Part shown: positions 1 to 47,038 of the stretch, piece by piece | Numbering within the stretch: position 1 is the stretch's first letter | Layout of the letters: the number at the start of each line of letters is the position of its first letter | Virus genome (UHGV): UHGV-0103790 | Source: a virus | DNA length: 47,038 nt | Strand: one strand, 5' to 3' | Notes under the pieces: model-generated | The model's input: the letters and a program-made list of their open reading frames with translations, nothing else | Database searches by the model: none | What the model was told of the DNA's origin: nothing | Position numbers and translations under genes: made by a program

Positions 1-238
1 TAAGCAATATTTAAAGTTATGGTCAGGTTCTGGACGCATTGAGCCTATCACTGCGTTATACCAGCGTTTTGACGAGACCGACAAAGACACACCATTAAAA
101 CCATATACGCTTTATGTGAACGATGTGACGCTTGATCAGTCTGATGTAACTGTCTCCATCTCCATAAAAAACCCAATTAATGGCAACGTGGCAAAACTTT
201 ATGACATCACAGAATTTCCCGGACTGCGTACCGTTTGA
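1..238 (+). CDS. minor tail protein L-like, C-terminal part; continues the ORF that starts at 46806 and runs off the window end (circular permutation)
   Basis: Frame 2 is open from position 2 to the TGA at 236-238 and is in phase with the 46806 ORF across the 47038/1 junction. There is no start codon at the window start. The position after a gpM-like gene matches the lambda order H-M-L-K-I-J. Confidence 0.5.
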
Positions 239-659
239 CGATTTTGAAAGGATGATGCTTGGAAAGCCATACGTCGACAGATGTTGTCACGTTGATGCAG
301 TGGACTGCTGGGGTTTGGTGGTGCTGTTCTATCGCCTTTGCATGAATGTTAATGTCCATCATGATAATTCATATTCAAGTGGCGGAGATTTTGTCACTTG
401 TTTCAATGGAGAAGTTTCATTCTGGAAAGATACCGAACAGCCAAAAGCTGGCGATGTGGTGGTTGCCTATAGAGGGAGTCATCCGGTACATGTCGCGCTA
501 TGGTGGGGGCGTGATAAAATACTGCATGCGCGAGAGAAAACGGCAGTCAAGACAGACCGCCTTAAAACACTCGAAAAATTATCAACAAAATTAAGGTTCC
601 TGACTTATGCCGGTTATTCACATTCAGAAGATGCCAGGTGTTCCAAAAGAGACGGGTAA
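180..659 (+). CDS. tail assembly protein K-like, NlpC/P60 cysteine peptidase domain
   Basis: ATG at 180. Carries a [14 protein letters not shown] catalytic-Cys motif and downstream His residues ([12 protein letters not shown]) typical of NlpC/P60. Sits between the L-like and I/J-like genes. Confidence 0.65.
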
Positions 660-3087
660 TGTCCCTGCTGGCACTAATCTGTGGAGATGGCTGGAGAATT
701 CCGGCCTTCCATCTGATATCAGGATTGCACTGAATGGCCGCATTTTTGGCCCTGATGATGAATTGTCGATATCGTTAAAGCAAAACGATATTGTTAACAT
801 TTACTGTCAGCCTCGCGGCGCCATTGGCGACCTTATCAGCACGATACTCAAGCCTGTAACTAAGGTTCTTTCTTTTCTGCTGCCAAAAGCATCAACGCCA
901 TCAACCAGCACCGGCACGACTGTTGAATCACCCAATAACATCCTGAAATCGCAAACCAATATTGCGCGAAACGGAGAGGCAAGACCTGACAACTTCGGTC
1001 AGGTAAGGGCATTTCCAGACCTGATTCAGGAATCGCTTTTTGAATACATTGACGATCTGAAGTACGTCACCGAGTTCATGAATTTTGGCCTTGGGAAATA
1101 TACCATTTCATCGGTTCGCTATGCGGAAACTAACCTTGGCTCTCTGCCAGGCGCCACTCATGTCATCTACAATCCAGGTGATGTGATTGGACAAATCATT
1201 GAGCCTTATCAGTTCGACGGGCTTGATGGTCAGGAGGTTCCAGGGCTAAACGAATCGGATACAACTCCTGTTGAGTCTGCAACAACAACATCTGTTACCA
1301 GCGGTGATTATGCTGGCGGTCAGCTGTTAATGGTCATACCAAAAAATACTGATTTTGATTACTTTATGGGGCTATCTTTGCCACACTCAGTAACATTAAC
1401 AATAAATATTACTTACAATACAACATCTGGCCCTGTAACAAAAAATATCGAACTCAGCGGCAACATCATTTCAGCTGAGGAAACTGAGACAGGCGTCATT
1501 CCTGATATTCAGTATTTTTATAATTTCACCTTCAATAACCTGACTGGCGCAAATATTGGCAACCTGAGCGGCGCAACCATCAACAATACTTATTTCCAGA
1601 TTGTGGATAATGAGGCGCTCGTTGTTGGCCCATATGTTGGAGCCGTGGAATCGACGCAGGTATGGGTTCATGTTCAGTCTGAGCTTGGGCCAACCAGTGG
1701 CACGGCGGATTATCTGATCAAGGTATGGGCGGTTGATGATAATGGAGACGCAATTCCCGGAACCGAGGAGCAGCTCGCAGACAGTATTGACAACCCATTC
1801 AATCAGACAACAAAAACCTATCATCGCACGTATAAATTAACTCCTGCTTATGGGCTGGCTAAGTATGCTATCAGCATTGAAAGGACAAACAACTCAAACT
1901 CTGGCAACCGCGTAACGTTGCAGGCGGCGCATGCCATCAACATCCGCGAGAATGTAGTTTATCCTGATGACACCCTTGTTAAAGTCACGGTGAAGGCTAC
2001 GCTTCAGCCCACATCAGTTACTGAGCGCAAATATAATGCGCTGATCACCCGCTGGACTATTGGATACAACAGAACAACCGGGACAGTCGACTATACGTTA
2101 ACTCCATCAAGAAGTTTTGCAGATTCAGTGCTGCATAACTGGCTTATTACTGCTGGTCAACCTGAAAGAACTATTGACGTGGTAAGACTCTATGAAATAG
2201 CTGACGCACTGCCTGATGAGCGTCTTGGGTATTTTGATTACACATTTGACGATGAGGATAAATCGATCGGTGAACGAATTCAGACCATATGTGATGCAGC
2301 GCGTGTAACCGTGTTTTGGGATGATGGCGTCTTGTCTTTCTCAAGGGATGAGCAAAAATCAACTCCTGAAACCGTGTTCAATACCAGAAATACGCAGGCC
2401 GATGGCTATAAAATGTCTTATGATATGAATTTGCCAGGGTCATATGATGGCGTAAGTGTTCAGTACCGAGACCCAAACACCAACAAACAGGCTTACGTTT
2501 ATTATAAAGTTGGCACTTCTGGTATCGAACCGGGAGAGCCAACTAAGCCGAAAAAATTCGACATGCTATATGTTCGAAACCTGTATCAGGCAACAGACCG
2601 GGCCATGCTTGAGTGCAACCGTCTCATGTACTCACGCCGTGGAATGGAGATAAAAGCGCTTGCTGATGGTGAGTGGGTAAACGTTGGCGATATGATTTCC
2701 GTTGTTGACATTTATGATTCTGTACAGCAAACAGGCGTTATCCGATCAAGGTCTGGAAACGTATTTACCACCAGTGAACAGCTCACGGCAGGAAGCGGCC
2801 TATTTGTGGTTATAACTGGCGCCAATGGAAATGTGTCAGATCGATTGGCTTGTACCGTTACTGGATTGAATACATTCGAGTGCGCATTACCATCTGACTT
2901 CGAGTTAAACATTTTTGACGGTGTTAACGTTCAGTCAGAATCAAGATATGCCATCTCAACAGAGGTTGAGCTTGACTCAACTTTATGGACAGTCAGCCAG
3001 AAAACTCCAGGTACAGATGGCACAGTGTCTCTTACAGTAACTGAGTACAATGACGCCATGTACGCCTACACCAACCCTGTTGCATGA
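607..3087 (+). CDS. tail tip / host specificity protein (gpJ-like) with an N-terminal gpI-like ubiquitin-like region
   Basis: 826-aa ORF after the K-like gene. The N-terminal ~90 aa resemble tail assembly protein I. The large T/S/N-rich C-terminal part is typical of tail tip proteins. It precedes the tail fibre gene. Confidence 0.55.
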
Positions 3088-3125
3088 TACAATAGGGCAA
3101 TCAATGATTACGGAGATTGCAGCCA

Positions 3126-5579
3126 ATGGCTACCACCCCAACTAACAAGCCAGTCCCGTCTAACGACCTGAATGATTTTAGATACAACTGTGAAAAAGTT
3201 GACGAGATTGTAAACTCAGGTAGTGAGACGTACACTGATAGATTCGGCGTGGAAAGATATACCATTGATGGGGTAAGAAAAAATCTTATTCCTCTTGGTA
3301 AGCAATATATGACACTTTCTGATGCACAGGCTGATATTGCTAATATACCGGTCAACTCTTACACATACGTGCGCGATGCTTCGGGTACATCTCTGGCGCT
3401 GGAATATCAAAATGTAGCTGGTACTCTAACAGCAACTGGTCGTGCAATGCCGTCACAACAATCAGTAGACAAAGCATCAAAAGCCGTTGATTCCGGTTTG
3501 AATGTTTTGTTTGATCCGCTATTTGAGGTATTGCTATCCAATCCTACCGTGGGAAGCAAAACACACATTGTTAGCGGAACGTTAACCGCGGCTTTGTCGA
3601 CCAATGCTAAATTAGGCTTCCCGGCTATTGTGGCTGGCCCCGCCGCGGGCGCCGTTGCCGCTCGCAGATTATGGCTCGCCGATTGTGCCGTGGCTGTCGG
3701 GGATACCATATCTTTAAATGTTATCGCATGGTACGCCAACGCTGGTGGGCGCGTTGCTTTTGTTTTTCGTAATGCGTCTGGTACTGCTATAGGGACACAG
3801 GATTTATTATACGCCACCGGAACAGGATTCAATCGGTATTTGCGCACTCTAACAGTCCCATCTGGGGCGGTTATGCTGGATGTGCGTATCGAAAACACCG
3901 CTAATGCGGGTACGGTAGAGCTGGACGCAGTGTTTTTGATGTCTGCTACATCCGAAGCACATCCAACTGTGCCTGGTAGACCCGTGGCCCCCTATGCAGT
4001 GCCTCTGCAAAACAACGTTGTGACTACTTCTTCAATTCAAAAGGCCGCCGTCACAGTGGATAAAGCATCATTTTTCATTCCAGGAGTTAACCTTTTTGAT
4101 AAAGCTGCCGTCACATCGGGGTATTACGTTAACTATACGACAGGTAATTTAATCGCTAACTCATCGTATTCTGCTGCTGACTATATTCCCGTAATAGCCG
4201 GAGAGAATTACACCCAAAGTTTTTCGCATCAAACCGCGTTCTACGATGCAAACAAAAATTATATTTCTGGCGTTGAAGCGCTAGCCTCTCCATCAACAGC
4301 CAGGACTTTAACTATTCCGGTTGGGGCAGCTTATGTACGAATGTCAGTCGCAAATACCGTACTCGATACGATGCAATTCGAAAAAGGTAATGAATCCACA
4401 AGTTACCAGCCATATGCATTACAGCTGGACCCGTCTTTAATACCAACTACAGCAGCCCCAGTCGTCGATTATGTAGAGAGAGCCTATCAGCTTCGCGTTA
4501 CTCGGATGAAATTGGGGCAACTAGAAGCCGGTGTATCGGCCATTCTTAATGTTGGTATTTTTGGCGATTCATGGGGAACATTAACCGAAAGATTCGCGAA
4601 ACCTTTAGCAAAAGCGATTCGTGCTAAATATGGATCCGGCCCTGGTGTTGGCTGGGTATCATTCGGCCGTCACAGCACATCCGCATCAATAATTAACGGC
4701 AACATTTTCTCAGTCAGCAGCGACCTGCCAACGCAATTCACATGGACAGGATCATGGTTGTTTAGTTATAGCGGCACGAAAAACCCAACCAACTCCAGTC
4801 CAGATACTGCTGTTGTTACGTCCTCTACACCAGGGGATGCACTGAAGGCTACGGTCCCTGGCACCTCGGACGGCGGGTGGTCAACTTGCCGCCTTGGGTT
4901 TGTCGGTACAAGCGACGGTGTTATTCGATATAACTGGGATGGAGGTGCGTGGACGACGCTCAACGTGCAAGGTAGTGGATTGCTTTTTGTCGATATTAAC
5001 CCGCCAGCGACCGTAAATGCGTCTAACGTTCTAAATATAGAAAACGTTTCTGGTACAGTTTCGCTTTGCGGATTAAAACCAATAGGAACAGGGGCAGGCG
5101 TTAGCGTTCATAAGCTAGGTGCGTCTGGCTCAAGTCTTGCATCATGGTTATCTATGGACGCTACTGATTTTGGCAAGGCTTTAACAGAATTAGCTCTTGA
5201 TACGGTGATTATTATTACCGGCACAAATGACCAGAGGATAACTGGTGGCGCTACTGCATTTGAGTCTAACCTGCGCTCCTTTATCGCCCGCATCAGGGCG
5301 ACATTGCCCGGCGCTGATATCCTGTTTGTCATGCCGTGTGAGAACCAAAGAACTGACAACCCGGTATCGATGGCTTCAATGGCCGCCAGAGCCAGAACGG
5401 TAGCCGCAGATCTTAATTGCACATTTATAAACCTGCAATACATTTTCGGAGAGAATGCGGCAGATTATGCATACGGTTCTACGCATTCATGGTTTGCTTC
5501 TGACGGAATACATCCAGCCCCTGCTACTGGAGGGTATTTAATAAAAGATGCAATATATCGTGTAATGACAATGAGATAA
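3126..5579 (+). CDS. tail fibre / receptor-binding protein with C-terminal SGNH (GDSL) esterase domain
   Basis: ATG at 3126; the listed ORF start at 3117 is a TTG. SGNH blocks are GDSWG (block I), GASGSS (II), GTND (III) and DGIHP (V). Two internal duplicated modules (RTLTVPSGAVMLDVRIEN versus RTLTIPVGAAYVRMSVAN) look like tandem carbohydrate-binding domains. Confidence 0.75.
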   Translation: MATTPTNKPVPSNDLNDFRYNCEKVDEIVNSGSETYTDRFGVERYTIDGVRKNLIPLGKQYMTLSDAQADIANIPVNSYTYVRDASGTSLALEYQNVAGTLTATGRAMPSQQSVDKASKAVDSGLNVLFDPLFEVLLSNPTVGSKTHIVSGTLTAALSTNAKLGFPAIVAGPAAGAVAARRLWLADCAVAVGDTISLNVIAWYANAGGRVAFVFRNASGTAIGTQDLLYATGTGFNRYLRTLTVPSGAVMLDVRIENTANAGTVELDAVFLMSATSEAHPTVPGRPVAPYAVPLQNNVVTTSSIQKAAVTVDKASFFIPGVNLFDKAAVTSGYYVNYTTGNLIANSSYSAADYIPVIAGENYTQSFSHQTAFYDANKNYISGVEALASPSTARTLTIPVGAAYVRMSVANTVLDTMQFEKGNESTSYQPYALQLDPSLIPTTAAPVVDYVERAYQLRVTRMKLGQLEAGVSAILNVGIFGDSWGTLTERFAKPLAKAIRAKYGSGPGVGWVSFGRHSTSASIINGNIFSVSSDLPTQFTWTGSWLFSYSGTKNPTNSSPDTAVVTSSTPGDALKATVPGTSDGGWSTCRLGFVGTSDGVIRYNWDGGAWTTLNVQGSGLLFVDINPPATVNASNVLNIENVSGTVSLCGLKPIGTGAGVSVHKLGASGSSLASWLSMDATDFGKALTELALDTVIIITGTNDQRITGGATAFESNLRSFIARIRATLPGADILFVMPCENQRTDNPVSMASMAARARTVAADLNCTFINLQYIFGENAADYAYGSTHSWFASDGIHPAPATGGYLIKDAIYRVMTMR

Positions 5580-5582
5580 CAA

Positions 5583-5606
5583 AAAGGGCCATTCGGCCCT
5601 TTCTTC
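5583..5606. terminator. bidirectional rho-independent terminator between convergent genes
   Basis: GGGCC-attc-GGCCC hairpin flanked by an A-run on the left and a T-run on the right (aaaaagggccattcggccctttctt). Confidence 0.6.
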
Positions 5607-5676
5607 ATCAAAACGGAATATCATCATCCATCGGCGGCTCGTTTGCCGGTGGTTTTTGTGTGTTTGATGGTTTCAT

Positions 5677-6135
5677 TCAAAAACTATCAATTTGTATGCT
5701 CTTATCATGAGGCTTTTTCAAAGGGTAATGCGTTGCTCTCCAGTCATTGAATGCCATCATGGCTGCTTCCCACCCAAGGCATACGCACACAAAGCATTCT
5801 GCTTTTTTACTCGCCTCAAGATACTCAAGCTGACCATCCTCCCATTCGCAAAGTGTATGGTCTCTCCTCTTCATCTCAATGACAAGTGATGGGTTCCCAG
5901 GGATTATTATATCTGAAGCTCCTTTGTTTAAAGCTCCCTTCTTTTTTAGATTATTAACTTCGTGCGCTCTTCTCTTCCCCTCGTTTGGGACGTGAAGAAC
6001 AAGGCGCCCAAAACTGTCAGGATACATTCTCTTCAACTGATTTATGAATGTTACAAGTTCAGCATCTTCTACAGGACATTTTTTATTGCGGTAGTCCTTT
6101 TCACCATAAATCTTTAACCACTCAGGAAAAATCAT
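5677..6135 (-). CDS. VRR-NUC domain nuclease (PD-(D/E)xK)
   Basis: Motif SDIIIPGNPSLVIEMKR matches the D...E.K core of VRR-NUC. ATGA overlap with the upstream helicase gene. Confidence 0.7.
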   Translation of the reverse strand: MIFPEWLKIYGEKDYRNKKCPVEDAELVTFINQLKRMYPDSFGRLVLHVPNEGKRRAHEVNNLKKKGALNKGASDIIIPGNPSLVIEMKRRDHTLCEWEDGQLEYLEASKKAECFVCVCLGWEAAMMAFNDWRATHYPLKKPHDKSIQIDSF

Positions 6136-7994
6136 AACTCACCCCAATACATTCCTTTCACATTGTAATATTTGCTGCCTTTATCCTTTCTGAACATAAT
6201 GGCAGTAGGATGTGTGGCATCTTCTCTTCTAGATAGTGCTTCATCTATTTCCAGTACCTCTCCAAAAGATTTAATACTGAAGTCTTCCCATTCTCTTCTT
6301 TGCCACGTATTTTCTGCCATGGGTTTAAAGAATTTGTTAACGAACCATGGCGACTGCTCAATAGCAAACTTAACTACCAACATATCATCACCACTGCTTA
6401 CATAGTGGCGAGTTATGCTCATCATTGTAACTTTTGATTGCTTGGTTGCATCTGGCGCAGCATCAAGTCTTGCAGCCTCTTCCTGTAGCTTCTTGTTTGG
6501 ATCAATAATTTCTGCTTTGCAGCTCACGCAGTTACGAGCAGCAATATCATTTTCAAAACCACAATCAGGGCACTCTTTGAATGACCATTTATACGTGCAG
6601 CGACGCATTTCACGCAGCGCACCAACCATAATATAGTTCTTACAGCGGCGCCCAAAGTGTCCGGGCATTGGCTTTTGTCCGATCTTTTCGCCAGATTTAT
6701 CATAAATGTCTACCATTATTCTGTCACCAGCGAGATCAAGCCAATATCCCTCACTGTCCATCTCAAGGCCTTCTGGATTTGGACGCACTCCAAATTCATT
6801 AACAAATCCGCATGATGGGCATTTTACTTCCATTGGAACAGATGGTTTTTTTCGTGTTGCTTTAATCTCAGGAGTAAACAGGTCTCCTGTCTCCGCAAAA
6901 TGACGCTCTATGTTTCCTGCATAGTCGCTAACGAGATAGTTTTCCTTACCTTCGTAGAGCCTGGTTCCACGACCTATTATCTGCTGATACAGGCGCGGCG
7001 ACTCTGTGGCGCGCATTACAGCAATATGATCGCAATGTGGCACATCGACGCCAACCGTAAGGATATTCTGGTTGACGATGTATTTAACCTTCTGCGCCTT
7101 AAAATCTGATATAGCCTTGTTGCGCTCAGCAGTAGACATATCACCGAAAACATAGCTATAACTACCAGGAGGCAGAGATTCCATAATCTCCATGGCATGC
7201 TTTTTCGTGCTGGCGAAAATCATAGTTCCCCGGCGATTCGCTGATCTCCTGACAATATCCTCAACGATACGAGACGTCTTGCGTCCTTTTCCAACCATGG
7301 CGCGTTCTACGGATGCCGTTGTATAACGCCCAAGTTTATCCTTCTCAAGTCCAGAGGTATCATATTCTTCTTCTACGTGCTCAGTAACTGGAGGAGTCAG
7401 ATAGCCGTTATCAATCAGGAATTTTGCCTCAAGCTCATAAACAACCTTGTCATAGTAAGGTTCAATCGCCGTCTCTTCGTCGGTTGGTCCATCAATATAG
7501 TGCTCTTTATAGATATAACCAGTACCAAGGCGATAAGGCGTTGCGGTCATGCCAATGATGCGCAGCTTTGGGTTGCGACGCCTCATCTCATTAATAATAA
7601 ATTTAATGGTTGGAGTAATGCCATCACACTCGTCAATAATTACAGCTCCATATTTATCGCCGAACATTTCAATAGAGTTTTTTATTGTGACAGGAGAGCC
7701 AAAAACAACAGGGTGGCGCAGATTTTTAGGGCCAGCCTTGGCGCTGAACATGCTTGCTGGCTCGCCAGTTAAGAGGTATTTAGAGCGATTCTGCGTCACA
7801 AGCTCCCCTGTGGGAGCAATGCAAAGCACGCGTTTTTTACTCATCTCATAGATGCGTGCTGCAAGCTCAGCGACAACCATTGACTTGCCTGCGCCAGTAG
7901 GGAGAATAATAACGCATGATGAGATGGTGCTTCTAATGTGAGCCATAGCCGCGTCAACTGCTTCCTGTTGGTATGGCCTTAGCGTATATTTCAT
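6132..7994 (-). CDS. SF2 DNA helicase (DEAD/DEAH-like) with C-terminal zinc-ribbons
   Basis: Walker A ILPTGAGKS, motif II IIDECD, C-terminal CPSCGF and CPDCGF...CVSCK zinc fingers. Translationally coupled to neighbouring genes. Confidence 0.8.
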   Translation of the reverse strand: MKYTLRPYQQEAVDAAMAHIRSTISSCVIILPTGAGKSMVVAELAARIYEMSKKRVLCIAPTGELVTQNRSKYLLTGEPASMFSAKAGPKNLRHPVVFGSPVTIKNSIEMFGDKYGAVIIDECDGITPTIKFIINEMRRRNPKLRIIGMTATPYRLGTGYIYKEHYIDGPTDEETAIEPYYDKVVYELEAKFLIDNGYLTPPVTEHVEEEYDTSGLEKDKLGRYTTASVERAMVGKGRKTSRIVEDIVRRSANRRGTMIFASTKKHAMEIMESLPPGSYSYVFGDMSTAERNKAISDFKAQKVKYIVNQNILTVGVDVPHCDHIAVMRATESPRLYQQIIGRGTRLYEGKENYLVSDYAGNIERHFAETGDLFTPEIKATRKKPSVPMEVKCPSCGFVNEFGVRPNPEGLEMDSEGYWLDLAGDRIMVDIYDKSGEKIGQKPMPGHFGRRCKNYIMVGALREMRRCTYKWSFKECPDCGFENDIAARNCVSCKAEIIDPNKKLQEEAARLDAAPDATKQSKVTMMSITRHYVSSGDDMLVVKFAIEQSPWFVNKFFKPMAENTWQRREWEDFSIKSFGEVLEIDEALSRREDATHPTAIMFRKDKGSKYYNVKGMYWGEL

Positions 7995-8368
7995 AAATCA
8001 AGGCCCTCACACCATGCAACAACATGCTCGCACTGCTCAATATCAAACATACCAATATGGCATTGCTCTTTGTAAATACCCATGCTTTTTGCCAACGCGG
8101 TATAAGCAGCACCGCGCGTCATCCTTCCTGACTTCCACAATGGGTCAAAAGCAGCATGTGCTTTGCTTTTTGCTTTTCGTAATTCAGCATTAGCTACACG
8201 TCCAAGTGGTCTTTTACCATCTCCATTTTTGTGGCATCCAACATATGCACCGCATGAGTCGCAAAGATAAAAATTAAGTGATGCAAGGTCGGGTCTATGC
8301 GGATAAATTTCATTTCCTTTTGCCAGTCTTGTCGCAGTATTGCAATAATCACATTTTAATTGATACAT
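7991..8368 (-). CDS. zinc-ribbon protein (DUF3268-like)
   Basis: CDYC...CDSC cysteine pairs in a 125-aa ORF coupled (ATGA) to the helicase gene. Confidence 0.45.
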   Translation of the reverse strand: MYQLKCDYCNTATRLAKGNEIYPHRPDLASLNFYLCDSCGAYVGCHKNGDGKRPLGRVANAELRKAKSKAHAAFDPLWKSGRMTRGAAYTALAKSMGIYKEQCHIGMFDIEQCEHVVAWCEGLDL

Positions 8369-8383
8369 AAATCTTCCTTTAGA

Positions 8384-8418
8384 AAAAAAGGGCCACGAAT
8401 GGCCCTTGGTTACTTTTT
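8384..8418 (-). terminator. rho-independent terminator after the SSB-like gene
   Basis: AGGGCCA-cgaa-TGGCCCT hairpin. The T-run follows on the minus strand (a run of eight A precedes the stem on the plus strand) and a weaker T tract follows on the plus strand. Confidence 0.6.
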
Positions 8419-8422
8419 GAAA

Positions 8423-8959
8423 TCAAAATGGCACATCATCGTCGAAGTCAACCGGCGGCTCTCCATCCTGCGGCTTTGCCGTTTGCTTTTGTTGCTTTGC
8501 TGCTGGAGCTGCTTTAGTCTGCTGGCGACCAAATACCCCGGCAACGTAGTTGCCTGACTTCTGCTTATCGTCAGACTGCCAGACGCGAAGCAGGAGTATC
8601 ATCGGTCGGTTAGCCAGAGCGCTTGCGATAGCGAAATCAGTAGGTTCTTTCCCTGAAGCCATCAGTTTGCCACCAGCGTTTGCATCAATTGCTGCCAGCA
8701 TGCTGATGGCGTTATCGCGTTGCTTATCCTTCTGGCTGAAAACTTTCAGCTTCTGGAATATGATGCGGTTTTTGTAATCGCCATCCAGGATGCGCCACTT
8801 CAGGTTAAAAAAGCGCTCACCTTCCCATTCATCGTCCTTGCACTCCTCAACAGCAGCCAGCACGCGAGTGCCGTCAGGAATAACTTCAAAACCACCACCA
8901 GCCTCAAATTCAGATTTTGACTCAACTTCTTTACCGTCAGAAAGATTCCAGAATCCCAT
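8423..8959 (-). CDS. ssDNA-binding protein with E. coli SSB-like acidic C-terminal tail
   Basis: The C-terminus DFDDDVPF nearly matches the E. coli SSB tip DFDDDIPF. A Gln/Ala/Lys-rich linker precedes it. It sits in the Sak4/Gp157 recombination module. Confidence 0.6.
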   Translation of the reverse strand: MGFWNLSDGKEVESKSEFEAGGGFEVIPDGTRVLAAVEECKDDEWEGERFFNLKWRILDGDYKNRIIFQKLKVFSQKDKQRDNAISMLAAIDANAGGKLMASGKEPTDFAIASALANRPMILLLRVWQSDDKQKSGNYVAGVFGRQQTKAAPAAKQQKQTAKPQDGEPPVDFDDDVPF

Positions 8960-8975
8960 TTTTATGTCCTCTCGA

Positions 8976-9455
8976 TTATTTGATGATCAGCTTTGGTTTT
9001 CCATCGGTGATGGCACAACCTTTAATTTCAGTTCCGGCTTTCAGTGCCGCTTTAATGGCTGCATTATCTGCCGAAAATTTTACAACGCGATACTGCTCTG
9101 GCAACTGCTCAACCGGGACAAGCACATCCAAAACAGGAGATGGTTTGCCAAGCGTGATGCTGAACAGCTTGCCTTTGATGTTCGTTTTTCCAGATGCCAG
9201 AATGTTCTGACGAAGATAATCTTTCAGGTTATCTATCTTCGCAGTTAGCACCCGCTTGCGTTCTGACAGACGGTCAATCTCAGCCTTCATGCCAGCTTCA
9301 TCCGCCTCAAGCTCGCTGATATAAGCGGCAACCATCTCGGCCTTTCCTTCAAACTCCTCCTCAATCAGGTTAATGGTGTCTTCAATCTGCTCGCGTGGAA
9401 TATCTTCCATCGCAAGCAGTTCGTTAAGCTGTTTCGTTATTTCGTAAAGACGCAT
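8976..9455 (-). CDS. Gp157-family protein (Sak4-associated)
   Basis: N-terminal coiled-coil with an acidic region, length ~160 aa, immediately downstream of a Sak4-like ATPase. Confidence 0.5.
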   Translation of the reverse strand: MRLYEITKQLNELLAMEDIPREQIEDTINLIEEEFEGKAEMVAAYISELEADEAGMKAEIDRLSERKRVLTAKIDNLKDYLRQNILASGKTNIKGKLFSITLGKPSPVLDVLVPVEQLPEQYRVVKFSADNAAIKAALKAGTEIKGCAITDGKPKLIIK

Positions 9456-10284
9456 AATACTTAATCTCTGTCAGAAGTGGATTTTCGCCTTTATCAAACT
9501 GAATCTCAGGTTCAAGGTTGAAGCGATTTTTCGCATTAACGTAACCAACCCGGCCATCACCAGAGGTGACAAGTACACGCTGCCCAGTCTGCACAACCTT
9601 ACCGAACTTAGTTACCTGCCCTTTTTTATCTGTCTCAGTACCCTTCACAAACTCCTCATTGCGGATATAGATAACAGCATCGCTAAGCGCAACGTAACCA
9701 TCAATACTGGCTTCGTGCATGTTGAGAGTGTAAACGGTGTACTCGTCAGAATCAGGTCGGTTCTTCATCTTACGTATGCCAGCATGCGCAAGATAAATGA
9801 TGCTCATCCCTTTGTTAGAGCGAAGATACTTGCATGCGTTAATAATTTCAGCATGCATCTCAGCCACAACCAGATAGCCCTTGTTGTAACCACCAGCTGC
9901 TGCTCCAACGTTATCTACTCCATAGTTTTCGCAAACCTCATGCTCAAACATGGCGTGGAGGCTGGTGATAGAGTCGATAACCAGAGTTTTATAGTCATGC
10001 TCTTCTGTGATAAGAGCGCGCAACTGCGACAACAAGTCTTCTTTTGTACTCGTCTTGCGCTTTGCATCAGCTCGTTTCAGTACCGGGAATGAATCAGGCT
10101 TGTTTTCTTCGTCCCAGTCGTCGAATACGCCGGTAATCTCTTCCGCCTGAATGAAAACAGGCTTAGGAAAAAGCGCTGCCAGAGTCGTCTTGCCAACGCC
10201 AGGGGTGCCAACAAGAGTAATGATAGGTGCAACTGGTTTTGGTTTTTGAATCATTGATAAGCTCATAATGTCCTCTCGAATCAC
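9424..10284 (-). CDS. Sak4-like RecA-fold ATPase (ssDNA annealing / recombination)
   Basis: Walker A LVGTPGVGKTT at the N-terminus, ~286 aa, RecA-like core. First gene of the minus-strand replication/recombination operon. Confidence 0.7.
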   Translation of the reverse strand: MIREDIMSLSMIQKPKPVAPIITLVGTPGVGKTTLAALFPKPVFIQAEEITGVFDDWDEENKPDSFPVLKRADAKRKTSTKEDLLSQLRALITEEHDYKTLVIDSITSLHAMFEHEVCENYGVDNVGAAAGGYNKGYLVVAEMHAEIINACKYLRSNKGMSIIYLAHAGIRKMKNRPDSDEYTVYTLNMHEASIDGYVALSDAVIYIRNEEFVKGTETDKKGQVTKFGKVVQTGQRVLVTSGDGRVGYVNAKNRFNLEPEIQFDKGENPLLTEIKYYASLRNNETA

Positions 10285-10309
10285 TCAGCGTTGTTGCTGG
10301 TGTGAGTAA

Positions 10310-10338
10310 AAGATACGACAGGACATTCGTCAGGTCAA
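10310..10338 (-). promoter_or_regulatory. sigma70-type promoter for the Sak4-to-helicase operon
   Basis: On the minus strand: TTGACC, 17-bp spacer, TATCTT, then RBS GAGAGGA before the ATG at 10284. Confidence 0.55.
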
Positions 10339-10342
10339 TAGC

Positions 10343-10371
10343 TTTACATAAAAATATTTTGCGTTTATCAT
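10343..10371 (+). promoter_or_regulatory. sigma70-type promoter for the HTH-primase operon
   Basis: TTTACA (10343-10348), 17-bp spacer, TATCAT (10366-10371). Lies back-to-back with the leftward promoter. Confidence 0.55.
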
Positions 10372-10397
10372 TCTTCTATAAATTAGAAGGAGGAAAG

Positions 10398-10640
10398 ATG
10401 AAAACCATCGCTGAACAAATCAAAGAAATGGAAAAGAAGGCTCTTGATGCTCTTATTGAGCATATGGGAGGACAGGCATCGCTGGCGCGATGCCTTGGCG
10501 TTTCTCGTCAATCAGTAAACGAATGGGTTTCCCGTGGGCGCATCAGCGCAACGGCTGCCATAGAGGTAGATAAGCTAACCAACGGACTTTTTAAAAAGGA
10601 AGATTTGCGCCCAGCAGTTACTCAATGGAGAGCGAAATAA
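10398..10640 (+). CDS. XRE/Cro-type HTH transcriptional regulator
   Basis: Strong RBS AGGAGG before the ATG at 10398. HTH signature QASLARCLGVSRQSVNEWVSRG. Confidence 0.7.
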   Translation: MKTIAEQIKEMEKKALDALIEHMGGQASLARCLGVSRQSVNEWVSRGRISATAAIEVDKLTNGLFKKEDLRPAVTQWRAK

Positions 10641-12958
10641 TGACAGGATACAAGGATTATCACGCCGCAGGATTCCCTGTTATAGGAATCTACCCGATGG
10701 ATCATGACAGAAAATGCACCTGCGAGCGTCCTGAATGCGACGCAGCAGGCAAGCACCCCATAATGTCAAACTGGCAATGTGGAATCATATGGGAAGATGA
10801 CCAACTCGAAAACATGCGCGAGTTTGGCCAGCTAAACAGCTTCGGTGTGCTGGTCGATGGCTATCTTGTCGTGGATGTTGACCCGCGAAATGGTGGCAAT
10901 GAAGGGTATGAGGCGCTTTGCGAGGCGCTTGATATGGAGCTTGCCGATGAATCAGGATTTGTGGTGAACACTGGTGGTGGCGGAAAGCATATTTATTATA
11001 AATTGCCAAATGGAGTGAAGCTCAATTCTCACGACAAGCGATTCAAAGGAATTGACTTCAAGTCTTCAGGCTTCGTGATAGGGTGTGGATCATTCCATAA
11101 ATCAGGCAACTTTTATGAGGCTGAGCATGGCTCTCCGTCATCCATAACAGAGCCTCCGTCGTCACTTGTTGAGCTATTGCAACGAGCAGAGCGAGAGGAA
11201 TTTTCACTCGGTGCCGAATCATTTTCCATGCAGGAACTTCAGGACATGCTGAACCACATTAACTGTGGTGAAGATTATGAGGACTGGATTCGCGTTGGCA
11301 TGGCAATTCATGAGGCAACAGATGGTAACGGATTTGATTTGTGGGACTCATGGTCATCACGCTTCTCAAAGTATGACCCATCTGATATGGATTACCACTG
11401 GCACTCATATGGTAAGGGAAATGGGGACCGCGTCACTGCTGCTACTCTTGTTCATCTGGCGGAAGAGGGTGGATGGGTTCGTGCAGTATCATTTCAGGCG
11501 TCGCCAGAAGAGATTGCATTGCTTGAGAAGTTTGAGAAAAAAATGGCGATGGGCGTTGGTGAATGCCCCGTCGATTACAAATCTGTTGATGTGCGGTTTC
11601 CGCCAGGGTTCGTCGGAAAGTTGACGGAGTGGATTAACAGAAACTGCGCTGAGAAAAGAGAATATCTTGCAGCTCTGGCAGCCATCCATGCGGCATCAAT
11701 CATCTGCGGCGCCTCTTCAGATATTTACCTTACCAATCGTAAGGCTGTACCAAATCTTTTTTCTATTGGCATCGCCGGGTCTGGCTCAGGAAAGGGTGAC
11801 GTGCTTGCGGCCCTGCAAAAAATTATCGACTGCTCAGGACTCAGCAAGACAGTGGCCGGTAAAATCCGTTCTGAAAGAGCCATATATGAGGGGCTGGCAG
11901 CTAATCAGATGTTTAACCTCATTATGGATGAGATTGGCATCAAACTAGGCAGTGTGGTTGGACAAAAGGTCAGCGAGTACAACATGGCCACGGCTGGCGC
12001 ACTAATGGAGTCATACACAGCAGAAATACTGTACTGTGACCAGCGCATCACTGATGAATACGTCAAGCAGTTTGAAAAAAGGCTTGGCACTCTCATGATG
12101 ATGATCGAAGAAAACGAGTTGCAAGCAGACCCTGCCGATATTAAGCGTCAGTTTGAAGATGTGATTAGTCGTATAGATGGTGCGATACGAAATCCTTTCT
12201 TTTCCATGTTTGGTGTATCTACGGATGACCAGTTCAAAAAACTCATTACCGAAGAGAACATCAAATCAGGTCTCATGGGTCGCGCCATGATTATGCAGGA
12301 GCTTCAGGAAATCGCAGACGAAAACGAAGACGTGGAATACTGCGACCTGCCAATGCCCATGCAAATGACTATAAAAACAATAATAAATGGCACTACTGCT
12401 GGTTACAAAAACTGGACTGAATCAATCATAAGCAGCAAAGAAAGGCGAGCAATAAAGGCAACGCCAGAGGTTTCAGCGATGGCAAAAGAGTTTTTTTCAT
12501 GGCTCAAGATGATTGCCCGTCAGCACGTAGAAAATGGCACGGGTTATCAACCGTTGATTAACCGATGCGCTGTAAAGGTGGCGAAGATAGCCGGGATTCT
12601 TGCCTGCGATACTGGCGTTATTACAATGGAGCATCTACGGTACGCCGTTGCGCTCACCATCAAATCAACAAGCGATTTAATGATGCGGGCTGATAGTTTG
12701 TCAGGGGCTAACTCCAAGAGCAACGACAGGCGCGTAGAAGGGCTTGAATCGCTTGTCCGTGAGTACGTCAAGCGTGGAATGGCCCGCAAAGCGATCATCA
12801 TTGGCGTGGCCAAGGATGGAAACTATAAACGAGCTGACTCTGAGCGCATGCTGGACAAGCTCATTGAAGACGGCGAGGTTATTGAGGATAAAGAGGCCAA
12901 GCGTACAAGCAACCGGGCCATCATCTACAAATTAGTTAATGATGAGGTAAGCATATGA
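10640..12958 (+). CDS. primase-helicase (AEP prim-pol N-terminal domain plus SF3 / D5-like helicase)
   Basis: N-terminal VVDVDPRNGG...HIYYKL...GSFHKSG prim-pol motifs. Walker A GSGSGKGD in the C-terminal half. RBS GGAGAG before the ATG at 10640; an alternative ATG at 10625 exists. Confidence 0.75.
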   Translation: MTGYKDYHAAGFPVIGIYPMDHDRKCTCERPECDAAGKHPIMSNWQCGIIWEDDQLENMREFGQLNSFGVLVDGYLVVDVDPRNGGNEGYEALCEALDMELADESGFVVNTGGGGKHIYYKLPNGVKLNSHDKRFKGIDFKSSGFVIGCGSFHKSGNFYEAEHGSPSSITEPPSSLVELLQRAEREEFSLGAESFSMQELQDMLNHINCGEDYEDWIRVGMAIHEATDGNGFDLWDSWSSRFSKYDPSDMDYHWHSYGKGNGDRVTAATLVHLAEEGGWVRAVSFQASPEEIALLEKFEKKMAMGVGECPVDYKSVDVRFPPGFVGKLTEWINRNCAEKREYLAALAAIHAASIICGASSDIYLTNRKAVPNLFSIGIAGSGSGKGDVLAALQKIIDCSGLSKTVAGKIRSERAIYEGLAANQMFNLIMDEIGIKLGSVVGQKVSEYNMATAGALMESYTAEILYCDQRITDEYVKQFEKRLGTLMMMIEENELQADPADIKRQFEDVISRIDGAIRNPFFSMFGVSTDDQFKKLITEENIKSGLMGRAMIMQELQEIADENEDVEYCDLPMPMQMTIKTIINGTTAGYKNWTESIISSKERRAIKATPEVSAMAKEFFSWLKMIARQHVENGTGYQPLINRCAVKVAKIAGILACDTGVITMEHLRYAVALTIKSTSDLMMRADSLSGANSKSNDRRVEGLESLVREYVKRGMARKAIIIGVAKDGNYKRADSERMLDKLIEDGEVIEDKEAKRTSNRAIIYKLVNDEVSI

Positions 12959-13338
12959 TCCGCGTAATTCAGCAAAGCGATATTTTTGCATACAGCCAGT
13001 ATGAAGCTGAGTGCGAGCCAGAAGCAGCGCTAAACATGATGACTGGACGCAACCTGATGGAAGTCTACTATCACAGCGTGCCAGTGTTCCGATGCAATAT
13101 GGGTCACAGCATAGAGGATGATGTATTTTTCTGCCGCATAAACTACAAGGGCAACACCGCTTTCATTTCACAGCCTTATCGTGATGTGGCGAAAAAGTGC
13201 GGCAAGTGGACTCCCGATGAGCATTTCGCTGGAAATGCCGTGGCAAACTTCTGCGATGCGTTTGGCGTCAACAGGGAAGAACTGAAGAGACACCTTGACG
13301 CGAGGCGAGCCAGAGACAGCGCGGTTAGTCCGTTTTGA
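12955..13338 (+). CDS. hypothetical protein
   Basis: 127-aa ORF with ATGA overlap to the primase gene, followed by a strong terminator. Confidence 0.5.
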   Translation: MIRVIQQSDIFAYSQYEAECEPEAALNMMTGRNLMEVYYHSVPVFRCNMGHSIEDDVFFCRINYKGNTAFISQPYRDVAKKCGKWTPDEHFAGNAVANFCDAFGVNREELKRHLDARRARDSAVSPF

Positions 13339-13348
13339 TGAAAAAAAG

Positions 13349-13373
13349 AAGCCCACGTAAGTGGGCTTTTTTG
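13349..13373. terminator. bidirectional rho-independent terminator
   Basis: AGCCCAC-gtaa-GTGGGCT hairpin followed by TTTTTTG on the plus strand and an A-run on the other side. Confidence 0.7.
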
Positions 13374-13934
13374 TTAATCAAACTGCGTTAGGTTGTATTC
13401 TGTAACGTTTTTGTACTGCTTTAGTACGACGTCATGCGGTACACCACTTTCTTTTATTGCTGCCTCTATCACAGCATTTTTATCGGTTGTATTTTTCATT
13501 ATCTCAATAATGATACCTCTAACCATCCTCGCTCTGGCAAGATGCTCATCAGGCGGGAGCTTTGAGTCTTTCCTGATTTCTGGCTTAGAACTATCATCCA
13601 CTGACCCCAGGACGTAGACTATTGCTCTGTTGCTGCCTATCTTTCTATTGCTATCAATCTTTATGGAACCATCAGCAACCATAAGACTGAGTATTTCTGA
13701 AACCTTTGTTTTGCTGGCGCTCTCTATACCAGCCGCCGTTGAAATCAATTTTTTCTTTGTCATCCCACCAGAGTCTCTGACAAGAGAGATGATTCTCTCC
13801 CTTACCGCAGAATCTTTATCAGTCCTTGTGGTTGATAACATCTCAACGACAGAAAGTATTCTTGATCTCATGTTACCAATGTCTTTTTCATAGGTAGCCT
13901 GCATTAACATAAAAACAACTGCATCTTTTTTCAT
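13374..13934 (-). CDS. tandem winged-helix DNA-binding protein (candidate early regulator or origin-binding protein)
   Basis: Two repeated segments of the pattern ...AVRERIISLVRDSGGMTKKKLI... and ...VSEILSLMVADGSIKI...AIVYVL. ATG at 13934 with RBS GGAGG; the listed ORF start is a GTG. Adjacent to the AT-rich iteron region. Confidence 0.45.
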   Translation of the reverse strand: MKKDAVVFMLMQATYEKDIGNMRSRILSVVEMLSTTRTDKDSAVRERIISLVRDSGGMTKKKLISTAAGIESASKTKVSEILSLMVADGSIKIDSNRKIGSNRAIVYVLGSVDDSSKPEIRKDSKLPPDEHLARARMVRGIIIEIMKNTTDKNAVIEAAIKESGVPHDVVLKQYKNVTEYNLTQFD

Positions 13935-13949
13935 CGTCGCCTCCACTTG

Positions 13950-14480
13950 TTTAGGTAAACAATCTAACCTAAAATCAACGCAAAGTAAATGTGAGCTTTA
14001 GAGAATTTCTTATGAAAAAAAACAGCATAATGAAGAACCCTTTAATCATGCGGGTTGCGTGGATTTTTTTGTGTGGTATCATTTTCTACTTAAGCAGCAA
14101 GAACCATCCATGAAAGAAGAGAAGACTTTCAAAATGACTTTCGAAATCATCATTAATTCTTGATTTTTAAGAAAAAAAAATCCGAAAGCCTAAAAACCGA
14201 AAGATTCTCAATCAAAATCCAAAAAAAATAATCGACCTTTAGAAAGTAAATTCCTTAAGTTTTTTTGGTTTTTCGGTCTTTAGGCCTGAAACCCGCATCA
14301 ATGCTCACTTCTTAAAGTCGTCAAACAAAAATCGTTCGGGACGGTAGAGCCCCTATAAGACCTTTTTTCTCCTCCACTACTTACTAATTATTTATATATA
14401 AACAATAGACTTTAAAACCTCTTAGAGATATAGTAACTTGCGTTACAAAACTATTAGTTTGCTATTGTTTATTTATTTTC
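13950..14480. promoter_or_regulatory. AT-rich region with iteron-like repeats and inverted repeats (candidate origin / early control region)
   Basis: Tandem GACTTTCAAAAT/GACTTTCGAAAT repeat. Repeated (A)AAACCGAAAG units with an inverted partner ggtttttcgg. An 11-bp inverted repeat ATAAACAATAG (14404 and reverse complement at 14466) plus a TAAACAAT copy at 13971. Many A/T runs. Confidence 0.45.
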
Positions 14481-14489
14481 ATCATCATA

Positions 14490-14518
14490 TTGACGTAGAT
14501 TGAGCGCCATCGTATAGT
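14490..14518 (+). promoter_or_regulatory. near-consensus sigma70 promoter containing the conserved TTGACGTAGATT motif
   Basis: TTGACG (14490-14495), 17-bp spacer, TATAGT (14513-14518), about 30 nt upstream of the RBS and ATG at 14550. Confidence 0.65.
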
Positions 14519-14549
14519 TACCACACCAACAACAAAGAGGTGATGAAAG

Positions 14550-14657
14550 ATGAGTAAGAAAACACAATTTTCAGTAAGTAACTTCCATAATGAGCATGTC
14601 ATGCGCTGGCACTGGCAGAAACTCAAAGGTCGCTACCTTGCACGGCAGGGCAAATAA
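14550..14657 (+). CDS. small basic hypothetical protein (35 aa)
   Basis: RBS AAGAGG 10 nt upstream of the ATG; first ORF downstream of the strong promoter. Confidence 0.4.
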   Translation: MSKKTQFSVSNFHNEHVMRWHWQKLKGRYLARQGK

Positions 14658-14703
14658 ATAACATAGCGCCACTTCGGTGGCGCATAACCAGAGGTGATAA
14701 AGA

Positions 14704-14889
14704 ATGACCAAAGCAATCTACACGCGCACTCAACTTGAACCAGAAATGGGCGCAGTGAAAGCGCAAAACTTTATGATGGCTCAGGCAATGCATGCATACA
14801 GCAACGGCAAGAGAGTCTGTCGCGTTTTCAGTGGTGAAGGCAAGCGCAGAACACTAGAGCATGTTATCGTGTCATCTGGTGGAAACTAA
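14704..14889 (+). CDS. hypothetical protein
   Basis: 61-aa ORF with RBS AGAGGTGA before the ATG. Confidence 0.45.
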   Translation: MTKAIYTRTQLEPEMGAVKAQNFMMAQAMHAYSNGKRVCRVFSGEGKRRTLEHVIVSSGGN

Positions 14890-14904
14890 ACCGGTTTAGC
14901 AACG

Positions 14905-15183
14905 ATGAATAAATTACTGGCAGTGGTTTTACTGGTTATCGCTAACGCGGCAAGCGCAGAGACTATATGAGTCACGAAGTACGCGCTTACCCGTGGTATT
15001 CAGAGGTACGAAAGCGCACAGCTGTTTGCTGATGGACAGGTAGCTGTAGTTGGCGATGTTTACTTTAAACGTGGTGAATACTGGCTTGATGAGCAGCAGG
15101 CAAAAGAGCATGCAGAGACTTTGCGGCAACGCCGTGTATCTGCACTGATGCGTGAGCTTGAGCGTTTGCAGGCGGTTAAGTGA
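14905..15183 (+). pseudogene. signal-peptide ORF interrupted by an in-frame TGA (readthrough candidate or disrupted gene)
   Basis: ATG at 14905 encodes MNKLLAVVLLVIANAASAETI, then TGA at 14968-14970. The same frame stays open for 71 more codons to the TGA at 15181 with no internal start codon. Confidence 0.3.
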
Positions 15184-15189
15184 GGATTT

Positions 15190-15474
15190 ATGGATATCGA
15201 AATTAACGAAGTTCAGGAAATTATTAAAAATCTTGAGAGCGTTGGTGAAATCTCAATCAAAGAGGGAAAATACCTCAAGGTGGCAAAGCTGTGCGTGCAG
15301 CTGGCTGCGGAGAATGTGGCGTTGAAGGAGGCATGTGGCGGCAATGGAAGTTATCGCAACTGCCCAGCTTGCACATTCTCTGAATACATTGAGGCACCGG
15401 AAACCCCCGCCACCGATCGCATTGTTGAGGTAAACATTCCTCGCGCCTCTGGCATCAAGGTGGAGGCTGAGTGA
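15190..15474 (+). CDS. hypothetical protein
   Basis: 94-aa ORF with RBS GAGGA. Its stop overlaps the start of the next gene (TGATG). Confidence 0.5.
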   Translation: MDIEINEVQEIIKNLESVGEISIKEGKYLKVAKLCVQLAAENVALKEACGGNGSYRNCPACTFSEYIEAPETPATDRIVEVNIPRASGIKVEAE

Positions 15475-15854
15475 TGGCACTAACCAAAAAACAGCGCGCA
15501 GAACTGCGCATGAAGTTTGGCGGGCGCTGCGCTTACTGTGGCTGTGAGCTTGGCGATAAATGGCACGCTGACCACGTCGAAGCAGTACGAAGGAATATCA
15601 GCAATGGCTACGCAATGGACCGGCCTGAAAACGATACGGTCAGCAACATAGTTCCAGCATGCATACCCTGCAACCTGTTCAAAATGTGCAGCACGGTTGA
15701 GGATTTTCGCAATCGCATTGCAACTCAGGTTGATGTGACTCGCCGGGCATCGAGAAGCTACCGCACAGCTGAATCATTCGGCCTGGTTCAACCAACTAAC
15801 GCGCCGGTAGTATTCTGGTTCGAAAAGTATCAGTCAGAAGGAGCCAACCAATGA
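15474..15854 (+). CDS. HNH endonuclease
   Basis: CAYCGC...HADH...N...PACIPCN HNH motif set. ATG at 15474. Confidence 0.7.
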   Translation: MALTKKQRAELRMKFGGRCAYCGCELGDKWHADHVEAVRRNISNGYAMDRPENDTVSNIVPACIPCNLFKMCSTVEDFRNRIATQVDVTRRASRSYRTAESFGLVQPTNAPVVFWFEKYQSEGANQ

Positions 15855-16072
15855 CCAAATATGAATTACTCGACTCAAAAATAATGAGCAAAATTGATGC
15901 GCATCCTATGCCATTTTCCAGCCTGTACGTCATGGATGTAGCAGAAGAATGCAGCCGCATCGCAAAGGATGAGAATAAGCCAGAACCTTTCCGCATTCTC
16001 GATCGCCGGCTTCAGGCGTTACGTAAATCGGGAAAGATCCGCAGTACATCCAAAGGCTGGGTGAGGGCTTAA
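15851..16072 (+). CDS. hypothetical protein
   Basis: 73-aa ORF with ATGA overlap to the HNH gene. Confidence 0.45.
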   Translation: MTKYELLDSKIMSKIDAHPMPFSSLYVMDVAEECSRIAKDENKPEPFRILDRRLQALRKSGKIRSTSKGWVRA

Positions 16073-16075
16073 CTA

Positions 16076-16687
16076 ATGACCAGCAAATTAACCAGAGAGC
16101 GCCTGGAAGAAATTGTCAGCGACCCAATGATTAATCAGGGTAGCGAGTTTGCGATGATGGCCCGCATGGTGCTGGCAGCAATGGACAGCGAGCCGGTGAT
16201 TGTTGTTGGCGATGATGGAGGGGATGCGCTTTCTTATCGCCGCCTTATCCAGTCCTTTGAGCCTGGCACTAAGCTCTATCGCCACGCGCAGCCAGCACCG
16301 GTATCTCCGGAGGAAATGACACCAGAGCAGGCATATGAAATAGGTGATTACCACGGAGACCCGGTAGACGTGTTTGCACGTGGAGCTAACTGGATGCGCC
16401 AGCATATCATCGACTCCACGTTAGCAGCTGGCCAGCAGTCACCCGGAAGTGAACCGGCCACCGTTCCGGGGAAATGGATTCCGGTAAGCGAACGGATGCC
16501 ATTGACCCCTTCTGCTGATTGCGAATACAGTGACATTGAAGTTAATGTATTTGATGGAGAGCTCGTATTCACTGCTCACTACGCAACTGGTTCGCAGCCT
16601 CACCCTTGGGGTTACTGGGTAGATACATACGCAAAGATAACCCACTGGCAACCTCTGCCATCAGCTCCGCAGGAGGATAAACAATGA
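16076..16687 (+). CDS. DUF551 domain protein
   Basis: C-terminal WIPVSERMP...THWQPLPSAP matches the DUF551 signature. Confidence 0.55.
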   Translation: MTSKLTRERLEEIVSDPMINQGSEFAMMARMVLAAMDSEPVIVVGDDGGDALSYRRLIQSFEPGTKLYRHAQPAPVSPEEMTPEQAYEIGDYHGDPVDVFARGANWMRQHIIDSTLAAGQQSPGSEPATVPGKWIPVSERMPLTPSADCEYSDIEVNVFDGELVFTAHYATGSQPHPWGYWVDTYAKITHWQPLPSAPQEDKQ

Positions 16688-16776
16688 AACCCTACATCAT
16701 CCTCAGACTTATTGCAGCGTCACTGTTGGCATTCCGGATTGCTGTTGCGTTAGTCATCTGGTTTATTGTGAGGTGA
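16684..16776 (+). CDS. small hydrophobic membrane peptide (30 aa)
   Basis: ATGA overlap with the upstream gene; sequence MKPYIILRLIAASLLAFRIAVALVIWFIVR is one transmembrane helix. Confidence 0.35.
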   Translation: MKPYIILRLIAASLLAFRIAVALVIWFIVR

Positions 16777-16779
16777 TTT

Positions 16780-16938
16780 ATGCTGTGGAGCGACATTCAG
16801 GCTGCATGCGAAGAGGCTGACTTTCTTTATGAGGAGACTGGTAAGCATCATGCAGTCATTCAGGTTGGCAGCATGATGATGGTGGTTGAGCATAACAGCA
16901 TGCTTCGGCATATGTACTCAACGACGAGATATCAGTAA
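16780..16938 (+). CDS. hypothetical protein (52 aa)
   Basis: RBS GAGGTGA before the ATG at 16780. Confidence 0.4.
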   Translation: MLWSDIQAACEEADFLYEETGKHHAVIQVGSMMMVVEHNSMLRHMYSTTRYQ

Positions 16939-17094
16939 TGCCGCAAAAATCAAAGCAGGAGGTGTGGCAGAAGGCTCGGCTAGAAGGCGTCGACCGCTTC
17001 ATAGCAGCAATCGCCAAAGCCTTTCCTGATGCTATTGAGGTGGTTCATGTTAAATCCCCACGCAATGATTTGTGGTGCAGGAGCGGTAAGTGTG

Positions 17095-17580
17095 ATGAAA
17101 AGAATAGACTGGAATGAGCTGTTTGAATACAACAACGGAAACCTGATATGGCGCGAGGATGATGGCCGCAAGGCAAGAAAAGGTAAGGTTGCAGGCCACT
17201 CAGGGTCAAAAGGATATACATCTATTTGGTGCTCTGGACGAAAATACTTTGCGCACAGAATCATATGGGAAATGCATAATGGCCCTATAACTGGCGGATT
17301 GGAGATTGACCATATAAACCATAACCCTGGTGATAACAGGATTGAAAATCTCAGGCTGACAAATAGGGGAGGGAATCTAAAAAACAAATCCAAGTACTCT
17401 AGCAATAGTAGTGGAGTAACTGGGGTACACTGGAGGAAGGATAAGCGAAAGTGGCAAGCAAAAATAAGGGTTAACAAGAAGTTCATACATCTTGGATATT
17501 TCAACGACATACTTGATGCGGAGCTGGCAAGAAAGAAAGCAGAAGAAGAGTATGGGTTTCACGATAATCATGGTGTATAA
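17095..17580 (+). CDS. HNH homing endonuclease with AP2-like DNA-binding domain
   Basis: IDHINHNPGDNRIENLRL HNH motif. C-terminal SGVTGVHWRK...HLGYFND...AELARKKAEEEYG AP2-type domain. ATG at 17095 with RBS AGGAG. Paralog of 41632-42117. Confidence 0.8.
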   Translation: MKRIDWNELFEYNNGNLIWREDDGRKARKGKVAGHSGSKGYTSIWCSGRKYFAHRIIWEMHNGPITGGLEIDHINHNPGDNRIENLRLTNRGGNLKNKSKYSSNSSGVTGVHWRKDKRKWQAKIRVNKKFIHLGYFNDILDAELARKKAEEEYGFHDNHGV

Positions 17581-17614
17581 TAGTTTCATCGATCATCACC
17601 TCACCACCCTTTAA

Positions 17615-17640
17615 GCCAGCATTGCGCTGGCTTCTTTTTT
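17615..17640 (+). terminator. rho-independent terminator
   Basis: GCCAGC-attgc-GCTGGC hairpin followed by TTCTTTTTT. Confidence 0.65.
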
Positions 17641-17652
17641 ATCTACGCCATG

Positions 17653-17661
17653 TGGTAAGAT
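17653..17661 (+). promoter_or_regulatory. extended -10 promoter (TGgTAAGAT) for the packaging operon
   Basis: TGGTAAGAT directly after an ATCTACGCCATG motif copy. The predicted transcription start lies downstream of the ATG at 17662, which favours the ATG at 17698 as the small terminase start. Confidence 0.4.
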
Positions 17662-17697
17662 ATGTCCTATGTGAGTTACTTAAAGGACACATATAAA

Positions 17698-18138
17698 ATG
17701 GCAAATCCGAACCCTAAGCACAAATTTTCATCCAGTAATCAGCCACCACCAAGAGGAAAAAGCTACAGAACAGTGCTTCTTGAAGCATTGCGCGCTGCAA
17801 ATACGCCGATGAATGAGATTGAATTCGTCACGTACTACATCAACAAGGCGATGACATGCGAAGATGCTCAGGCTACCGGCATGCTGCGCGAAATATTCCT
17901 GCGACTGAACCCAATTCCAAAACCTGTAGCGCCTCCTGTTGAGTTTGATTTCCCTGCCGACGGCACACCTGTACAGAAGATGGATGCGATTATCAAGGGC
18001 GTCTCTACTGGCGTTGTTCCAGCCGACATTGGCAAGATGATGGCAGACATTCTGAAGGCTGGGCTTGATATCGAAGAAGTAACAGAGCTCGCCGCACGCC
18101 TTGAGCGACTGGAGAAATTACTGGAGCAGCAACAGTAA
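17698..18138 (+). CDS. putative terminase small subunit
   Basis: Immediately upstream of the large terminase. Basic N-terminus, C-terminal coiled-coil. RBS AAAGGA. Confidence 0.45.
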   Translation: MANPNPKHKFSSSNQPPPRGKSYRTVLLEALRAANTPMNEIEFVTYYINKAMTCEDAQATGMLREIFLRLNPIPKPVAPPVEFDFPADGTPVQKMDAIIKGVSTGVVPADIGKMMADILKAGLDIEEVTELAARLERLEKLLEQQQ

Positions 18139-18237
18139 CTGATTTATAATAATCAATGCGGCTAGGGGGCACCCGAAAAGCGACTCATCACCGCCTGCCG
18201 CATTCACTTCAATGATGCCCTGATGAGGAATCTATAT

Positions 18238-20757
18238 ATGGCACGCAAAAGACTCTCAGCACCAGCAATTGAAAAACTCGAAGAGATTATTGGCGATGGC
18301 GTGATTGATGCGCCTGAATCTGCGGTGTTCGGTGTTGTTAATACAGATAAGCAGATTGTTCGCAAACTAAAAATGACGCAAAGCGGAGTTGATGACGTTA
18401 GCGACTCTGATATTGGCGTTGATCACCTGATACCAGAAAAGCTGGAAAAGCTACTTTACCCCAAGCGTAATAAGATTGTGTTTGGCGGGCGCGGATGCTT
18501 AGCCATCGGCACGATGGTGAGGATGTTTGATGGTAGCCTAAAACGCGTAGAGGATATCGTTGTTGGCGATAAGGTTATGGGTCCAGACAGTAAACCACGA
18601 AATGTTTTAAACATCTGTCGGGGGTTTGATGACATGTATACGGTTCATCAAAAATATGCTGATGACTACACTGTCAACTCAAGTCACATACTGTCATTAC
18701 GAAAGATTCCATCTGCTATCAGTGACGAGACAAAAACACCGGATGGTAAAAGAATTTATCGTTATTACCCGAATGAACCTGTAATACTGAATATTGGTGT
18801 TTCAGAATATTTGTCGCGCGCAACTTCCAAAAAGTTCCGCCATGTCTTTAAAGGGTGGCGAACAGGATGGGATTTTAATGACCAAAGCGTCCCAGTTGAC
18901 CCGTACTTTCTTGGTTTATGGTTAGGTGATGGTTCATCTCGTGGTGTTGAAGTGTGCACGCCTGATCCAGAGATAGTTGACTACATTCACAACGTGGCAA
19001 GCAAATACGGGATGCAGGTAAAGGTTCGCGACGATGATAGATGCCCTGTCTATGCGATAACTAATGGTCGAGCTGCTGGCATGGGGAAGAACACCAACCC
19101 GTTACTAACTAAAATGCAGCAGCTTGGGGTGATTAATAATAAACACATACCTGACTGCTATATCAAAAACAGCAGAGAGGTAAGACTTCAGATTCTGGCT
19201 GGGCTATTGGATACTGATTCGCATTATGACCAGAAAAAGAAAAGCTATTCTTTCACATCAATAAATAAAGAAATGGCCTTCTCTTTGATGGATGTGGCAA
19301 GATCGCTTGGCTTCAAGTCAAGCATAATCAAAAAGACTGATGTCACCTTTGAATATAAAGGTGAGAAAAGAATATACGAAAAGGACGTATGGGAGGTGTT
19401 CGTTAGTGGTGACCTTCATACAATCCCATGCCGAGTAAAAAGGAAGATAGCAGAGAAAACCAAGTCAACCCGTGGAAAGATGACTGAGGTGTCATTGTCT
19501 TATGTCGGGCATGGTGAATACGCTGGGTTCACTATTGATGGCGATCATCTTTTCCTGCTTGCTGATGGCACGGTTACACACAACAGCGGAAAAACAAGGA
19601 CAGTAACAACAATACTTACGGAGCGTGCACGCTTTAAGCCTGACAGGATAGCTTGTTTTCGTGAGATTCAGCAGTCTATTGAGGATAGTTCATATCAGGA
19701 GCTGAAAGACGAGATTGACAGGAAGGGCGAGACAAAAGAGTTTCGCGTCATCAACAACGAAATAACACACAAGGTAACGAAAGCAAAGTTCCGCTTTAAA
19801 GGCCTGTATCGCAACCAGACGACCGTAAAAGGCTTCGCTGGCATTACAGTAGCTTGGGTCGAGGAGGCGGAAAACGTCAGCCAGACAAGCTGGGAAATCC
19901 TCACCCCAACAGTCCGCGCTGAAGGGTCAGAGATATGGGTGACTTTCAACCCAAATAAAGAGCATGACCCGACGTGGAAAATATGGGTTGAGCCTTTTTA
20001 TAATAAATTGCGCGAAAATGGCGGCATCTATGAGGATGATGAAAACCTGATTATGGAGTGTAATTACTCAGACAATCCGTGGTTCTGGGATACTCCGCTC
20101 CCAAGCCAAATGCAACGCATGAAAGAGACCGACTTCGACCGCTATCAATGGGTGTGGGGTGGGCGCTTTAATAAGCGTAATGATGAGCAGGTATTTGGCG
20201 GTAAGTGGCGCGTTGCTGATTTCGAGGTTAAGCCGGAATGGCATGGGCCTTACTTTGGCATCGACTTTGGATTCTCGCAGGACGCAACGGCGATGGTTGA
20301 GGTTTACATTGAGAAACTTCCTGATGACCGCCGCAACCTTTACGTCGCGCGCGAATACGGCCGTGTAGGCCTTGAGATTACCGACACACCTACAGCGATG
20401 GAGCAATCATTCCCACTCTCCAGGAAGGCAAGATGGTATGGGGACTGCTCTCGGCCAGAAACAATCAGTCACATCAAACGCGCAGGATTTGATATCCATC
20501 CATGCAATAAGTGGCCCGGGAGCGTGGAGGATGGTGTAACCTGGCTCAGGGGTTGCGACAGCATCATCATTCATGACCGCTGCACACAGACTCAGGAAGA
20601 GTTCACTATGTACAGTTACAAGGTGGACAAGTTGACGGGTAACGTGCTCACAAATATTGTGGATGCGTGGAACCACTTCATTGACGCAATCAGATATGCA
20701 TGCAACGATCACATCGTACAGCGTGGCTCTGGATGGATTAGAAGGAGCAGGAGATAA
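18238..20757 (+). CDS. terminase large subunit, intein-containing precursor
   Basis: Walker A split as ...FGGRG | intein | SGKTRTV. C-terminal nuclease-like region. ATG at 18238 with RBS GAGGA. Confidence 0.8.
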   Translation: MARKRLSAPAIEKLEEIIGDGVIDAPESAVFGVVNTDKQIVRKLKMTQSGVDDVSDSDIGVDHLIPEKLEKLLYPKRNKIVFGGRGCLAIGTMVRMFDGSLKRVEDIVVGDKVMGPDSKPRNVLNICRGFDDMYTVHQKYADDYTVNSSHILSLRKIPSAISDETKTPDGKRIYRYYPNEPVILNIGVSEYLSRATSKKFRHVFKGWRTGWDFNDQSVPVDPYFLGLWLGDGSSRGVEVCTPDPEIVDYIHNVASKYGMQVKVRDDDRCPVYAITNGRAAGMGKNTNPLLTKMQQLGVINNKHIPDCYIKNSREVRLQILAGLLDTDSHYDQKKKSYSFTSINKEMAFSLMDVARSLGFKSSIIKKTDVTFEYKGEKRIYEKDVWEVFVSGDLHTIPCRVKRKIAEKTKSTRGKMTEVSLSYVGHGEYAGFTIDGDHLFLLADGTVTHNSGKTRTVTTILTERARFKPDRIACFREIQQSIEDSSYQELKDEIDRKGETKEFRVINNEITHKVTKAKFRFKGLYRNQTTVKGFAGITVAWVEEAENVSQTSWEILTPTVRAEGSEIWVTFNPNKEHDPTWKIWVEPFYNKLRENGGIYEDDENLIMECNYSDNPWFWDTPLPSQMQRMKETDFDRYQWVWGGRFNKRNDEQVFGGKWRVADFEVKPEWHGPYFGIDFGFSQDATAMVEVYIEKLPDDRRNLYVAREYGRVGLEITDTPTAMEQSFPLSRKARWYGDCSRPETISHIKRAGFDIHPCNKWPGSVEDGVTWLRGCDSIIIHDRCTQTQEEFTMYSYKVDKLTGNVLTNIVDAWNHFIDAIRYACNDHIVQRGSGWIRRSRR
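18496..19584 (+). mobile_element. intein (363 aa) with LAGLIDADG homing endonuclease domain inside the terminase P-loop
   Basis: Begins with Cys (CLAIGT) and ends with THN followed by Ser. Two LAGLIDADG-type motifs, LGLWLGDGS and LAGLLDTDS. Removal restores GGRGSGKT. Confidence 0.8.
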
Positions 20758-20761
20758 GAAA

Positions 20762-20790
20762 AAGCCCCGTTGCCGGGGCGGTTTGGTTAC
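20762..20790. terminator. terminator between convergent genes
   Basis: GCCCCG-ttgc-CGGGGC hairpin with a weak T tract (GGTTTGG). Confidence 0.45.
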
Positions 20791-21059
20791 TTGATATTTT
20801 CCCAGTGATTTATTGCGTCACTCTTGTTTTGGTAGCTTTTCACCATGCGCCAGGTTTTTACCATCTTCCCGCGCGAATAGTTTTCGCAAAGCACGTATAC
20901 CTTATAAGTGTCTGCAACAACTTTTTCAGTGCATTCAGCAGCAACATCGTTAGGGATGCCATCTGGTTTGCGAAAGAACTCAACGTGGTGATGAGCAACA
21001 GCATATTTCTTTCCGTTTTTTGCTGTTTTCGCTTTACTAATCCAGTTTTCAATATTCAT
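20787..21059 (-). CDS. hypothetical protein
   Basis: ATG at 21059 with RBS GAGGT (MNIENWISK...). The listed longer ORF has an upstream alternative start. Confidence 0.45.
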   Translation of the reverse strand: MNIENWISKAKTAKNGKKYAVAHHHVEFFRKPDGIPNDVAAECTEKVVADTYKVYVLCENYSRGKMVKTWRMVKSYQNKSDAINHWENIK

Positions 21060-21149
21060 CGATTTAACCTCACTCACCGGCGGCGCCATTGCCACCTCAA
21101 TGACTTCAATCTACACCAACCACAAATCCACGTCAATATTTATAATAAA

Positions 21150-21439
21150 TTATTTGTAAAGCCAGCAATGAATTCCCACATTGCGCATGGCCGCATAAAT
21201 AACATCATCAGACACGACAGCCATTGCCACCCTGTCAGCGTCAATCTGCTGATGGGATGTCATGATGTCATCATAAAAACATCGTTAGCATGCAGCCACT
21301 CATACGCATGCTTTGCCCTCATAATTAGCACATCGTGACCGGCAGAGTAGAGCGACTTAGCCAGCGCAACGTTGCCAGCAATGGCATTACCCTCAGCATC
21401 GCGCAGCACGCCATCAAGCTCGAAAATGACACATTTCAT
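21150..21439 (-). pseudogene. HAD-like (deoxyribonucleotidase-like N-terminus) gene split by an 8-bp tandem duplication
   Basis: MKCVIFELDGVLRD resembles HAD motif I. An exact ATGACATC ATGACATC tandem repeat at the junction changes frame between the 59-aa (21260-21439) and 37-aa (21150-21263) pieces. Removing one copy fuses them. Confidence 0.35.
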
Positions 21440-21465
21440 AAGATTTCTCCGAGAGGTTTCATTTT

Positions 21466-21494
21466 AATCTACGCCATGCTAGAATCTACGTCAA
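21466..21494. promoter_or_regulatory. divergent promoter region carrying two conserved-motif copies
   Basis: Minus strand: TTGACG (reverse complement of 21489-21494), 17-bp spacer, TAGATT. Plus strand: extended -10 TGCTAGAAT (21477-21485). Motifs AATCTACGCCATG and AATCTACGTCAA. Confidence 0.5.
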
Positions 21495-21528
21495 GGCGCA
21501 TTGACATAACTACATCACCAGGGGCATC

Positions 21529-21768
21529 ATGAAGGCATACTCATCTTTTTCGTGGGAGCAGAAGGAAAAAATATACTCACTCGCAAGAGCTGGTGTGTCG
21601 GATGAGGCACTGTGCGAAAGGTACGATGTGGATGAGGCTATTCTCCTGCGCATGTATGATGAAGTGCTGTGTGAGTTGCAGCGGCGTCGTGGTTATAGTG
21701 GCCTGAAGACGATTAATGATTTCTTTCGGAATGTTGAGCTAAATAACGATGATGGTGGTGATTTATGA
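21529..21768 (+). CDS. hypothetical protein
   Basis: 79-aa ORF, first of five translationally coupled small genes. Confidence 0.45.
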   Translation: MKAYSSFSWEQKEKIYSLARAGVSDEALCERYDVDEAILLRMYDEVLCELQRRRGYSGLKTINDFFRNVELNNDDGGDL

Positions 21769-21959
21769 TTATTGAAGAAACAGAAAACGCATATGACATG
21801 CACGTAACTGAGCAAGAGCTTGAGGATGGAACTCCTGTCGTGGAGTTGTATCAAGTGAATGGCTACGGTGTTGAGTCATTTATTGGCATCGACAAACACC
21901 AGGCCGCGCAGCTTATCGAAGTCCTGCAACGCTGGGTTTATGGCGAGGAGATTGAGTGA
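21765..21959 (+). CDS. hypothetical acidic protein
   Basis: ATGA overlap coupling. Confidence 0.45.
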   Translation: MIIEETENAYDMHVTEQELEDGTPVVELYQVNGYGVESFIGIDKHQAAQLIEVLQRWVYGEEIE

Positions 21960-22177
21960 TGAAAGCTGTCAAAACAATCCTGTTCTGCATCATCAATCCG
22001 CACCTGATTGTGATGCTGGTATTCGCTGCCATGCTTCTTGGAGCAAGGAAGTCACTTTATTATCTTTCCGACAAGCTGAATGATGCTGCACGTTACATTC
22101 AGAGTGTTGACTATAAACTCGCTGCGAAGTCGCAGCCAGCATGGTTCAGATCGCTGGTTGATGATGAGGCGAAGTGA
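21956..22177 (+). CDS. small membrane protein
   Basis: N-terminal transmembrane helix ILFCIINPHLIVMLVFAAMLLGA; ATGA coupling. Confidence 0.45.
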   Translation: MMKAVKTILFCIINPHLIVMLVFAAMLLGARKSLYYLSDKLNDAARYIQSVDYKLAAKSQPAWFRSLVDDEAK

Positions 22178-22359
22178 TGTCGTATTTCTTCCTGATATTC
22201 GTAATCACAAGCAACACGACCAATATGCAGGTGGTGCCGATGCAAAGCATGGAGCAGTGCAGGGCGGCCATTACGGCAATGAAAATCGCTGAGGAAAAGC
22301 GGACGTGGAATGATGTAAGTCCAAATGTTGACAATTTGCAATGCGTTGAGGTGAAGTGA
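22174..22359 (+). CDS. small membrane protein
   Basis: N-terminal hydrophobic segment MMSYFFLIFVITS; ATGA coupling. Confidence 0.4.
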   Translation: MMSYFFLIFVITSNTTNMQVVPMQSMEQCRAAITAMKIAEEKRTWNDVSPNVDNLQCVEVK

Positions 22360-22556
22360 TGACAAGAAAACAGATTCATGATGTTGCGGTTGGTTGCAGG
22401 AAGTGGATTGAGGAGATATGGTTTAAGCCTGGATTCAGTGGAAAGCGTTATAAATTGTACGCCAAATGTCGCGGTTTGGTTCTTGGGGATAGAATAGAGC
22501 TTGCTGTATTCCATAACAATGACCAGGCCCTTCAAGAGAGAGCCTTTGGTGACTGA
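22356..22556 (+). CDS. hypothetical protein
   Basis: 66-aa ORF, ATGA coupling, followed by a terminator. Confidence 0.45.
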   Translation: MMTRKQIHDVAVGCRKWIEEIWFKPGFSGKRYKLYAKCRGLVLGDRIELAVFHNNDQALQERAFGD

Positions 22557-22566
22557 TACCATGCTA

Positions 22567-22597
22567 TAATCCCATCCATGCGATGGGATTTTTTATG
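22567..22597 (+). terminator. rho-independent terminator
   Basis: ATCCCATC-catg-cGATGGGAT hairpin followed by TTTTTTAT. Confidence 0.65.
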
Positions 22598-22605
22598 GTG
22601 ACGAA

Positions 22606-24054
22606 ATGTCAAAGTTAGAGGCGGTAAACGCCTATATTCAGCAGCGAGTGGCGAACAATAACAGGCTCATCGAGCGGCAGCGTCGGGAGTTTAGCGGTGT
22701 AAACATAGACCAAAAGCACACCAGACTGTATGTCGAATGTGGCTACCCTGAAGAAATCACCGCCGAGATGTTCCGCTATGCCTATGAGCGCTATGCACCG
22801 GCAACCGCTGGCGTCAATCGCGTACTCGATAAGTGCTGGCAGACTCCGCCGCAAATCCTCGAAGAAGGCGCCGATGACAAAGCAAGCACCCCATGGGAGA
22901 AAGCAGCCAACAAGCTGTTTAAGCGCGCTGCGCCGTTCATCAAGGATGCAGACCGCCGCAACCTCATCAACCGCTACTCCGGCCTTATCCTGCAAATCCG
23001 TGATGGAAGGCAGTGGAATGAGCCGGTAGACACCACGAAAACAAAACGCATCAAGGATGCTGCCATTGTCCGCTACATTCCGGCGTGGGAAGAGCAGCTC
23101 CGCGTCAGTGAATGGGAAAATGACGAATCCAGCGAAGACTATGGTCAGCCGAAGATGTACGAATATCAGGAGTCGGTAGTCGGCGCCTGCAACAGCGACG
23201 GAAAACCAACGCGCTCCCTGAGCATTCATCCCGATCGCATTATCGTATTTGCCGAGGGTGCGATGGATGGCTCCATTTACTCTGGCGTCCCACTTCTTCG
23301 TGCTGGGTATAACCACCTCATCGACATGGCGAAAGTCACCGGCTCAAGCGCTGAGGGATTCCTGAAGAATGCCAGTCGGCAGCTCAACGTTAATTATAAT
23401 AAAGACAGCGTTTCCGCTCAGTCTCTGGCTCAGCAAATGGGCGTGCCGCTGGAAGAACTGGCTGATGTGCTCAATGAGGATGTAGCGCGTCTGAATGAGG
23501 CAATTGACGCGGCGATGTTCACGATGGGCGCTGATGTCAAAGTGCTCTCGGTGACGCCAGCAGACCCAGGGCCAACATGGACAATTGCGGCCAACCAGTT
23601 TGCGGCATCCATCAAGAAGCCATTCACCATCCTGTTTGGTCAGCAGACTGGCCGCCTTGCATCCGATGAGGATAAAACCGACGACGCCATGAGCGCCAAA
23701 CAGCGCCGCGAGGACTGGCTGGACTACATCATTTCGGTGTTCATCGACCGGATGATTTCCTTTGGCATTCTGGATAAAGCGCCAGAGAGCGGTTATTACT
23801 GCAAATGGGATGACCTGCTTGCACCTTCCGAGCTGAACAAAGCAGACCTGCTGGTCAAGCTTGCCACTGCAAACAAATCTGTATTCGATGCAGGACAGAT
23901 GGCCCTGATGACCGCTGATGAGATGCGTGGCATTGTTGGTATGGAGCCTCTGGAAGAGCAGCTTCCTGAAGGATTGCAGGAAGGTCAGCAGCAGGACCAG
24001 CAATCGCAGCAGGACCAACAGCAGGGCCAAACCGATGCGCCTCCTCAAAATTAA
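22606..24054 (+). CDS. portal protein
   Basis: 482 aa, downstream of the terminase with head genes following. Gln-rich acidic C-terminal tail. Confidence 0.7.
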
Positions 24055-24979
24055 TGCCCGGCTTCCGCAGCCAAAATTAAGCATGAGCCTGACAGACCCA
24101 CTCGGTGCAGTGGGTCGCGTCAATAAGATGGTGCGCGATGTTGACGCCAGGTATGTGACGCTAAAATCCCAGGTTGCCGAACTGTTCCGCGCCATTCCTG
24201 TGGCGACTGGTAACGCAGAGGCTGGAAATTATTATTATGATTTCTCTGCCTACCGTGCGTCGACATTCTTTGATGAACTTCAGCGCATTCTTGATAGTCA
24301 GCTGCTGGAGGCCGATGATTTCACGCATGGCAGGATGTGGGCATCATCCTATGTCAGCGACGCCATGTATGCTGGTACGCAGAAGGCAAACTCAGACCTG
24401 AGTGACCTGTCGTCGGCATACAAAGACAGCAGGCCGCTTGCTGAAATCCTGTACTCTCAGCCGTATCTCGACAGGCTTCAACTTGCGTACACGCGCACGT
24501 ATAACGACTGGGGTGGCCTCTCTGATTACACGCGGCAACAGGTGGCAGAGGTCATCACTGCTGGCATTGCAAATGGCGATGCTCCGGGAGTGGTTGAGCA
24601 AAACATCGTTAACCGCATGGATGTGTCAAGGAGCTATGCGCGGTCAATTGCTCAGACTGAAATCACCAACACCCTGCGCGAGGCTAACAGGCGCGAAGTG
24701 AAAGAGGCGCAGGTAGCGCTGGGTATGGATACCATCATGCTCTGGCAGTCGGCGTTGATGAAGACCACCCGCGTTACTCATGCCGCGCGTCATGGGAAAT
24801 ATTACACCCCGGAAGAGATTGATGAGTTCTACAGCGAAGGCGCAAACCGCCGTAACTGCCACTGTGCTCAGATACCTGCATTAGTGATGGATGGCAAGCC
24901 GGTGATACTTGAGAGGACGCAGGAAAAGCTCGATAAGCAGCGTGAGGCGTGGCAGGATACACACAAGAAAGCCGCCTGA
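24035..24979 (+). CDS. head morphogenesis protein (Mu gpF / SPP1 gp7-like)
   Basis: Follows the portal gene. Length and position are typical. The start is uncertain (ATG at 24035 or 24083). Confidence 0.55.
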
Positions 24980-25031
24980 TGGCGGCCTCTGTCAAATATT
25001 ACTTTTCTTGTTGTGAAGGGTGCGCATAGAC

Positions 25032-25172
25032 TCAAGCCATTCTATTTTGTTCATTTAAATAAACCTCTCTAAGTTCACCCATCACGCTCAGCCATGCTGC
25101 ATGCTCATCCATGCCGCGCATCACCAGCTTAACGTAGCGATTACGGGCCTTAAACATCAGTAGCGGGCACAT
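25032..25172 (-). CDS. small hypothetical protein (46 aa)
   Basis: TAATG overlap with the upstream periplasmic-protein gene. Confidence 0.3.
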   Translation of the reverse strand: MCPLLMFKARNRYVKLVMRGMDEHAAWLSVMGELREVYLNEQNRMA

Positions 25173-25462
25173 TATTTGTCGCCCACCGTTGACAGGCAGA
25201 CTTCACGGGCGACAGCGGCCACTTCTTTCGGTGTCTTGTCTGTCATTTTGTATGCCCCATCTACGATAGCCTTGCTGAGTTGGTTAAATTCAGCGCTATA
25301 CTGGCCTCCAGAAGAAACCATCAGCGCGAGCTGCTTTGATGCGCCAGCATCACGGGCTTCTGCTGCCGCTTCACCGAGCTCACCAACTGCATTGCAAAAC
25401 TCGCCAGCCGACGCACCAAATGAAGCCATTGCGAATACTGCTGCTGCGATTAATTTTTTCAT
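25172..25462 (-). CDS. secreted periplasmic small protein
   Basis: Cleavable signal peptide MKKLIAAAVFAMASFGASA. RBS AGGAGA. Driven by a conserved-motif promoter. Confidence 0.6.
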   Translation of the reverse strand: MKKLIAAAVFAMASFGASAGEFCNAVGELGEAAAEARDAGASKQLALMVSSGGQYSAEFNQLSKAIVDGAYKMTDKTPKEVAAVAREVCLSTVGDK

Positions 25463-25488
25463 TTTTTACTCTCCTGTGTTTGTGTATC

Positions 25489-25538
25489 TACATCATCGCT
25501 TACGATTCAATCTACGTCAAGACTATTGTGATAAAATA
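25489..25538. promoter_or_regulatory. divergent promoter region with conserved motif CAATCTACGTCAAGACTATTGTGATAAAAT
   Basis: Minus strand: TTGACG, 17-bp spacer, GATGAT. Plus strand: TGTGATAAAAT extended -10-like element upstream of the endolysin gene. The 30-nt block is nearly identical to one at 37075-37104. Confidence 0.5.
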
Positions 25539-25560
25539 ATCTGCATCACCGGAGGTAAAA

Positions 25561-26010
25561 ATGAAACTATCGCAGCGTGGCATTGATTTAATTAAACAAT
25601 TCGAGGGTTACAGCTCGAAGGCATATCCAGACCCAGCCACTGGCGGAGCGCCGTGGACTATCGGTTACGGCACTACCGTCTATCCATCTGGAGAAAAGGT
25701 TGCAAAAGGCGACACGGTAACTCCAAATCATGCTGAATATTGTCTTCGCAATGACGTAGCAAAGTTTGAAAGCGGCGTCTCATCACTCGTCACTGCCCCA
25801 ACCACTCAGGGCCAGTTTGATGCAATGGTGTCGCTGGCCTACAACATTGGCCTTGGTAACTTTGGTAAATCAACTCTGCTGAAAAAGCATAATGCCCGCT
25901 GCTACACCTGCGCCGCCGACCAGTTCCGGGTATGGAATCGCGCCAATGGCAAAGTCATGAACGGACTGACCAAGCGCAGGGCGGCAGAACGTCAGGTCTA
26001 CATGTCATGA
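25561..26010 (+). CDS. endolysin, GH24 phage lysozyme
   Basis: LIKQFEGYSSKAYPDPATGGAPWTIGYGTT lysozyme signature with a catalytic Glu in the EGY motif. Confidence 0.8.
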   Translation: MKLSQRGIDLIKQFEGYSSKAYPDPATGGAPWTIGYGTTVYPSGEKVAKGDTVTPNHAEYCLRNDVAKFESGVSSLVTAPTTQGQFDAMVSLAYNIGLGNFGKSTLLKKHNARCYTCAADQFRVWNRANGKVMNGLTKRRAAERQVYMS

Positions 26011-26240
26011 AGCGCATCAGTAACTGGCTTATCGGCATTTGGGCATCATTCTGCTCGCTGATTCAGCTCTGGCCTGACGCCATGGTTCATGTGTGGGCTT
26101 TCATGCCTGAAGACCTCAGGTCTGCCATTCCGCCGATTGCGGTAAAGGCGATCAGCTACAGCATCCTTCTTGCCTCGCTGTTTGGAAAAATGCACGGCAT
26201 GAAGAAAGAGATTAAGGCGCTGAAAAATGACCAGAATTAA
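26007..26240 (+). CDS. holin (two transmembrane helices)
   Basis: ATGA overlap with the endolysin gene. Transmembrane segments WLIGIWASFCSLIQLW and AIPPIAVKAISYSILLASLFG. Confidence 0.55.
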   Translation: MKRISNWLIGIWASFCSLIQLWPDAMVHVWAFMPEDLRSAIPPIAVKAISYSILLASLFGKMHGMKKEIKALKNDQN

Positions 26241-26607
26241 GTTAATTCTAATCGCCATAGGCGTCGCGGTAATCATTGCTGCATCTGGTTATGGCGCTGG
26301 ATACATGAAGGGATGGTATGCGCACAGCGAAAAAGTTAATCGTGACGCAGAAAAGCGCAGGCAGGAGGTGCAAAGCAAGCAGGCTAAGTCCACGGAGCAA
26401 TCTCAGCAGGTGCGCGTTGTGACTGAAACCAAATACAAAACCATTTACCGCAACGTGGTGAAATATGTCTCCGACCCGAATCGTAATGTGTGTGTTTTTG
26501 ATGACAACTATCAGCGGTTGCGCCAACAATCACTCGACGCCGACGCCTCCGTCAGCAGAGATGCTAGGTCAGGCGTGCGAATTATCGAAAGTGGCGCCAA
26601 AAAATAG
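26227..26607 (+). CDS. i-spanin (Rz-like)
   Basis: N-terminal transmembrane helix, then a charged coiled-coil periplasmic domain. Confidence 0.65.
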   Translation: MTRIKLILIAIGVAVIIAASGYGAGYMKGWYAHSEKVNRDAEKRRQEVQSKQAKSTEQSQQVRVVTETKYKTIYRNVVKYVSDPNRNVCVFDDNYQRLRQQSLDADASVSRDARSGVRIIESGAKK

Positions 26608-26710
26608 CGACGAAAGTATCGTTATGGAGAACCAGAACACGGAGTGCGCCACAAAAAGAAAGATGACGATTTACGACTGGCAGGATTGGTATCGCGATAA
26701 CTTCCAATAA
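26465..26710 (+). CDS. o-spanin (Rz1-like lipoprotein), overlapped architecture
   Basis: Lies in the +1 frame inside the i-spanin gene and extends beyond it. Lipobox LMTTISG-C. Pro-rich mature region. Confidence 0.6.
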   Translation: MSPTRIVMCVFLMTTISGCANNHSTPTPPSAEMLGQACELSKVAPKNSDESIVMENQNTECATKRKMTIYDWQDWYRDNFQ

Positions 26711-26738
26711 AAAAGCCCCGTAAGGGGCTTTGTTTTAG
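26709..26738 (+). terminator. rho-independent terminator after the lysis cassette
   Basis: GCCCC-gtaa-GGGGC hairpin followed by TTTGTTTT. Confidence 0.65.
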
Positions 26739-26759
26739 AAAATGCCAAGGTCAATCTCA

Positions 26760-26885
26760 CGCATAAAGCGCCTCCATTTTGTACCCAAACATGGTCGCAT
26801 TCTGATGCTCAACACTACCAGCAAACGCCAGATAGCGGCGACCACGGTTGCTGGTGATGATGTAGGCTGCTGGCTCTCGCTTCAT
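26760..26885 (-). CDS. small hypothetical protein (41 aa)
   Basis: ATGA coupling to the upstream gene on the minus strand. Confidence 0.3.
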
Positions 26886-27109
26886 AGCTTCACCATCGAC
26901 GCTTTGCTGACACTTTTGTTGATGTGCTGGATGCACTTGATAATCACCCCAACCTCATCATGAGTAAACAGGCTGCAATCATATGCAGCATTGACCTTGT
27001 CTCCAGTCACTTCAATAGTCAGGTGCTTGCCTTTGAATCGTGCGGCAAACCCATTACACTCAAAGTGCCCTGATTCTTGTGCTTCGGTGCTTTTGCATTG
27101 TGCCATCAC
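26882..27109 (-). CDS. hypothetical protein
   Basis: 75-aa ORF coupled to neighbouring genes. Confidence 0.45.
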   Translation of the reverse strand: MMAQCKSTEAQESGHFECNGFAARFKGKHLTIEVTGDKVNAAYDCSLFTHDEVGVIIKCIQHINKSVSKASMVKL

Positions 27110-27579
27110 TTGATCTCCCCATTCAGTTCATTAACAATTAATGTTGCATAGCCAGCAATGTCTTTCCAGCTATCGTCGTATGTCGGGTCGCCATTCAGGA
27201 TTCGACCGATTTTATGCTGAATCATATCGAGAGCTTCCTTCTGGCTTGCCGTCAGGTTGCCCCACCCCTCCGTGTCATGCATAACTCGCTTCAGCGACCG
27301 CATTATTTCTGCGCCGTCTTTGAATTTCCCGTAGCGGCTGCCGCGCTCAGTGATAAGGGCTTCTGTGGAACTGGTGCGCCCATTCAAGTCATCATCAGTT
27401 ACTGGCTCACGATGGGCGATAACAATATCGCCAGCCTTTTCGATATCCTTATCTCGCCCTGCGTAATCCAAGCCAAGATGGTATACCCTGCCACTGATCG
27501 CTGACTTCACAACAAGAATGGCGCCAGGATGGTCGTAAAAATCCGCTTCACTTCCTTTATGGTATTTGTATTTCATCAC
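27106..27579 (-). CDS. hypothetical protein (possible nucleotide pyrophosphohydrolase-like C-terminal domain)
   Basis: 157-aa ORF. The C-terminal helical region LTASQKEALDMIQHKIGRILNG...DSWKDIAGYATL gives only a weak family impression. Confidence 0.4.
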   Translation of the reverse strand: MMKYKYHKGSEADFYDHPGAILVVKSAISGRVYHLGLDYAGRDKDIEKAGDIVIAHREPVTDDDLNGRTSSTEALITERGSRYGKFKDGAEIMRSLKRVMHDTEGWGNLTASQKEALDMIQHKIGRILNGDPTYDDSWKDIAGYATLIVNELNGEIK

Positions 27580-27776
27580 TCACCTCTCAACGTAACTTTG
27601 TTTTTCTCATCCACGCTGAAGTGTTCGCGCACAAACGCATACATTTCTTCAGCACTCCATTCACGCATTGCTACATAGCAGTGCGCGTAATATCTGACAT
27701 CTCGCAGGCTTAACGGCTGGCGCTTAGCGATAATCTCAGTCAGTACTTCCAGTGGTTCTTTGCGTTGTCTCGCCAT
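27576..27776 (-). CDS. hypothetical protein
   Basis: 66-aa ORF with RBS GGAGAG. Confidence 0.45.
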   Translation of the reverse strand: MARQRKEPLEVLTEIIAKRQPLSLRDVRYYAHCYVAMREWSAEEMYAFVREHFSVDEKNKVTLRGE

Positions 27777-27871
27777 TGTCGCTCTCCTGTGAAATCATCT
27801 TGACTAATCTACGTCAATTAGTCAATACTAGGTGTTGTAGATTGTATCATAGTTGCGAGGAGTGGTGTGGA

Positions 27872-28087
27872 ATGAAGAAGTGGCAGGAGGTGACAGAGGT
27901 TCATAAGCGCGATTGCCGGGAGACTCTGCAAATGCTTAATGTGCCAGAGTCAATCATTAAATCTATCGAGCAGCGCATTGACCTGGCTGCTATGGAGGCC
28001 GCCCATGAAGCCGAGGAAGCGCAAATGTTGTCATGGATGGACAGAACTCTACCGGGCGTTTTACATTGTGGTAAGACTACCGATTGA
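27872..28087 (+). CDS. hypothetical protein
   Basis: ATG at 27872 with RBS GAGGAG, downstream of a TATCAT -10. Confidence 0.45.
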   Translation: MKKWQEVTEVHKRDCRETLQMLNVPESIIKSIEQRIDLAAMEAAHEAEEAQMLSWMDRTLPGVLHCGKTTD

Positions 28088-28170
28088 AGATGATGACGGG
28101 TATCTGCATAACCATAGTCAGGTACTCAAATATTATGGCGTTCACTACAAAGTTCTGATGGAGAGAAAAA

Positions 28171-28362
28171 ATGACTACTGATCAGGTGTACGAAAAAGAG
28201 TTGCTGAACAAGCTGGAAGAACTTGACCGTACTCGCGCATGGGTTGAAAGCGAATTGCGCGAGGTTCGCAATCGTATGCAACGGCAGGTAAACCGCGAAA
28301 TTATCGAATGGCGCGAAGGGCGTCCGCATTTCAGCAATATTGGTGAGTGGGTGGCGAAATGA
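28171..28362 (+). CDS. hypothetical coiled-coil protein
   Basis: 63-aa ORF with an RBS. Confidence 0.45.
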   Translation: MTTDQVYEKELLNKLEELDRTRAWVESELREVRNRMQRQVNREIIEWREGRPHFSNIGEWVAK

Positions 28363-28583
28363 GAAAAGCCAGCACGTTGCTTCAGTTAATCATGGCTGAC
28401 ATCAGGGAAGACAATGCAAGGGCATCGTGGCAGAAAAACCAGCCTGACCGCCGAACATTGAAACAGATGCTGCATACCAAGTGCAGGCGACCTGGCATAA
28501 AACGCAATTATCGCAGGGACAGGGTACTGAGAAAACTATGCAACATTCAGGCTAAATACATGATGGGGAAGGTGGTGAAATGA
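28359..28583 (+). CDS. hypothetical basic protein
   Basis: ATGA coupling; Arg/Lys-rich. Confidence 0.4.
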   Translation: MRKASTLLQLIMADIREDNARASWQKNQPDRRTLKQMLHTKCRRPGIKRNYRRDRVLRKLCNIQAKYMMGKVVK

Positions 28584-28816
28584 AACCAATGATGGGCAGC
28601 AATGGGCTGCTTGAGTGCCATAAATGCGGGAGCCTTGATGTTTACGCCTGCGTAAAGGGTTCGGCGTGGATTATTGAGTGTAATGATTGCGGAAAGAAAG
28701 GTGGCGAATATCTCCGCCTTTGCACCGCGGTGAGGTCATGGAATACCAGGGGTGGCCAGCTATACACGGTCGAAGACTACAAGCATGATGAACTGGAGCG
28801 TAAACATGGACTTTAA
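28580..28816 (+). CDS. Lar-like restriction alleviation protein (zinc ribbon)
   Basis: CHKCGS...CNDCGKKG...AVRSWNTR fits the Lar-family C-x2-C ... C-x2-C ... A..WN.R pattern. Confidence 0.55.
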   Translation: MKPMMGSNGLLECHKCGSLDVYACVKGSAWIIECNDCGKKGGEYLRLCTAVRSWNTRGGQLYTVEDYKHDELERKHGL

Positions 28817-29276
28817 AACGCAAATACTCACGGTGATAGAGCGTTGTGGTGGCGCAACCAATGCTATGATACGCAAGCAGACTGGCATGACAAACCGCGC
28901 CAGCGTTACTGGCTATCTGATTGAGCTGGAGGGTATGGGATTTATTATTAAAGAGGAAAGCGTCAGCCATGGCAGGCGCTGCTTTAAGTATTTCCTCAAT
29001 CCCGATAATACCGCGCTTGATCTGGCAATTCAGACGTATCTTGAGGCGAATCCGGGACGCAAAAGCAAGCAGATAGCAGAGGCTATCGGCGTCAACTACA
29101 CCATCCTCAAGGCACGCATGCGCTATCTGGCAAGCATTGGTCAGGTTGACCGTGAAATGCTTCCCGGCGGAGCGTGGAAGTATTACTGGCAGGAGGTCAT
29201 TCCGTTTGGCATGAACCGTGACAGGATGATTTTTGAAAAGCTGCTTGCCGGGGCGCGTCAGTCATGTGGGCGGTAA
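28806..29276 (+). CDS. tandem winged-helix protein (putative regulator)
   Basis: Two wHTH-like units. ATG at 28806 with RBS GGAG. Confidence 0.4.
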   Translation: MDFKTQILTVIERCGGATNAMIRKQTGMTNRASVTGYLIELEGMGFIIKEESVSHGRRCFKYFLNPDNTALDLAIQTYLEANPGRKSKQIAEAIGVNYTILKARMRYLASIGQVDREMLPGGAWKYYWQEVIPFGMNRDRMIFEKLLAGARQSCGR

Positions 29277-29554
29277 AGCATAAATCAGGAACCGTGCTGT
29301 TTGTCACCAACTGTGAACGCACGGCCAATAATCGCAGAGAGATGGGGTGGATAGTGGAGGAAGTGGATGTGAGCAAACCAAAAAGCGCATTAATTAAAAT
29401 TACATGGCATGACGACACGGTTAGCCAGTGGCATGCAGATTCATTCAGAGAGGGTGAGCACTCCATTGAAATGAATATTGGTGGATGCATCGTTTGCATC
29501 CCCTGGAGGTTATACAAAGATGGCGAAGTTAAACATTTGGATGTGGAGTCGTAA
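29264..29554 (+). CDS. hypothetical protein
   Basis: 96-aa ORF. Confidence 0.4.
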   Translation: MWAVKHKSGTVLFVTNCERTANNRREMGWIVEEVDVSKPKSALIKITWHDDTVSQWHADSFREGEHSIEMNIGGCIVCIPWRLYKDGEVKHLDVES

Positions 29555-29899
29555 ATGAAACTACAACTTAGCGAAATAATGGAAGCAACAGTCAGTGAAC
29601 TGGAGGATATCGACATGACGCTTGCCTTTGAGATTGAGGCTATTGAGCGCCAGCTTTCCGGGAATCATGATGCGGGCAGAGTATGGAAGGAGAAGGCAAT
29701 GAAAGCGCGCGACCATATGAAGCGCACCCGCGCGCTGGTTCGCACTCGCCTTGATAAGCTCTACTACGGCGAAGAAAGAATGTTGCACGGCGCCATTCTG
29801 GCTGAAATCCGCAAAACGATGCCTATCGGTAAGTTCATGGATGCCGTAAACCGCGCAAAAATTAACTGCGGAATGTTAAATAAGAATAGTCCTCAATAA
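29555..29899 (+). CDS. hypothetical protein
   Basis: 114-aa ORF. Confidence 0.45.
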   Translation: MKLQLSEIMEATVSELEDIDMTLAFEIEAIERQLSGNHDAGRVWKEKAMKARDHMKRTRALVRTRLDKLYYGEERMLHGAILAEIRKTMPIGKFMDAVNRAKINCGMLNKNSPQ

Positions 29900-29943
29900 A
29901 TTCTTTTCCGTGGCTGTTACCTTGCACTCAGGAGGTAGCAGCC

Positions 29944-30066
29944 ATGCCAATCATACTGATATCATTCTTTGCTACTCTTTTCGCTTTTACCGCGTCTCCG
30001 CTTTACCTTCTCGCGTCCGTTTCGTGGTGCATATTCATGGTGTGTTATAATCCGGGCATAAAGTAA
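29944..30066 (+). CDS. small membrane peptide (40 aa)
   Basis: Strong RBS AGGAGG. Hydrophobic sequence MPIILISFFATLFAFTASPLYLLASVSWCIFMV. Confidence 0.4.
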   Translation: MPIILISFFATLFAFTASPLYLLASVSWCIFMVCYNPGIK

Positions 30067-30081
30067 GCGCGGAGAAAGGTC

Positions 30082-31482
30082 ATGATTGTCAAAATTGGCG
30101 ACAAGTGGGTCGTTAAATCTAAGGATGGCTCGCACCAGTTTGGCGAGTACGATACCGAAGAGGCGGCTAAAAAGCGCCTTGCTGAGGTGGAGGCATTCAA
30201 GCACATGAATAATAAATTACAGGTTAACATCCTGTACACCATCAACTCAGCCAGCAACATCAGTGAAAAAATCATTGATGGCGACCCGCATTATGTCATC
30301 AAGAATGTTGTGCCGGTTGTGGATGACATTGTCATGAATGGCGGCCTGTACCCTGGCGATGAGATTAAAAAATCATTCCATGGGCTTGACGGGAAACCAG
30401 CGCCCTATGACCACCCGAAGATTGACGGGAAATACGTGTCGGCCAACATGACGCGAGCCGCTAATCAGTTCAGCGTTGGTGCATGGATTGAGAACTCATC
30501 TCATGATGGCAGCAAGGCGCTGGTAGACCTTTATATTAATAAGGTGGTGGCTGAGCGCTCTGATAAAGGCAGGGAGTTGCTGTCGCGCATTGATGGACTC
30601 AAAGTTAACAGCGCCGATGCCGAACCTGTTCAGGTGTCTACCGGCCTGTTGCTCAACCGTGAGCAGGCATCGGGAACTTCTAAGGGTAAAAAATATTCAT
30701 GGATTGCCAGAAATATGGAGTGGGATCACCTCGCCATTCTTCCGCCTGGAATTCCCGGTGCTGGCGGCCCTGCTGATGGTGTCGGTATCTTTGCTGCTAA
30801 CGGCGAAGACATTGAGCGTGTTGTAGTTAACCTTGAGGAATCGGCAATGACCGACGAAAGTGCAAACAAAATCAAATGGTGGCAGCGTGCCATCAATCGC
30901 CTGACTGGCAATCAGCTATCATTCACCGATATTACTGAACAGCTCCGCAATATCATCAAGGCCGAGACTCAGGCTGATGTATGGCCTTACATCGTCGCCG
31001 TTTATGATAATTACTTCGGCGTTGAGATTGACGGCACCATTTATATGCAGTCCTACATCGTCCGTGAGGATATGGTAGAATTAGTCGGTGAACGGGTTAA
31101 GGCTGTTTATAAGACAGAGCTTGAACCGGTAAAAACAACTCAAGGGGAAATCTCAATGACTAACGAGGAATTACAGGCTGTATTAGCCGATGCCCTCAAA
31201 CCGGTTCAGGAATCGTTGACCGCAGTCAACCAGAAACTGGCCGATGTGGAGGCGCAAAACAAAACTCTACGCGACCAGCTGCAAGCCAATGCTGCGCAAG
31301 AAGAGACCGCAATGCGCACCGCCATTATGGCTGAGCTGAAGTTGCCGGAATCTGCTGTTAATGCGCTGACTGGCGAAGCACTGCGTGAAACCTATGCGCT
31401 CACCAGTAAAGCGGCTCCGATTTCCGGCGGGTTCCAGCCGAACCGTGCCGAAGAAGATTTTGATATGGAGGCACCTGAATAA
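30082..31482 (+). CDS. prohead protease / scaffolding protein
   Basis: 466 aa, immediately upstream of the decoration and capsid genes. C-terminal coiled-coil. RBS GAGAAAGG. Confidence 0.5.
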
Positions 31483-31946
31483 TGGCTACTATCCGTTATG
31501 GCACCATCATTGGCGGCCCGGCCCGCAAAAACGACCCGCAGTTGCGCGAAGGCCTGATGAACGTCTCGCTGCAACCGGGTGCGCTGGTCGACTTCAACTC
31601 CTCTGACAAAATCATCGCGCATGCGACTGCTGGCGGTCATGGTTTCCCTTACGTCCTGCAACACAACTATGTTGGCGGCGGTGACGTGAGCGAAGCTGTA
31701 CCGGCAAGCGCTACCGGCATGGCAGTGCAGTGCGAATTTGGCGTAACGTATCACGCTCTGGTTGCGGCATCCTCCGCGCTGGTAAAAGGTACTCCGCTGG
31801 CAAGCAATGGCTCCGGCGCGTTAAAAGTGGCTGAAGCGGGTGAAAATATCCTGTTTTATGCTTATGAAGCCTACACCGTAGCATCTGATGGCGCTGAACT
31901 CGTTGCAGTTCGTCGCGCTGGCAATGCTGCAATGCCTGCGGCGTAA
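31482..31946 (+). CDS. putative head decoration protein
   Basis: 154-aa Gly/Ala-rich protein between the scaffold and major capsid genes. RBS GGAGG. Confidence 0.4.
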
Positions 31947-31957
31947 GGAGCCGAACA

Positions 31958-33046
31958 ATGGAAAAGATTATCTTTACTAAAGGCTTAATCACCAACTCGC
32001 AGGTGGTTAAAGAGCAATGGCGTCACCTGACCGTTGACCGCAAGGTTTTCATCAATGGCGAAAACGCTCTGGCGAAAGACTACGGCGTGAACGCCACCGC
32101 GCTGGTAACGAAAGACTACTGGCGCGAAGTGGATGACGTGACCACCCGTGTATTCCGCAACGAGTCCGGCATGGACATGATGGCCGACCTGATGACGCTG
32201 GCGACCAACATCAACATCGGTAAGACTGTGGCGATTAGCCGCATGGCCTCCGATGCTGGTAAGGTTGTGCGCACCATCTCCGGGCAGGAGCCTGAAGACC
32301 TGGATAAAACCCGCTATTCCTACAGCGGCGATGTAATCCCGATCTTCAAAACCGGTTATGGCCGCGAGTGGCGCGAGCTGCTGGGTATGCAGTCTGAAGG
32401 TTTCGACCCGCTGATTGATGACCAGGAAAGCACCACTTTCAACCTGCGTGCAGACATGGCTGATTATCTGCTGGTCGGCGATGCAAGCCTGAACGTAAAC
32501 GGCGTTTATACTGCTTACGGTATCACCAACCACCCAAACACCGTGCAGCTTAACCTGAGCGCCTCCGGCACTGGCGCGCTGAACATCGACCTGCAAACTG
32601 CAACTCCTGATGAAATCGTTGAGTTCTTCAACCAGGATTTCCAGGCGGTTCTGGATGCGCAGAACGTGTTCGAGCCGGTTACTCTGTGGGTTTCTCCGTC
32701 TGTGCGTCGCTCCTTCAGCCGCCCGTATTCCAACGCGGCAGGCTTCAAAGGCGGCACCATTGAGGATTACATCCTCGCATTCGGCAAAACCGGCAACGTT
32801 GGCCGCATCGCGTCTATCGGCACCAACTTCAAGCTGACCGGGAACCATTTCGTCGGCTATGTGAAGAATGCGCTGTATATCCGCCCTCGCGTCGCTCAGC
32901 CGGTATCCACCTATGCAGAGCCGCGAACCACGCCTCATGCTAACTTTAACTTCCTGACCTGGGCCGCTATGGGCCTGCAAATCCGTAAGGATTTCAATGG
33001 TCGAAGCAAAGTTTTCAACGGCTACGGCACGCAAACCGCGCTGTAA
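31958..33046 (+). CDS. major capsid protein
   Basis: 362 aa with a strong RBS (AAGGAG), following the scaffold and decoration genes. Confidence 0.65.
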   Translation: MEKIIFTKGLITNSQVVKEQWRHLTVDRKVFINGENALAKDYGVNATALVTKDYWREVDDVTTRVFRNESGMDMMADLMTLATNINIGKTVAISRMASDAGKVVRTISGQEPEDLDKTRYSYSGDVIPIFKTGYGREWRELLGMQSEGFDPLIDDQESTTFNLRADMADYLLVGDASLNVNGVYTAYGITNHPNTVQLNLSASGTGALNIDLQTATPDEIVEFFNQDFQAVLDAQNVFEPVTLWVSPSVRRSFSRPYSNAAGFKGGTIEDYILAFGKTGNVGRIASIGTNFKLTGNHFVGYVKNALYIRPRVAQPVSTYAEPRTTPHANFNFLTWAAMGLQIRKDFNGRSKVFNGYGTQTAL

Positions 33047-33048
33047 AA

Positions 33049-33077
33049 ACAAAGGGGCGAAAGCCCCTTTTAACTAT
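33049..33077 (+). terminator. rho-independent terminator after the capsid gene
   Basis: AGGGGC-gaaa-GCCCCT hairpin followed by TTTTAAC. Confidence 0.6.
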
Positions 33078-33088
33078 CAGAGGTTATC

Positions 33089-33283
33089 ATGGCTAAATAT
33101 GAAGTAATCGCCAGTGGAATCTTTGTCAAGGATAAAGATGGTCGTCTGCGCGAGTTTGCCATTGGCGACGTGATTGATGAATCGACTCCGCACATTGAGT
33201 CAAAACTTCGCCCGGTTAGTGAGAAAATTCTGGAAGTTGCAACGCCGCAAGAATCGCAGCCAAAGGCGAAGAAAACCAAGTAA
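33089..33283 (+). CDS. hypothetical protein (64 aa)
   Basis: RBS GAGGTTATC before the ATG. Confidence 0.45.
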   Translation: MAKYEVIASGIFVKDKDGRLREFAIGDVIDESTPHIESKLRPVSEKILEVATPQESQPKAKKTK

Positions 33284-33286
33284 AAT

Positions 33287-33312
33287 AAACCCGCAAACAA
33301 GCGGGTTTTTTA
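33287..33312 (+). terminator. rho-independent terminator
   Basis: AACCCGC-aaacaa-GCGGGTT hairpin followed by TTTTTATT. Confidence 0.6.
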
Positions 33313-33324
33313 TTGGGGGTTATC

Positions 33325-34143
33325 ATGGCTGTCAGGTACGAAATAAACACAACTCCGGCTGACGGAGAGGTTTTGCTTAGCGAAACCATGCCAGCAGACT
33401 GGACTGCATTGCAGGTGCAGATTGTGCCATTAAACTCTTCCGGCGGTCATGCACCATTAACAAGCGGCTCTGTCTCCGTAATGGTATCGCCGTTTGCATC
33501 TGGTGACTTCTGGATTGACGTTAACAATAATAATTATTATGGCGTGGCGCTGCGACTGAAGGTGATCAAGTCACAACTCCCTGCTGGCGTTGCATCCCTG
33601 AAAGTCCTGGTATGGCGAGCTGATACCTCAGTGCCGTCAAGTCAGGTTGTCGCGCAGTCCTACTCGGAGCTTGCCAACAAGCAGGGGAAGTTATTCACCG
33701 CATCGCGTCGCGTGACTGATGTTGCTGGCGGCGCGAACCTTGACAGCATTTTTATTACCGGCTCAAAACAGGTCGTTTTTAATCGGCGCATCATTGGCTA
33801 CACCGGGAAAGGTGTCGTAGCGTCAATCTACCGTGGAGCTGTAGCTACTGGCGGCACCGCTGCGGAGATTAATAACCCAAATGATATCGCGCCGCATACT
33901 GCAACGGCGCAGCTTCTGACTGGCTCTACTGTGACAAGTATCGGCCAGCTGACGGTGGCCGCGACGTATAGTGAAGGAAACGCATCTAATCAGGGGCAGG
34001 GTAATTCGCAGGCAAAACTCGGTGAACAGGTCATCATGGCGCCTAATACCACCTATCTGTTACGCATCACATCGCTGGATACTTCGACGCAAAATGTCAA
34101 TGCTTACGTTTCGTGGTTTGAGGATGACGCTTATCTTCCGTGA
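33325..34143 (+). CDS. putative virion structural protein
   Basis: 273 aa, Thr/Ser/Gly-rich, beta-rich composition, in the capsid module. ATG at 33325; the listed start is a TTG. Confidence 0.4.
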   Translation: MAVRYEINTTPADGEVLLSETMPADWTALQVQIVPLNSSGGHAPLTSGSVSVMVSPFASGDFWIDVNNNNYYGVALRLKVIKSQLPAGVASLKVLVWRADTSVPSSQVVAQSYSELANKQGKLFTASRRVTDVAGGANLDSIFITGSKQVVFNRRIIGYTGKGVVASIYRGAVATGGTAAEINNPNDIAPHTATAQLLTGSTVTSIGQLTVAATYSEGNASNQGQGNSQAKLGEQVIMAPNTTYLLRITSLDTSTQNVNAYVSWFEDDAYLP

Positions 34144-34146
34144 TAA

Positions 34147-34180
34147 AAGAAAAGCCCCAGAAGGGGCTTTGTTTACTTAT
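34147..34180. terminator. bidirectional terminator
   Basis: GCCCC-agaa-GGGGC hairpin followed by TTTGTTT, between convergent genes. Confidence 0.6.
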
Positions 34181-34427
34181 GGTCGCGAAGTTGAATGAGA
34201 TTATCAATCAGCCGCTGGATTGCGGCGTTATCTTTAAATGTGATGTAAATTTCAGACTCATCAGTATCATTAGTTTTATCGCCGGGAATGCCGCGATTTA
34301 TGGTATTCGCAAAAGCTATTAACTTTTCTCCATTGCAATAGCCAGCTTTAATGCCAACGTAACCATCGCCAAGACGGGCAACTTTTGAGCCATCATTCTG
34401 AGTAAAAACGCCATTCTTTTTCATCAC
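34173..34427 (-). CDS. hypothetical protein
   Basis: 84-aa last gene of the minus-strand ParB/MTase/DnaN-like operon. Confidence 0.45.
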   Translation of the reverse strand: MMKKNGVFTQNDGSKVARLGDGYVGIKAGYCNGEKLIAFANTINRGIPGDKTNDTDESEIYITFKDNAAIQRLIDNLIQLRDHK

Positions 34428-34963
34428 TAAATCCTCATTGGCATAACGATAACTTTTGCAGTCTCGCCAGTAGGTGCATTAATGTTTGCGACGGCGGCGC
34501 TGGTGTTGCCATTAAGCTCAAATAGCACCGCCTCATATTTAGGGTTAAACAGCTTCGCCAGCTTCTCTACATCTACCAGATATTTGGCGTTGAAGCCGAT
34601 TTGCTCTGTTGCCGCTGTCTGCTTCGGGATGACGCGATCAATATCAGGGTAATTGCCGTTAATTTCGGAACAAATCCCTGCGCCTACCATGATTTCATGC
34701 TCGTCATGGTAAGTAACAATACCTGTTTTGGTGTCCAGTAGCGCATGCGCATAACGCTTAGTTGGCGACTTGCTTACCGATACGATGACGTTACTTTTTA
34801 TCTTGTTTTCGTGCTTACTGGCAATCATGGCGCGATGACCGTCAGTAGCGGCAACTCGACCATCAGGCATAAAGCAAATGCCATTCAGGTAGTAACGCAC
34901 ATCCTGTTTGGCTTGAAATATCAAAGCACCTTCAAGGAGTAACTTGCTAACTTTTAATTTCAT
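34427..34963 (-). CDS. truncated beta sliding clamp (DnaN) homolog covering domain II and the C-terminal half of domain III
   Basis: QDVRYYLNG, ATDGHR, YPDIDRVIPKQ (DnaN FPDYRRVLPKN) and C-terminal KVIVMPMRI (DnaN AYVVMPMRL) match E. coli DnaN from memory. Only ~177 aa against 366. ATG at 34963. Confidence 0.55.
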   Translation of the reverse strand: MKLKVSKLLLEGALIFQAKQDVRYYLNGICFMPDGRVAATDGHRAMIASKHENKIKSNVIVSVSKSPTKRYAHALLDTKTGIVTYHDEHEIMVGAGICSEINGNYPDIDRVIPKQTAATEQIGFNAKYLVDVEKLAKLFNPKYEAVLFELNGNTSAAVANINAPTGETAKVIVMPMRI

Positions 34964-35136
34964 CACTTCACCTTTATCATGTGTTGTTTTGCAACCTTCA
35001 GGCATTCATCGAAAATCTTGCCATTCTTTTCACTCTGGTTGCTCCTGTAGTGGGTAATTGCGGCCTCTATAGCCGAGTTGTCGATACCTGGCAGTTTTTC
35101 GCGCAGGTTTTTCTCTATGAATTGTTCGTGGTTCAT
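34963..35136 (-). CDS. small hypothetical protein (57 aa)
   Basis: ATGA overlap with the methyltransferase gene and TGATG overlap with the DnaN-like gene. Confidence 0.35.
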
Positions 35137-35786
35137 CCTAAAATCCTTTTTTTTGCTACTTCAAAATACCCATCATCTTTTTCGATTCCTATAAATCTGC
35201 GGCCCGTGTTGATGCATGCTACGCCTGTTGTGCCGCTACCCATTACATTATCAAGCACCACATCGCCCTCATTGGTTGATGCCAGAATAAGCCTTTCCAT
35301 CAATGATACTGGCTTTTCGGTGGGGTGGATTTTTGCCCTGCCAGACGGCGCTTGCCAAATAGCCTTCTTGCAATGCTCATTAAATGTTGCGTTTGACTTC
35401 CTTGCAAACACACAAAATTCCAGGCCGCTTAGCCAGAGGCGCTTACCATTCATCGGGCTAGGGTTTGTTTTTTCCCATGCGCCAACGCGAGTTGTTAGGC
35501 CAAAGCTACGGAAGTGAGCAACCAACGTGCTTATTTGCTCTGTTCCACAAAAAGCATAAATACTGCCTGTGCAAATGCGGTTGAAATGTTCTGCGACTTC
35601 AAATAGGTCCATTTCACATCTGTCAGCATTACCGCGATCTAACTTGCGTAATCCACTGCTTTTCTGCGAGACTTCACCGTAAGGCAAATCACACAAAATC
35701 AAATCAATGCTTCTTTCTGGAATAGACTTCATAACTTCCAGGCAATCACCATGAATTAATTTCACGTCTTCATTTATAATCATCAC
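35133..35786 (-). CDS. DNA methyltransferase (beta-class N6A/N4C)
   Basis: DLPYG motif IV precedes the GSGTTG motif I. Confidence 0.7.
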
Positions 35787-36598
35787 AGCTTCTCCAGAAT
35801 AGCCAGAACTTCACTCAACTCAGCGGAAGGAAGGCGCAAAAACTCCTCGGTCTCCTGTGCCACATGACCCTCAGCAACAACCATGTGATCTGCTTCTTTC
35901 AGCAACTGAATCAGGCGGTCAATCGGCTTAACTTTTTTGGCCTTGAGCGTTTTCGCCGTCACCTTATCCTTGCCCTGCGCTTTCGCTTCCTCAACGGCAG
36001 CATCAATAACGTTAACGGCATCATCTCCATGCTCGCGCGCCACTGCAACGGCGTTGGCATAGCTGATTTGTCCTGCATTGATACGTTGCTTGATAGCATC
36101 AGGCACATCACCAAGTGACAGGTGCATCTGCACATCAGAAACTGAGCGACCGACCTTCTTAGCGATTTCTTCATTAGTCCATCCAAAACCTTTCAGGCGC
36201 ACATAAGCCTTTGCACGCTCAAGCGGGTCGAGCTGCTTGCCCTGACTTGAAGACACCATGAAGGCGATTTTATCCGCCTCATCGCCGGTGAAGTCTTTGC
36301 ACTCAATGCGCGCAATTGGCACGCCGCGCTCAATGGCACGCAGTGCGCCCAGATAACGATGCTGTCCGTCAAGAATCTTGATGCGCTTTCCGTCGGCATC
36401 AGGAATAACAGTTAACGCCGGGATTGGCTGGCCTGATTCCCAGCACTGCGCGAAGTATTCAACGTGCTGCTCATCGGCTTCGCGGATGTTGTACCCCGGC
36501 TCAAGATAAAGCTGGTCGACAGGAACCTGATAACCTTTGTTGACCACGATTCCGCCGCGAGTTTCTTTGTCTGAGTAAATTTTTCCGAGAGATGTCAT
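35783..36598 (-). CDS. ParB-like nuclease domain protein
   Basis: [12 protein letters not shown] ParB/Srx motif. ATG at 36598 with RBS GAGGA; ATGA overlap with the methyltransferase gene. Confidence 0.65.
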
Positions 36599-36605
36599 CT
36601 TTTCC

Positions 36606-36722
36606 TCACTTTGATAAACAGATTGCGCTGGCAATGGCGAATCCGATAACGATTAATGCCAGCTTTATTTTGAACTTACCCCACGCTTTCAGGTCTTCTT
36701 TTCGTATTTCGTGGTGGATCAT
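36606..36722 (-). CDS. small membrane protein (38 aa)
   Basis: ATGA overlap with the upstream gene. C-terminal transmembrane helix LALIVIGFAIASAICL. Confidence 0.35.
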   Translation of the reverse strand: MIHHEIRKEDLKAWGKFKIKLALIVIGFAIASAICLSK

Positions 36723-37018
36723 TTGGATTCTCCGAGTGCTTTCGCGATTGCGGCACGCGCTGACAGCAATGCTGGGTTATCAATTGACGCCTCATACTGA
36801 TATGCTTCAACCATATTTTGCAATGCTTCCAGCAACTCCGGCGCGGCAGCGATGAGTTGCGCATTTGCCATTGCCACCGGACCGCGATGCTCATCATTAT
36901 CAAACCAACTTGCGGATGAGCAAACATTCCCAACAGTTCCGCGCACCGCGTTAATGTCATAAAAATAACCGTTATCTTCGACTTCCCACGACCCCGGCGT
37001 ACCTTTGAATTCATTCAT
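36719..37018 (-). CDS. hypothetical protein
   Basis: ATG at 37018 with RBS GAGGTGGTG. First gene after the strong minus-strand promoter. Confidence 0.45.
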   Translation of the reverse strand: MNEFKGTPGSWEVEDNGYFYDINAVRGTVGNVCSSASWFDNDEHRGPVAMANAQLIAAAPELLEALQNMVEAYQYEASIDNPALLSARAAIAKALGESK

Positions 37019-37058
37019 CTTCACCACCTCTAACATTTATTGTTGTTTCTACGTCATC

Positions 37059-37087
37059 ACTATAGCGACACCCTCAATCTACGTCAA
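37059..37087 (-). promoter_or_regulatory. near-consensus sigma70 promoter built on the conserved motif (TTGACG-17-TATAGT)
   Basis: TTGACG is the reverse complement of 37082-37087 and TATAGT the reverse complement of 37059-37064, with an exact 17-bp spacer. Nearly identical to the promoter at 14490-14518. Confidence 0.6.
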
Positions 37088-37092
37088 CACTT

Positions 37093-37098
37093 TATGAT
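37093..37098 (+). promoter_or_regulatory. candidate -10 element (TATGAT) for the rightward head-tail joining operon
   Basis: Lies in the conserved 30-nt block CAATCTACGTCAACACTTTATGATAAAAT. No clear -35. Confidence 0.3.
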
Positions 37099-37248
37099 AA
37101 AATTAAACCAACAACACTCAACCCGCGCTGTTCCGTCCTGAAAAACGTAAGGCGGCGAAATTGGATATAGCAATCGGCGTTATCGTCATGGCGCTTTCGC
37201 TGGTTCAGGTGTACAGATGCTGGAAGTTCATCATTCGGAGAATAATTA

Positions 37249-37536
37249 ATGAGAGACGCGCTTCAGCACGCCGCAAACCAGATAATTAGTGGCACTGTCG
37301 GCCAGGTAATCGACAAAGCCGGTTATACCTCCATCGGCACGGGTCTTGGCCTGAAGGTGGCAGAGCAGACGCCGGTCGCACAATCATACATTGCCTCAAT
37401 GCTCCCCTATTCGATTACCGAGTGGGCAGCGGTAGCCTCTATACTTGGCGCGCTGTCACTGGTGGCAAAAAACCTTTTTGAGATGTGGTGGAAGATTCGG
37501 GAGAGCAAAAAGAATGGCAGCACCGACAGCAAGTGA
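37249..37536 (+). CDS. small membrane protein
   Basis: 95 aa with a C-terminal transmembrane helix WAAVASILGALSLVAKNLF. Confidence 0.45.
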   Translation: MRDALQHAANQIISGTVGQVIDKAGYTSIGTGLGLKVAEQTPVAQSYIASMLPYSITEWAAVASILGALSLVAKNLFEMWWKIRESKKNGSTDSK

Positions 37537-37906
37537 ACTTGTCGCCGCCATGGCGTCAAGAGGCGTGACTATCACCACAGCAGACGCAACGGGAATCCTG
37601 TGTCTGGTGGCGAGCATCACAGAGTGTCTTGAGCTTAATTACCCTGAAGACACATGTAGGCAGGATGCAATTCTGCTATGGGCCTCAATCCTTATCGCCT
37701 CAAATACAGCCGGAAGATACATAACCAGCCACCGGGCGCCATCTGGTGCGTCGCAGTCATTTGGCTATGGCAGTAAGCCGTGGATGGCCCTTTACAATCA
37801 GATGAAGCTACTCGATACGGCAGACTGCACAGGCGACCTTGTAGAAGAGCCTGATGGGGCAGCAAAGCCGTGGTTTCGGGTTGTTACCGGGAGTAACTGT
37901 AGATGA
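37515..37906 (+). CDS. putative head-tail connector / adaptor protein
   Basis: 130 aa with ATG at 37515 and RBS GGAGAG. Sits in the head-tail joining gene block. Confidence 0.35.
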
Positions 37907-38037
37907 AAACGTCAATATTAACTGTAAATATCGCAATCCGTAAATGGTGCATGCCGTTGCTGGTTATTCTGGTATTGCTGCGCCTTCCTGTTCCGCGCTG
38001 GATTTATACTCTTGAGGCCGCACCATGTCAGCGATAG
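37903..38037 (+). CDS. small hydrophobic peptide (44 aa)
   Basis: ATGA coupling; sequence MPLLVILVLLRLPV. Confidence 0.3.
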   Translation: MKTSILTVNIAIRKWCMPLLVILVLLRLPVPRWIYTLEAAPCQR

Positions 38038-38369
38038 CGAGATGGTGCTATACGCAGCCATGCACAATCTGGCGGCTTACTGGCAAGGATAAGTATGGCA
38101 AGCCAACATTCGCCGCGCCAGAGTCCATCATGTGTGATTATGGCTTCGATAAGAACCTAACCACCGGCACAGCTGGCAATGAGATTGCACAGAAAAACAC
38201 ATTCTGGACGGAATACCAGGATGCGTCTGTTGGCGACTTCATCATGCTTGGCACCATTACCAGTGCTGACCCGCTGGCCGCCGGAGCTGACCAGATTAGA
38301 AGCATCGTGAATTACGGCAATACGCTAGACCGCAATGACCTACCTGATTTTGCGCTGGTAACGGGGTAA
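38025..38369 (+). CDS. putative head-tail joining protein
   Basis: 114-aa ORF in the head-tail joining block. Confidence 0.4.
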   Translation: MSAIARWCYTQPCTIWRLTGKDKYGKPTFAAPESIMCDYGFDKNLTTGTAGNEIAQKNTFWTEYQDASVGDFIMLGTITSADPLAAGADQIRSIVNYGNTLDRNDLPDFALVTG

Positions 38370-38372
38370 TGT

Positions 38373-38789
38373 ATGGCCGCCAAAATGCGAGGTATCCAGC
38401 AGGCGATCAAGCGCACTCAGCAGATTGTAGGCGAGATTACTGGTGAGAAGGCGGTATCAGCAATAAAAGCCGCCAACTATATCATCAGGACTGAATCGGC
38501 CTCCATGACGCCAGTGGCCACGTCAGCTCTGATAAACAGCCAGTATGATACTGTTGAGGTTAATGGCACTCGCATAACTGGCAAGATTGGGTATTCCGCT
38601 AATTACGCCCTGTATGTCCATAATGCACCAGGTAAATTGCTTGGCACGAATACTCCGCGCACAGGGAGACTTAAAGGAAAGGGAAATGTATGGGATAAGA
38701 GCGGCGAGCCTAAATTCCTTCTCAAGGCTGGCGAAAACACACGCGAGCTTGTCGATCAGGTAATCAAAAAAGAGATGACGCTAAAATGA
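38373..38789 (+). CDS. putative tail completion / neck protein
   Basis: 138 aa, in the expected position and size range. Confidence 0.4.
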   Translation: MAAKMRGIQQAIKRTQQIVGEITGEKAVSAIKAANYIIRTESASMTPVATSALINSQYDTVEVNGTRITGKIGYSANYALYVHNAPGKLLGTNTPRTGRLKGKGNVWDKSGEPKFLLKAGENTRELVDQVIKKEMTLK

Positions 38790-39169
38790 GAGATATGCTT
38801 GAGCTTGTTAACCAGTACCTTAGCGATGCCGGTCTTTATGATGGGTGGACTTCTCAGCTTGAGTTCTGGAACGATACCGAAGTTGGCACAGACCGGTTTA
38901 TGGTGCTGCAATCCAATGGTGGTACGAACGTAAGCAAAGACCTCAGCAATGATTATTATTTTTCGCTCTATGTTGTCGGCCAGCAGGGCCAGTACAACAT
39001 CGAAGAAACAAAGGCAAAAGCGCTTGATGTCATCGCATACATCAAAGAGCATCCAGTTGATAGTTGTATTGGAATGATTCAGTTGCAGGCGCCGCTTGGC
39101 CGCCCTACGCTTACGACAGAGAAAAGGCCTGTTTATGAATTGTTGCTGAGGGTTGTTTTTGGTGAGTGA
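38786..39169 (+). CDS. putative tail terminator protein
   Basis: 127 aa; last joining gene before the tRNA cluster and the major tail gene. Confidence 0.4.
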   Translation: MRDMLELVNQYLSDAGLYDGWTSQLEFWNDTEVGTDRFMVLQSNGGTNVSKDLSNDYYFSLYVVGQQGQYNIEETKAKALDVIAYIKEHPVDSCIGMIQLQAPLGRPTLTTEKRPVYELLLRVVFGE

Positions 39170-39246
39170 TGGTTCCCGCGACAGGATTCGAACCTGTAAT
39201 CATCCGATTATGAGTCGGGTGCTTTAACCAGTTAAGCTAAACGGGA
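39170..39246 (-). tRNA. tRNA-Met (anticodon CAT; could be Ile2 if lysidinylated)
   Basis: 77-nt cloverleaf on the minus strand. Acceptor TCCCGTT/CGCGGGA, D-stem GCTT/AAGC, anticodon loop CTCATAA, T-arm ACAGG-TTCGAAT-CCTGT, 3' ACCA. Confidence 0.7.
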
Positions 39247-39249
39247 ATT

Positions 39250-39326
39250 TGGTGCACCATACTGGATTCGAACCAGTTACCGATTGCTTAGAAGGCAATT
39301 GCTCTATCCTGATGAGCTAATGGTGC
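39250..39326 (-). tRNA. tRNA-Arg (anticodon TCT)
   Basis: 77-nt cloverleaf on the minus strand. Acceptor GCACCAT/ATGGTGC perfect, D-stem GCTC/GAGC, anticodon stem ATTGC/GCAAT with loop CTTCTAA, T-arm ACTGG-TTCGAAT-CCAGT, 3' ACCA. Confidence 0.8.
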
Positions 39327-39333
39327 GTTGTGT

Positions 39334-39459
39334 TGTGGTGAGTGGAGTCGAACCACCTTCCATCAGTGCGCTGCTGATTGGGTTACGCGCATCCTGCGGT
39401 TACTTATCCGGAATCTTCACCGCAAAACTATTCCCTAGCTCGCCGTTGAGCTTCACCAC
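39334..39459 (-). other. tRNA-like element (T-arm plus closing stem, no canonical anticodon arm)
   Basis: Minus-strand T-arm GGTGG-TTCGACT-CCACT. A perfect 7-bp closing stem GTGGTGA/TCACCAC spans 126 nt. An alternative 90-nt version (39334-39423) has a 6/7 acceptor stem. No 5/7/5 anticodon arm could be folded by hand. Confidence 0.35.
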
Positions 39460-40180
39460 AACGATAAACCAACTCACTTAACCACATGAATCGTACAACT
39501 CAAAGGTGGTAAATTGATTTACCTGTTGTGTGCCGGGATTCCACCGGCTCCCATCTGTTTTTTAAGACACTCATATATCGTCTGGTCTTGTTGTGGTGGC
39601 CGGTGCTGTTCTCCGGCGTTGCCTACCCTTAGTGAATCGGTTTTTCCGCTCGAGTCCGGAAAGGCATGGGAAACCGCCCACCCTAAACCATCGCATCAGC
39701 CTGCGCATTCACCACAACGGAAAGAGCACTCATTGCATCGACCAAACAGAATCGTCTTTTCGATTATGACTCTACTTTAACGGTTGCTCTGCTGCGCTAA
39801 CCCAATGCTCTTACCTGTTGTGTGCCCATTATTAATCACACCGGGCCAGTGCGCCGAATTCATTGACAAGGAGTCGGAATACCTTGCTGGTGTTTAGCAG
39901 TTAGGCTACTGCCAGATACATTTCTTCGTTTGCATTTATCTTTGTGGTCAGTTTCTAAAAACCCGCAAAGTCGCCACGAAAACTATCGGAAAGAGCGCTT
40001 TAAGCCTTACCACATCTACTTTTGCGCATAAGTCGTCACCTGTGCGGGGATGTCCCCTGAAGCTACTTAACAGCGCTCTTACCTGATAGTTGCTGGCGTC
40101 TCAAATTAACAGTAAATCCGAATGCCACCTGTCAATCTTCCTGCATTCTGCGACCAGCAAGTTAAATCTACACCACCAAT
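39460..40180 (-). other. ~720-nt noncoding, repeat-rich leader upstream of the minus-strand tRNA cluster (candidate structured ncRNA)
   Basis: No credible ORF on either strand. Direct repeats TTACCTGTTGTGTGCC at 39519 and 39811. Two related ~115-nt modules (CGGAAAGAGCrCT...GCTCTTACCTG) at 39716-39830 and 39985-40100 with 9-bp inverted termini AAGAGCGCT/AGCGCTCTT. GC-rich hairpins. Confidence 0.35.
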
Positions 40181-40193
40181 CAAAAGCTGTCAA
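40165..40193 (-). promoter_or_regulatory. consensus sigma70 promoter firing leftward into the noncoding region and tRNAs
   Basis: On the minus strand: TTGACA (reverse complement of 40188-40193), 17-bp spacer, TAGATT (reverse complement of 40165-40170). Confidence 0.55.
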
Positions 40194-40195
40194 CA

Positions 40196-40204
40196 TGATA
40201 TAAT
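40196..40204 (+). promoter_or_regulatory. extended -10 promoter TGaTATAAT for the major tail gene
   Basis: TGATATAAT lies about 35 nt upstream of the RBS AGAGGA and the ATG at 40239. Confidence 0.55.
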
Positions 40205-40238
40205 GCGATTGTTTAGCTAAATACAGAGGATTCTAAAC

Positions 40239-40994
40239 ATGGCTATTTGTGCAAATGATAACGGCATCATCACAGGTCGCAAGTCGCTCATTGAGCTGGC
40301 TGATGGCTGCTGGGATGCTGTGCCAGTAGAGGAAGATTGGAAGTTTTTTGCTCCCATGACCTCAAAAGGCGTCGACTTCAGCCCAAGCACCACCACCTCA
40401 GAGGCTGATGATGGCGATGGCTTTGTCGCGACGCTGGTCACTACCGCAGACCTCACCATTTCCGGTGATTTTGAAGTTCGTAAGGCTGACAAGGCTGATG
40501 AGTATGGCGTGCACAACCTCATCAAATACTTTGTCACCGAAGTAAAAGCGCGTCGCCAGCCGTCACTGTGGGTGCGTCAAACCACCGGTAATACCGTTGT
40601 CGTTGCTTACTGCAACATTACCGCACTGAGCTACGATGGTGGCACTAACGATATCATCACTGGTTCGGTTGAATTCAAGCCTTATGATGGCTCTACTGTT
40701 GACGTGTCCAGCATCGAAGATTTGACGCTGACTACTGATATCAGTGCAGCCAAAACCGTTGCTACTGGCGACACTCTGACGCTCGGTCCGGTAGTTGCGG
40801 CTGGCGGTGTCGAGCCTTATACCTACCAATGGTATAAAGGCACTTCGCCGATCAGCAGTGCTACTACCAACACGTTCACCAAGACCACTGCTGCCGCAGG
40901 TGATGCTGGTACGTACTTCTGCCGCGTGATGGATTCGGCAACCAGTCCTGATTACGTTGACTCCACCAAGTGTATTGTTACCGTTACGCAATAA
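40239..40994 (+). CDS. major tail protein with C-terminal Ig-like domain
   Basis: 251 aa. The C-terminal ~90 aa are Thr/Ser-rich and beta-rich, as in Ig-like domains. Strong promoter and RBS. Position upstream of the chaperone and tape measure genes. Confidence 0.65.
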   Translation: MAICANDNGIITGRKSLIELADGCWDAVPVEEDWKFFAPMTSKGVDFSPSTTTSEADDGDGFVATLVTTADLTISGDFEVRKADKADEYGVHNLIKYFVTEVKARRQPSLWVRQTTGNTVVVAYCNITALSYDGGTNDIITGSVEFKPYDGSTVDVSSIEDLTLTTDISAAKTVATGDTLTLGPVVAAGGVEPYTYQWYKGTSPISSATTNTFTKTTAAAGDAGTYFCRVMDSATSPDYVDSTKCIVTVTQ

Positions 40995-41022
40995 AAAAAA
41001 CCCCCGAAAGGGGGTTTATTCT
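40995..41022. terminator. bidirectional rho-independent terminator
   Basis: AACCCCC-gaaa-GGGGGTT hairpin with an A-run upstream and TTATTCTGTT downstream. It serves the plus-strand tail gene and the minus-strand gene ending at 41016. Confidence 0.65.
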
Positions 41023-41210
41023 GTTCTGACATATCTAAAAAACAACTTATCTTGAGATATCATCTTTAATTTGCCATCTCGCTCCATTCTTCTTGCTATC
41101 CTCCGCATGTTACCATGCGAAGATTTAAATTTATGGACATAAATCCAGCCGTAATATTCAATCATTTCGTTCACATGGCTTTCTTTTTTTATTTTATGAA
41201 TGGCTCTCAT
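41016..41210 (-). CDS. small putative DNA-binding protein
   Basis: ATG at 41210 with RBS GAGGAAGG. Sequence GNMRRIARRMERDGKL resembles a wHTH recognition helix. Confidence 0.4.
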   Translation of the reverse strand: MRAIHKIKKESHVNEMIEYYGWIYVHKFKSSHGNMRRIARRMERDGKLKMISQDKLFFRYVRTE

Positions 41211-41212
41211 TA

Positions 41213-41365
41213 TCACGCCTTCCTCGTCTTATTTTTAATCGCCCACAAAATCAGATTAGCCATAAACTCAGATCGCTTTAAGTGAATGGCAATCGCGTAA
41301 TTAATGTCAATGCACTGTCCGGCATAGGCGGATATGACATCAGCATCTGTTTGGTCAACCACCAT
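41213..41365 (-). CDS. small hypothetical protein (50 aa)
   Basis: RBS GGGAGA before the ATG at 41365. Confidence 0.3.
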   Translation of the reverse strand: MVVDQTDADVISAYAGQCIDINYAIAIHLKRSEFMANLILWAIKNKTRKA

Positions 41366-41383
41366 TGGTTTTCTCCCGCAACA

Positions 41384-41635
41384 TCATACACACTCATCAA
41401 GCTGACGGCGCAACATGCATAGCGCACCGCGTGGCATTGCCTGGCGACTCACGCCGTCGAAAATCTTCCGGTTGAGGTAATTGGTCACTCGCGGCCTGAT
41501 AGCCTGCCAGCACGCCTTAATGCTGCCATTTACCGGTCGGCGCTCGAGCATGGCGAACTTTGCATATAGTTCCAGCGTCACCAGTGCATCAAGGTATTGC
41601 TCGCAGGCATAGCGATTTTCGTTATCCATCATCAT
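41384..41635 (-). CDS. hypothetical protein
   Basis: 83-aa ORF with ATGA overlap to the HNH gene. Confidence 0.45.
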   Translation of the reverse strand: MMMDNENRYACEQYLDALVTLELYAKFAMLERRPVNGSIKACWQAIRPRVTNYLNRKIFDGVSRQAMPRGALCMLRRQLDECV

Positions 41636-42117
41636 TTACCATGGTTCTCATGAAAATCATACTTAACCTCCGCCTTTCTCCTTGCTTCAGCGGCCATATT
41701 TAAGTCAGAAAACAATCCAAGATGAATCTTTACGCCATCAACTTTTATGTTTGAGGCCCATTTTTTATGTTGTTTACCCCATGAAACACCAGTAACACCT
41801 GATTTGTTTGTCACCCTGAACTTCATGTTGTGATTATTCTCTTTTGGAGTGACAAGCCTGAGGTTATCTATCTTATTGTTTGTTTTATTGTGGTCTATAT
41901 GATCAATCTGCATTCCGTCAGGAATTTTCCCATTATGCATTTCCCAGATGATGCGATGAACAAGATACTTGACGCCATAGATTCCAACAATCTTATATCC
42001 ATTGCCTCCCACCGCCTTCACCTCGCTTCCGATTTTCACTCTGTTTGAGGTTCTTATCTTCCAGTAAATAGCCCCATCACAATAATAAAAAATATCTGAC
42101 CAATCAGTTATTTTCAT
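41632..42117 (-). CDS. HNH homing endonuclease with AP2-like domain (paralog of 17095-17580)
   Basis: IDHIDHNKTNNKIDNLRL HNH motif. C-terminal SGVTGVSWGK...HLGLFSD...AEARRKAEVKYD AP2-type domain. 161 aa, the same length as its paralog. Confidence 0.8.
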   Translation of the reverse strand: MKITDWSDIFYYCDGAIYWKIRTSNRVKIGSEVKAVGGNGYKIVGIYGVKYLVHRIIWEMHNGKIPDGMQIDHIDHNKTNNKIDNLRLVTPKENNHNMKFRVTNKSGVTGVSWGKQHKKWASNIKVDGVKIHLGLFSDLNMAAEARRKAEVKYDFHENHGK

Positions 42118-42245
42118 CGAATGTCACCCCTACCATTGCAAGTAATTTTTTCGCCATCAACTCGGCCTCATCATAGGTAAACCCGCAATCAACGTACAGG
42201 TCAATGTAAAATCTCAAATCAGCATCAGTCTCGTTCATATGTCAA
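42114..42245 (-). CDS. small acidic protein (43 aa)
   Basis: ATGA overlap with the HNH gene and RBS GAGGG. First gene of the leftward island operon. Confidence 0.3.
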
Positions 42246-42268
42246 ACCCTCAATCACCTTATGCTTTC

Positions 42269-42307
42269 AATCTACGTCAGTCTTGCGTCTCCTGTCAATG
42301 GTATAAT
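42269..42307. promoter_or_regulatory. divergent promoter region with conserved motif and extended -10 TGgTATAAT
   Basis: AATCTACGTCAG motif (42269-42280). Plus strand TGGTATAAT (42299-42307) lies upstream of the chaperone gene. Minus strand CTGACG-17-GTGATT is a weak leftward promoter. Confidence 0.45.
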
Positions 42308-42335
42308 TACGTCATTATGAAAACAGGATTTAGAC

Positions 42336-43043
42336 ATGAGACAACGCACACCGCTAACAGAAATCGGAGAGATGCGCATCTCCCTGGCTGACAAGTATTT
42401 TTTCTTCAAACCATCATTTGCGGCGATGAATGAGCTTGGCTCACCGAAAGAGATTGTCGAGATGTACGCTACGCTTAATGGCTATGAATACGCGGCCATA
42501 CTCGGCACCATTCAATCAATGCCATATGGCGCGCAGATTCAGGTGGCAAAAATCCTGTCACGTCCTGCCTATGGCAAGAAAGTGCTCAGCGCTGCCTGCC
42601 TCATCATGCAGTCCTGTTGCGATGATGATATCTCGGTGCTCATTGGATCATGGAAGCCGACTCCGCGCGGTGTTAAGTACGTCACCGGACGAATGCCAGT
42701 AAATGACATTATTATTATTGCTCGCAACCTGATGGAACATGGCGTCATCGGAAAGTCTCCGCTCAAGGTTCCTCAGCGCTCGGAAAACCAAAAGCGCACA
42801 ACCAGTGAGTTGAGAATGTCGGATTACATCATCTCAGCTCGCACCCATTTCGGAATCACCCGCGAGGAAGCCGAAGACCTGACCATGACCGAGTATCAGC
42901 AGATGATAAAATCAAAATACCCGGAACCGGAAGGCATGACGCGCGAGCAGTATGATGCTTCCTATGAGCGGGCCAAACTGAATAAACAGAAACTGAAAGA
43001 GAAAGCCGCCAGAAAGGCCGCTAAAAGCAAAGGAGCAAAATAA
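42336..43043 (+). CDS. tail assembly chaperone (gpG/GT-like)
   Basis: 235-aa ORF immediately upstream of the tape measure gene. Acidic and Lys-rich C-terminus. Confidence 0.5.
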   Translation: MRQRTPLTEIGEMRISLADKYFFFKPSFAAMNELGSPKEIVEMYATLNGYEYAAILGTIQSMPYGAQIQVAKILSRPAYGKKVLSAACLIMQSCCDDDISVLIGSWKPTPRGVKYVTGRMPVNDIIIIARNLMEHGVIGKSPLKVPQRSENQKRTTSELRMSDYIISARTHFGITREEAEDLTMTEYQQMIKSKYPEPEGMTREQYDASYERAKLNKQKLKEKAARKAAKSKGAK

Positions 43044-46000
43044 TGGCAGAAGAAGTTGGCGGCATTGTCTATGAGGTTGGCATTGACACATCTCAGTTAG
43101 CAGCTGGAAGTCGTGAAATAGAGTCGATGCTAAATGACCTCAGTGGGAACATGGGACGGCTCGAGGCCAGTGTAAACAGGACGGAGCGCTCTATAAGCTC
43201 AATGGAAGGAACCATGTCGAGCCTCACTGGTGTCGCAAAAGGCTTGCTTGCAGCACTTTCCGTGCAACAGGTTGGCGCCTACGCTCAGGCGTGGCAGGAT
43301 ATGAGTAACAAACTCTCTAACGCCGTGAGAGATTCGGTTCCGCCGTTTGAAACCCTTGCCGATGTAACTGATCGTGTTTTTGATATCGCGCAGAAAACAC
43401 GCTCAGGACTTGACGCAACGGCCACCTTGTACGCCAGACTTGAGAGGTCTACCAGAAGCTATGGTGTAAGCGTGGAAGACCTGACAAGGCTGACAACAAT
43501 AATCAATCAGGGTTTTGTTGTATCAGGAGCGTCAGCTGAGGAGGCGAGTAACGCAATTATCCAGCTTGCACAAGGCATGGCATCTGGCGCCCTTCGAGGA
43601 GATGAGTTCAACTCAGTAAACGAGCAGGGCAACCGGCTCATGATAGCTCTTGCCGACTCTCTGGGTGTTGGCATCGGTGAGCTTAGAAATATGGCCGCCC
43701 AAGGCAAATTGACAACGGATGTCATAGTCAATGGCCTCCTGTCGCAGGGAGATAGTATTGGGAGAGAGTTCGCCAAAACAACTTCTACCATCAGCCAGTC
43801 TCTGGAGATAGCCGGAAATAACGTTGCAAGATTCTTTGGGGAAAACGCAACCGTAAAAACAGGCGTAAAAATATTTAGCGATTCAGTGATACTGGCCAGT
43901 GAAAATATTCAGGCTCTCGGTACAGCGTTAACCATTGTGGCTGGCGTAATGGGGAGCCGTTATGTTGGCGCGCTGGCAATGTCCACTGCCGCGAAAATAT
44001 CAGATATAGCGGCATCAAGACAGCAATTAATAGCTGAGAATCAGCAGGCACAATCTGCACTCTTTGCCGCCAATGCCACCCAGAGAAAAGCTTTCGCTGA
44101 TAAAGAGGCGGCGCTAACATCTTTGTCGGTGGCCAAGGCTGAATATGAGGCCGCCAAAGGCAGCGCCGCAGAGATGCTGGCGCTTGATGCTCTGGTTGCA
44201 GCAAAATCAAGAGCTAGTGCAGCGTCACTATCCCTTGCTCAGGCTGAAAACGCACAGGCTACGGCATCAGCGAGAGCAGCATCCGCGGCAAGCGCTGCAT
44301 CGGTAGGAATTGGCCTTGCCAGAGGTGCGCTTGCATTGATAGGCGGGCCAGCAGGCGCGGCGATGTTAGCAGCGGGGGCAATATTTTACTTTTGGCAGAA
44401 AGCACAGCAAGCCAGAGAAGAAGCAATCCGCTTTGCCGATAGTCTGGACAAAGTAAACGACTCAATGAAGGCGATGAATAATACCCAACTCAGGGGGGTG
44501 ATAGCTGACGCCAATATTTCAATTTCGGCTCAAAAGGATGCTGTGAGAAATCTGCAAAGTGAAGTTGATGCACTTCGTGAGAGGTATCTTAGCTTCACTC
44601 CTGCCGCGCAAGAGGTGGCTGAATCACTTGGTCAAGGGTCGCAATTTGCTTCTGAACAGGAAAGGGTACTCAATGAATTAAATAAAAAATCAAGAGATTT
44701 AGCTGACGCTCAGGAAAAACTAGCAAGAACTCAGGAAACGGCAGCCGAAGCAAGCAGGACCCTTACAAACAACATGCTCACGTCCATGGGTGTGCATGAT
44801 GGTCTGATTGAGAAAGGTTCGACCCTTGAGAGAGTGCAGGGCGCTGTAGCAAGAGCATTTGGCCTGACTGCCGATGAGATAAACCGAGCAAATCAGGCAG
44901 GCCAAAACTTCAACCCAAAATCCTTGCAAGTGTCGCCCCCAACAGAAGAAGCTGACAAGATAATCCTCAATCTTGAGGAGCAAAACCAACTTTTAAAAAT
45001 ACAGGATGAAAGACAAAGGGCAGTAACAAAGGCGAGAATGGAGGCAGCCAAGGTAACTGATAACCCCAATCAGATAGCCAGAGCTGGTGAGCTTGCAGGG
45101 CAGATATATGATTTAAATGAGGCTGAGAAAGCAAGAGAAAAAGCGCAAAATGATTCTCAGTCAGCGGCCAACAAGGCAGCCACAGAGCAGGAGAATATCG
45201 CCAATAAACTTGAGCAGCTTCGCCAGGAGTCACTGCTTACCGCTGAAAGTACAAGAGAGCTTAGCCGCGAACAGTCAATACTGGCTGCTCAGCAATCCCT
45301 TGGCAAGGGGGCCACTCAGGAGCAGATTAATCTTGCCGGGCAATATGCGGCTAAGGCATGGGATAATGCCAACGCGATCAAAGCTCAGGCAGAGGCAGAG
45401 AAAAAAAGAGTCGAGGCTGTCAAGGGGTTCGCTGCATTAAAATCGCAGACATCCCCAATGTTTGCCGTTGAAACAAATTATCAGAAGGATTTAGCAGCGC
45501 TCAATGCTTACGCAGTAGCTTACCCGCAAAAGATAGCGGAGGTTGAGCAGGCTAGAGCAGCTATTGAGGAGCAATATCGACAGCAGCGCCTTGATGCCAT
45601 GTGGCAGGAGTGGAGCCAGCAGAATGCGGCTACGCAAGCAGCAGCTGCTGCATTTGATGCTTTTGGGCAAACAGCAAGCAATGCCTTGACCGGTGTTCTG
45701 ACTGGCTCAATGTCTGTTAGCGAGGCGCTACAGTCAATAGGGAGTAATGTGTTAAATGCGGTTATTAACTCTTTCGTTCAGATGGGTGTGGAGTGGCTTA
45801 AATCAGTAATAATGGGACAGGCAGGAATGGCAGCAGCATCTGCCGCAACCGCCGCTCAGGCGGCAGGAATAGCAGCGGCTATGGCGCCGGCAGCGGCAAT
45901 GACCTCGCTTGCCACGGCTGGCGCTAACGCAATCCCTGCACAGGCTGGCATTGTTTCCACCGTTGGTGTGGCTAAAGCCATGTCTGTTGCTGGAGCATTG

Positions 46001-46336
46001 AAAAATGGTGGCCCTGCACAGGCTGGCTCTATGTATCAGGTTGGCGAGAACAACCTGCCTGAAATCTTCCAGGCCAGCAATGGCAATCAGTACATGATAC
46101 CTGGCGACAACGGAAAGGTTATCAGCAACAAAGACCTTAGCGGCGGTGGCAGTGGTATCATTATTTATAATAATGTCACCAATAACAGCAGCGGAGCAAC
46201 AGCCTCATCAACAGCAAGAGATAATGGTGACGGCTCTGTTACAATTGAGACGATTGTGGCAGATATTAGCGAGGGAGGCCCGATAGCACAAGCGATCTCC
46301 AACCACACCACTGCAACCAGAAGGGCAACAGAATAA
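43043..46336 (+). CDS. tail tape measure protein
   Basis: 1097 aa, Ala/Gln-rich and alpha-helical, with a C-terminal hydrophobic Gly/Ala-rich segment. Confidence 0.8.
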   Translation: MAEEVGGIVYEVGIDTSQLAAGSREIESMLNDLSGNMGRLEASVNRTERSISSMEGTMSSLTGVAKGLLAALSVQQVGAYAQAWQDMSNKLSNAVRDSVPPFETLADVTDRVFDIAQKTRSGLDATATLYARLERSTRSYGVSVEDLTRLTTIINQGFVVSGASAEEASNAIIQLAQGMASGALRGDEFNSVNEQGNRLMIALADSLGVGIGELRNMAAQGKLTTDVIVNGLLSQGDSIGREFAKTTSTISQSLEIAGNNVARFFGENATVKTGVKIFSDSVILASENIQALGTALTIVAGVMGSRYVGALAMSTAAKISDIAASRQQLIAENQQAQSALFAANATQRKAFADKEAALTSLSVAKAEYEAAKGSAAEMLALDALVAAKSRASAASLSLAQAENAQATASARAASAASAASVGIGLARGALALIGGPAGAAMLAAGAIFYFWQKAQQAREEAIRFADSLDKVNDSMKAMNNTQLRGVIADANISISAQKDAVRNLQSEVDALRERYLSFTPAAQEVAESLGQGSQFASEQERVLNELNKKSRDLADAQEKLARTQETAAEASRTLTNNMLTSMGVHDGLIEKGSTLERVQGAVARAFGLTADEINRANQAGQNFNPKSLQVSPPTEEADKIILNLEEQNQLLKIQDERQRAVTKARMEAAKVTDNPNQIARAGELAGQIYDLNEAEKAREKAQNDSQSAANKAATEQENIANKLEQLRQESLLTAESTRELSREQSILAAQQSLGKGATQEQINLAGQYAAKAWDNANAIKAQAEAEKKRVEAVKGFAALKSQTSPMFAVETNYQKDLAALNAYAVAYPQKIAEVEQARAAIEEQYRQQRLDAMWQEWSQQNAATQAAAAAFDAFGQTASNALTGVLTGSMSVSEALQSIGSNVLNAVINSFVQMGVEWLKSVIMGQAGMAAASAATAAQAAGIAAAMAPAAAMTSLATAGANAIPAQAGIVSTVGVAKAMSVAGALKNGGPAQAGSMYQVGENNLPEIFQASNGNQYMIPGDNGKVISNKDLSGGGSGIIIYNNVTNNSSGATASSTARDNGDGSVTIETIVADISEGGPIAQAISNHTTATRRATE

Positions 46337-46806
46337 TGGCTATAGCTTACCCATCATGGCTTCCGCTGGCGCAGCGGGCCAGCAAGAACATGACGACTCA
46401 AACCCCATTCCGCAGCGATCAGCCTGCGGTTGGGGCGCCAATATTTCAAAAGTTAACTACCGATGTTGCAGTAACATGGAGTTTGACGTGGGTTTTTACT
46501 CTGGAGCAAGACCGGGCTTTCATGCAGTGGTTAAGGAGTCCCAAGTATCTCAATAAATGCCACGAATGGTTTACAATGGATGTTGATCTTGGGGGTAGTG
46601 GAAGACAAAACCAGACATTGCATTTTACTGACTATCCCGTTCAAACCAGCATCAATGGTGGCGTCGTAACATGGACAGGAAACGTGATAGCAAAAACGTT
46701 AAATAATAGTGATGATGGCTCTGATGATATTATCGTTGAATATCCACCAAGCCAAAGATTGTGGCTCGATGAAATTGTTAACAGAGACTGGCCGGAGTAT
46801 CCATAA
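46336..46806 (+). CDS. minor tail protein (gpM-like)
   Basis: 156 aa directly after the tape measure gene (ATAATG overlap). Confidence 0.55.
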
Positions 46807-47038
46807 TGCCAACATTGCGTGAATACCAGTCGAAAAGACCAAACTGGAAACTGTATGACACCATAACCTTTTATCATTCTTCATTTGGTTATGTCCGGCT
46901 AGTTGGCAATGAGTTTTCTGATATTGTACTTGGCGGTCATACTTACCAGCCAGTGCGCATGGATGTAACCAGAAGCCAGCAATCGAACACACCGGTAATC
47001 AATGCCACGCTGAAGTTTGCGCGACTGGCTAATGACTT
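46806..47038 (+). CDS. minor tail protein L-like, N-terminal part (runs off the window end and continues at 1-238)
   Basis: ATG at 46806 overlapping the gpM-like stop. No stop codon before the window end. Frame continuity with positions 2-238. Confidence 0.5.

Follow-up and report, generated by a model that had tools for sequence, protein, structure and literature searches.

The 12-base word AATCTACGTCAA, which recurs at promoters of a Roufvirus-like Klebsiella siphovirus (47,038 nucleotides analysed as a whole, hereafter the window), is on balance probably an operator-type protein-binding site embedded in sigma-70 promoter cores, where one phage protein would bind all of the copies and co-ordinately shut accessory and early promoters. 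The word is asymmetric and not self-complementary and consists of two unlike halves, both of which are required. It is the most repeated 12-mer of the window, with five exact copies compared with ∼0.0066 expected from the base composition, and is accompanied by two copies with one mismatch and at least seven weaker ones. The AATCTA hexamer by itself occurs at chance level (21 found, 23 expected) and about half of its occurrences extend into the full motif; the unit is thus the whole 12-mer. When generalized over its copies the word reads (tc)AATCTAC(G/A)TCAA, remaining asymmetric over 12-14 bp, and on the opposite strand it reads TTGACG followed by TAGATT, i.e. a -35-like and a -10-like hexamer abutted with zero gap.

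The near-identical copies listed in an earlier note on this DNA were all recovered, as exact matches at 14490-14501 (- strand), 21483-21494, 25509-25520, 27806-27817 and 37076-37087 and with one mismatch at 42269-42280, as were its partial copies, found here at 17640-17651, 21466-21477, 37046-37057 and 40165-40176. Further copies form a pair at 21108-21119 and 21125-21136 and lie at 25486-25497 and, as an inverted partial copy, at 27832-27843. All seven strong copies fall in non-coding DNA, which makes up ∼9.2% of the window (P = 5.6 × 10−8), and seven of the eight divergent junctions in the window carry the motif. The claim that every copy is intergenic between divergent transcription units therefore holds for the strong copies but not for the copy at 17640, flanked by two + strand genes, or for the 21108/21125 pair, flanked by two - strand genes; co-directional settings are limited to these two. 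In all strong copies of the window, Salmonella phage E1 and Escherichia coli phage Bas81, taken as representatives of three clades, the TTGAC side of the motif faces a gene start 18-67 nt away; the orientation of the motif is fixed and is tied to the direction of transcription.

Predicted sigma-70 promoters, defined by -35-like and -10-like hexamers at 16-18 bp spacing with A2 and T6 present in the -10, were found on the TTGAC side in eight of eight cases (14490, 21136, 21494, 25520, 27825, 37087, 40193 and 42298), all by an independent scanner except for the leftward promoter of site S4 (27825), which was placed by hand. A -10-like hexamer lies exactly 17 bp from TTGACG in five of eight copies (P ∼ 2 × 10−6). 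These assignments are consensus matches and the total match count of the scanner is not above that of shuffled sequence, although four of the six best matches in 24 kb (10 of 12 positions) include the motif, which serves in two of them as the -35 and in the other two as the -10. A literature search found no transcription start sites, 5' ends, expression timing or binding data for this phage group. The scanner reproduced the -10 pairings proposed previously, namely TTGACG-17-TATAGT (14490..14518 and 37087..37059), TTGACG-17-TAGATT (21494..21466) and TTGACG-17-GATGAT (25520..25492). The more general proposal that the motif acts as a -35 with a -10 exactly 17 bp away is correct for sites S1, S2, S3 and S5 but fails at 42269 and 40165, where the motif is the -10, and at 27806, where it lies in the spacer. 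The role of the motif thus varies between promoters.

The motif appears to be modular. A single copy would serve as the -35 at S1, S3 and S5. At S1 (14490-14501, - strand; TTGACGTAGATT on the + strand) the full motif forms the -35 plus spacer of a rightward promoter, TTGACG-17-TATAGT, with its predicted -10 at 14513-14518, which serves the early operon from 14550. At S3 (25486..25537, + strand) the main copy (25509-25520) is joined by a second copy, TATCTACATCAT (25486-25497), that overlaps the leftward -10 GATGAT (25492-25497), while a rightward extended -10, TGaTAAAAT, ends at 25537, 11 nt past the motif, and precedes the endolysin gene (25561). At S5 (37046..37103, + strand) the main copy (37076-37087) provides the -35 of the leftward TTGACG-17-TATAGT (-10 at 37059-37064), and a conserved second copy, TTTCTACGTCAT (37046-37057), covers about -5 to +7 of this promoter; the rightward extended -10 TGaTAAAAT lies at 37095-37103. 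The 30-nt block noted as common to 25508 and 37075 is real, but the two versions differ by a 1-nt deletion.

Two copies 17 bp apart would supply both the -35 and the -10. This arrangement is seen at S2 (21466..21494, + strand), where AATCTACGCCAT (21466-21477) is in tandem with an exact copy and the resulting - strand promoter, TTGACG-17-TAGATT (21494..21466), serves ORF 21260-21439, the + strand operon starting at 21529. It is also seen in the tandem pair AATCTACACCAA and AATCCACGTCAA (21108..21136, + strand, 17 bp apart), which as a - strand promoter, TTGACG-17-TAGATT, serves a window-specific 102-aa ORF (20787-21095); in phage 6991 the counterpart of this pair sits before a methylase gene. 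Elsewhere, one copy would provide the -10 for a separate TTGACA. At S6 (AATCTACGTCAG, 42269-42280, + strand, in the region 42269..42307) the leftward promoter TTGACA(42298)-18-TAGATT(42269) takes its -10 from the TAGATT half, and the operon for the tail chaperone and tape measure (42336) is preceded by a rightward extended -10, TGgTATAAT (42299-42307). Similarly, the degenerate copy AATCTACACCAC (40165-40176, + strand, in the region 40165..40204) contributes its TAGATT half to the leftward TTGACA(40193)-17-TAGATT(40165), with the rightward extended -10 TGaTATAAT (40196-40204) preceding the major tail gene (40239). Finally, one copy may occupy the spacer, as at S4 (27797..27843, + strand), where the motif (27806-27817) lies within a conserved palindrome, TTGACTAAT-CTACGTCA-ATTAGTCAA, and in the spacer of both of two interlocked promoters, a rightward TTGACT(27800)-18-AATACT(27829) and a leftward TTGACT(27825)-17-CAAGAT(27797), with the inverted partial copy (27832-27843) alongside. 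Second copies over the -10 or start site occur at S5, where they are kept in all three clades, and at S3 and S2. A degenerate + strand copy, TATCTACGCCAT (17640..17651), lies just past a terminator (17613-17633) and upstream of the small-terminase gene (17662).

Among repeated 12-mers the motif ranks first in each of the six Roufvirus-like genomes tested (the window and five others), and the related word ATCTACATCA is the top 10-mer in both E1 and Bas81, where the motif takes the form AATCTAC(G/A)TCAA and its copies occupy orthologous junctions in diverged flanking sequence. Copies are conserved at orthologous positions in six close and two distant relatives, the close relatives being the whole genomes of pIS4-A, KpV2811, 6991, ZCKp20p and VLCpiS13d and a partial stretch of Bas80, of which the scan covered a part. 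In S3 and S5 alignments of the three clades, TATAGT or CATAGT is held 17 bp from TTGACG across diverged spacers, and TGnTA(A/G)AAT is held 10-12 nt from the motif. The suggestion that the element marks a phage-specific promoter or operator class at bidirectional regions is therefore supported by conservation across three genera with drifting flanks, by the sigma-70-like embedding and by a -10 that is often conserved on each side.

A pure sigma-70 consensus, in which the motif marks a strong family of host RNA polymerase promoters with a -35 TTGACG and its context, spread by duplication and kept for strength with no dedicated protein, is unlikely. Each copy fits a -35/-10 pair with a 17-18 bp spacer, the motif is frequent among the best scanner matches as given above, and the 17 bp pairs (21494..21466 and 21136..21108) are complete promoters made from the letters of the motif alone. 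However, sigma-70 makes no base-specific contacts at -29 to -24, yet TAGATT(GA) is invariant there at S1, S3 and S5 and across genera. GTAGATT, a sequence that sigma-70 does not require, is the most conserved half of the motif, with full conservation even in these spacers. Likewise invariant are the sixth -35 base (G) and, within TAGATT, the G and T; all of them depart from the sigma-70 consensus, towards which, on a pure promoter reading, they would be free to drift. A promoter consensus also does not account for an identical word serving at the -35, in the spacer and at the -10 or for the conserved second copy over the S5 start site, and duplication predicts longer identical flanks than are seen, sequence identity around the copies ending at 12-14 bp. 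The reuse of one word in all three promoter positions, together with a half that is dispensable for sigma-70, argues for an operator fused to promoter hexamers.

The promoters on the TTGACG side head towards accessory or early operons, leftward in all cases but the rightward early operon at 14550. On the AAT side, strong -10s are nearly all of the extended type (TGnTAnAAT) and lack a -35, and each of the motif promoters is interlocked within ∼50-60 bp with such a rightward promoter of lysis, head-tail or tail genes. A protein bound to the leftward core would consequently also lie within the rightward footprint. Between the motif and the rightward -10 lie 10-12 nt at S3 and S5, 4 nt at 17640 and 20-22 or 31-33 nt at the other sites; the three longer bands correspond to helical phasing (R = 0.86, P ∼ 0.002, for bands chosen after the fact). 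These features could be taken to indicate an activator box, at which a bound factor, similar to a class II activator or T4 MotA, recruits RNA polymerase to the rightward promoters and leftward occlusion is a side effect, the motif at S3 and S5 covering about -35 to -24 as a MotA box would. This seems quite improbable, since equally good extended -10 promoters stand without the motif before the portal gene (22562) and the capsid-protease gene (30043), which argues against a requirement for the motif in late transcription, and extended -10 promoters need neither a -35 nor an activator. The motif, moreover, follows the leftward promoters rather than the structural operons, the gap at 17640 is out of phase, and no MotA-like or AsiA-like domain was found in the ten proteins scanned against Pfam and PHROG.

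From these features we infer protein binding at an operator, together with its direction and timing: a phage-encoded reader of the asymmetric site would bind all of the copies, so that the accessory and early promoters would be shut together after the first minutes of infection. Binding could affect the structural promoters that stand back to back with them by relieving promoter competition, by activating them or by co-repressing them. A bolder version, which is speculative and rather doubtful, has a monomeric tandem-winged-helix protein and the 12-mer acting as a genome-wide two-way switch in a virulent siphovirus, one that occludes the -35 or -10 of accessory or early promoters and assists the opposing extended -10 promoters, which lack a -35, from phased positions at ∼-30, -40 or -50; if it were true, one protein and one word would, at seven promoter pairs, set the timing of the accessory cassettes relative to that of the lysis, head-tail and tail operons.

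The best remaining candidate for the cognate factor is a 156-aa protein with two tandem winged-helix units (tandem-wHTH; 28806..29276, + strand) encoded in the rightward operon of S4, where it might regulate its own synthesis. Roufvirus-like phages, E1, Bas81, Bas80 and VLCpiS13d all encode it at a syntenic position, and Yersinia phage P400 lacks both the protein and the motif; this co-occurrence is confined to one clade and is not an independent test. Its identity between clades is just 35-39%, although the motif is nearly identical. The structure model is of moderate confidence (pLDDT 74) with the second wing unresolved, and its fold matches are generic (TM-scores 0.30-0.43). Of the two types of regulator proposed in the earlier note, tandem-wHTH and XRE, the former passes every phyletic test run and the latter is excluded. 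Both the XRE/Cro-like protein (10302-10640) and a 190-aa wHTH-like protein (13374-13946) are absent from the motif-bearing phages pIS4-A, E1 and Bas81 and hence cannot be the dedicated factor. The binding factor may instead be host-encoded, as all of the hosts are Enterobacteriaceae.

A ParB/KorB-like HTH protein (35783..36634, - strand) is disfavoured as the factor. It carries both ParB-HTH and KorB domains, shows 80-81% identity between clades, matching the conservation of the capsid protein, and is encoded in the operon under the S5 leftward promoter, which has two motif copies, so that the motif might be its operator and the protein a global regulator like KorB on plasmid RK2. This is very unlikely and is already largely refuted by VLCpiS13d, a natural deletion that keeps residues 7-37 only and yet has at least 11 motif copies, the motif still being its top repeated word. 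In addition, Kp4856-1 has a 48%-identical homolog and no motif enrichment, and ParB and KorB operators are palindromic, unlike the motif. A recombination linker, i.e. a conserved boundary for the exchange of accessory cassettes between phages in the manner of T4-type promoter-stem-loop cassettes, with a secondary promoter role, would fit the leftward cassettes that differ from genome to genome beside the motif, the different genes that the 21108/21125 pair precedes in the window and 6991, and the switch in pIS4-A at S6, precisely where the motif begins on its left, from homology with the other Roufvirus-like genomes to Skatevirus-like sequence, but it is highly improbable given that 12 bp of identity is very short for homologous exchange, that other breakpoints are ∼20 nt off the motif (S1) and that fixed orientation, promoter-hexamer content and second copies are left unexplained, so that the boundary pattern more plausibly follows from conservation than reflects a selected function.

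The group concerned (Roufvirus, Skatevirus and Macdonaldcampvirus) comprises more than 200 sequenced genomes and includes many Klebsiella, Salmonella and E. coli phages proposed for therapy as well as members of the BASEL collection, two of which bear the motif and grow on E. coli K-12, providing a test system at hand. For these phages the motif offers a map of putative regulated promoters and a short list of candidate regulators, and its annotation value would remain even if it were a mere promoter consensus. Its design is compact, abutted -35-like and -10-like hexamers being reused as -35, spacer and -10, and if one operator does govern most divergent junctions it could serve in synthetic bidirectional control.

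Several known systems share parts of this arrangement. KorB of plasmid RK2 acts on about a dozen copies of one palindromic operator at promoters across the replicon. The window resembles RK2 in its repeated operator at promoters and in encoding a protein of this type; it differs in the asymmetry of the site and in that the motif can be retained without the ParB-like gene. In T4 middle promoters a MotA box is combined with a sigma-70 -10, and the motif at S3 and S5 similarly lies upstream of an extended -10 without a -35, but the T4 box is fixed near -30, whereas the gaps here fall into several classes (4, 10-12, 20-22 and 31-33 nt) and the motif also has a functional-looking -35 on its other strand. 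With phi29 p4 and lambda CI (PR/PRM), one protein between back-to-back promoters occludes the early -35 and lies upstream of or over the opposing -35 region. These act at a single locus through symmetric or bent sites, in contrast to one asymmetric word at seven of eight divergent junctions, and the existence of motif-less extended -10 promoters leaves activation of the opposing promoter unsupported here.

The C1 repressor of phage P1 is of the monomer type and recognizes dispersed asymmetric 17-bp operators overlapping the promoters of many operons. The motif is likewise asymmetric, scattered over the genome and overlapping promoters of separate operons; P1, however, is temperate and persists as a plasmid prophage, it uses a longer operator of unrelated sequence, and nothing here points to a C1-like protein. 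The gp71 operators and stoperators of mycobacteriophage L5 and Cluster A are also alike, being asymmetric 12-13-mers with a -35-like TTGAC in the reverse complement and many dispersed non-coding copies whose orientation goes with the direction in which transcription runs. In L5 the repressor is monomeric, a single chain holding two HTH-type domains (PMC9283540). The candidate described here likewise has two winged-helix units within one polypeptide. The two systems differ in that L5 has more than 20 sites, most of them placed in the short spaces separating co-directional genes, at which elongation is stopped, whereas the 7-14 sites here lie nearly all in promoters at divergent junctions and stoperator-type placement is not seen. 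L5 is a temperate phage with gp71 as its immunity repressor, whereas the phages of this group appear to be virulent, for which a genome-wide repressor would be unusual, and the likeness drawn here is one of site layout and of two domains per chain.

The asymmetric 12-mer AATCTACGTCAA, which the earlier note had singled out as a recurring element, is real: it occurs in five exact copies against 0.0066 expected, and no other 12-mer in the window is repeated as often. Two copies carry one mismatch (21125 and 42269) and, with the exact ones, are treated here as strong; weaker copies lie at 17640, 21108, 21466, 25486, 27832 (inverted), 37046 and 40165. On a gene map that combines the listed ORFs with homology to annotated relatives, non-coding sequence makes up 9.2% of the window and contains all seven strong copies (P = 5.6 × 10−8). 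The motif is present at seven of the eight divergent junctions, the other (10284/10302) lying in the replication module with a Cro-like gene of its own. The claim that every copy separates divergent units needs qualification, as 17640 and the pair 21108/21125 lie elsewhere, and the 30-nt block reported to be shared by 25508 and 37075 is present, but in two versions that differ by a 1-nt deletion. Since information content derived from sites picked by similarity is circular, a half-motif seed analysis of the window was used in its place. Neither half is over-represented by itself (AATCTA alone is found 21 times versus 23 expected, and about half of the 21 run on into the motif), so the full 12-mer is the selected unit. 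The AT-rich words TTTAT(T/A)ATAAA, three of four of which fall inside genes, were dropped.

The window is in essence the complete genome of a Klebsiella siphovirus. Its 20000–30000 region is 93–94% identical to Aeromonas phage pIS4-A (Roufvirus), Vibrio phage pYD38-A and Klebsiella phages KpV2811 and BUCT541, with more distant relatives (70–75%) among Salmonella and E. coli phages, namely Vi II-E1 (Macdonaldcampvirus; hereafter E1) and the BASEL phages Bas80 and Bas81, placed in Skatevirus by the BASEL authors. Structural and lysis operons run rightward, and between them lie short operons for accessory functions or DNA metabolism that run leftward. Convergent junctions hold bidirectional terminators, the complement to the motif at divergent junctions; GC-rich hairpins with T-runs on both strands lie at 20764–20779, 26712–26731, 33287–33308, 34151–34170 and 40998–41017, four of the five at convergent operon junctions and that at 33287–33308 between two + strand genes. 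The large terminase ORF (18223–20757) encodes 844 residues, likewise in pIS4-A, versus ~475 in phage 6991, E1 and Bas81; only ~390 residues can be aligned to the shorter versions, which suggests that an intein or homing-endonuclease domain may have been inserted.

The motif is also the top repeated 12-mer in pIS4-A, KpV2811, 6991, ZCKp20p and VLCpiS13d, at orthologous positions. The top 10-mer in E1 and Bas81 is ATCTACATCA, at equivalent junctions, and together with the window-type word it gives a family consensus of AATCTAC(G/A)TCAA. Six orthologous junctions aligned across three clades (Roufvirus-like, E1 and Bas81) have an unchanged motif between diverged neighbouring spacers. Conservation in related genomes was a test named in the earlier note, and with copies retained at orthologous junctions the loss that would have told against the element is not seen. 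An IMG/VR scan with the 14-mer returned mostly chance matches; relatives were confined to contigs of about 47 kb, and no new clade was gained. Yersinia phage P400 has a similar alternating operon layout without the motif; its top repeated words, CAAAAAGTGCTA (four copies) and CATTTCGTGCTA (three copies), may be the promoter or operator word of that phage. Neither the motif in the phage literature searched nor the promoters of this group in the literature searched on it were found to be mentioned. In our reading the motif is a real, conserved regulatory word, undescribed in that literature.

Read on the opposite strand, the motif is TTGACG joined without a gap to TAGATT, a −35-like and a −10-like hexamer, and a gene start lies 18–67 nt away on the TTGAC side of all strong copies in the window, E1 and Bas81. 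A σ70-type promoter directed towards the TTGAC side fits every copy, in differing register. The motif supplies the −35 at S1 (14490) and S5 (37087), with TTGACG-17-TATAGT, and at S3 (25520), with TTGACG-17-GATGAT; two copies 17 bp apart supply both elements (TTGACG-17-TAGATT) at 21494..21466 and 21136..21108; it is the −10 only at 42298..42269 (TTGACA-18-TAGATT) and 40193..40165 (TTGACA-17-TAGATT); and at S4 (27806) its core lies in the spacer of two interlocked promoters formed from the conserved palindrome TTGACTAAT-CTACGTCA-ATTAGTCAA. The proposed −35 exactly 17 bp from a −10 thus holds at S1, S3, S5 and 21494..21466, but not at 42269, 40165 or S4. Although total matches from a promoter scanner did not exceed those in shuffled sequence, four of its best six (10/12) include the motif. 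A −10-like hexamer stands at the exact 17 bp spacing for five of eight copies (P ~ 2 × 10−6), and at S3 and S5 the −10 is kept across clades despite an altered intervening spacer. Second copies lie over the −10 or start site at S3 (25486–25497), in the S2 pair (21466–21494) and at S5, where that at 37046–37057 covers about −5 to +7 and is kept in all three clades. An ECF-type reading with CGTC as the −10 was rejected, as no conserved partner was found 16–17 bp upstream, and so was the repetition of one gene cassette, because the genes that come first after the motif, though similar in size, are not paralogues.

Several features adjoin these sites. The 102-residue ORF 20787–21095 (− strand) behind the pair 21108–21136 has no homolog in pIS4-A, 6991, E1 or Bas81, the homologous pair in 6991 lies upstream of an adenine methylase, and a neighbouring gp15-like gene is cut to 59 residues (21260–21439); the region looks like a swapped accessory cassette. 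The − strand of 39170–39326 encodes tRNA-Met and tRNA-Arg, whose nearest upstream promoter candidate on that strand is the motif-containing one at 40193..40165, ~840 nt away; the coding status of the intervening 39327–40164 is annotated inconsistently in relatives. Adjoining S1 is an unusually long (~540 bp) AT-rich non-coding run (13947–14489), in place of which pIS4-A, KpV2811, ZCKp20p and E1 have GGGG(T)AAATTTT...CCC and related G-rich repeats beyond the equivalent motif; the stretch could be an origin or packaging region. Repeat_region features are annotated in E1 at 41881 and 42112; the E1 features of this type were considered as motif counterparts, and their sequences are unrelated.

An alternative, a pure σ70 promoter consensus, accommodates the fit at every copy, but is rather unlikely. 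The interval from −29 to −24 is one in which σ70 reads no bases, yet at S1, S3 and S5 it holds TAGATT(GA) without variation across genera. Some bases that depart from the consensus are fixed as well (G at position six of the −35; G and T within TAGATT), and one word is used at −35, spacer and −10. The invariant −29/−24 bases, fixed non-consensus bases, varied register and second copies argue for an operator fused to promoter elements rather than for a promoter consensus by itself, and we think that the motif is read by a protein other than σ70. To our knowledge, no site for the host factors FNR, DnaA, IHF, CRP or NarL matches the consensus.

On the AAT side, nearly all strong −10s are extended (TGnTAnAAT) and lack a −35. 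The genes that follow them are the endolysin, head–tail, major tail and tail chaperone ones, joined in E1 and Bas81 by tail-fibre genes. The gap from the motif is 10–12, 20–22 or 31–33 nt, a helical phasing (R = 0.86, P ~ 0.002, with −10s picked post hoc) of the kind that an activator site or MotA-like box serving structural promoters might display. That reading is nonetheless quite unlikely: equally good extended −10s, TGCTATAAT (22562–22570) and TGTTATAAT (30043–30051), immediately precede the portal and capsid-protease genes and have no motif in their vicinity, so structural promoters do not need it. On the features tested the motif matches the definition of neither a MotA box nor a ParB/KorB operator. 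From these predicted promoters, the motif goes with the leftward set. The extended −10 at 22562–22570 overlaps a terminator-like hairpin (22568–22590). At 3062–3093, within the 3′ end of a tail gene and ahead of the tailspike gene, an extended −10 (TGATACAAT) has a weakly motif-like CCTACACCAA 13 nt upstream; in E1 and Bas81 the corresponding tail-fibre promoter has clearer copies of the motif.

A dedicated factor would be expected to co-occur with the motif. Of the regulators suggested earlier, the XRE/Cro-like protein (10302–10640) and the 190-residue wHTH-like protein (13374–13946) are excluded by their absence from the motif-bearing pIS4-A, E1 and Bas81, leaving a tandem winged-helix protein (28806–29276). 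A ParB/KorB operator is very improbable. The ParB/KorB-like HTH protein (35783–36634) has KorB and ParB-HTH domains, is encoded behind S5 and is 80–81% identical across clades, yet VLCpiS13d retains no more of it than residues 7–37 and still has the motif in at least 11 copies, and in Kp4856-1 a 48% identical homolog comes without motif enrichment. VLCpiS13d (ON602760.1, 15149–15241 versus window 34173–36634), an isolated, viable phage, carries a natural deletion of this gene, RusA and neighbours. The reading of the motif as a recombination linker is backed by one striking observation, a homology break in pIS4-A on the left edge of the S6 motif (42269–42307), but leaves the orientation and hexamer content unexplained and is very improbable. 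There, pIS4-A (~28340–28400 versus window 42220–42280) is unrelated to other Roufvirus-like genomes left of the motif and resembles E1 and Bas81, the break falling exactly at the motif edge.

The remaining 156-residue `MarR-like' protein (28806–29276) comprises two tandem winged-helix units, as indicated by Pfam matches in two segments and by cross-clade alignment; its AlphaFold model has pLDDT 82–88 in the first unit and 71–80 in the helices of the second, and a fold search with it gave generic winged-helix matches only. The protein is found solely in this phage group, and its gene follows the Lar-like one in synteny throughout the clades, Bas80 and VLCpiS13d included, its co-occurrence with the motif being seen within one clade; identity between clades is just 35–39%. 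P400 has the head module and alternating layout in common with these phages, but lacks both protein and motif and has another top repeat. An L5-type repressor reads an asymmetric 13-mer with two DNA-binding units in one chain (PMC9283540). By analogy, two such units per chain would suit an asymmetric 12–14 bp site, and on this circumstantial evidence the protein is the best remaining candidate.

We modestly favour a scheme in which motif-bearing promoters are shut by a phage factor accumulating on the 12-mers and autoregulated at S4 (27797–27843). The motif, its conservation and its promoter setting are observed in the genomes; the binding, identity and timing of the factor are inferred. At the start of infection, host RNA polymerase would fire the strong promoters that bear the motif, which serve the accessory operons together with the early operon at 14550 and, at S4, the rightward operon encoding the winged-helix protein. 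The factor would build up, bind 12-mers singly or paired, occlude the −35, spacer or −10 and so turn these promoters off, its own at S4 included. Binding must also affect the rightward extended −10 promoter, which is interlocked with the motif promoter within ~50–60 bp; under bound factor this promoter might be freed from competition, helped from the phased position or repressed. The motif is readily testable in the BASEL phages grown on E. coli K-12.

The motif belongs to none of the L5, P1, φ29 or λ systems: it lacks stoperator-type sites, and the present phages look virulent. In placement it nevertheless resembles the φ29 p4 or λ CI switch operators at divergent promoters, and its action would come closest to that of the asymmetric operators scattered over the genomes of mycobacteriophage L5 (gp71) and P1 (C1).

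What the first reader, a model, noticed from the sequence alone, without database searches (positions are those of the whole stretch)
18496..19584. LAGLIDADG intein inserted in the Walker A P-loop of the large terminase
The terminase ORF reads ...KIVFGGRG then CLAIGT... for 363 aa ending ...DGTVTHN, then SGKTRTV. Excision restores a canonical GGRGSGKT P-loop. The insert starts with Cys and ends with His-Asn followed by Ser. It has two dodecapeptide motifs, LGLWLGDGS and LAGLLDTDS. It is therefore a homing-endonuclease-containing intein at a catalytically essential site. Together with two AP2-HNH genes and a small HNH gene, this genome carries at least four homing-type elements.
Basis: seen in the sequence. 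Interest (0 to 1): 0.6.

Follow-up and report, generated by a model that had tools for sequence, protein, structure and literature searches.

The report
Homing intein splitting a phage terminase
The DNA-packaging motor gene of this phage is interrupted, inside its ATP-binding loop, by a self-splicing protein element (an intein) that carries its own DNA-cutting enzyme; this is a known kind of selfish element, here unannotated and apparently spread between phage genera together with neighbouring terminase sequence.

Summary
Window 18496-19584 (+) encodes 363 aa in frame inside the large terminase gene (18238-20757). It starts with Cys, ends with His-Asn and is followed by Ser. Removing it restores GGRG|SGKT, which aligns without a gap to the Walker A loop of phage Sf6 terminase. 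Pfam, PDB sequence search and an AlphaFold model (pLDDT 92.7) all identify a PI-SceI-type intein: a Hint splicing domain plus a two-motif LAGLIDADG endonuclease, with all catalytic residues present.

The closest intein-less terminase (Klebsiella phage KP591P1) has an exact 363-aa gap at this point. I found 24 copies (18 DNA alleles) in isolates and metagenomes. All are intact, with dN/dS of 0.1-0.3.

The intein sits in a foreign tract of about 1.7 kb (~18120-19800). This tract is 92-100% identical to Salmonella phage Segz_1, whose genome is otherwise 65-78% identical. Its 3' end differs between phages, which suggests repeated transfer. The insertion point (G|SGKT) is three residues upstream of the classic GK|S/T site used by most relatives.

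Terminase P-loop inteins are already known, so this is a new, unannotated member of a known kind and of moderate interest.

The parts
18238..18495 (+). N-extein of the large terminase (86 aa, ends ...KIVFGGRG). This 'type I' variant was found only in intein-carrying alleles.
   Evidence: it is 99-100% identical at the amino-acid level among 5 intein+ phages and only 57-59% identical to 7 intein-less relatives; all 19 further loci with a complete copy of this N-extein carry the intein. GC3 is 40.7 against 56.0 in the C-extein.
18496..19584 (+). Intein, 363 aa (41.1 kDa), class 1, PI-SceI type: a Hint splicing domain interrupted by a LAGLIDADG homing endonuclease.
   Evidence: Pfam. PI-SceI at 5e-21 end to end. 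AF2 pLDDT 92.7 and Foldseek PI-SceI at 3e-28, TM 0.73-0.76. Exact 363-aa gap in KP591P1 TerL.
18496..18519 (+). Block A, with Cys1, the nucleophile for the N-S acyl shift.
   Evidence: C1 is invariant in the 62-sequence alignment.
18676..18699 (+). Block B (NSSHILSL) with His64.
   Evidence: H64 is invariant and N61 nearly invariant in 62 relatives. Its role as the block B His follows from established intein chemistry.
18910..18936 (+). First LAGLIDADG motif (LGLWLGDGS), with catalytic Asp145.
   Evidence: It aligns with LGLWIGDGL of PI-SceI. D145 is invariant.
19195..19221 (+). Second LAGLIDADG motif (LAGLLDTDS), with catalytic Asp241. The last residue is Ser where relatives have Gly.
   Evidence: It aligns with LAGLIDSDG of PI-SceI. 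D239 is invariant, and D241 and G242 are nearly invariant in relatives.
19138..19152 (+). NKHIP, containing Lys216, the counterpart of PI-SceI active-site Lys301.
   Evidence: Alignment. K216 is nearly invariant.
19435..19449 (+). VKRKI, containing Lys317, the counterpart of PI-SceI Lys403.
   Evidence: Alignment. R316 and K317 are nearly invariant.
19519..19584 (+). Blocks F and G (YAGFTIDGDHLFLLADG TVTHN), with penultimate His362 and terminal Asn363.
   Evidence: H362 and N363 are invariant. This stretch aligns to the C-terminus of PI-SceI.
19585..20757 (+). C-extein of the large terminase. It starts with Ser+1 (AGC), continues with the rest of Walker A (SGKT), then the ATPase and the RNaseH-like nuclease domain.
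   Evidence: Pfam Terminase_3 and Terminase_3C. Sf6 gp2 and SPP1 G2P nuclease in PDB.
18120..19800 (+). Approximate extent of the foreign tract around the intein: the TerS-TerL leader, the N-extein, the intein and about 220 nt of the C-extein.
   Evidence: Against intein-less KP591P1 (backbone ~91-95% identical), identity falls to 25-80% over 18120-18495 and to 62-85% up to ~19800. Against Segz_1 (backbone 65-78%), the same span is 92-100% identical. The boundaries are approximate to about 40-60 nt.

Best explanation
Window 18496-19584 encodes a canonical class 1 intein of the PI-SceI type, inserted in frame in the Walker A (P-loop) of the phage's only large terminase gene, between Gly86 and Ser87 (GGRG|SGKT). 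The gene is translated as a 96.4-kDa precursor that cannot bind ATP, because the P-loop is split by 363 residues. The intein then removes itself in four steps. Cys1 forms a thioester. The N-extein is transferred to Ser+1. Asn363 cyclises, assisted by His362, and releases the intein. An O-N shift then leaves a normal peptide bond. The products are a 55.3-kDa terminase with an intact GGRGSGKT loop and a free 41.1-kDa protein. The free protein is a monomeric two-motif LAGLIDADG endonuclease. During mixed infection it is expected to cut intein-less terminase alleles at the insertion point, so that repair copies the intein and flanking terminase sequence into the recipient (homing with co-conversion). 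Shown here: the anatomy, the family assignment, conservation of all catalytic residues, the exact empty site in relatives, purifying selection, and mosaic tracts centred on the intein. Inferred: that splicing occurs (the terminase is essential, there is no second copy, and several carriers are cultured phages), and that the endonuclease is still active.
For: Anatomy and family. All class 1 residues are present (C1, H64, H362, N363, S+1), as are both LAGLIDADG Asp residues and the counterparts of PI-SceI K301 and K403.

Exact insertion: KP591P1, VLCpiS13a/c, GP-1, MK54, swi2 and C1 terminases lack exactly these 363 aa. The spliced sequence aligns contiguously to Sf6 gp2, GGRGSGKT against GGRGSGKS. 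The Pfam Terminase_3 score rises from 109.8 to 126.8 bits.

Essential host gene: there is no second terminase or intein in the window.

Maintenance: 24 copies and 18 DNA alleles, with no stop or frameshift. dN/dS is 0.11-0.20 for the whole intein in the three most divergent pairs (0.10-0.32 over all pairs), and 0.15-0.25 for the endonuclease part.

Mobility: Segz_1 is 65-78% identical genome-wide but 92-100% identical over ~18120-19800. dS is 0.07-0.18 in the tract and saturated (>3) in the distal C-extein. The 3' end of the shared tract lies at about +100 nt in pIS4-A and KpV2811, and at about +240 nt in the window, L026, Segz_1 and ST65. GC3 of the N-extein and intein (41-43) is lower than that of neighbouring genes (50-62). 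Carriers fall in three genera: Roufvirus, Segzyvirus and Macdonaldcampvirus.

Precedent: mycobacteriophage TerL P-loop inteins splice and cut intein-less alleles (PMC5050341).
Against: No experiment shows splicing or cleavage for this element. No intein-less allele with the same flanks (a cognate empty site) was found in viral contigs, metagenome contigs or GenBank phages. The sampled intein-less alleles differ at 15-20 of 40 nt around the site, and many also in the Ser+1 codon class (AGC against TCN). Present-day homing targets are therefore not demonstrated. The mosaic tracts could come from ordinary homologous recombination near a fixed insert. The last residue of the second LAGLIDADG motif is Ser where nearly all relatives have Gly. 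The intein interior (92-98% identity to Segz_1) is slightly more diverged than the immediately flanking extein DNA (98-100%), which a single recent transfer does not fully explain.
Confidence: 0.9

Rival explanations
1. The element is a splicing-competent intein, but its endonuclease is inactive or has no remaining targets. The element is fixed in one terminase lineage and is now inherited vertically or moved only by ordinary homologous recombination.
For: Every type-I N-extein found carries the intein, and no cognate empty site exists in three collections. Sampled intein-less sites differ at 15-20 of 40 nt. There is a Gly-to-Ser change at the end of motif 2.
Against: The endonuclease part has dN/dS of 0.15-0.25, not about 1. 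Both catalytic Asp and both Lys counterparts are kept. None of the 24 copies is degraded or reduced to a mini-intein. The tracts are centred on the intein and have different 3' ends in different phages.
Confidence: 0.3
2. The 363 aa are a permanent, non-splicing domain insertion in the terminase (for example an accessory nuclease or DNA-binding module), or a BIL/Hint domain that only cleaves.
For: None found, beyond the absence of experimental splicing data.
Against: The insert separates GGRG from SGKT, residues that form one continuous ATP-binding loop in Sf6 gp2. The full set of splicing residues, including the +1 Ser, is conserved in 24 of 24 copies. The end-to-end alignment is to a proven splicing intein. 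Intein-less orthologues function without the insert.
Confidence: 0.02
3. The interruption is removed at the RNA level (a group I or II intron with an intron-encoded LAGLIDADG gene), not at the protein level.
For: LAGLIDADG genes also live in group I introns, and terminase introns exist in other phages (PMC10448857).
Against: The reading frame is continuous through both junctions. The Hint domain and the splice-junction residues are those of an intein. There is no intron family hit in Rfam even at E<=1 over 17000-21500.
Confidence: 0.01
4. The interruption is an assembly or chimera artefact of this window.
For: None.
Against: The same structure is present in 7 independently sequenced isolates and in 19 IMG/VR and metagenome contigs, with 18 distinct DNA alleles.
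Confidence: 0

Closest known systems
PI-SceI (Saccharomyces cerevisiae VMA1 intein; PDB 1vde, 1dfa, 1lws)
   Same: The two align end to end from Cys1 to the terminal His-Asn (5e-21). PI-SceI is the best structural match (3e-28, TM 0.73-0.76). Both combine a Hint domain with a two-motif LAGLIDADG endonuclease. The catalytic Asp pair and the counterparts of Lys301 and Lys403 are conserved. Both sit in an ATPase.
   Different: This intein has 363 aa against 454. The region corresponding to PI-SceI residues ~56-205 is about 70 residues shorter, so the DNA-recognition region is reduced. Identity is only ~23%. The +1 residue is Ser rather than Cys. The host is a phage terminase rather than the V-ATPase A subunit. 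No biochemistry is available.
Mycobacteriophage TerL P-loop inteins TerL1-a and TerL1-b (Kelley et al. 2016, PMC5050341)
   Same: These are also inteins in the Walker A loop of the ATPase domain of a phage large terminase. In that system splicing, endonuclease activity on intein-less partner alleles and a sporadic distribution were shown experimentally.
   Different: Those hosts belong to the Terminase_1 or Terminase_6 families in actinobacteriophages. Here the host is a Terminase_3/PBSX-family terminase of an enterobacterial siphophage. TerL1-a is at the classic Lys|Thr position, whereas this one is at Gly|Ser, three residues upstream. Sequence relatedness to those inteins was not tested here.
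Helicase P-loop inteins of Jersey-like Salmonella phages and Klebsiella phage JD001 ('intein containing helicase precursor')
   Same: These are the closest annotated phage relatives of this intein (37-40% aa over the full length). They have the same architecture and also lie inside a Walker A loop.
   Different: The host protein is different (a helicase). They are inserted at GGGK|T, the classic site, not at G|SGKT.
Metagenomic Terminase_3 inteins (P0005, P0022, P0023, P0054)
   Same: They have the same host family (PF04466) and the same intein clade (36-41% identity). They are the nearest neighbours in an unsupported NJ tree.
   Different: They are inserted at GSGK|S or GGGR|S, three residues downstream of this one. 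The exteins are different.

Membership tests
Class 1 (canonical) intein | Cys, Ser or Thr as the first residue | tested here: met
   Cys1 (TGC, 18496-18498). It is invariant in 62 relatives.
Class 1 (canonical) intein | Block B with a conserved His (TxxH-like) | tested here: met
   N61-S-S-H64. H64 is invariant and N61 nearly invariant.
Class 1 (canonical) intein | C-terminal His-Asn followed by a Ser, Thr or Cys +1 nucleophile | tested here: met
   H362-N363 followed by Ser (AGC, 19585-19587). The same is seen in all 24 copies.
Class 1 (canonical) intein | Hint fold | tested here: met
   Pfam Hom_end_hint at 1e-20. AF2 model with pLDDT 92.7, matching PI-SceI, the VMA inteins and the Prp8 mini-intein.
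Class 1 (canonical) intein | In-frame insertion whose removal restores a conserved host motif, with intein-less orthologues showing an exact gap | tested here: met
Class 1 (canonical) intein | Protein splicing demonstrated (precursor converted to ligated exteins plus free intein) | not testable with these tools
   Inferred only. The single essential terminase gene occurs in cultured phages.
LAGLIDADG homing endonuclease (intein-borne, monomeric two-motif type) | Two LAGLIDADG motifs, each with a catalytic acidic residue | tested here: met
   LGLWLGD145GS and LAGLLDTD241S, aligned to the PI-SceI motifs. The terminal Gly of motif 2 is Ser here.
LAGLIDADG homing endonuclease (intein-borne, monomeric two-motif type) | Endonuclease fold (two alpha-beta-beta-alpha-beta-beta-alpha halves) | tested here: met
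   Pfam Hom_end and LAGLIDADG_3. Foldseek matches to the PI-SceI endonuclease domain and to I-DmoI.
LAGLIDADG homing endonuclease (intein-borne, monomeric two-motif type) | Site-specific cleavage of the intein-less allele | not testable with these tools
   No cognate empty site was found in silico. Sampled intein-less sites differ at 15-20 of 40 nt.
LAGLIDADG homing endonuclease (intein-borne, monomeric two-motif type) | Population signature of homing: sporadic distribution and co-conversion of flanks | tested here: inconclusive
   The distribution is sporadic across three genera, and mosaic tracts are centred on the intein with variable 3' ends. Ordinary recombination is not excluded.
Large terminase, Terminase_3 / PBSX family | [quoted passage not shown] | tested here: met
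   PF04466 at 126.8 bits (cut-off 23.2) and PF17288 at 52.9 bits (cut-off 26.7) on the spliced protein. TIGR01547 at 126.9 bits against 105.05. Sf6 gp2 at 6e-40.
'Classic' P-loop intein insertion site (between the invariant Lys and the Ser/Thr of GK[ST]) | Intein inserted directly after the Walker A Lys | tested here: not met
   The insertion is after Gly86, i.e. GGRG|SGKT. Of 64 complete relatives, 53 are at GK|[ST] and 9 at G|[ST]GK like this one.

The most novel reading that the evidence does not exclude
The unit that moves may not be the intein alone. It may be a cassette of about 1.7 kb (~18120-19800) that drags a complete, divergent N-terminal segment of the terminase and the upstream leader with it. 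In that case intein homing would be the engine that swaps terminase N-termini between phage genera. The intein clade to which it belongs would hop between two Ser/Thr-preceding positions of Walker A loops (GK|S/T and G|SGK) in unrelated ATPases. A further unexcluded possibility is that splicing is conditional and times activation of the packaging ATPase.
Probability: 0.3. Interest if true: 0.55.

Novelty: new member of a known kind. Interest (0 to 1): 0.35.

Why it matters
Annotation. The terminase of Roufvirus, Segzyvirus and Macdonaldcampvirus phages (pIS4-A, pYD38-A, KpV2811, Segz_1, ST44/46/65) is deposited as an 839-aa 'terminase' with no intein feature. Terminase phylogenies and packaging-type predictions that use the unspliced sequence will be distorted.

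Biology. Klebsiella hosts both intein-carrying phages (KpV2811) and close intein-less relatives (KP591P1, VLCpiS13). This gives a tractable natural system for measuring intein homing and co-conversion in lytic phages. The mosaic tracts indicate that the terminase locus, which also carries sporadic HNH genes, is a hot spot of gene exchange.

Tools. A compact 363-aa Cys1/Ser+1 intein with an intact endonuclease, and the Gly|Ser-Gly-Lys insertion context, may interest protein engineers.

None of this changes current understanding of inteins.

Tried and rejected
1. Empty cognate site. An exact or degenerate junction DNA pattern in viral contigs gave 0 hits. Peptide scans with the N-extein in viral contigs (13 loci) and metagenome contigs (8 loci) found only intein-carrying copies, one type-II intein-less locus and one truncated contig.

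2. Bacterial genomes. The best relatives of the intein were only 32% identical, in two MAGs, so no prophage source was identified.

3. Intron alternative. The Rfam scan at E<=1 found no intron family.

4. Exclusive link between the int-alpA-like RNA match and the intein. It looked exclusive in 12 loci. It was rejected when the same 99-nt leader turned up at 99-100% identity in intein-less IME207, Sf11 and Bas81.

5. Idea that a canonical SGKT loop is specific to intein alleles. This was rejected because intein-less swi2, IME207 and Sf11 also have GGRGSGKT.

6. Phylogeny of insertion-site type. The NJ tree on BLOSUM distances is star-like and has no support values. I use it only as a hint.

7. 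MAFFT nucleotide alignment of whole genes misaligned the KP591P1 N-extein. I replaced it with codon- and protein-guided comparisons.

8. The large protein database returned no full-length 839-aa relatives, only two fragments. Copy counts therefore rest on the DNA collections.

9. AP2 domain in the HNH_3 genes. Pfam does not support it.

10. Literature. No paper in the searchable library links 'intein' with pIS4-A, KpV2811, Roufvirus or Segzyvirus.
Full report
**1. The observation**

Translating window 18496-19584 on the + strand gives 363 codons, CLAIGTMVRM...LLADGTVTHN. The segment lies in frame inside a single ORF, 18223-20757. Annotated homologues start at the ATG at 18238. The residues before it are ...PKRNKIVFGGRG and those after it are SGKTRTVTTILT.... 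Both quoted dodecapeptide motifs are present: LGLWLGDGS at 18910-18936 and LAGLLDTDS at 19195-19221.

**2. What the insert is**

- Pfam places three families on the 363 aa, all above their curated cut-offs: Hom_end_hint (1e-20), Hom_end (1e-10) and LAGLIDADG_3 (4e-8). The flanks match Terminase_3 and Terminase_3C.
- A sequence search of PDB gives the yeast VMA1 intein PI-SceI at 5e-21. The alignment runs from Cys1 to the terminal His-Asn. It matches both LAGLIDADG motifs and the positions of PI-SceI Lys301 and Lys403, which are Lys216 and Lys317 here.
- In an alignment with 61 relatives the invariant columns are C1, G13, H64, L66, G140, L143, D145, G236, D239, P311, G344, H362 and N363. N61, K216, D241 and K317 are nearly invariant. 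By established intein and LAGLIDADG biochemistry, these include the residues needed for class 1 splicing: Cys1, the block B His, and the penultimate His with the terminal Asn. They also include the residues needed for DNA cleavage.
- One deviation stands out. The last residue of motif 2 is Ser where nearly all relatives have Gly.
- An AlphaFold2 model built on that alignment is confident (pLDDT 92.7, pTM 0.90). Its best PDB matches are PI-SceI (3e-28, TM 0.73-0.76). Next come the archaeal VMA inteins, PI-PfuI and, for the endonuclease half, I-DmoI.
- An RNA-level alternative has no support. The frame is open through both junctions, and Rfam finds no intron family even at E<=1.

**3. The host site**

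After in-silico excision the 476-aa protein aligns without a gap to the solved terminase of phage Sf6 (gp2, 4idh, 6e-40). The match across the junction reads kivfGGRGSGKTrtv against kvakGGRGSGKSwai. The Pfam Terminase_3 match lengthens from profile positions 12-201 to 3-201, and its score rises from 109.8 to 126.8 bits. NCBIfam assigns the PBSX terminase family.

The closest intein-less terminase is that of Klebsiella phage KP591P1. It has an exact 363-aa gap and reads GGRG|SSKT. Six further intein-less relatives show the same gap, with SSKT, SGKT, STKT or SAKT.

There is no second terminase and no second intein in the window. Predicted masses are 96.4 kDa for the precursor, 55.3 kDa for the spliced terminase and 41.1 kDa for the free intein.

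**4. Which phages carry it**

The window is 97-98% identical over the terminase gene to three phages:
- Aeromonas phage pIS4-A and Vibrio phage pYD38-A (Roufvirus)
- Klebsiella virus KpV2811

It is about 90% identical to two further groups:
- Salmonella phage Segz_1 (Segzyvirus)
- Salmonella phages ST44, ST46 and ST65 (Macdonaldcampvirus)

All of them carry the intein, and none is annotated as carrying one.

Scans with the N-extein peptide found 12 more copies in IMG/VR and 7 in metagenome assemblies. Among the 24 copies analysed (the window, 4 reference phages and these 19 contigs) there are 18 distinct DNA alleles. None has a stop codon or a frameshift, and all keep Cys1...His-Asn|Ser.

Pairwise dN/dS for the intein is 0.11-0.20 against the most diverged copies, and 0.15-0.25 for the endonuclease part alone. 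Both activities therefore appear to be under purifying selection.

**5. Evidence that it moves**

Genome-wide, the window and Segz_1 align at only 65-78% identity. From about 18120 to about 19800 they are 92-100% identical. Synonymous divergence is 0.07 in the N-extein, 0.18 in the intein and 0.13 in the first 270 nt of the C-extein. It is saturated (>3) in the rest of the C-extein.

The reverse pattern holds for intein-less KP591P1. Its backbone is about 91-95% identical to the window. Identity collapses to 25-80% over 18120-18495 and recovers only gradually to about 19800.

All five intein-carrying reference phages share one N-extein ('type I', 99-100% aa identity). All seven intein-less relatives examined at that stage share another ('type II'). 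Type II is 57-59% identical to type I, even though their C-exteins are up to 98% identical to the window's.

GC3 is 40.7 for the N-extein and 42.7 for the intein. It is 50.3 for TerS, 56.0 for the C-extein and 61.7 for the portal gene.

The 3' end of the shared tract differs between carriers. It lies at about +100 nt in pIS4-A and KpV2811. It lies at about +240 nt in the window, L026, Segz_1 and ST65.

Together these data indicate that the intein entered this phage group with flanking terminase DNA from a lower-GC donor. They also indicate that it has been exchanged more than once between genera. That is the expected footprint of homing with co-conversion, but ordinary recombination around a fixed insert would leave a similar one.

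**6. Caveats on present-day homing**

I found no intein-less allele with type-I flanks in three collections:
- GenBank phages
- Viral contigs
- Metagenome contigs

Sampled intein-less sites differ from the reconstructed target at 15-17 of 40 nt, including the Ser+1 codon class, AGC against TCN. A third allele type (IME207, Sf11) shares the AGC-GGA-AAR core but still differs at 15 of 40 nt. Whether the enzyme has any current target is therefore open.

The intein interior is slightly more diverged from Segz_1 than the immediately adjacent extein DNA. I cannot fully explain this.

**7. Relatives and insertion site**

The nearest other inteins are only 35-44% identical. They sit in a wide range of P-loop NTPases:
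- phage helicases (JD001, Jersey-like Salmonella phages, Touem01, PS65A.1)
- DnaB and thymidine kinase
- PhoH and AAA_24
- ABC ATPases and dTMP kinase
- RecA, RuvB and Clp
- zeta toxin
- four metagenomic Terminase_3 proteins

Of 64 complete examples, 53 are inserted at the classic GK|[ST] position and 9 at G|[ST]GK[ST], as here. The other Terminase_3 inteins use the classic position, three residues downstream of this one. An unsupported NJ tree places this intein next to two of them and scatters the G|SGK type. That hints at repeated shifts between the two sub-sites, but the tree is star-like and carries no support values.

**8. Comparison with what is known**

Inteins in terminases are well documented, including in the P-loop. 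Kelley et al. 2016 (PMC5050341) describe TerL1-a and TerL1-b in the Walker A motif of mycobacteriophage terminases and showed splicing and endonuclease activity. Novikova et al. (PMC4760082) list terminase inteins, including the PBSX/XtmB family in prophages, and describe the P-loop as a recurrent intein site.

No paper in the searchable library mentions an intein in pIS4-A, KpV2811, Roufvirus or Segzyvirus. I therefore class this as a new, unannotated member of a known kind.

Its particular features are:
- the host family and phage group
- the non-classic Gly|Ser sub-site
- the strict linkage to a divergent N-extein within a mosaic tract of about 1.7 kb

**9. Verdict**

| Claim | Confidence |
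|---|---|
| Intein that splices to restore the terminase P-loop | about 0.9 |
| Endonuclease still active | about 0.6 |

Interest is moderate (0.35). The element is textbook in kind, but it is a clean and experimentally accessible case, with population-level traces of mobility in lytic enterobacterial phages.

Noticed in passing
window 18155-18218 (+): A full-length match to Rfam RF02996 (int-alpA RNA, 42.6 bits against a gathering score of 35.8) lies in the 100-nt gap between the TerS stop and the TerL start. It is present in all 4 intein+ reference loci and absent from 8 intein-less loci. However, the same 99-nt leader is 99-100% identical in intein-less IME207, Sf11 and Bas81. The MFE fold is not unusual (z = -1.1), and no covariation test is possible because the copies are nearly identical. 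Its function here is unknown.
   Followed up: partly
window 17029-17580 (+): An HNH_3 endonuclease gene (66 bits) lies directly upstream of TerS. Window 17055-17570 is an insertion relative to KP591P1. The gene is present in only 4 of the intein+ contigs and, at 97.8% aa identity, in intein-less phage MK54. It therefore looks like an independently mobile free-standing homing endonuclease gene. Pfam does not support an AP2 domain (E 6.2).
   Followed up: partly
window 41632-42117 (-): A second HNH_3 endonuclease gene (80 bits), 45% identical to the one at 17029-17580.
   Followed up: no
window 15471-15854 (+): A small ORF (127 aa) with a CxxC...H...N...CxxC pattern that only just reaches the Pfam HNH cut-off (21.6 against 21.4 bits).
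   Followed up: no
L041:544-1059 (IME207), L042:3085-3615 (Sf11), L043:541-1056 (Bas81): In these intein-less relatives an HNH endonuclease gene sits between the same leader sequence and TerL, starting at the position of the window's TerL ATG. The TerS-TerL junction therefore hosts three different endonuclease-type insertions across this phage group.
   Followed up: partly
L002:2737-4167 and other intein-less terminases (L012-L014, L016, L017, L030): Close intein-less relatives have a deviant Walker A in which the residue before the Lys is Ser, Thr or Ala rather than Gly (GGRGSSKT, GGRASTKT, GGRGSAKT).
   Followed up: no
L002:2592-2747; equivalent window region 18120-18240: Intein-less type-II relatives have an annotated ~51-aa ORF overlapping the TerS end and the TerL start. 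The window and the other intein carriers lack it and have the non-coding leader instead.
   Followed up: no
window 19685-19825 (C-extein +100 to +240): A patch where the window differs from its closest relatives pIS4-A and KpV2811 (82-83% identity, dS 0.5-0.7) but matches Segz_1 and ST65 (97-100%). It marks a recombination boundary inside the terminase gene.
   Followed up: yes
window 39170-39326 (-): Two adjacent tRNA genes, tRNA-Met(CAT) and tRNA-Arg(TCT). KP591P1 has these two plus a tRNA-Ser.
   Followed up: no
window 9424-10284 (-): An AAA_24 ATPase gene. Relatives of this intein occur in AAA_24 P-loops elsewhere, but this copy matches AAA_24 contiguously and has no match to the intein.
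   Followed up: no

Follow-up and report, generated by a model that had tools for sequence, protein, structure and literature searches.

In bacteria, most enzymes of replication and repair dock on the beta clamp in its pocket, which is an antibiotic target. Shortened clamps are not without precedent: Skaliter, Paz-Elizur, Livneh and colleagues are said to have described in 1996 an internal dnaN product of E. coli, beta*, that consists of domains II and III and reportedly works as a functional trimeric clamp. Among viruses, the herpesvirus proteins UL42 and UL44 are basic, clamp-fold processivity factors that do not form rings and whose cleft binds a polymerase peptide (PMC3201878). Short phage homologues of the polIII beta subunit were noted in 2011 and described as covering the second and third domains (Kazlauskas & Venclovas, PMC3201878). 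Other phage proteins, such as MuC of Mu and gp168 of Twort/G1, exploit or attack the host beta clamp (PMC12867686; PMC11139829). We found no functional study of truncated or DnaN-like phage clamps in the literature.

The 47,038-nucleotide stretch of UHGV virus genome UHGV-0103790 that was analysed, referred to here as the window, encodes a beta-clamp fragment that we call mini-DnaN (Table 1). The initial annotation placed this ORF correctly but gave its product as 177 residues, where 178 precede the stop codon. An in-frame ATG further upstream, at 35005, would yield the 192-residue form seen in many database entries. In the family alignment, the MKLK position is the start in all distant homologues, and AGGTG, a good Shine-Dalgarno sequence, lies 6–7 nt upstream of the ATG at 34963. 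The 192-residue start commonly annotated for the family is probably wrong.

The homology to DnaN that had been proposed for this ORF is well founded, with similarity far beyond chance. Using phmmer, mini-DnaN matched PDB beta clamps with E = 2.6e-12. The match to TIGR00663 (E = 1.4e-12, 47.2 bits) falls below the curated cut-off of 137.65, and those to PF02767 and PF02768 (20 bits each) fall below the cut-off of 27. When the family profile was aligned to full DnaN with hhalign, the probability was 98.8% (E = 4e-17), and residues 9–178 aligned to DnaN 138–366 with a single gap of about 58 residues (DnaN ~256–313). The motifs highlighted in the initial annotation, QDVRYYLNG, ATDGHR, (Y/F)PD..RV.PK, IGFN..Y..DV and V(V/I)MPMR(L/I), all align to DnaN, at positions 149–157, 171–176, 241–250, 317–327 and 360–366, respectively (Enterobacter/E. 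coli numbering). As had been expected, database searches returned matches to domains II and III and none to domain I.

Whereas DnaN (~366 residues) contains three clamp-fold domains, mini-DnaN lacks domain I and carries the ~58-residue deletion, which leaves domain II and the C-terminal half of domain III. The AF2 model (pLDDT 81, pTM 0.80) predicts the secondary structure of domain II plus one beta-alpha-beta3 module, and its best PDB matches in Foldseek are beta clamps (E ~7e-7, TMq 0.60–0.65). By alignment, both parts of the dimer interface are missing, namely the edge of domain I and the strand of domain III that carries I272 and L273, dimer-interface residues of the beta clamp (PMC11139829). 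The second inner helix of domain II has apparently also been lost in the model, with a conserved Pro67 in its place. Given the loss of domain I, of the first half of domain III and apparently of this helix, mini-DnaN would be unable to form a canonical ring. The proposal that it caps host beta has no structural basis, as domain I and the I272/L273 strand are both missing.

The continuous domain II/domain III sheet bearing the clamp-binding-motif (CBM) pocket is retained, and the earlier view of a protein that keeps the partner-binding cleft while lacking the ring-closing parts agrees with this architecture. Using the pocket residue list of PMC11139829, we found 15 of 18 residues to be identical to those of E. 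coli DnaN, which indicates a pocket at the sequence level. The residues R23, L26, T40, G42, H43, R44, P106, R110, V111, N125, Y128, M174, P175, M176 and R177 are equivalent to E. coli R152, L155, T172, G174, H175, R176, P242, R246, V247, N320, Y323 and M362–R365. Two positions carry conservative changes (L177 to A and V360 to I), and the equivalent of V344 is uncertain; segment 107–121, with the R246/V247 equivalents, is modelled with low confidence. Across 127 family members that are 27–50% identical to the query, pocket residues make up 10 of the 14 most conserved columns. Pocket columns are also more conserved than the remaining ones (Mann-Whitney p = 3e-7), although part of this conservation could reflect ascertainment, since the pocket is the most conserved region in all beta clamps and the homologues were found by similarity. 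The gene is under purifying selection, with a median dN/dS of 0.09 over 64 pairs. The predicted pI of mini-DnaN is 9.0, and the family has a median of 8.25 with a range from 4.9 to 9.8.

Mini-DnaN belongs to the large, old phage family PHROG 3007 (phrog_3007, E = 3.2e-57, with residues 1–178 on profile positions 1–186 of 190). There were 1977 representative matches at E<1e-3 and about 145 at E<1e-10, and nearly all of the best 150 listed are 170–215 residues long and aligned end to end. Members share this length as well as the N-terminus, the internal deletion and an MPxR at the C-terminus, and mini-DnaN has all of these; the architecture is common to more than 100 clusters at 50% identity. 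In BFVD, many phage proteins of 178–215 residues match mini-DnaN at TM ~0.8. The long WD40 proteins P0236 and P0266, also among the representative matches, are spurious and were drawn in by a 'CFSPDGR' motif. A profile search of genome contigs with a narrower alignment returned mostly host dnaN genes with a motif resembling AKQDVRYYL; a few enterobacterial prophage copies were the only informative ones. Family members are named "DNA polymerase III beta subunit" in GenBank and "beta clamp domain-containing protein" by PGAP (e.g. WP_000586688.1). The novelty implied by the initial annotation was thus overstated, the family being annotated in GenBank and RefSeq and its short homologues having been reported in 2011. 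PHROG 3007 itself is labelled 'RusA-like Holliday junction resolvase', a label carried into PHROG-based RefSeq annotations, and some GenBank records read 'DNA polymerase'. We found no RusA match in Pfam (E<=1) or NCBIfam (E<=0.1); the fold and all PDB matches are those of beta clamps, and the RusA label is wrong.

The mini-DnaN gene lies in a minus-strand cassette flanked by the major capsid gene on one side and by the neck/tail-completion genes on the other, a position that annotated relatives bear out.

Table 1. Coordinates of mini-DnaN and of the surrounding cassette features in the window
Feature	Position	Strand	Remarks
Promoter-like site, sigma-70-type, TTGACG-17-TATAGT	37059..37087	-	10/12 matches; upstream of cassette
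p105, first cassette gene	36719..37036	-	phrog_1273; 99 aa if started at 37018
38-aa ORF, one hydrophobic helix	36606..36722	-	ATGA overlap with p105
ParB/Spo0J-like DNA-binding protein, 271 aa	35783..36598	-	ATG at 36598
N6/N4 DNA methyltransferase (MTase), 216 aa	35133..35783	-	PF01555 3.5e-28; PADLOC MTase_II / orphan MTase
p57, small conserved protein	34963..35136	-	phrog_4439; always directly upstream of the mini-clamp in this clade
Mini-DnaN	34427..34963	-	537 nt, 178 aa + stop; beta-clamp fragment
p84, last cassette gene	34173..34427	-	no family match; in only some relatives
Stem-loop with T-runs, bidirectional, terminator-like	34151..34170	.	pattern match; between cassette and convergent plus-strand gene

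Translational coupling of the cassette, as first described, is borne out by the overlaps ATGA (p105/38-aa ORF and MTase/p57), TGATG (ParB/MTase and p57/mini-clamp) and TAGTGATG (mini-clamp/p84). The near-consensus promoter reported for the operon is present, but as a pattern match, and such sites are not more frequent in the region than expected from shuffling. Early expression is plausible given this site. In Skatevirus relatives, an 86-residue 'anti-restriction protein' takes the place of p105, and 117-nt ORFs equivalent to the 38-residue ORF are annotated in KpV2811 and RSU-F4K5. The protein described as a ParB nuclease is a Spo0J/ParB-type HTH protein (Pfam HTH_ParB 4e-11, KorB 3e-6; phrog_1033 2e-87; PDB 1vz0 Spo0J 1.4e-11) with the variant DGQHRY as its GERRxR box; its nuclease activity is putative. 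The next slot is variable: it holds the N6/N4 MTase here and a C5-type enzyme with endonuclease VII in KpV2811, and is empty in Tbat1_6 and seszw. The MTase was the only cassette protein with a PADLOC defence-system match. The ParB–MTase–mini-DnaN synteny is kept in part in related phages. ParB, p57 and the mini-clamp stay together throughout the Skatevirus/Roufvirus-like clade, but the MTase varies, and ParB is a neighbor of the mini-clamp in only 2 of 22 family groups.

Salmonella phage seszw carries an orthologue of mini-DnaN that is 70.5% identical and has the same synteny. At an identity of at least 99%, the capsid gene is found in 72 seszw records, the ParB-like gene in 70 and the mini-clamp in 47; the mini-clamp is thus absent from about 25 of the 72. 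The seszw mutants 150S, 170L, 170S, 180L and 180S, whose gene content was read from the deposited mutant genomes (study PMC9825161), lack the mini-clamp (gene 16), and two of them are large-plaque isolates. Gene 17, the counterpart of p57, is deleted in most reduced seszw genomes. The mini-clamp is dispensable in seszw, a result that comes from a single laboratory host and from backgrounds with multiple deletions. Retention of the ParB-like gene where the mini-clamp is absent indicates that the two are functionally separable.

We tentatively favor the explanation, with somewhat less than even confidence, that mini-DnaN is an accessory, non-ring mini-clamp that captures clamp-client proteins through its pocket and most likely competes for them or serves as a decoy. 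In this mechanism we infer the binding of CBM peptides by the pocket, the nature of the ligand and the gain for the phage. The protein would be made early, from a host-type promoter, and would work apart from the ring, as an independent module that binds CBMs. Candidate host proteins for capture are polymerases, the clamp-loader delta subunit, Hda, mismatch-repair proteins, or a clamp-targeting toxin or defense effector. Such competition would tilt replication or repair towards phage benefit, in an accessory rather than an essential role. The decoy idea, raised in the initial annotation, appears compatible with the conserved pocket, the lack of a conserved neighbor and dispensability. No phage-encoded neighbor common to all 22 family groups was found, which suggests that the ligand comes from the host. 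An accessory role also fits the place of the gene in E. coli prophages, the early-left accessory region. It counts against a decoy that a strong sink for CBMs might also poison the Pol III holoenzyme of the host. The phage needs that holoenzyme, because no DNA polymerase was found among the window ORFs of at least 200 residues (those of at least 460 residues were all identified as other proteins); none is annotated in the relative Tbat1_6 either. In a narrower form, which we regard as possible but on the unlikely side, the family could be a soluble viral mimic of the beta-clamp peptide cleft that neutralizes a clamp-docking host factor, such as a toxin or defense effector, Hda, delta or a mismatch-repair protein.

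A doubtful though serious alternative is that mini-DnaN serves as a replisome adaptor or loader-independent processivity factor. It would bind the CBM carried by Pol III alpha of the host or, in phages that encode a polymerase, the CBM of that enzyme. Its own basic surface or a phage partner might then keep the polymerase at the forks of the phage, much as herpesvirus UL42 does. Replication genes lie within four genes of the mini-clamp in about 12 of the 22 family groups. The contexts include a place between cII and O-P/DnaB in lambdoid phages, one between a primase and an SF2 helicase-exonuclease-VRR-NUC series, and one with a D5-like primase-helicase and PolA. In L019/L020 the ParB-mini pair is directly upstream of the helicase. 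Genes for a helicase, a primase and an annealase are present in the window, alongside the apparent lack of a polymerase, and together with the basic pI the replication-gene context suits an adaptor or a DNA-bound protein no less than a decoy. Against this, seszw mutants without the orthologue are viable, some with large plaques, so that the mini-clamp is not required for replication there; moreover, the family pI varies widely, domain II seems to be missing an inner helix, and no phage partner is conserved. It is improbable that the conserved cleft instead binds nucleic acid, for example primer-template ssDNA, and so marks or protects phage replication or recombination intermediates. In the primed-DNA crystal structure 3BEP, ssDNA does occupy the CBM pocket of a neighboring clamp (PMC11139829), the pI is basic, and annealases, exonucleases and VRR-NUC proteins are neighbors in several clades. 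Yet the family is not uniformly basic, and the conserved set spans both the Gln-binding subsite II and the hydrophobic subsite I, as peptide recognition requires.

The operon's translational coupling and the conserved ParB-p57-mini synteny of this clade could also speak for a targeting or regulatory subunit of the ParB-like protein, the methyltransferase or both. A CBM scan of the window ORFs (14.4 kaa) found three loose matches, one of them QMHLSL in the ParB HTH, which fits the loose hexameric pattern; this number is at chance level, and QMHLSL lies inside a folded HTH. With the MTase variable or missing in close relatives, ParB a rare neighbor across the family, and seszw keeping ParB without the mini-clamp, this retargeting hypothesis, first put forward with the decoy, is weakened to the point of being quite improbable. 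Still less probable is an unconventional homo-oligomeric ring acting as a true sliding clamp, by analogy with E. coli beta*. Four protomers of 1.5 domains would give the required six, the half-domain, judging from the fold, probably has an exposed surface with which a second copy could pair, and the N-terminus coincides with what is reportedly the domain I/II boundary of beta*. However, both natural interface elements are missing, Pro67 stands where the inner helix should be, no clamp loader genes were found in the phage, and the gene is dispensable in seszw. In addition, the halves of a clamp domain are related by a radial dyad, and three-module units should therefore not tile by simple rotation. 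Finally, scores under the curated DnaN cut-offs and deletability in seszw might suggest a functionless, decaying remnant of a captured host dnaN. This reading is effectively refuted by conservation. The low dN/dS, the invariant pocket residues, the shared architecture, the translational coupling and the good Shine-Dalgarno sequence all oppose it. That a captured dnaN was recently truncated in a single event was likewise rejected, as the same architecture recurs in more than 100 divergent clusters.

If the narrower form of the decoy explanation is true, the family would represent a new class of phage host-takeover or counter-defense protein that copies a hub's binding site instead of attacking the hub. 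A widespread pocket-only phage protein would lend itself naturally to perturbing the network of clamp interactions and could reveal which clamp clients matter during infection. In practical terms, the labels 'RusA-like Holliday junction resolvase' and 'DNA polymerase', and probably the 192-residue start, are misleading. The importance of these findings is limited in that databases and literature already contain the family, seszw can lose the orthologue under laboratory conditions, and the mechanism is one that we infer.

Compared with bacterial DnaN (E. coli 2POL/1MMI; TIGR00663; Pfam DNA_pol3_beta_2 and _3), mini-DnaN shares the domain II fold, the C-terminal beta-alpha-beta3 module and a near-identical CBM pocket. 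It differs in its length (178 versus 366 residues), in lacking domain I, DnaN 256–313 and the dimer interface, in scoring below all curated cut-offs, in its pI of 9.0 where DnaN is acidic, and in being phage-encoded and dispensable in seszw. Like beta*, it is an N-terminally truncated clamp that begins at the domain I/II boundary (~residue 135–138), but beta* reportedly has an entire domain III, whereas mini-DnaN lacks half of it along with the interface strand. With the short polIII-beta homologues of 2011 (PMC3201878) and PHROG 3007 it shares family, length class and BFVD fold, although the description of those proteins as second and third domains does not apply, only half of domain III being present. 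UL42 and UL44 resemble mini-DnaN as virus-encoded clamp-fold proteins of viruses without a clamp loader; in contrast, UL42 comprises two complete clamp domains and serves a cognate viral polymerase, while no polymerase was found here and a relative can do without the gene. MuC and gp168 converge on the same host hub, the beta-clamp interaction network, which is the putative target of mini-DnaN. Those proteins bind the clamp, whereas mini-DnaN would follow the inverse strategy and imitate the clamp's own binding site.

The mini-clamp matched bacterial DnaN at the level of sequence, profile and fold. PDB sequences were retrieved by phmmer at E = 2.6e-12 (6amq) and about 1e-10 (E. coli beta), and TIGR00663 at E = 1.4e-12 (47 bits, cut-off 138); Pfam beta_2 and beta_3 gave E about 1e-3 each, under the gathering score. 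In a profile-profile alignment to full-length DnaN, 22 family members gave a probability of 98.8% (E = 4e-17), and residues 9–178 paired with DnaN 138–366 around a single gap of ~58 residues (DnaN about 256–313). The AF2 model, built from a 56-sequence alignment (pLDDT 81, pTM 0.80), comprises a beta-alpha-beta3 unit plus four strands as the domain II counterpart, a low-confidence linker (residues 107–121), and one more beta-alpha-beta3 module. The second helix of domain II is not predicted, and that segment contains the family-conserved Pro67. Beta clamps ranked first in Foldseek comparison with the PDB (E about 7e-7, TMq 0.60–0.65, alignment of ~258 columns). These results confirm the truncated DnaN seen in the initial annotation, and its architecture, domain II followed by the C-terminal half of domain III, was correctly assigned.

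An alternative in-frame ATG at 35005, used for the 192-aa form stored in most database clusters, adds an extension (34964–35005) that overlaps p57 in another frame. We favor the 178-aa form, since every divergent homolog has its N-terminus at the MKLK position, and the ATG at 34963 overlaps the stop codon of the upstream gene (TGATG) and is preceded by an AGGTG Shine-Dalgarno sequence.

Conservation was assessed across 127 family members, 27–50% identical to the query. The top conserved columns are P106, G42, R23, M174, G28, Y128, Y25, T40, H43, D21, L26, P175, G103, and R177. Ten of these 14 correspond to E. coli P242, G174, R152, M362, Y323, T172, H175, L155, P363, and R365, which are listed among the residues that form the clamp-binding-motif pocket at its subsites I and II (PMC11139829). 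Pocket columns are more conserved than the remaining columns (Mann-Whitney p = 3e-7), with the caveat that the pocket is the best-conserved part of all clamps and that similarity searching favors sequences retaining it. The mini-clamp lacks domain I as well as the interface strand with I272/L273. Judging from known clamp topology, the part of domain III that is kept would be the half packed against domain II, where it completes the pocket, and the part that is lost would be the half forming the dimer interface. The robust reading is that selection has kept this non-ring clamp fragment for its peptide-binding cleft.

The window is essentially the whole genome of a small siphovirus in a Skatevirus/Roufvirus-like cluster, with relatives infecting Klebsiella, Salmonella, and E. 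coli. Apart from the replication/recombination genes, its large ORFs encode tail, terminase, portal, capsid, and tape-measure proteins. Neither a DNA polymerase nor a clamp loader was found among the large ORFs or in the annotated relative Tbat1_6. The replication/recombination module (6132–12958), with its Sak4-like annealase and 777-aa primase, is unlike that of Tbat1_6, the closest annotated relative, where a recombinase, exonuclease VIII, and a small zinc-binding primase are encoded instead, a difference that indicates mosaic exchange. Just upstream of the terminase large-subunit ORF (18223–20757) lies an Rfam int-alpA RNA match (18155–18218, 42.6 bits, gathering score 35.8). This ORF is unusually long (844 aa vs about 474 aa in Tbat1_6), which may reflect inserted sequence, an intein, or fusion to an upstream ORF. 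Klebsiella phage RSU-F4K5, a close relative, carries a TnpB-like ‘transposase/putative RNA-guided endonuclease’ gene (locus L002, 10775–11890) as an insertion within its neck/tail genes, a few kb away from the cassette. Homologs of the window's HNH-type ORF recur in related loci, where their positions differ (cluster 6, 15 loci).

The cassette is a minus-strand operon with overlaps linking its genes (ATGA, TGATG, and TAGTGATG). The flanking major capsid and neck/tail-completion genes lie on the other strand, likewise in annotated relatives. Its ParB-like protein is homologous to Spo0J/ParB (1vz0, E = 1.4e-11), and the GERRxR box, CTP-binding in ParB, reads DGQHRY. Between the ParB-like gene and p57, the cassette has a swap site (window 35133–35783; loci L001, 6712–8149, and L003, 41099–41550). 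This site holds an N6/N4 methyltransferase in the window, a C5 methyltransferase and endonuclease VII in phage KpV2811, and no methyltransferase in Tbat1_6 (two small ORFs) or phage seszw (nothing). The terminator-like stem-loop separating the capsid block from the cassette has a 276-aa ORF (33313–34143, plus strand) on one side and p84 on the other. Neither ORF has a family match, and each is confined to a subset of relatives (p84 to 5 loci), so both resemble variable cargo.

Features of the cassette and of other regions of the window
Feature	Position	Strand	Remarks
Promoter-like TTGACG-17-TATAGT	37087–37059	-	pattern match
p105		-	first cassette gene; phrog_1273
38-aa hydrophobic ORF		-	after p105
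ParB/Spo0J-like protein	35783–36598	-	homology
N6/N4 methyltransferase	35133–35783	-	between ParB-like gene and p57
p57		-	directly upstream of mini-clamp; phrog_4439
Mini-clamp	34427–34963	-	178 aa
p84	34173–34427	-	last cassette gene, after mini-clamp; no family match
Stem-loop with T-run	34170–34151	-	cassette end
SF2 helicase	6132–7994
Sak4-like annealase	9424–10284
Primase	10625–12958		777 aa
tRNA-Met(CAT) and tRNA-Arg(TCT)	39170–39326	-	adjacent; inside neck/tail gene block
HNH-type homing-endonuclease-like ORF	41632–42117	-	161 aa; within tail region

Genomic context was surveyed in 80 IMG/VR loci, which form 22 groups at 70% identity. Replication genes lie at most four genes from the mini-clamp in about 12 of the 22 groups, in arrangements that include cI/cro-cII-mini-O-P/DnaB in lambdoid phages, primase-mini-SF2 helicase-PDDEXK exonuclease-VRR-NUC, and a third with a D5-like primase-helicase and PolA. 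In further groups it is located between lysis and head genes or behind a Bro-N protein, and in an E. coli prophage it occupies the early-left region, with the repressor on one side and xis/int on the other. E. coli lambdoid prophages also show translational coupling of the fragment with an ORF6N-domain protein encoded upstream (locus L164, 8338–9653, RMDEC332 prophage), and partial matches occur at 103 plasmid places, which may be phage-plasmids. As for the synteny of ParB, methyltransferase, and mini-DnaN, a ParB neighbor is confined to the clade of the window and to its nearest relatives, loci L019/L020 (where a helicase lies directly downstream of the pair), and the methyltransferase is variable or absent in relatives. 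No phage-encoded partner conserved across the family was found in the 80 loci, which points to a host-encoded ligand.

The arrangement recurs in Salmonella phage seszw (Skatevirus), the subject of a study of CRISPR-based iterative genome reduction (PMC9825161). Its genes are gene 19, ParB-like gene 18, p57-like gene 17, and mini-clamp gene 16, whose product is 70.5% identical to the window's. Among deposited genomes, at ≥99% identity, the capsid gene is found in 72 records, gene 18 in 70, gene 16 in 47, and gene 17 in 15. Mutants 150S, 170L, 170S, 180L, and 180S, two of which are large-plaque isolates, lack genes 16 and 17 and keep genes 18 and 19; mutant 200L (38.2 kb) has lost gene 17 and kept gene 16. 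Because mutants without gene 16 form plaques, the mini-clamp ortholog is not needed to form plaques on the laboratory host. The ParB-like gene (locus L165, 3933–4742) is almost never lost: 70 of the 72 records, whether genome-reduced or wild-type, retain it, so the protein is probably essential or nearly so, which is surprising for a ‘partition’ protein of a virulent phage.

It is plausible that the mini-clamp is a decoy, an accessory competitor that would act on clients of the host clamp. Dispensability in seszw combined with strong purifying selection favors this role, as do the lack of a conserved phage partner and the early-region positions in other phages and prophages. A replisome adaptor is kept alive as an alternative by the frequent replication-module context and by the basic pI (9.0). 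The proposal that the fragment retargets the ParB-like protein or the methyltransferase is weakened and now disfavored, given the variable methyltransferase slot, the restriction of the ParB neighbor to one clade plus L019/L020, and the unequal retention of genes 18 and 16 in seszw. Participation in a ring, canonical or unconventional, is disfavored by the missing domain I and interface strand, and a dead remnant by the median dN/dS of 0.09 among close orthologs.

An exhaustive HMMER search of 1.84 billion representatives returned 1977 matches at E<1e-3, about 145 of them at E<1e-10. Of the best 150 matches listed, nearly all are 170–215 aa long and align end to end, and the earliest full-length DnaN among the matches listed appears at about 1e-11. 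BFVD holds many phage proteins of 178–215 aa at TM about 0.8 (Pantoea, Serratia, Burkholderia, and Xanthomonas phages). The mini-clamp belongs to a family and is not an accidental truncation. Its full sequence aligns with PHROG 3007 (E = 3e-57), which is labeled ‘RusA-like Holliday junction resolvase’; we reject that identity, as Pfam and NCBIfam searches found no RusA similarity and the protein is a beta-clamp fragment. The RusA label has spread to many RefSeq phage records (window 34427–34963; L003, 40393–40971; locus L173, 2202–2738), and some GenBank records read plain ‘DNA polymerase’. GenBank names in relatives are ‘DNA polymerase III beta subunit’ or ‘beta clamp subunit’, and PGAP names the E. 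coli prophage copies ‘beta clamp domain-containing protein’. Literature searches found no functional study of short phage clamp fragments. The mini-clamp thus adds a new member to an annotated, uncharacterized family; short forms made up 5 of the 12 phage polIII-beta homologs in Kazlauskas & Venclovas 2011 (PMC3201878).

Follow-up and report, generated by a model that had tools for sequence, protein, structure and literature searches.

A candidate acceptor-less tmRNA variant in a probable phage operon of small RNAs and tRNAs

The window studied here is the whole 47,038-nucleotide stretch of the virus genome UHGV-0103790. Within it, a tRNA-Arg gene (39250-39326, minus strand) and the major tail gene (40239-40994, plus strand) are separated by a gap of 912 nt, whose open reading frames are only short and of implausible composition. 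None of eight open reading frames compared with PHROGs has a match, and a protein-coding reading is rejected, in line with the original prediction, which found no credible open reading frame here. An AUG-initiated frame in the +1 register, which overlaps the tag of the element that we call D, varies in both length and sequence.

Along the minus strand, the features of the region follow one another in the order promoter, spacer E, element D, spacer C, tRNA-like RNA B, element F, tRNA-like RNA A, tRNA-Arg and tRNA-Met (Table 1). The leftward promoter that had been proposed from its TTGACA and TAGATT hexamers is present as described, and the same promoter lies immediately upstream of D in pIS4-A, Akira and other relatives. 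Akira also shows the same order of promoter, D, hairpin, A and tRNA. A second TTGACA occurs within the leader segment (40135-40130), and no terminator-like site is predicted between the 40193-40165 promoter and the tRNAs. These predictions support the earlier view of a non-coding leader to the tRNAs, read leftward and rich in structured RNA. We infer that a polycistronic operon of small stable RNAs, probably transcribed as a single unit, runs along the minus strand, and that the region is its part nearest the promoter.

The idea that the region might be absent from related phages was borne out for parts of it: the relative pIS4-A is without 39341-39707, 39731-39802 and 39988-40161, and so parts of the region behave as insertions. 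The proposal of one large, ornate structured RNA, on the other hand, does not describe what is found. Rfam searches for GOLLD, ROOL, HEARO and group I/II introns returned no match, at E = 10 over 38500-41000 and at E = 1 over the whole window, and the region is an array of RNAs.

Table 1. Features of the region between the tRNA genes and the major tail gene, in order of minus-strand transcription
Feature	Position	Strand	Evidence or remark
Sigma-70-type promoter TTGACA-17-TAGATT of the small-RNA/tRNA operon	40165..40193	-	10/12 matches
Leader segment	40090..40161	-	Missing from pIS4-A (insertion relative to L001)
Hairpin spacer E, CUAUC-A-GGUAAGAGCGCU ... AGCGCUCUUUCC-GAUAG	39983..40089	-	MFE -42.3 kcal/mol, z = -3.9
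Element D, tmRNA-like coding RNA without acceptor arm	39824..39987	-	Tag frame, Rfam alignments, covariation
PK1 (tentative), AGUUUU/GAAACU and CUUUG/CAAAG, directly 5' of the resume site	39941..39984	-	Sequence inspection
Resume context AUAAAU, resume codon GCA (39933-39931), tag to 39904, stop UAA (39903-39901)	39901..39939	-	
PK-a: S1 CAAGG (39886-39882)/CCUUG (39871-39867); S2 loop CCGA (39877-39874)/UCGG (39857-39854)	39854..39886	-	
PK-b: S2 CGCAC (39853-39849)/GUGUG (39841-39837); S1 GCCC (39846-39843)/GGGC (39827-39824)	39824..39853	-	
Hairpin spacer C, CACAAC-A-GGUAAGAGCAUU ... AGUGCUCUUUCC-GUUGUG	39713..39822	-	MFE -36 kcal/mol, z = -3.0
tRNA-like RNA B	39591..39716	-	Fold prediction
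Element F, 3' hairpin GCCGG-UGGAAUC-CCGGC (39548-39532), then ACACAAC	39525..39590	-	Homologues elsewhere
Minimal spacer hairpin GGUAAA-UCAA-UUUACC and linker	39461..39524	-	Sequence inspection
tRNA-like RNA A	39333..39460	-	
tRNA-Arg(UCU) and tRNA-Met(CAU), distal operon genes	39170..39326	-	

In element D the context AUAAAU is followed by GCA AAC GAA GAA AUG UAU CUG GCA GUA GCC UAA, that is, by a tag of ten codons reading ANEEMYLAVA (compared with ANDENYALAA in E. coli) and a stop. AUAAAU and the GCA that follows it are unchanged in all D loci. The frame always consists of ten codons and a stop in an unbiased set of about 32 loci; the stop may be UAA, UAG or UGA, and the codons themselves undergo synonymous changes (for example GCA/GCC/GCG/GCU, CUG/UUG and GAU/GAC). 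Across 122 D-type loci we find 34 tag alleles for 16 different peptides, which fit the pattern AN(D/E)xxx(L/M)x(A/V)A, and the frame is intact in every one of these alleles. The variable sites of the tag number 5, 5 and 7 at the three codon positions, without a strong third-position skew; and since the final codons of the tag take part in a hairpin as well, the apparent coding signal could partly be a constraint at the level of the RNA. The stop codon, too, sits within a hairpin. The original prediction had overlooked this tmRNA-type resume codon and tag frame (minus strand, 39933-39901), which is the main feature of the region.

The Rfam models tmRNA and tmRNA_permuted align to the resume and tag stretch of D, and tmRNA_permuted, alpha_tmRNA and beta_tmRNA hit that stretch at 15-33 bits, not only in the window but also in four unrelated phages. 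Overall the Rfam scores are 12-33 bits and lie under the gathering cut-offs of 47-84. When E. coli ssrA is compared with the region by BLAST, only the resume stretch matches (E = 0.15), and matches to the PK4/P2 region that had been picked out by eye find no support. An HMM of D aligns to canonical permuted tmRNAs by the tag region alone; because that region was in the search pattern, this alignment is not independent evidence. A first scan of viral contigs with a 14-mer pattern gave mostly chance matches, which were filtered before use.

Downstream of the resume codon, D contains two pseudoknots that are maintained by compensatory change. In PK-a, whose loop is T-loop-like, stems S1 and S2 are 99.4% and 97% paired, with double-sided changes at three of the five and three of the four pairs, respectively. 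In PK-b, which has the conserved loop AUUAAUAAU, S2 is 98.6% paired and S1 97.5%, with double-sided changes at four of five and at all four pairs. Taken together over 71 distinct sequences, the two pseudoknots are 93.2% paired, as against 26-50% when the partners are slid, and double-sided changes occur at 17 of 23 pairs, a result that none of 500 shuffles reaches. A set of 22 sequences behaves in the same way: the number of paired cells, the number of double-sided cells and the covariation score are each reached by 0 of 500 shuffles. Two helices from loop to flank stand outside the covariance model and are still 97-99% paired. PK-a is reminiscent of a T arm; the segment with which its loop pairs, further downstream, resembles the D-loop analogue of tmRNA. 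Upstream of the tag, PK1 is tentative, its first and second helices being 69% and 85% paired in an imperfect alignment.

We find D in 778 phage records, with a coverage of at least 80% of its length in 282. These records come from no fewer than eight unrelated phage groups, which include Roufvirus, Akiravirus, lambdoid/P22-like prophages, P1/P7, Ackermannviridae, Ounavirinae, N4-like phages and Erwinia phages. Several of the carriers are classic laboratory phages (P1/P7, Vi01, relatives of Felix O1, P22-like or lambdoid E. coli prophages). The setting differs from group to group. In Ounavirinae it sits within tRNA arrays, on the same strand as the tRNAs; in E. coli prophages its place is between Q/PR'-tR' and the holin gene; and in P7 it belongs to the Op(ban) operon, where tRNA-Asn and tRNA-Thr follow downstream. 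Across phages it has no constant neighbour. The annotations of about 120 records put no RNA label on D, a gene that in many of the records examined is now unannotated or mis-annotated as 'hypothetical protein', and the literature searched holds no report of tags of the D family, or of tmRNA, in these phage groups. The D family is a large phage RNA family that has so far gone unannotated.

Against a template role for D stands the established view that tmRNA has no activity unless it can be charged with alanine. To our knowledge, every tmRNA described so far couples its tag template to a tRNA-like domain that can be charged, and the textbook mechanism needs this link. No acceptor stem, G3:U70 pair or ACCA end was found in D or its flanks. 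The candidate closing stems GAUAGUU/AACUAUC, GUUGUG/CACAAC and UGUGGUG/CACCACA are all without G3:U70, and in pIS4-A, Akira and Sf14 the promoter directly precedes D. The only T arms on the window's RNA strand belong to A, tRNA-Arg and tRNA-Met, with none in D. ARAGORN detects a tmRNA neither in the window nor at any of 112 D-type loci; among control loci with the same pattern it finds a canonical permuted tmRNA in 9 of 13, and three of the other four are near a contig end. Likewise, the upstream acceptor piece of a permuted tmRNA (P2 strand, T arm, 3' strand, CCA), together with the 5' acceptor strand with which the coding piece opens, is present in 0 of the 112 D-type loci, compared with 9 of the 13 controls. 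A hidden acceptor arm in cis is rejected, since relaxed ARAGORN searches gave just a poor call in A and a false one at a single locus (L042), where the tRNA domain of the supposed permuted tmRNA had been built from a terminator hairpin.

A P2-like closure of D, in which the upstream spacer would pair with the downstream one, is rejected because the arms covary within each spacer (GCGCU/AGCGC in E, GCAUU/AGUGC in C) and not across D. Spacers that bear a T arm are also rejected in the role of acceptor piece: in them the T arm directly adjoins the 3' arm, in standard tRNA order, so that the 3' end of the spacer runs into D and is not chargeable. Neither A nor B can be an obligatory partner of D, as both are missing from many D loci and A is also found without D; complementarities between D and B were not found to be conserved across loci. 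With E. coli tmRNA, no specific pairing of D was detected, the duplex energies obtained being no better than those of shuffled sequences, and a 7-nt complementarity (UGAUUAA/UUAAUCA) is at chance level.

With one-piece tmRNA (ssrA; RF00023), D shares an A-rich resume context (AUAAAU before GCA, where E. coli has AAUAGUC), a ten-codon tag that starts Ala-Asn-Asp/Glu and ends in Ala, a stop codon in a hairpin, and pseudoknots up- and downstream of the coding part, the upstream one of D being tentative. It differs in having no acceptor stem, G3:U70, canonical T arm or ACCA end, in its length (about 165 nt versus about 360 nt), in having two downstream pseudoknots rather than three, and in falling far under the Rfam cut-off and being missed by ARAGORN. 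The best Rfam matches of D are to the two-piece permuted tmRNAs (RF04321, RF01849, RF01850). Its resume site and tag are nearly identical to their consensus cAUAAAUGCaAACGAu, it starts where their coding piece continues past the P2 strand (GAUAG...), and a variable intervening hairpin adjoins it as well. The canonical two-piece forms, however, possess an acceptor piece (T arm, CAGCUCC-ACCA) located upstream, as well as a 5' GGGGCUG strand, neither of which is present in the D type, and they lack the double pseudoknot of the D type. Two-piece tmRNAs are also known from marine phages (PMC9004378). In IMG/VR we find phage-borne canonical two-piece tmRNAs (L016, L044, L145 and L200), and canonical permuted tmRNAs of viral contigs carry tags similar to those of D, such as ANDERFLMAA and ANDNAFLMAA. 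As to genomic context, species 1 and 2 of T4 (rnaC/rnaD) are stable non-tRNA RNAs of a phage tRNA operon and mature along with the tRNAs; by description they resemble D in this respect, but they are without a tag frame.

On balance, we lean towards the reading that D is a new, acceptor-less variant of tmRNA within a small-RNA operon, and that it serves as a tag template. What the sequences establish directly is the anatomy, the family, its pseudoknots and preserved tag frame, and the lack of a recognisable acceptor arm; co-transcription, processing and tagging are proposals. A transcript starting at the promoter would pass through E, D, C, B, F and A into tRNA-Arg and tRNA-Met, and the long hairpins and tRNA-like units could punctuate it for processing, whether by RNase III, RNase P or RNase E, and so release D. 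D would then template a phage-specific C-terminal tag on proteins from stalled ribosomes, with the tRNA-like function supplied by another molecule, perhaps host tmRNA-SmpB, perhaps one of the phage's own tRNA-like RNAs, for instance A or B.

We think it unlikely that D is instead a decoy, which would bind SmpB, S1, RNase R or the empty A site, and so block or retune host trans-translation while its tag goes untranslated. Such a role would accord with the lack of an acceptor arm and of G3:U70, and also with the T-loop-like loop of PK-a, whose partner GAAUUCGGCG seems to resemble the D-loop analogue of tmRNA, the side that binds SmpB. A precedent exists in mycobacteriophage DS6A, whose TLD-only tmRNA is thought to inhibit tmRNA through titration of SmpB (PMC4131195; PMC11915505). 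In DS6A as in D, the phage encodes just part of a tmRNA, one functional half out of two, but in DS6A this is the tRNA-like half without a tag, whereas in D it is the tag half without an acceptor; the closer analogue in our region is RNA A, which is tRNA-like, contains pseudoknots and has no tag frame. A decoy does not need an intact frame, and yet the frame of D always has ten codons and keeps its stop in three forms, and synonymous changes leave the start (AN[D/E]...) and the end (...L/M-x-[A/V]-A) of the peptide as they were.

We regard it as distinctly unlikely that D is a working tag template either without any aminoacylated tRNA-like domain of its own, or with a new, TLS-like 3' double pseudoknot that is chargeable. 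Under the first of these forms, the pseudoknots, possibly together with SmpB, would place GCA in the empty A site, and an ordinary Ala-tRNA would resume translation. Under either form, enterobacterial phages from P1 to Felix O1 would carry an unseen route of ribosome rescue along with their own degron (…LAVA or …LMAA), and the adjoining hairpins and tRNA-like RNAs, with their hypervariable interiors, would be natural tRNA-type scaffolds that display variable small RNAs. Pseudoknots replace parts of a tRNA in the tRNA-like structures of plant viruses and in the dicistrovirus IGR IRES, and decoding on the latter starts at an Ala codon without initiator tRNA. The likeness is one of working only, as these are eukaryotic viruses and their RNAs have no homology to D; by analogy, entry of the IGR IRES type could explain how D works without an acceptor arm.

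Very unlikely, in our judgement, is the proposal that D is a complete one-piece tmRNA, which would be trimmed after PK-b, receive a CCA and be aminoacylated on its own TLS-like mimic, the 3' double pseudoknot. PK-b does occupy the 3' end of D, stacking of its two stems could give a helix of 9-13 bp, D is found without any constant partner, and the tail past PK-b is often RCMCA-like, being exactly ACCA in a minority (for example the AACCAA and L111-type tails). Most tails, however, are not CCA, and the majority of phages have the tail paired with the hairpin that follows. The length of S1 ranges from 4 to 8 bp, a poor fit to the fixed geometry of a tRNA, and the pair equivalent to 3:70 is C-G, so that alanine identity is not expected of D. 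Because the acceptor arm has been lost and yet the tag frame and the pseudoknots have been kept across hundreds of phages, the family is informative either way: it represents either an unknown route into the stalled ribosome or a new viral interference with ribosome rescue.

The repeats and hairpins that had drawn attention to the region are largely confirmed. The 16-bp direct repeat TTACCTGTTGTGTGCC is present in exactly two copies, at 39519 and 39811, where 0.37 matches are expected by chance even allowing three mismatches; the 'partial copy' at 40080 amounts only to the 11-nt GCTCTTACCTG and is more than three mismatches from the 16-mer. The two modules described as ~115 nt long do share their starts, CGGAAAGAGC(A/G)CT at 39718 and 39987, and their ends, GCTCTTACCTG at 39807 and 40075, although their length is about 100 nt. 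The perfect 9-bp inverted termini proved to be the core of a 12-nt pair that is 92% complementary (39988-39999 with 40072-40083), and the GCCGG-gattcca-CCGGC hairpin is there, at 39532-39548. The 13-nt match of GCGCTAACCCAAT, at 39794-39806, to the tRNA-like element exists but is inverted rather than direct, which makes the two segments complementary inside one transcript. In E, the 3' flank is formed by the first 5 nt of D, and stem and flank covary across loci; the unit is missing from pIS4-A. C likewise shows covariation across loci and has a variable interior, with a 96.6% identical copy in LPST10 (H57). As judged from these alignments, the spacers are long, covariation-supported hairpins with variable interiors, gained and lost between close relatives. 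Hairpin units of this kind recur, and what repeats is their closing stems and conserved junctions rather than one element copied.

The suggestion that the units with inverted termini are miniature mobile DNA elements, spreading among phage tRNA regions, strikes us as very improbable. The hairpin units do bear terminal inverted repeats, they are present or absent between phages at least 90% identical, and the same unit is found in unrelated phages (H57, H25). But the interiors of the copies are unrelated, and the stems undergo compensatory changes as RNA helices do. The flanks covary with adjacent sequence (CUAUC/GAUAG, CACAAC/GUUGUG and CGAAAUCU/AGUUUUCG); no target-site duplication is seen, the flanks being mutually complementary instead, nor is any transposase, and mobile elements would leave D unexplained.

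We give almost no credence to the view that D is a decaying, functionless relic of a phage two-piece tmRNA gene whose acceptor piece has been lost, since, for all that its acceptor parts are missing and canonical permuted tmRNAs with similar tags occur in viral contigs, D has been kept across many records and unrelated phage groups, with helices maintained by compensatory changes and a tag frame that is never broken.

The array shows that phage tRNA regions hold several further families of structured RNA: the spacers, as long hairpins, and A and B, as tRNA-like RNAs with variable inserts. At default thresholds, neither A nor B is called as a tRNA by ARAGORN or by the Rfam tRNA model; A appears in ARAGORN at a relaxed threshold only, as a poor 'tRNA-Arg(gcg)'. 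RNA A has an acceptor stem UGUGGUG/CACCACA, a D arm GCUC-AACGGC-GAGC, a T arm GGUGG-UUCGACU-CCACU and a discriminator A. Its CCA is not encoded, and its anticodon arm is replaced by about 77 nt with two pseudoknots; the T stem and one pseudoknot stem covary across five phages. RNA B has an acceptor-like stem of the same sequence, UGUGGUG/CACCACA, and an arm GCGC-AGGCUGAU-GCG, followed by a variable middle with a pseudoknot and, in its 3' part, by an arm GCCGG-AGAACAGCA-CCGGC and then A, the T-like loop being of 9 nt. The B family comprises 29 distinct sequences of 71-228 nt, in which the ends are conserved, and a covarying loop-loop pairing is found in L164 and P7. Homologues of element F occur in N4-like and Klebsiella phages, and its stem covaries (GCCGG/CCGGC as against CCAGG/CCUGG).

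The region between tRNA-Arg and the major tail gene encodes a conserved RNA, which we call D, which has the body of a tmRNA and keeps its tag frame intact; the RNA genes of the region are separated by long hairpins that covary and by tRNA-like units. The window comes from a Roufvirus-like siphophage, and its right part is 88–93% identical to Aeromonas phage pIS4-A and several Klebsiella phages. The region itself comprises 912 nt, and the original prediction that it holds no credible ORF is borne out: the ORFs are short and odd in composition, and none has a PHROGs match. The leftward promoter proposed there, TTGACA-17-TAGATT, was confirmed, and a terminator scan found no terminator-like site downstream of it. 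By these scans, the array is operon-like: it has a single strong promoter and lacks terminators. Read from the sequence, an extended -10 element, TGATATAAT, precedes the start of the major tail gene by 35 nt. Because it overlaps the leftward promoter on that promoter's -35 side, the two operons appear to be driven from overlapping promoters placed back-to-back; the poor -35 hexamer of the element explains its absence from the promoter-scan list.

Features of the region and of the remainder of the window
Feature	Position	Strand	Remark
int-alpA RNA motif (RF02996)	18155-18218	plus	42.6 bits; gathering score 35.8
tRNA-Met	39170-39246	minus	
tRNA-Arg	39250-39326	minus	
A	39460-39333	minus	tRNA-like RNA
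F	39590-39525	minus	further element
B	39716-39591	minus	tRNA-shaped RNA
C	39822-39713	minus	hairpin spacer, z = -3.0
D	39987-39824	minus	tmRNA-like RNA
D stop codon	39903-39901	minus	
D resume codon	39933-39931	minus	
E	40089-39983	minus	hairpin spacer, z = -3.9
Promoter TTGACA-17-TAGATT	40193-40165	leftward	
Extended -10 element	40196-40204	plus	
Major tail gene	start 40239		
161-aa ORF	41632-42117	minus	

The region had been taken as a single element, and it is instead a mosaic. In the proposed comparison with related phages, pIS4-A lacks parts of it, having only ~446 nt at the matching position; 39167-39340, 39803-39987 and 40162-40300 are common to both phages, and the rest is absent from pIS4-A. 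When the region is compared by BLAST with 50,697 phage records, its sub-segments differ in distribution, and ~39823-39974 recurs in hundreds of unrelated phages at 70–97% identity, nearly always without annotation.

The minus strand of D reads ...AAAGAUAAAU GCA AAC GAA GAA AUG UAU CUG GCA GUA GCC UAA, which, judged by its sequence, is a tmRNA resume context followed by a tag. The E. coli tmRNA tag is ANDENYALAA, whereas that of D in the window is ANEEMYLAVA. The Rfam models tmRNA and tmRNA_permuted match exactly at this stretch, below threshold, and the same sub-threshold matches (15–33 bits) occur in four unrelated phages, with alignments spanning the resume consensus and the tag; the Rfam scan suggested earlier, run on the whole window, gave nothing further for the region. 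In every one of ~32 loci, collected from BLAST matches and a 14-mer scan with no condition imposed on the tag, the frame consists of 10 codons and then a stop. The peptides include ANDEQFLAVA, ANDDVVLMAA, ANDDVILMAA, ANDDLMLMAA, ANDNVFLAVA and ANDTQYLAVA, and the frames show synonymous codon changes and all three stop codons. The tag of P7 is ANDDLMMAAA. Taking the downstream domain as the criterion gives 122 loci, whose 34 alleles encode 16 peptides; since most of these loci were retrieved by a pattern demanding a tag-like frame, the set of ~32 is the unbiased one.

Downstream of the tag hairpin, D contains two H-type pseudoknots. In PK-a, which has the stem CAAGG/CCUUG, the loop CCGA pairs with a downstream UCGG; in PK-b, CGCAC pairs with GUGUG, the loop of the hairpin GCCC/GGGC. 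Pairing in a MAFFT alignment of 22 sequences amounts to 100% for the PK-a stem, 94% for the PK-a loop helix and 98% for the PK-b loop helix. A covariance model of the two hairpin stems only gave 96 realigned matches, 71 of them distinct. Across these 71 sequences, 93.2% of cells are paired, compared with 26–50% when the partners are slid, and double-sided changes are found at 17 of 23 pairs; none of 500 shuffles reached any measure. The two loop-to-flank helices, absent from the model, are 97–99% paired with many compensatory changes (CCGA/UCGG, CCAG/CUGG, CCAA/UUGG, GUCG/CGAC, CUCCA/UGGAG). At z = -0.2, the minimum-free-energy fold of D does not stand out, which is no surprise for an RNA with pseudoknots. 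A further pseudoknot upstream of the tag, AGUUUU/GAAACU with CUUUG/CAAAG, is plausible, if tentative. Judged by eye, the loop of PK-a, U(A/C)UUCCGA(C/U)U, is similar to a T-loop with one base more, and its partner GAAUUCGGCG resembles the D-loop analogue of tmRNA, GGAUUCGACG; from these likenesses we infer that PK-a may be the ‘elbow’ of a tRNA-like domain whose acceptor stem has been lost.

D has no acceptor stem, G3:U70 pair, canonical T arm or ACCA end, and the only T arms on the RNA strand of the window are those of A, tRNA-Arg and tRNA-Met. By ARAGORN, neither the window nor the relatives first looked at contain a tmRNA, and the same holds for 112 D-type loci, those with the downstream domain. 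The pattern scan for such loci also retrieved 13 loci with the related tags ANDERFLMAA, ANDNAFLMAA and ANDERFLMVA, which serve as controls. Nine of the 13 are called by ARAGORN as permuted tmRNAs of textbook form, in which an acceptor piece (…GGUUCGAUUCCCGCCAGCUCCACCA) accompanies the 5' strand GGGGCUG, so the method detects acceptor arms where they are present; three of the other four lie near a contig end. The D-type double pseudoknot is absent from all 13 controls, and the covariance model of the D stems has no match in the four that were searched. The D-type loci constitute a separate class. An upstream acceptor strand is ruled out by the promoter directly 5' of D in pIS4-A, Akira and Ounavirinae.

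Permuted tmRNAs are the closest relatives of D, which probably works like the coding part of a tmRNA and almost certainly derives from that part. Because D lacks the defining acceptor-arm features, we class D as a new acceptor-less variant rather than as a tmRNA. Canonical two-piece tmRNA genes with the control tags ANDERFLMAA, ANDNAFLMAA and ANDERFLMVA, complete acceptor pieces and an intervening segment of 100–180 nt are found in IMG/VR viral contigs (L016, L044, L145, L200 and nine further loci), and are likely related to the ancestor of D. Complete one- or two-piece phage tmRNAs are known from mycobacteriophages, Bacillus phage G and marine phages, and the DS6A tmRNA is a TLD-only form (PMC4131195, PMC11915505, PMC9004378). 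A literature search that covered a minority of subscription journals found nothing relevant on tag peptides, tmRNA in these phage genera or partial tmRNAs.

The preservation of the frame argues that the tag is translated. To our knowledge, translation from GCA without a start codon occurs solely via trans-translation. Trans-translation needs a charged tRNA-like domain, and the absence of one from D determines how we rank four readings. The first is that D is a template and receives the tRNA-like function in trans; D would then provide a phage-specific tag for ribosomes stalled in infection. Partner tests established no specific partner. Second comes a decoy for SmpB or the ribosome, and third a self-contained, unconventional tRNA mimic formed by the 3' pseudoknots. 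Least probable is a relic without function. D matters because it is a widespread, conserved and unannotated RNA, at odds in its anatomy with the accepted need for a chargeable tRNA-like domain, and because it is open to direct testing in E. coli phages.

D occurs in 778 phage records, with at least 80% of its length covered in 282, and none of the records listed annotates it as an RNA, showing either no feature or just ‘hypothetical protein’. In Roufvirus and Akiravirus it is divergent from the major tail gene; in E. coli lambdoid and P22-like prophages it has the Q antiterminator with PR'-tR' on one side and the holin gene on the other; in the P1-like P7 it belongs to the Op(ban) operon, which C1 controls, and precedes tRNA-Asn and tRNA-Thr; and in Ounavirinae it sits within a tRNA array, flanked by tRNA-Ile and tRNA-Arg, and has a promoter of its own, TTGACA-17-TAAGAT. 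It is also present in Ackermannviridae, N4-like Gamaleyavirus and Erwinia phages. Its strand is always that of the neighbouring tRNAs. Its upstream neighbour may be a promoter, hairpin or tRNA; on the downstream side there may be a hairpin with B or with A, a tRNA or a terminator, and in some cases nothing is recognisable.

Matches to 39590-40000 are found in 1570 of 5426 complete E. coli genomes, at more places on plasmids (1913, presumably P1-type phage-plasmids) than on chromosomes (1148). In N4-like phages, D is flanked by odd tRNA-like genes (phage Bp4, L004, 1929-2000 and 1559-1637; L005, 858-933), namely ‘tRNA-Ala(cgc)’, which has a 9-bp acceptor and a weak tRNA-Sec-like match of 26 bits, ‘tRNA-Cys(aca)’, and one of undetermined type. 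In Shigella phage Sf14 (L002, ~1020-1110 in locus coordinates), and at the equivalent position in L117 and L101, tRNA-Arg and tRNA-Ser are separated by a tRNA-like sequence that carries no annotation and that ARAGORN does not call; it combines a T arm with the acceptor UGGGACG/CGUCCCA and the loop CUCCAAA, whose anticodon CCA is Trp-like.

The spacers E and C fold as long closed hairpins of the form flank-A-GGUAAGAGC(A/G)(U/C)U ... AG(U/C)GCUCUUUCC-flank. Their 12-bp stem shows compensatory variants across loci (GGUAAUGACACU/AGUGUCAUUUCC, GAUAAUGGCAUU/AGUGCCAUUAUC, GGUAAGGGCGCA/AGCGUCCUUUCC), and their flanks covary with the adjoining sequence (CACAAC/GUUGUG, CUAUC/GAUAG, CUAUC/GAUGG, CGAAAUCU/AGUUUUCG). 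Interiors are unrelated between copies, some holding a T arm or a decayed class II tRNA, and the number of spacer units differs between close relatives. The original prediction was a real and mostly accurate observation here: its CGGAAAGAGC(A/G)CT and GCTCTTACCTG motifs recur, its inverted termini are present, at 12 nt, and its 16-mer repeat occurs twice, as the junction ‘...GGC-ACACAAC-A-GGUAA’ preceding a spacer hairpin. The modules measure ~100 nt rather than 115, and the ‘partial copy’ at 40080 has just 11 nt in common with the 16-mer. Its view of a structured, modular, insertion-like non-coding RNA stands, but the key feature, the tmRNA-like core, was missed. The 13-nt similarity to the tRNA-like element exists, but is inverted rather than direct: on the RNA strand, the C interior AUUGGGUUAGCGC (39794-39806) shows 13-nt complementarity, interrupted by one bulge, to GCGCGUAACCCAAU (39378-39391) in the region of A's second pseudoknot. 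The complementarity might reflect an antisense contact or be left over from a shared tRNA-derived origin; in Akira the pairing shows no clear conservation.

B belongs to a family of 29 distinct members, 71–228 nt long, whose ends are conserved and whose middle is hypervariable. Its D-loop GCUGA pairs with a T-like loop UCAGC, and the pairing covaries (GUCGA/UCGAC in L164, ACUGA/UCAGU in P7). A combines an acceptor stem and a D arm with a canonical T arm, carries two pseudoknots in place of the anticodon arm, and contains neither a tag frame nor an encoded CCA; across five phages, its T stem and one pseudoknot stem covary. The unit order in Akira is promoter-D-hairpin-A-tRNA-Met, and A occurs without D in gmqsjt-1, a Lambdavirus and a P22-like phage. 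A close A homologue, 88.5% identical, is found in the P22-like Salmonella phage BIS08P22 (L130, 701-831), immediately upstream of the antitermination protein N gene, in the early-left leader, not a tRNA region. N4-like phages contain homologues of F whose stem covaries; the 3' hairpin of F is the GC-rich one noted originally. Hairpins and tRNA-like units would act as processing punctuation that frees D, B, A and the tRNAs: the spacer helices, of ~18 bp, would suit RNase III, and the 5' ends of the tRNA-like units RNase P.

Elsewhere in the window, Rfam matches the int-alpA RNA, a known small RNA motif associated with prophages, which has no relation to D. Downstream of the major tail gene, the 161-aa ORF matches in position the ‘HNH endonuclease’ gene of pIS4-A, and the relative vB_Kpn_ZCKp20p has an annotated TnpB-family gene within the aligned region.
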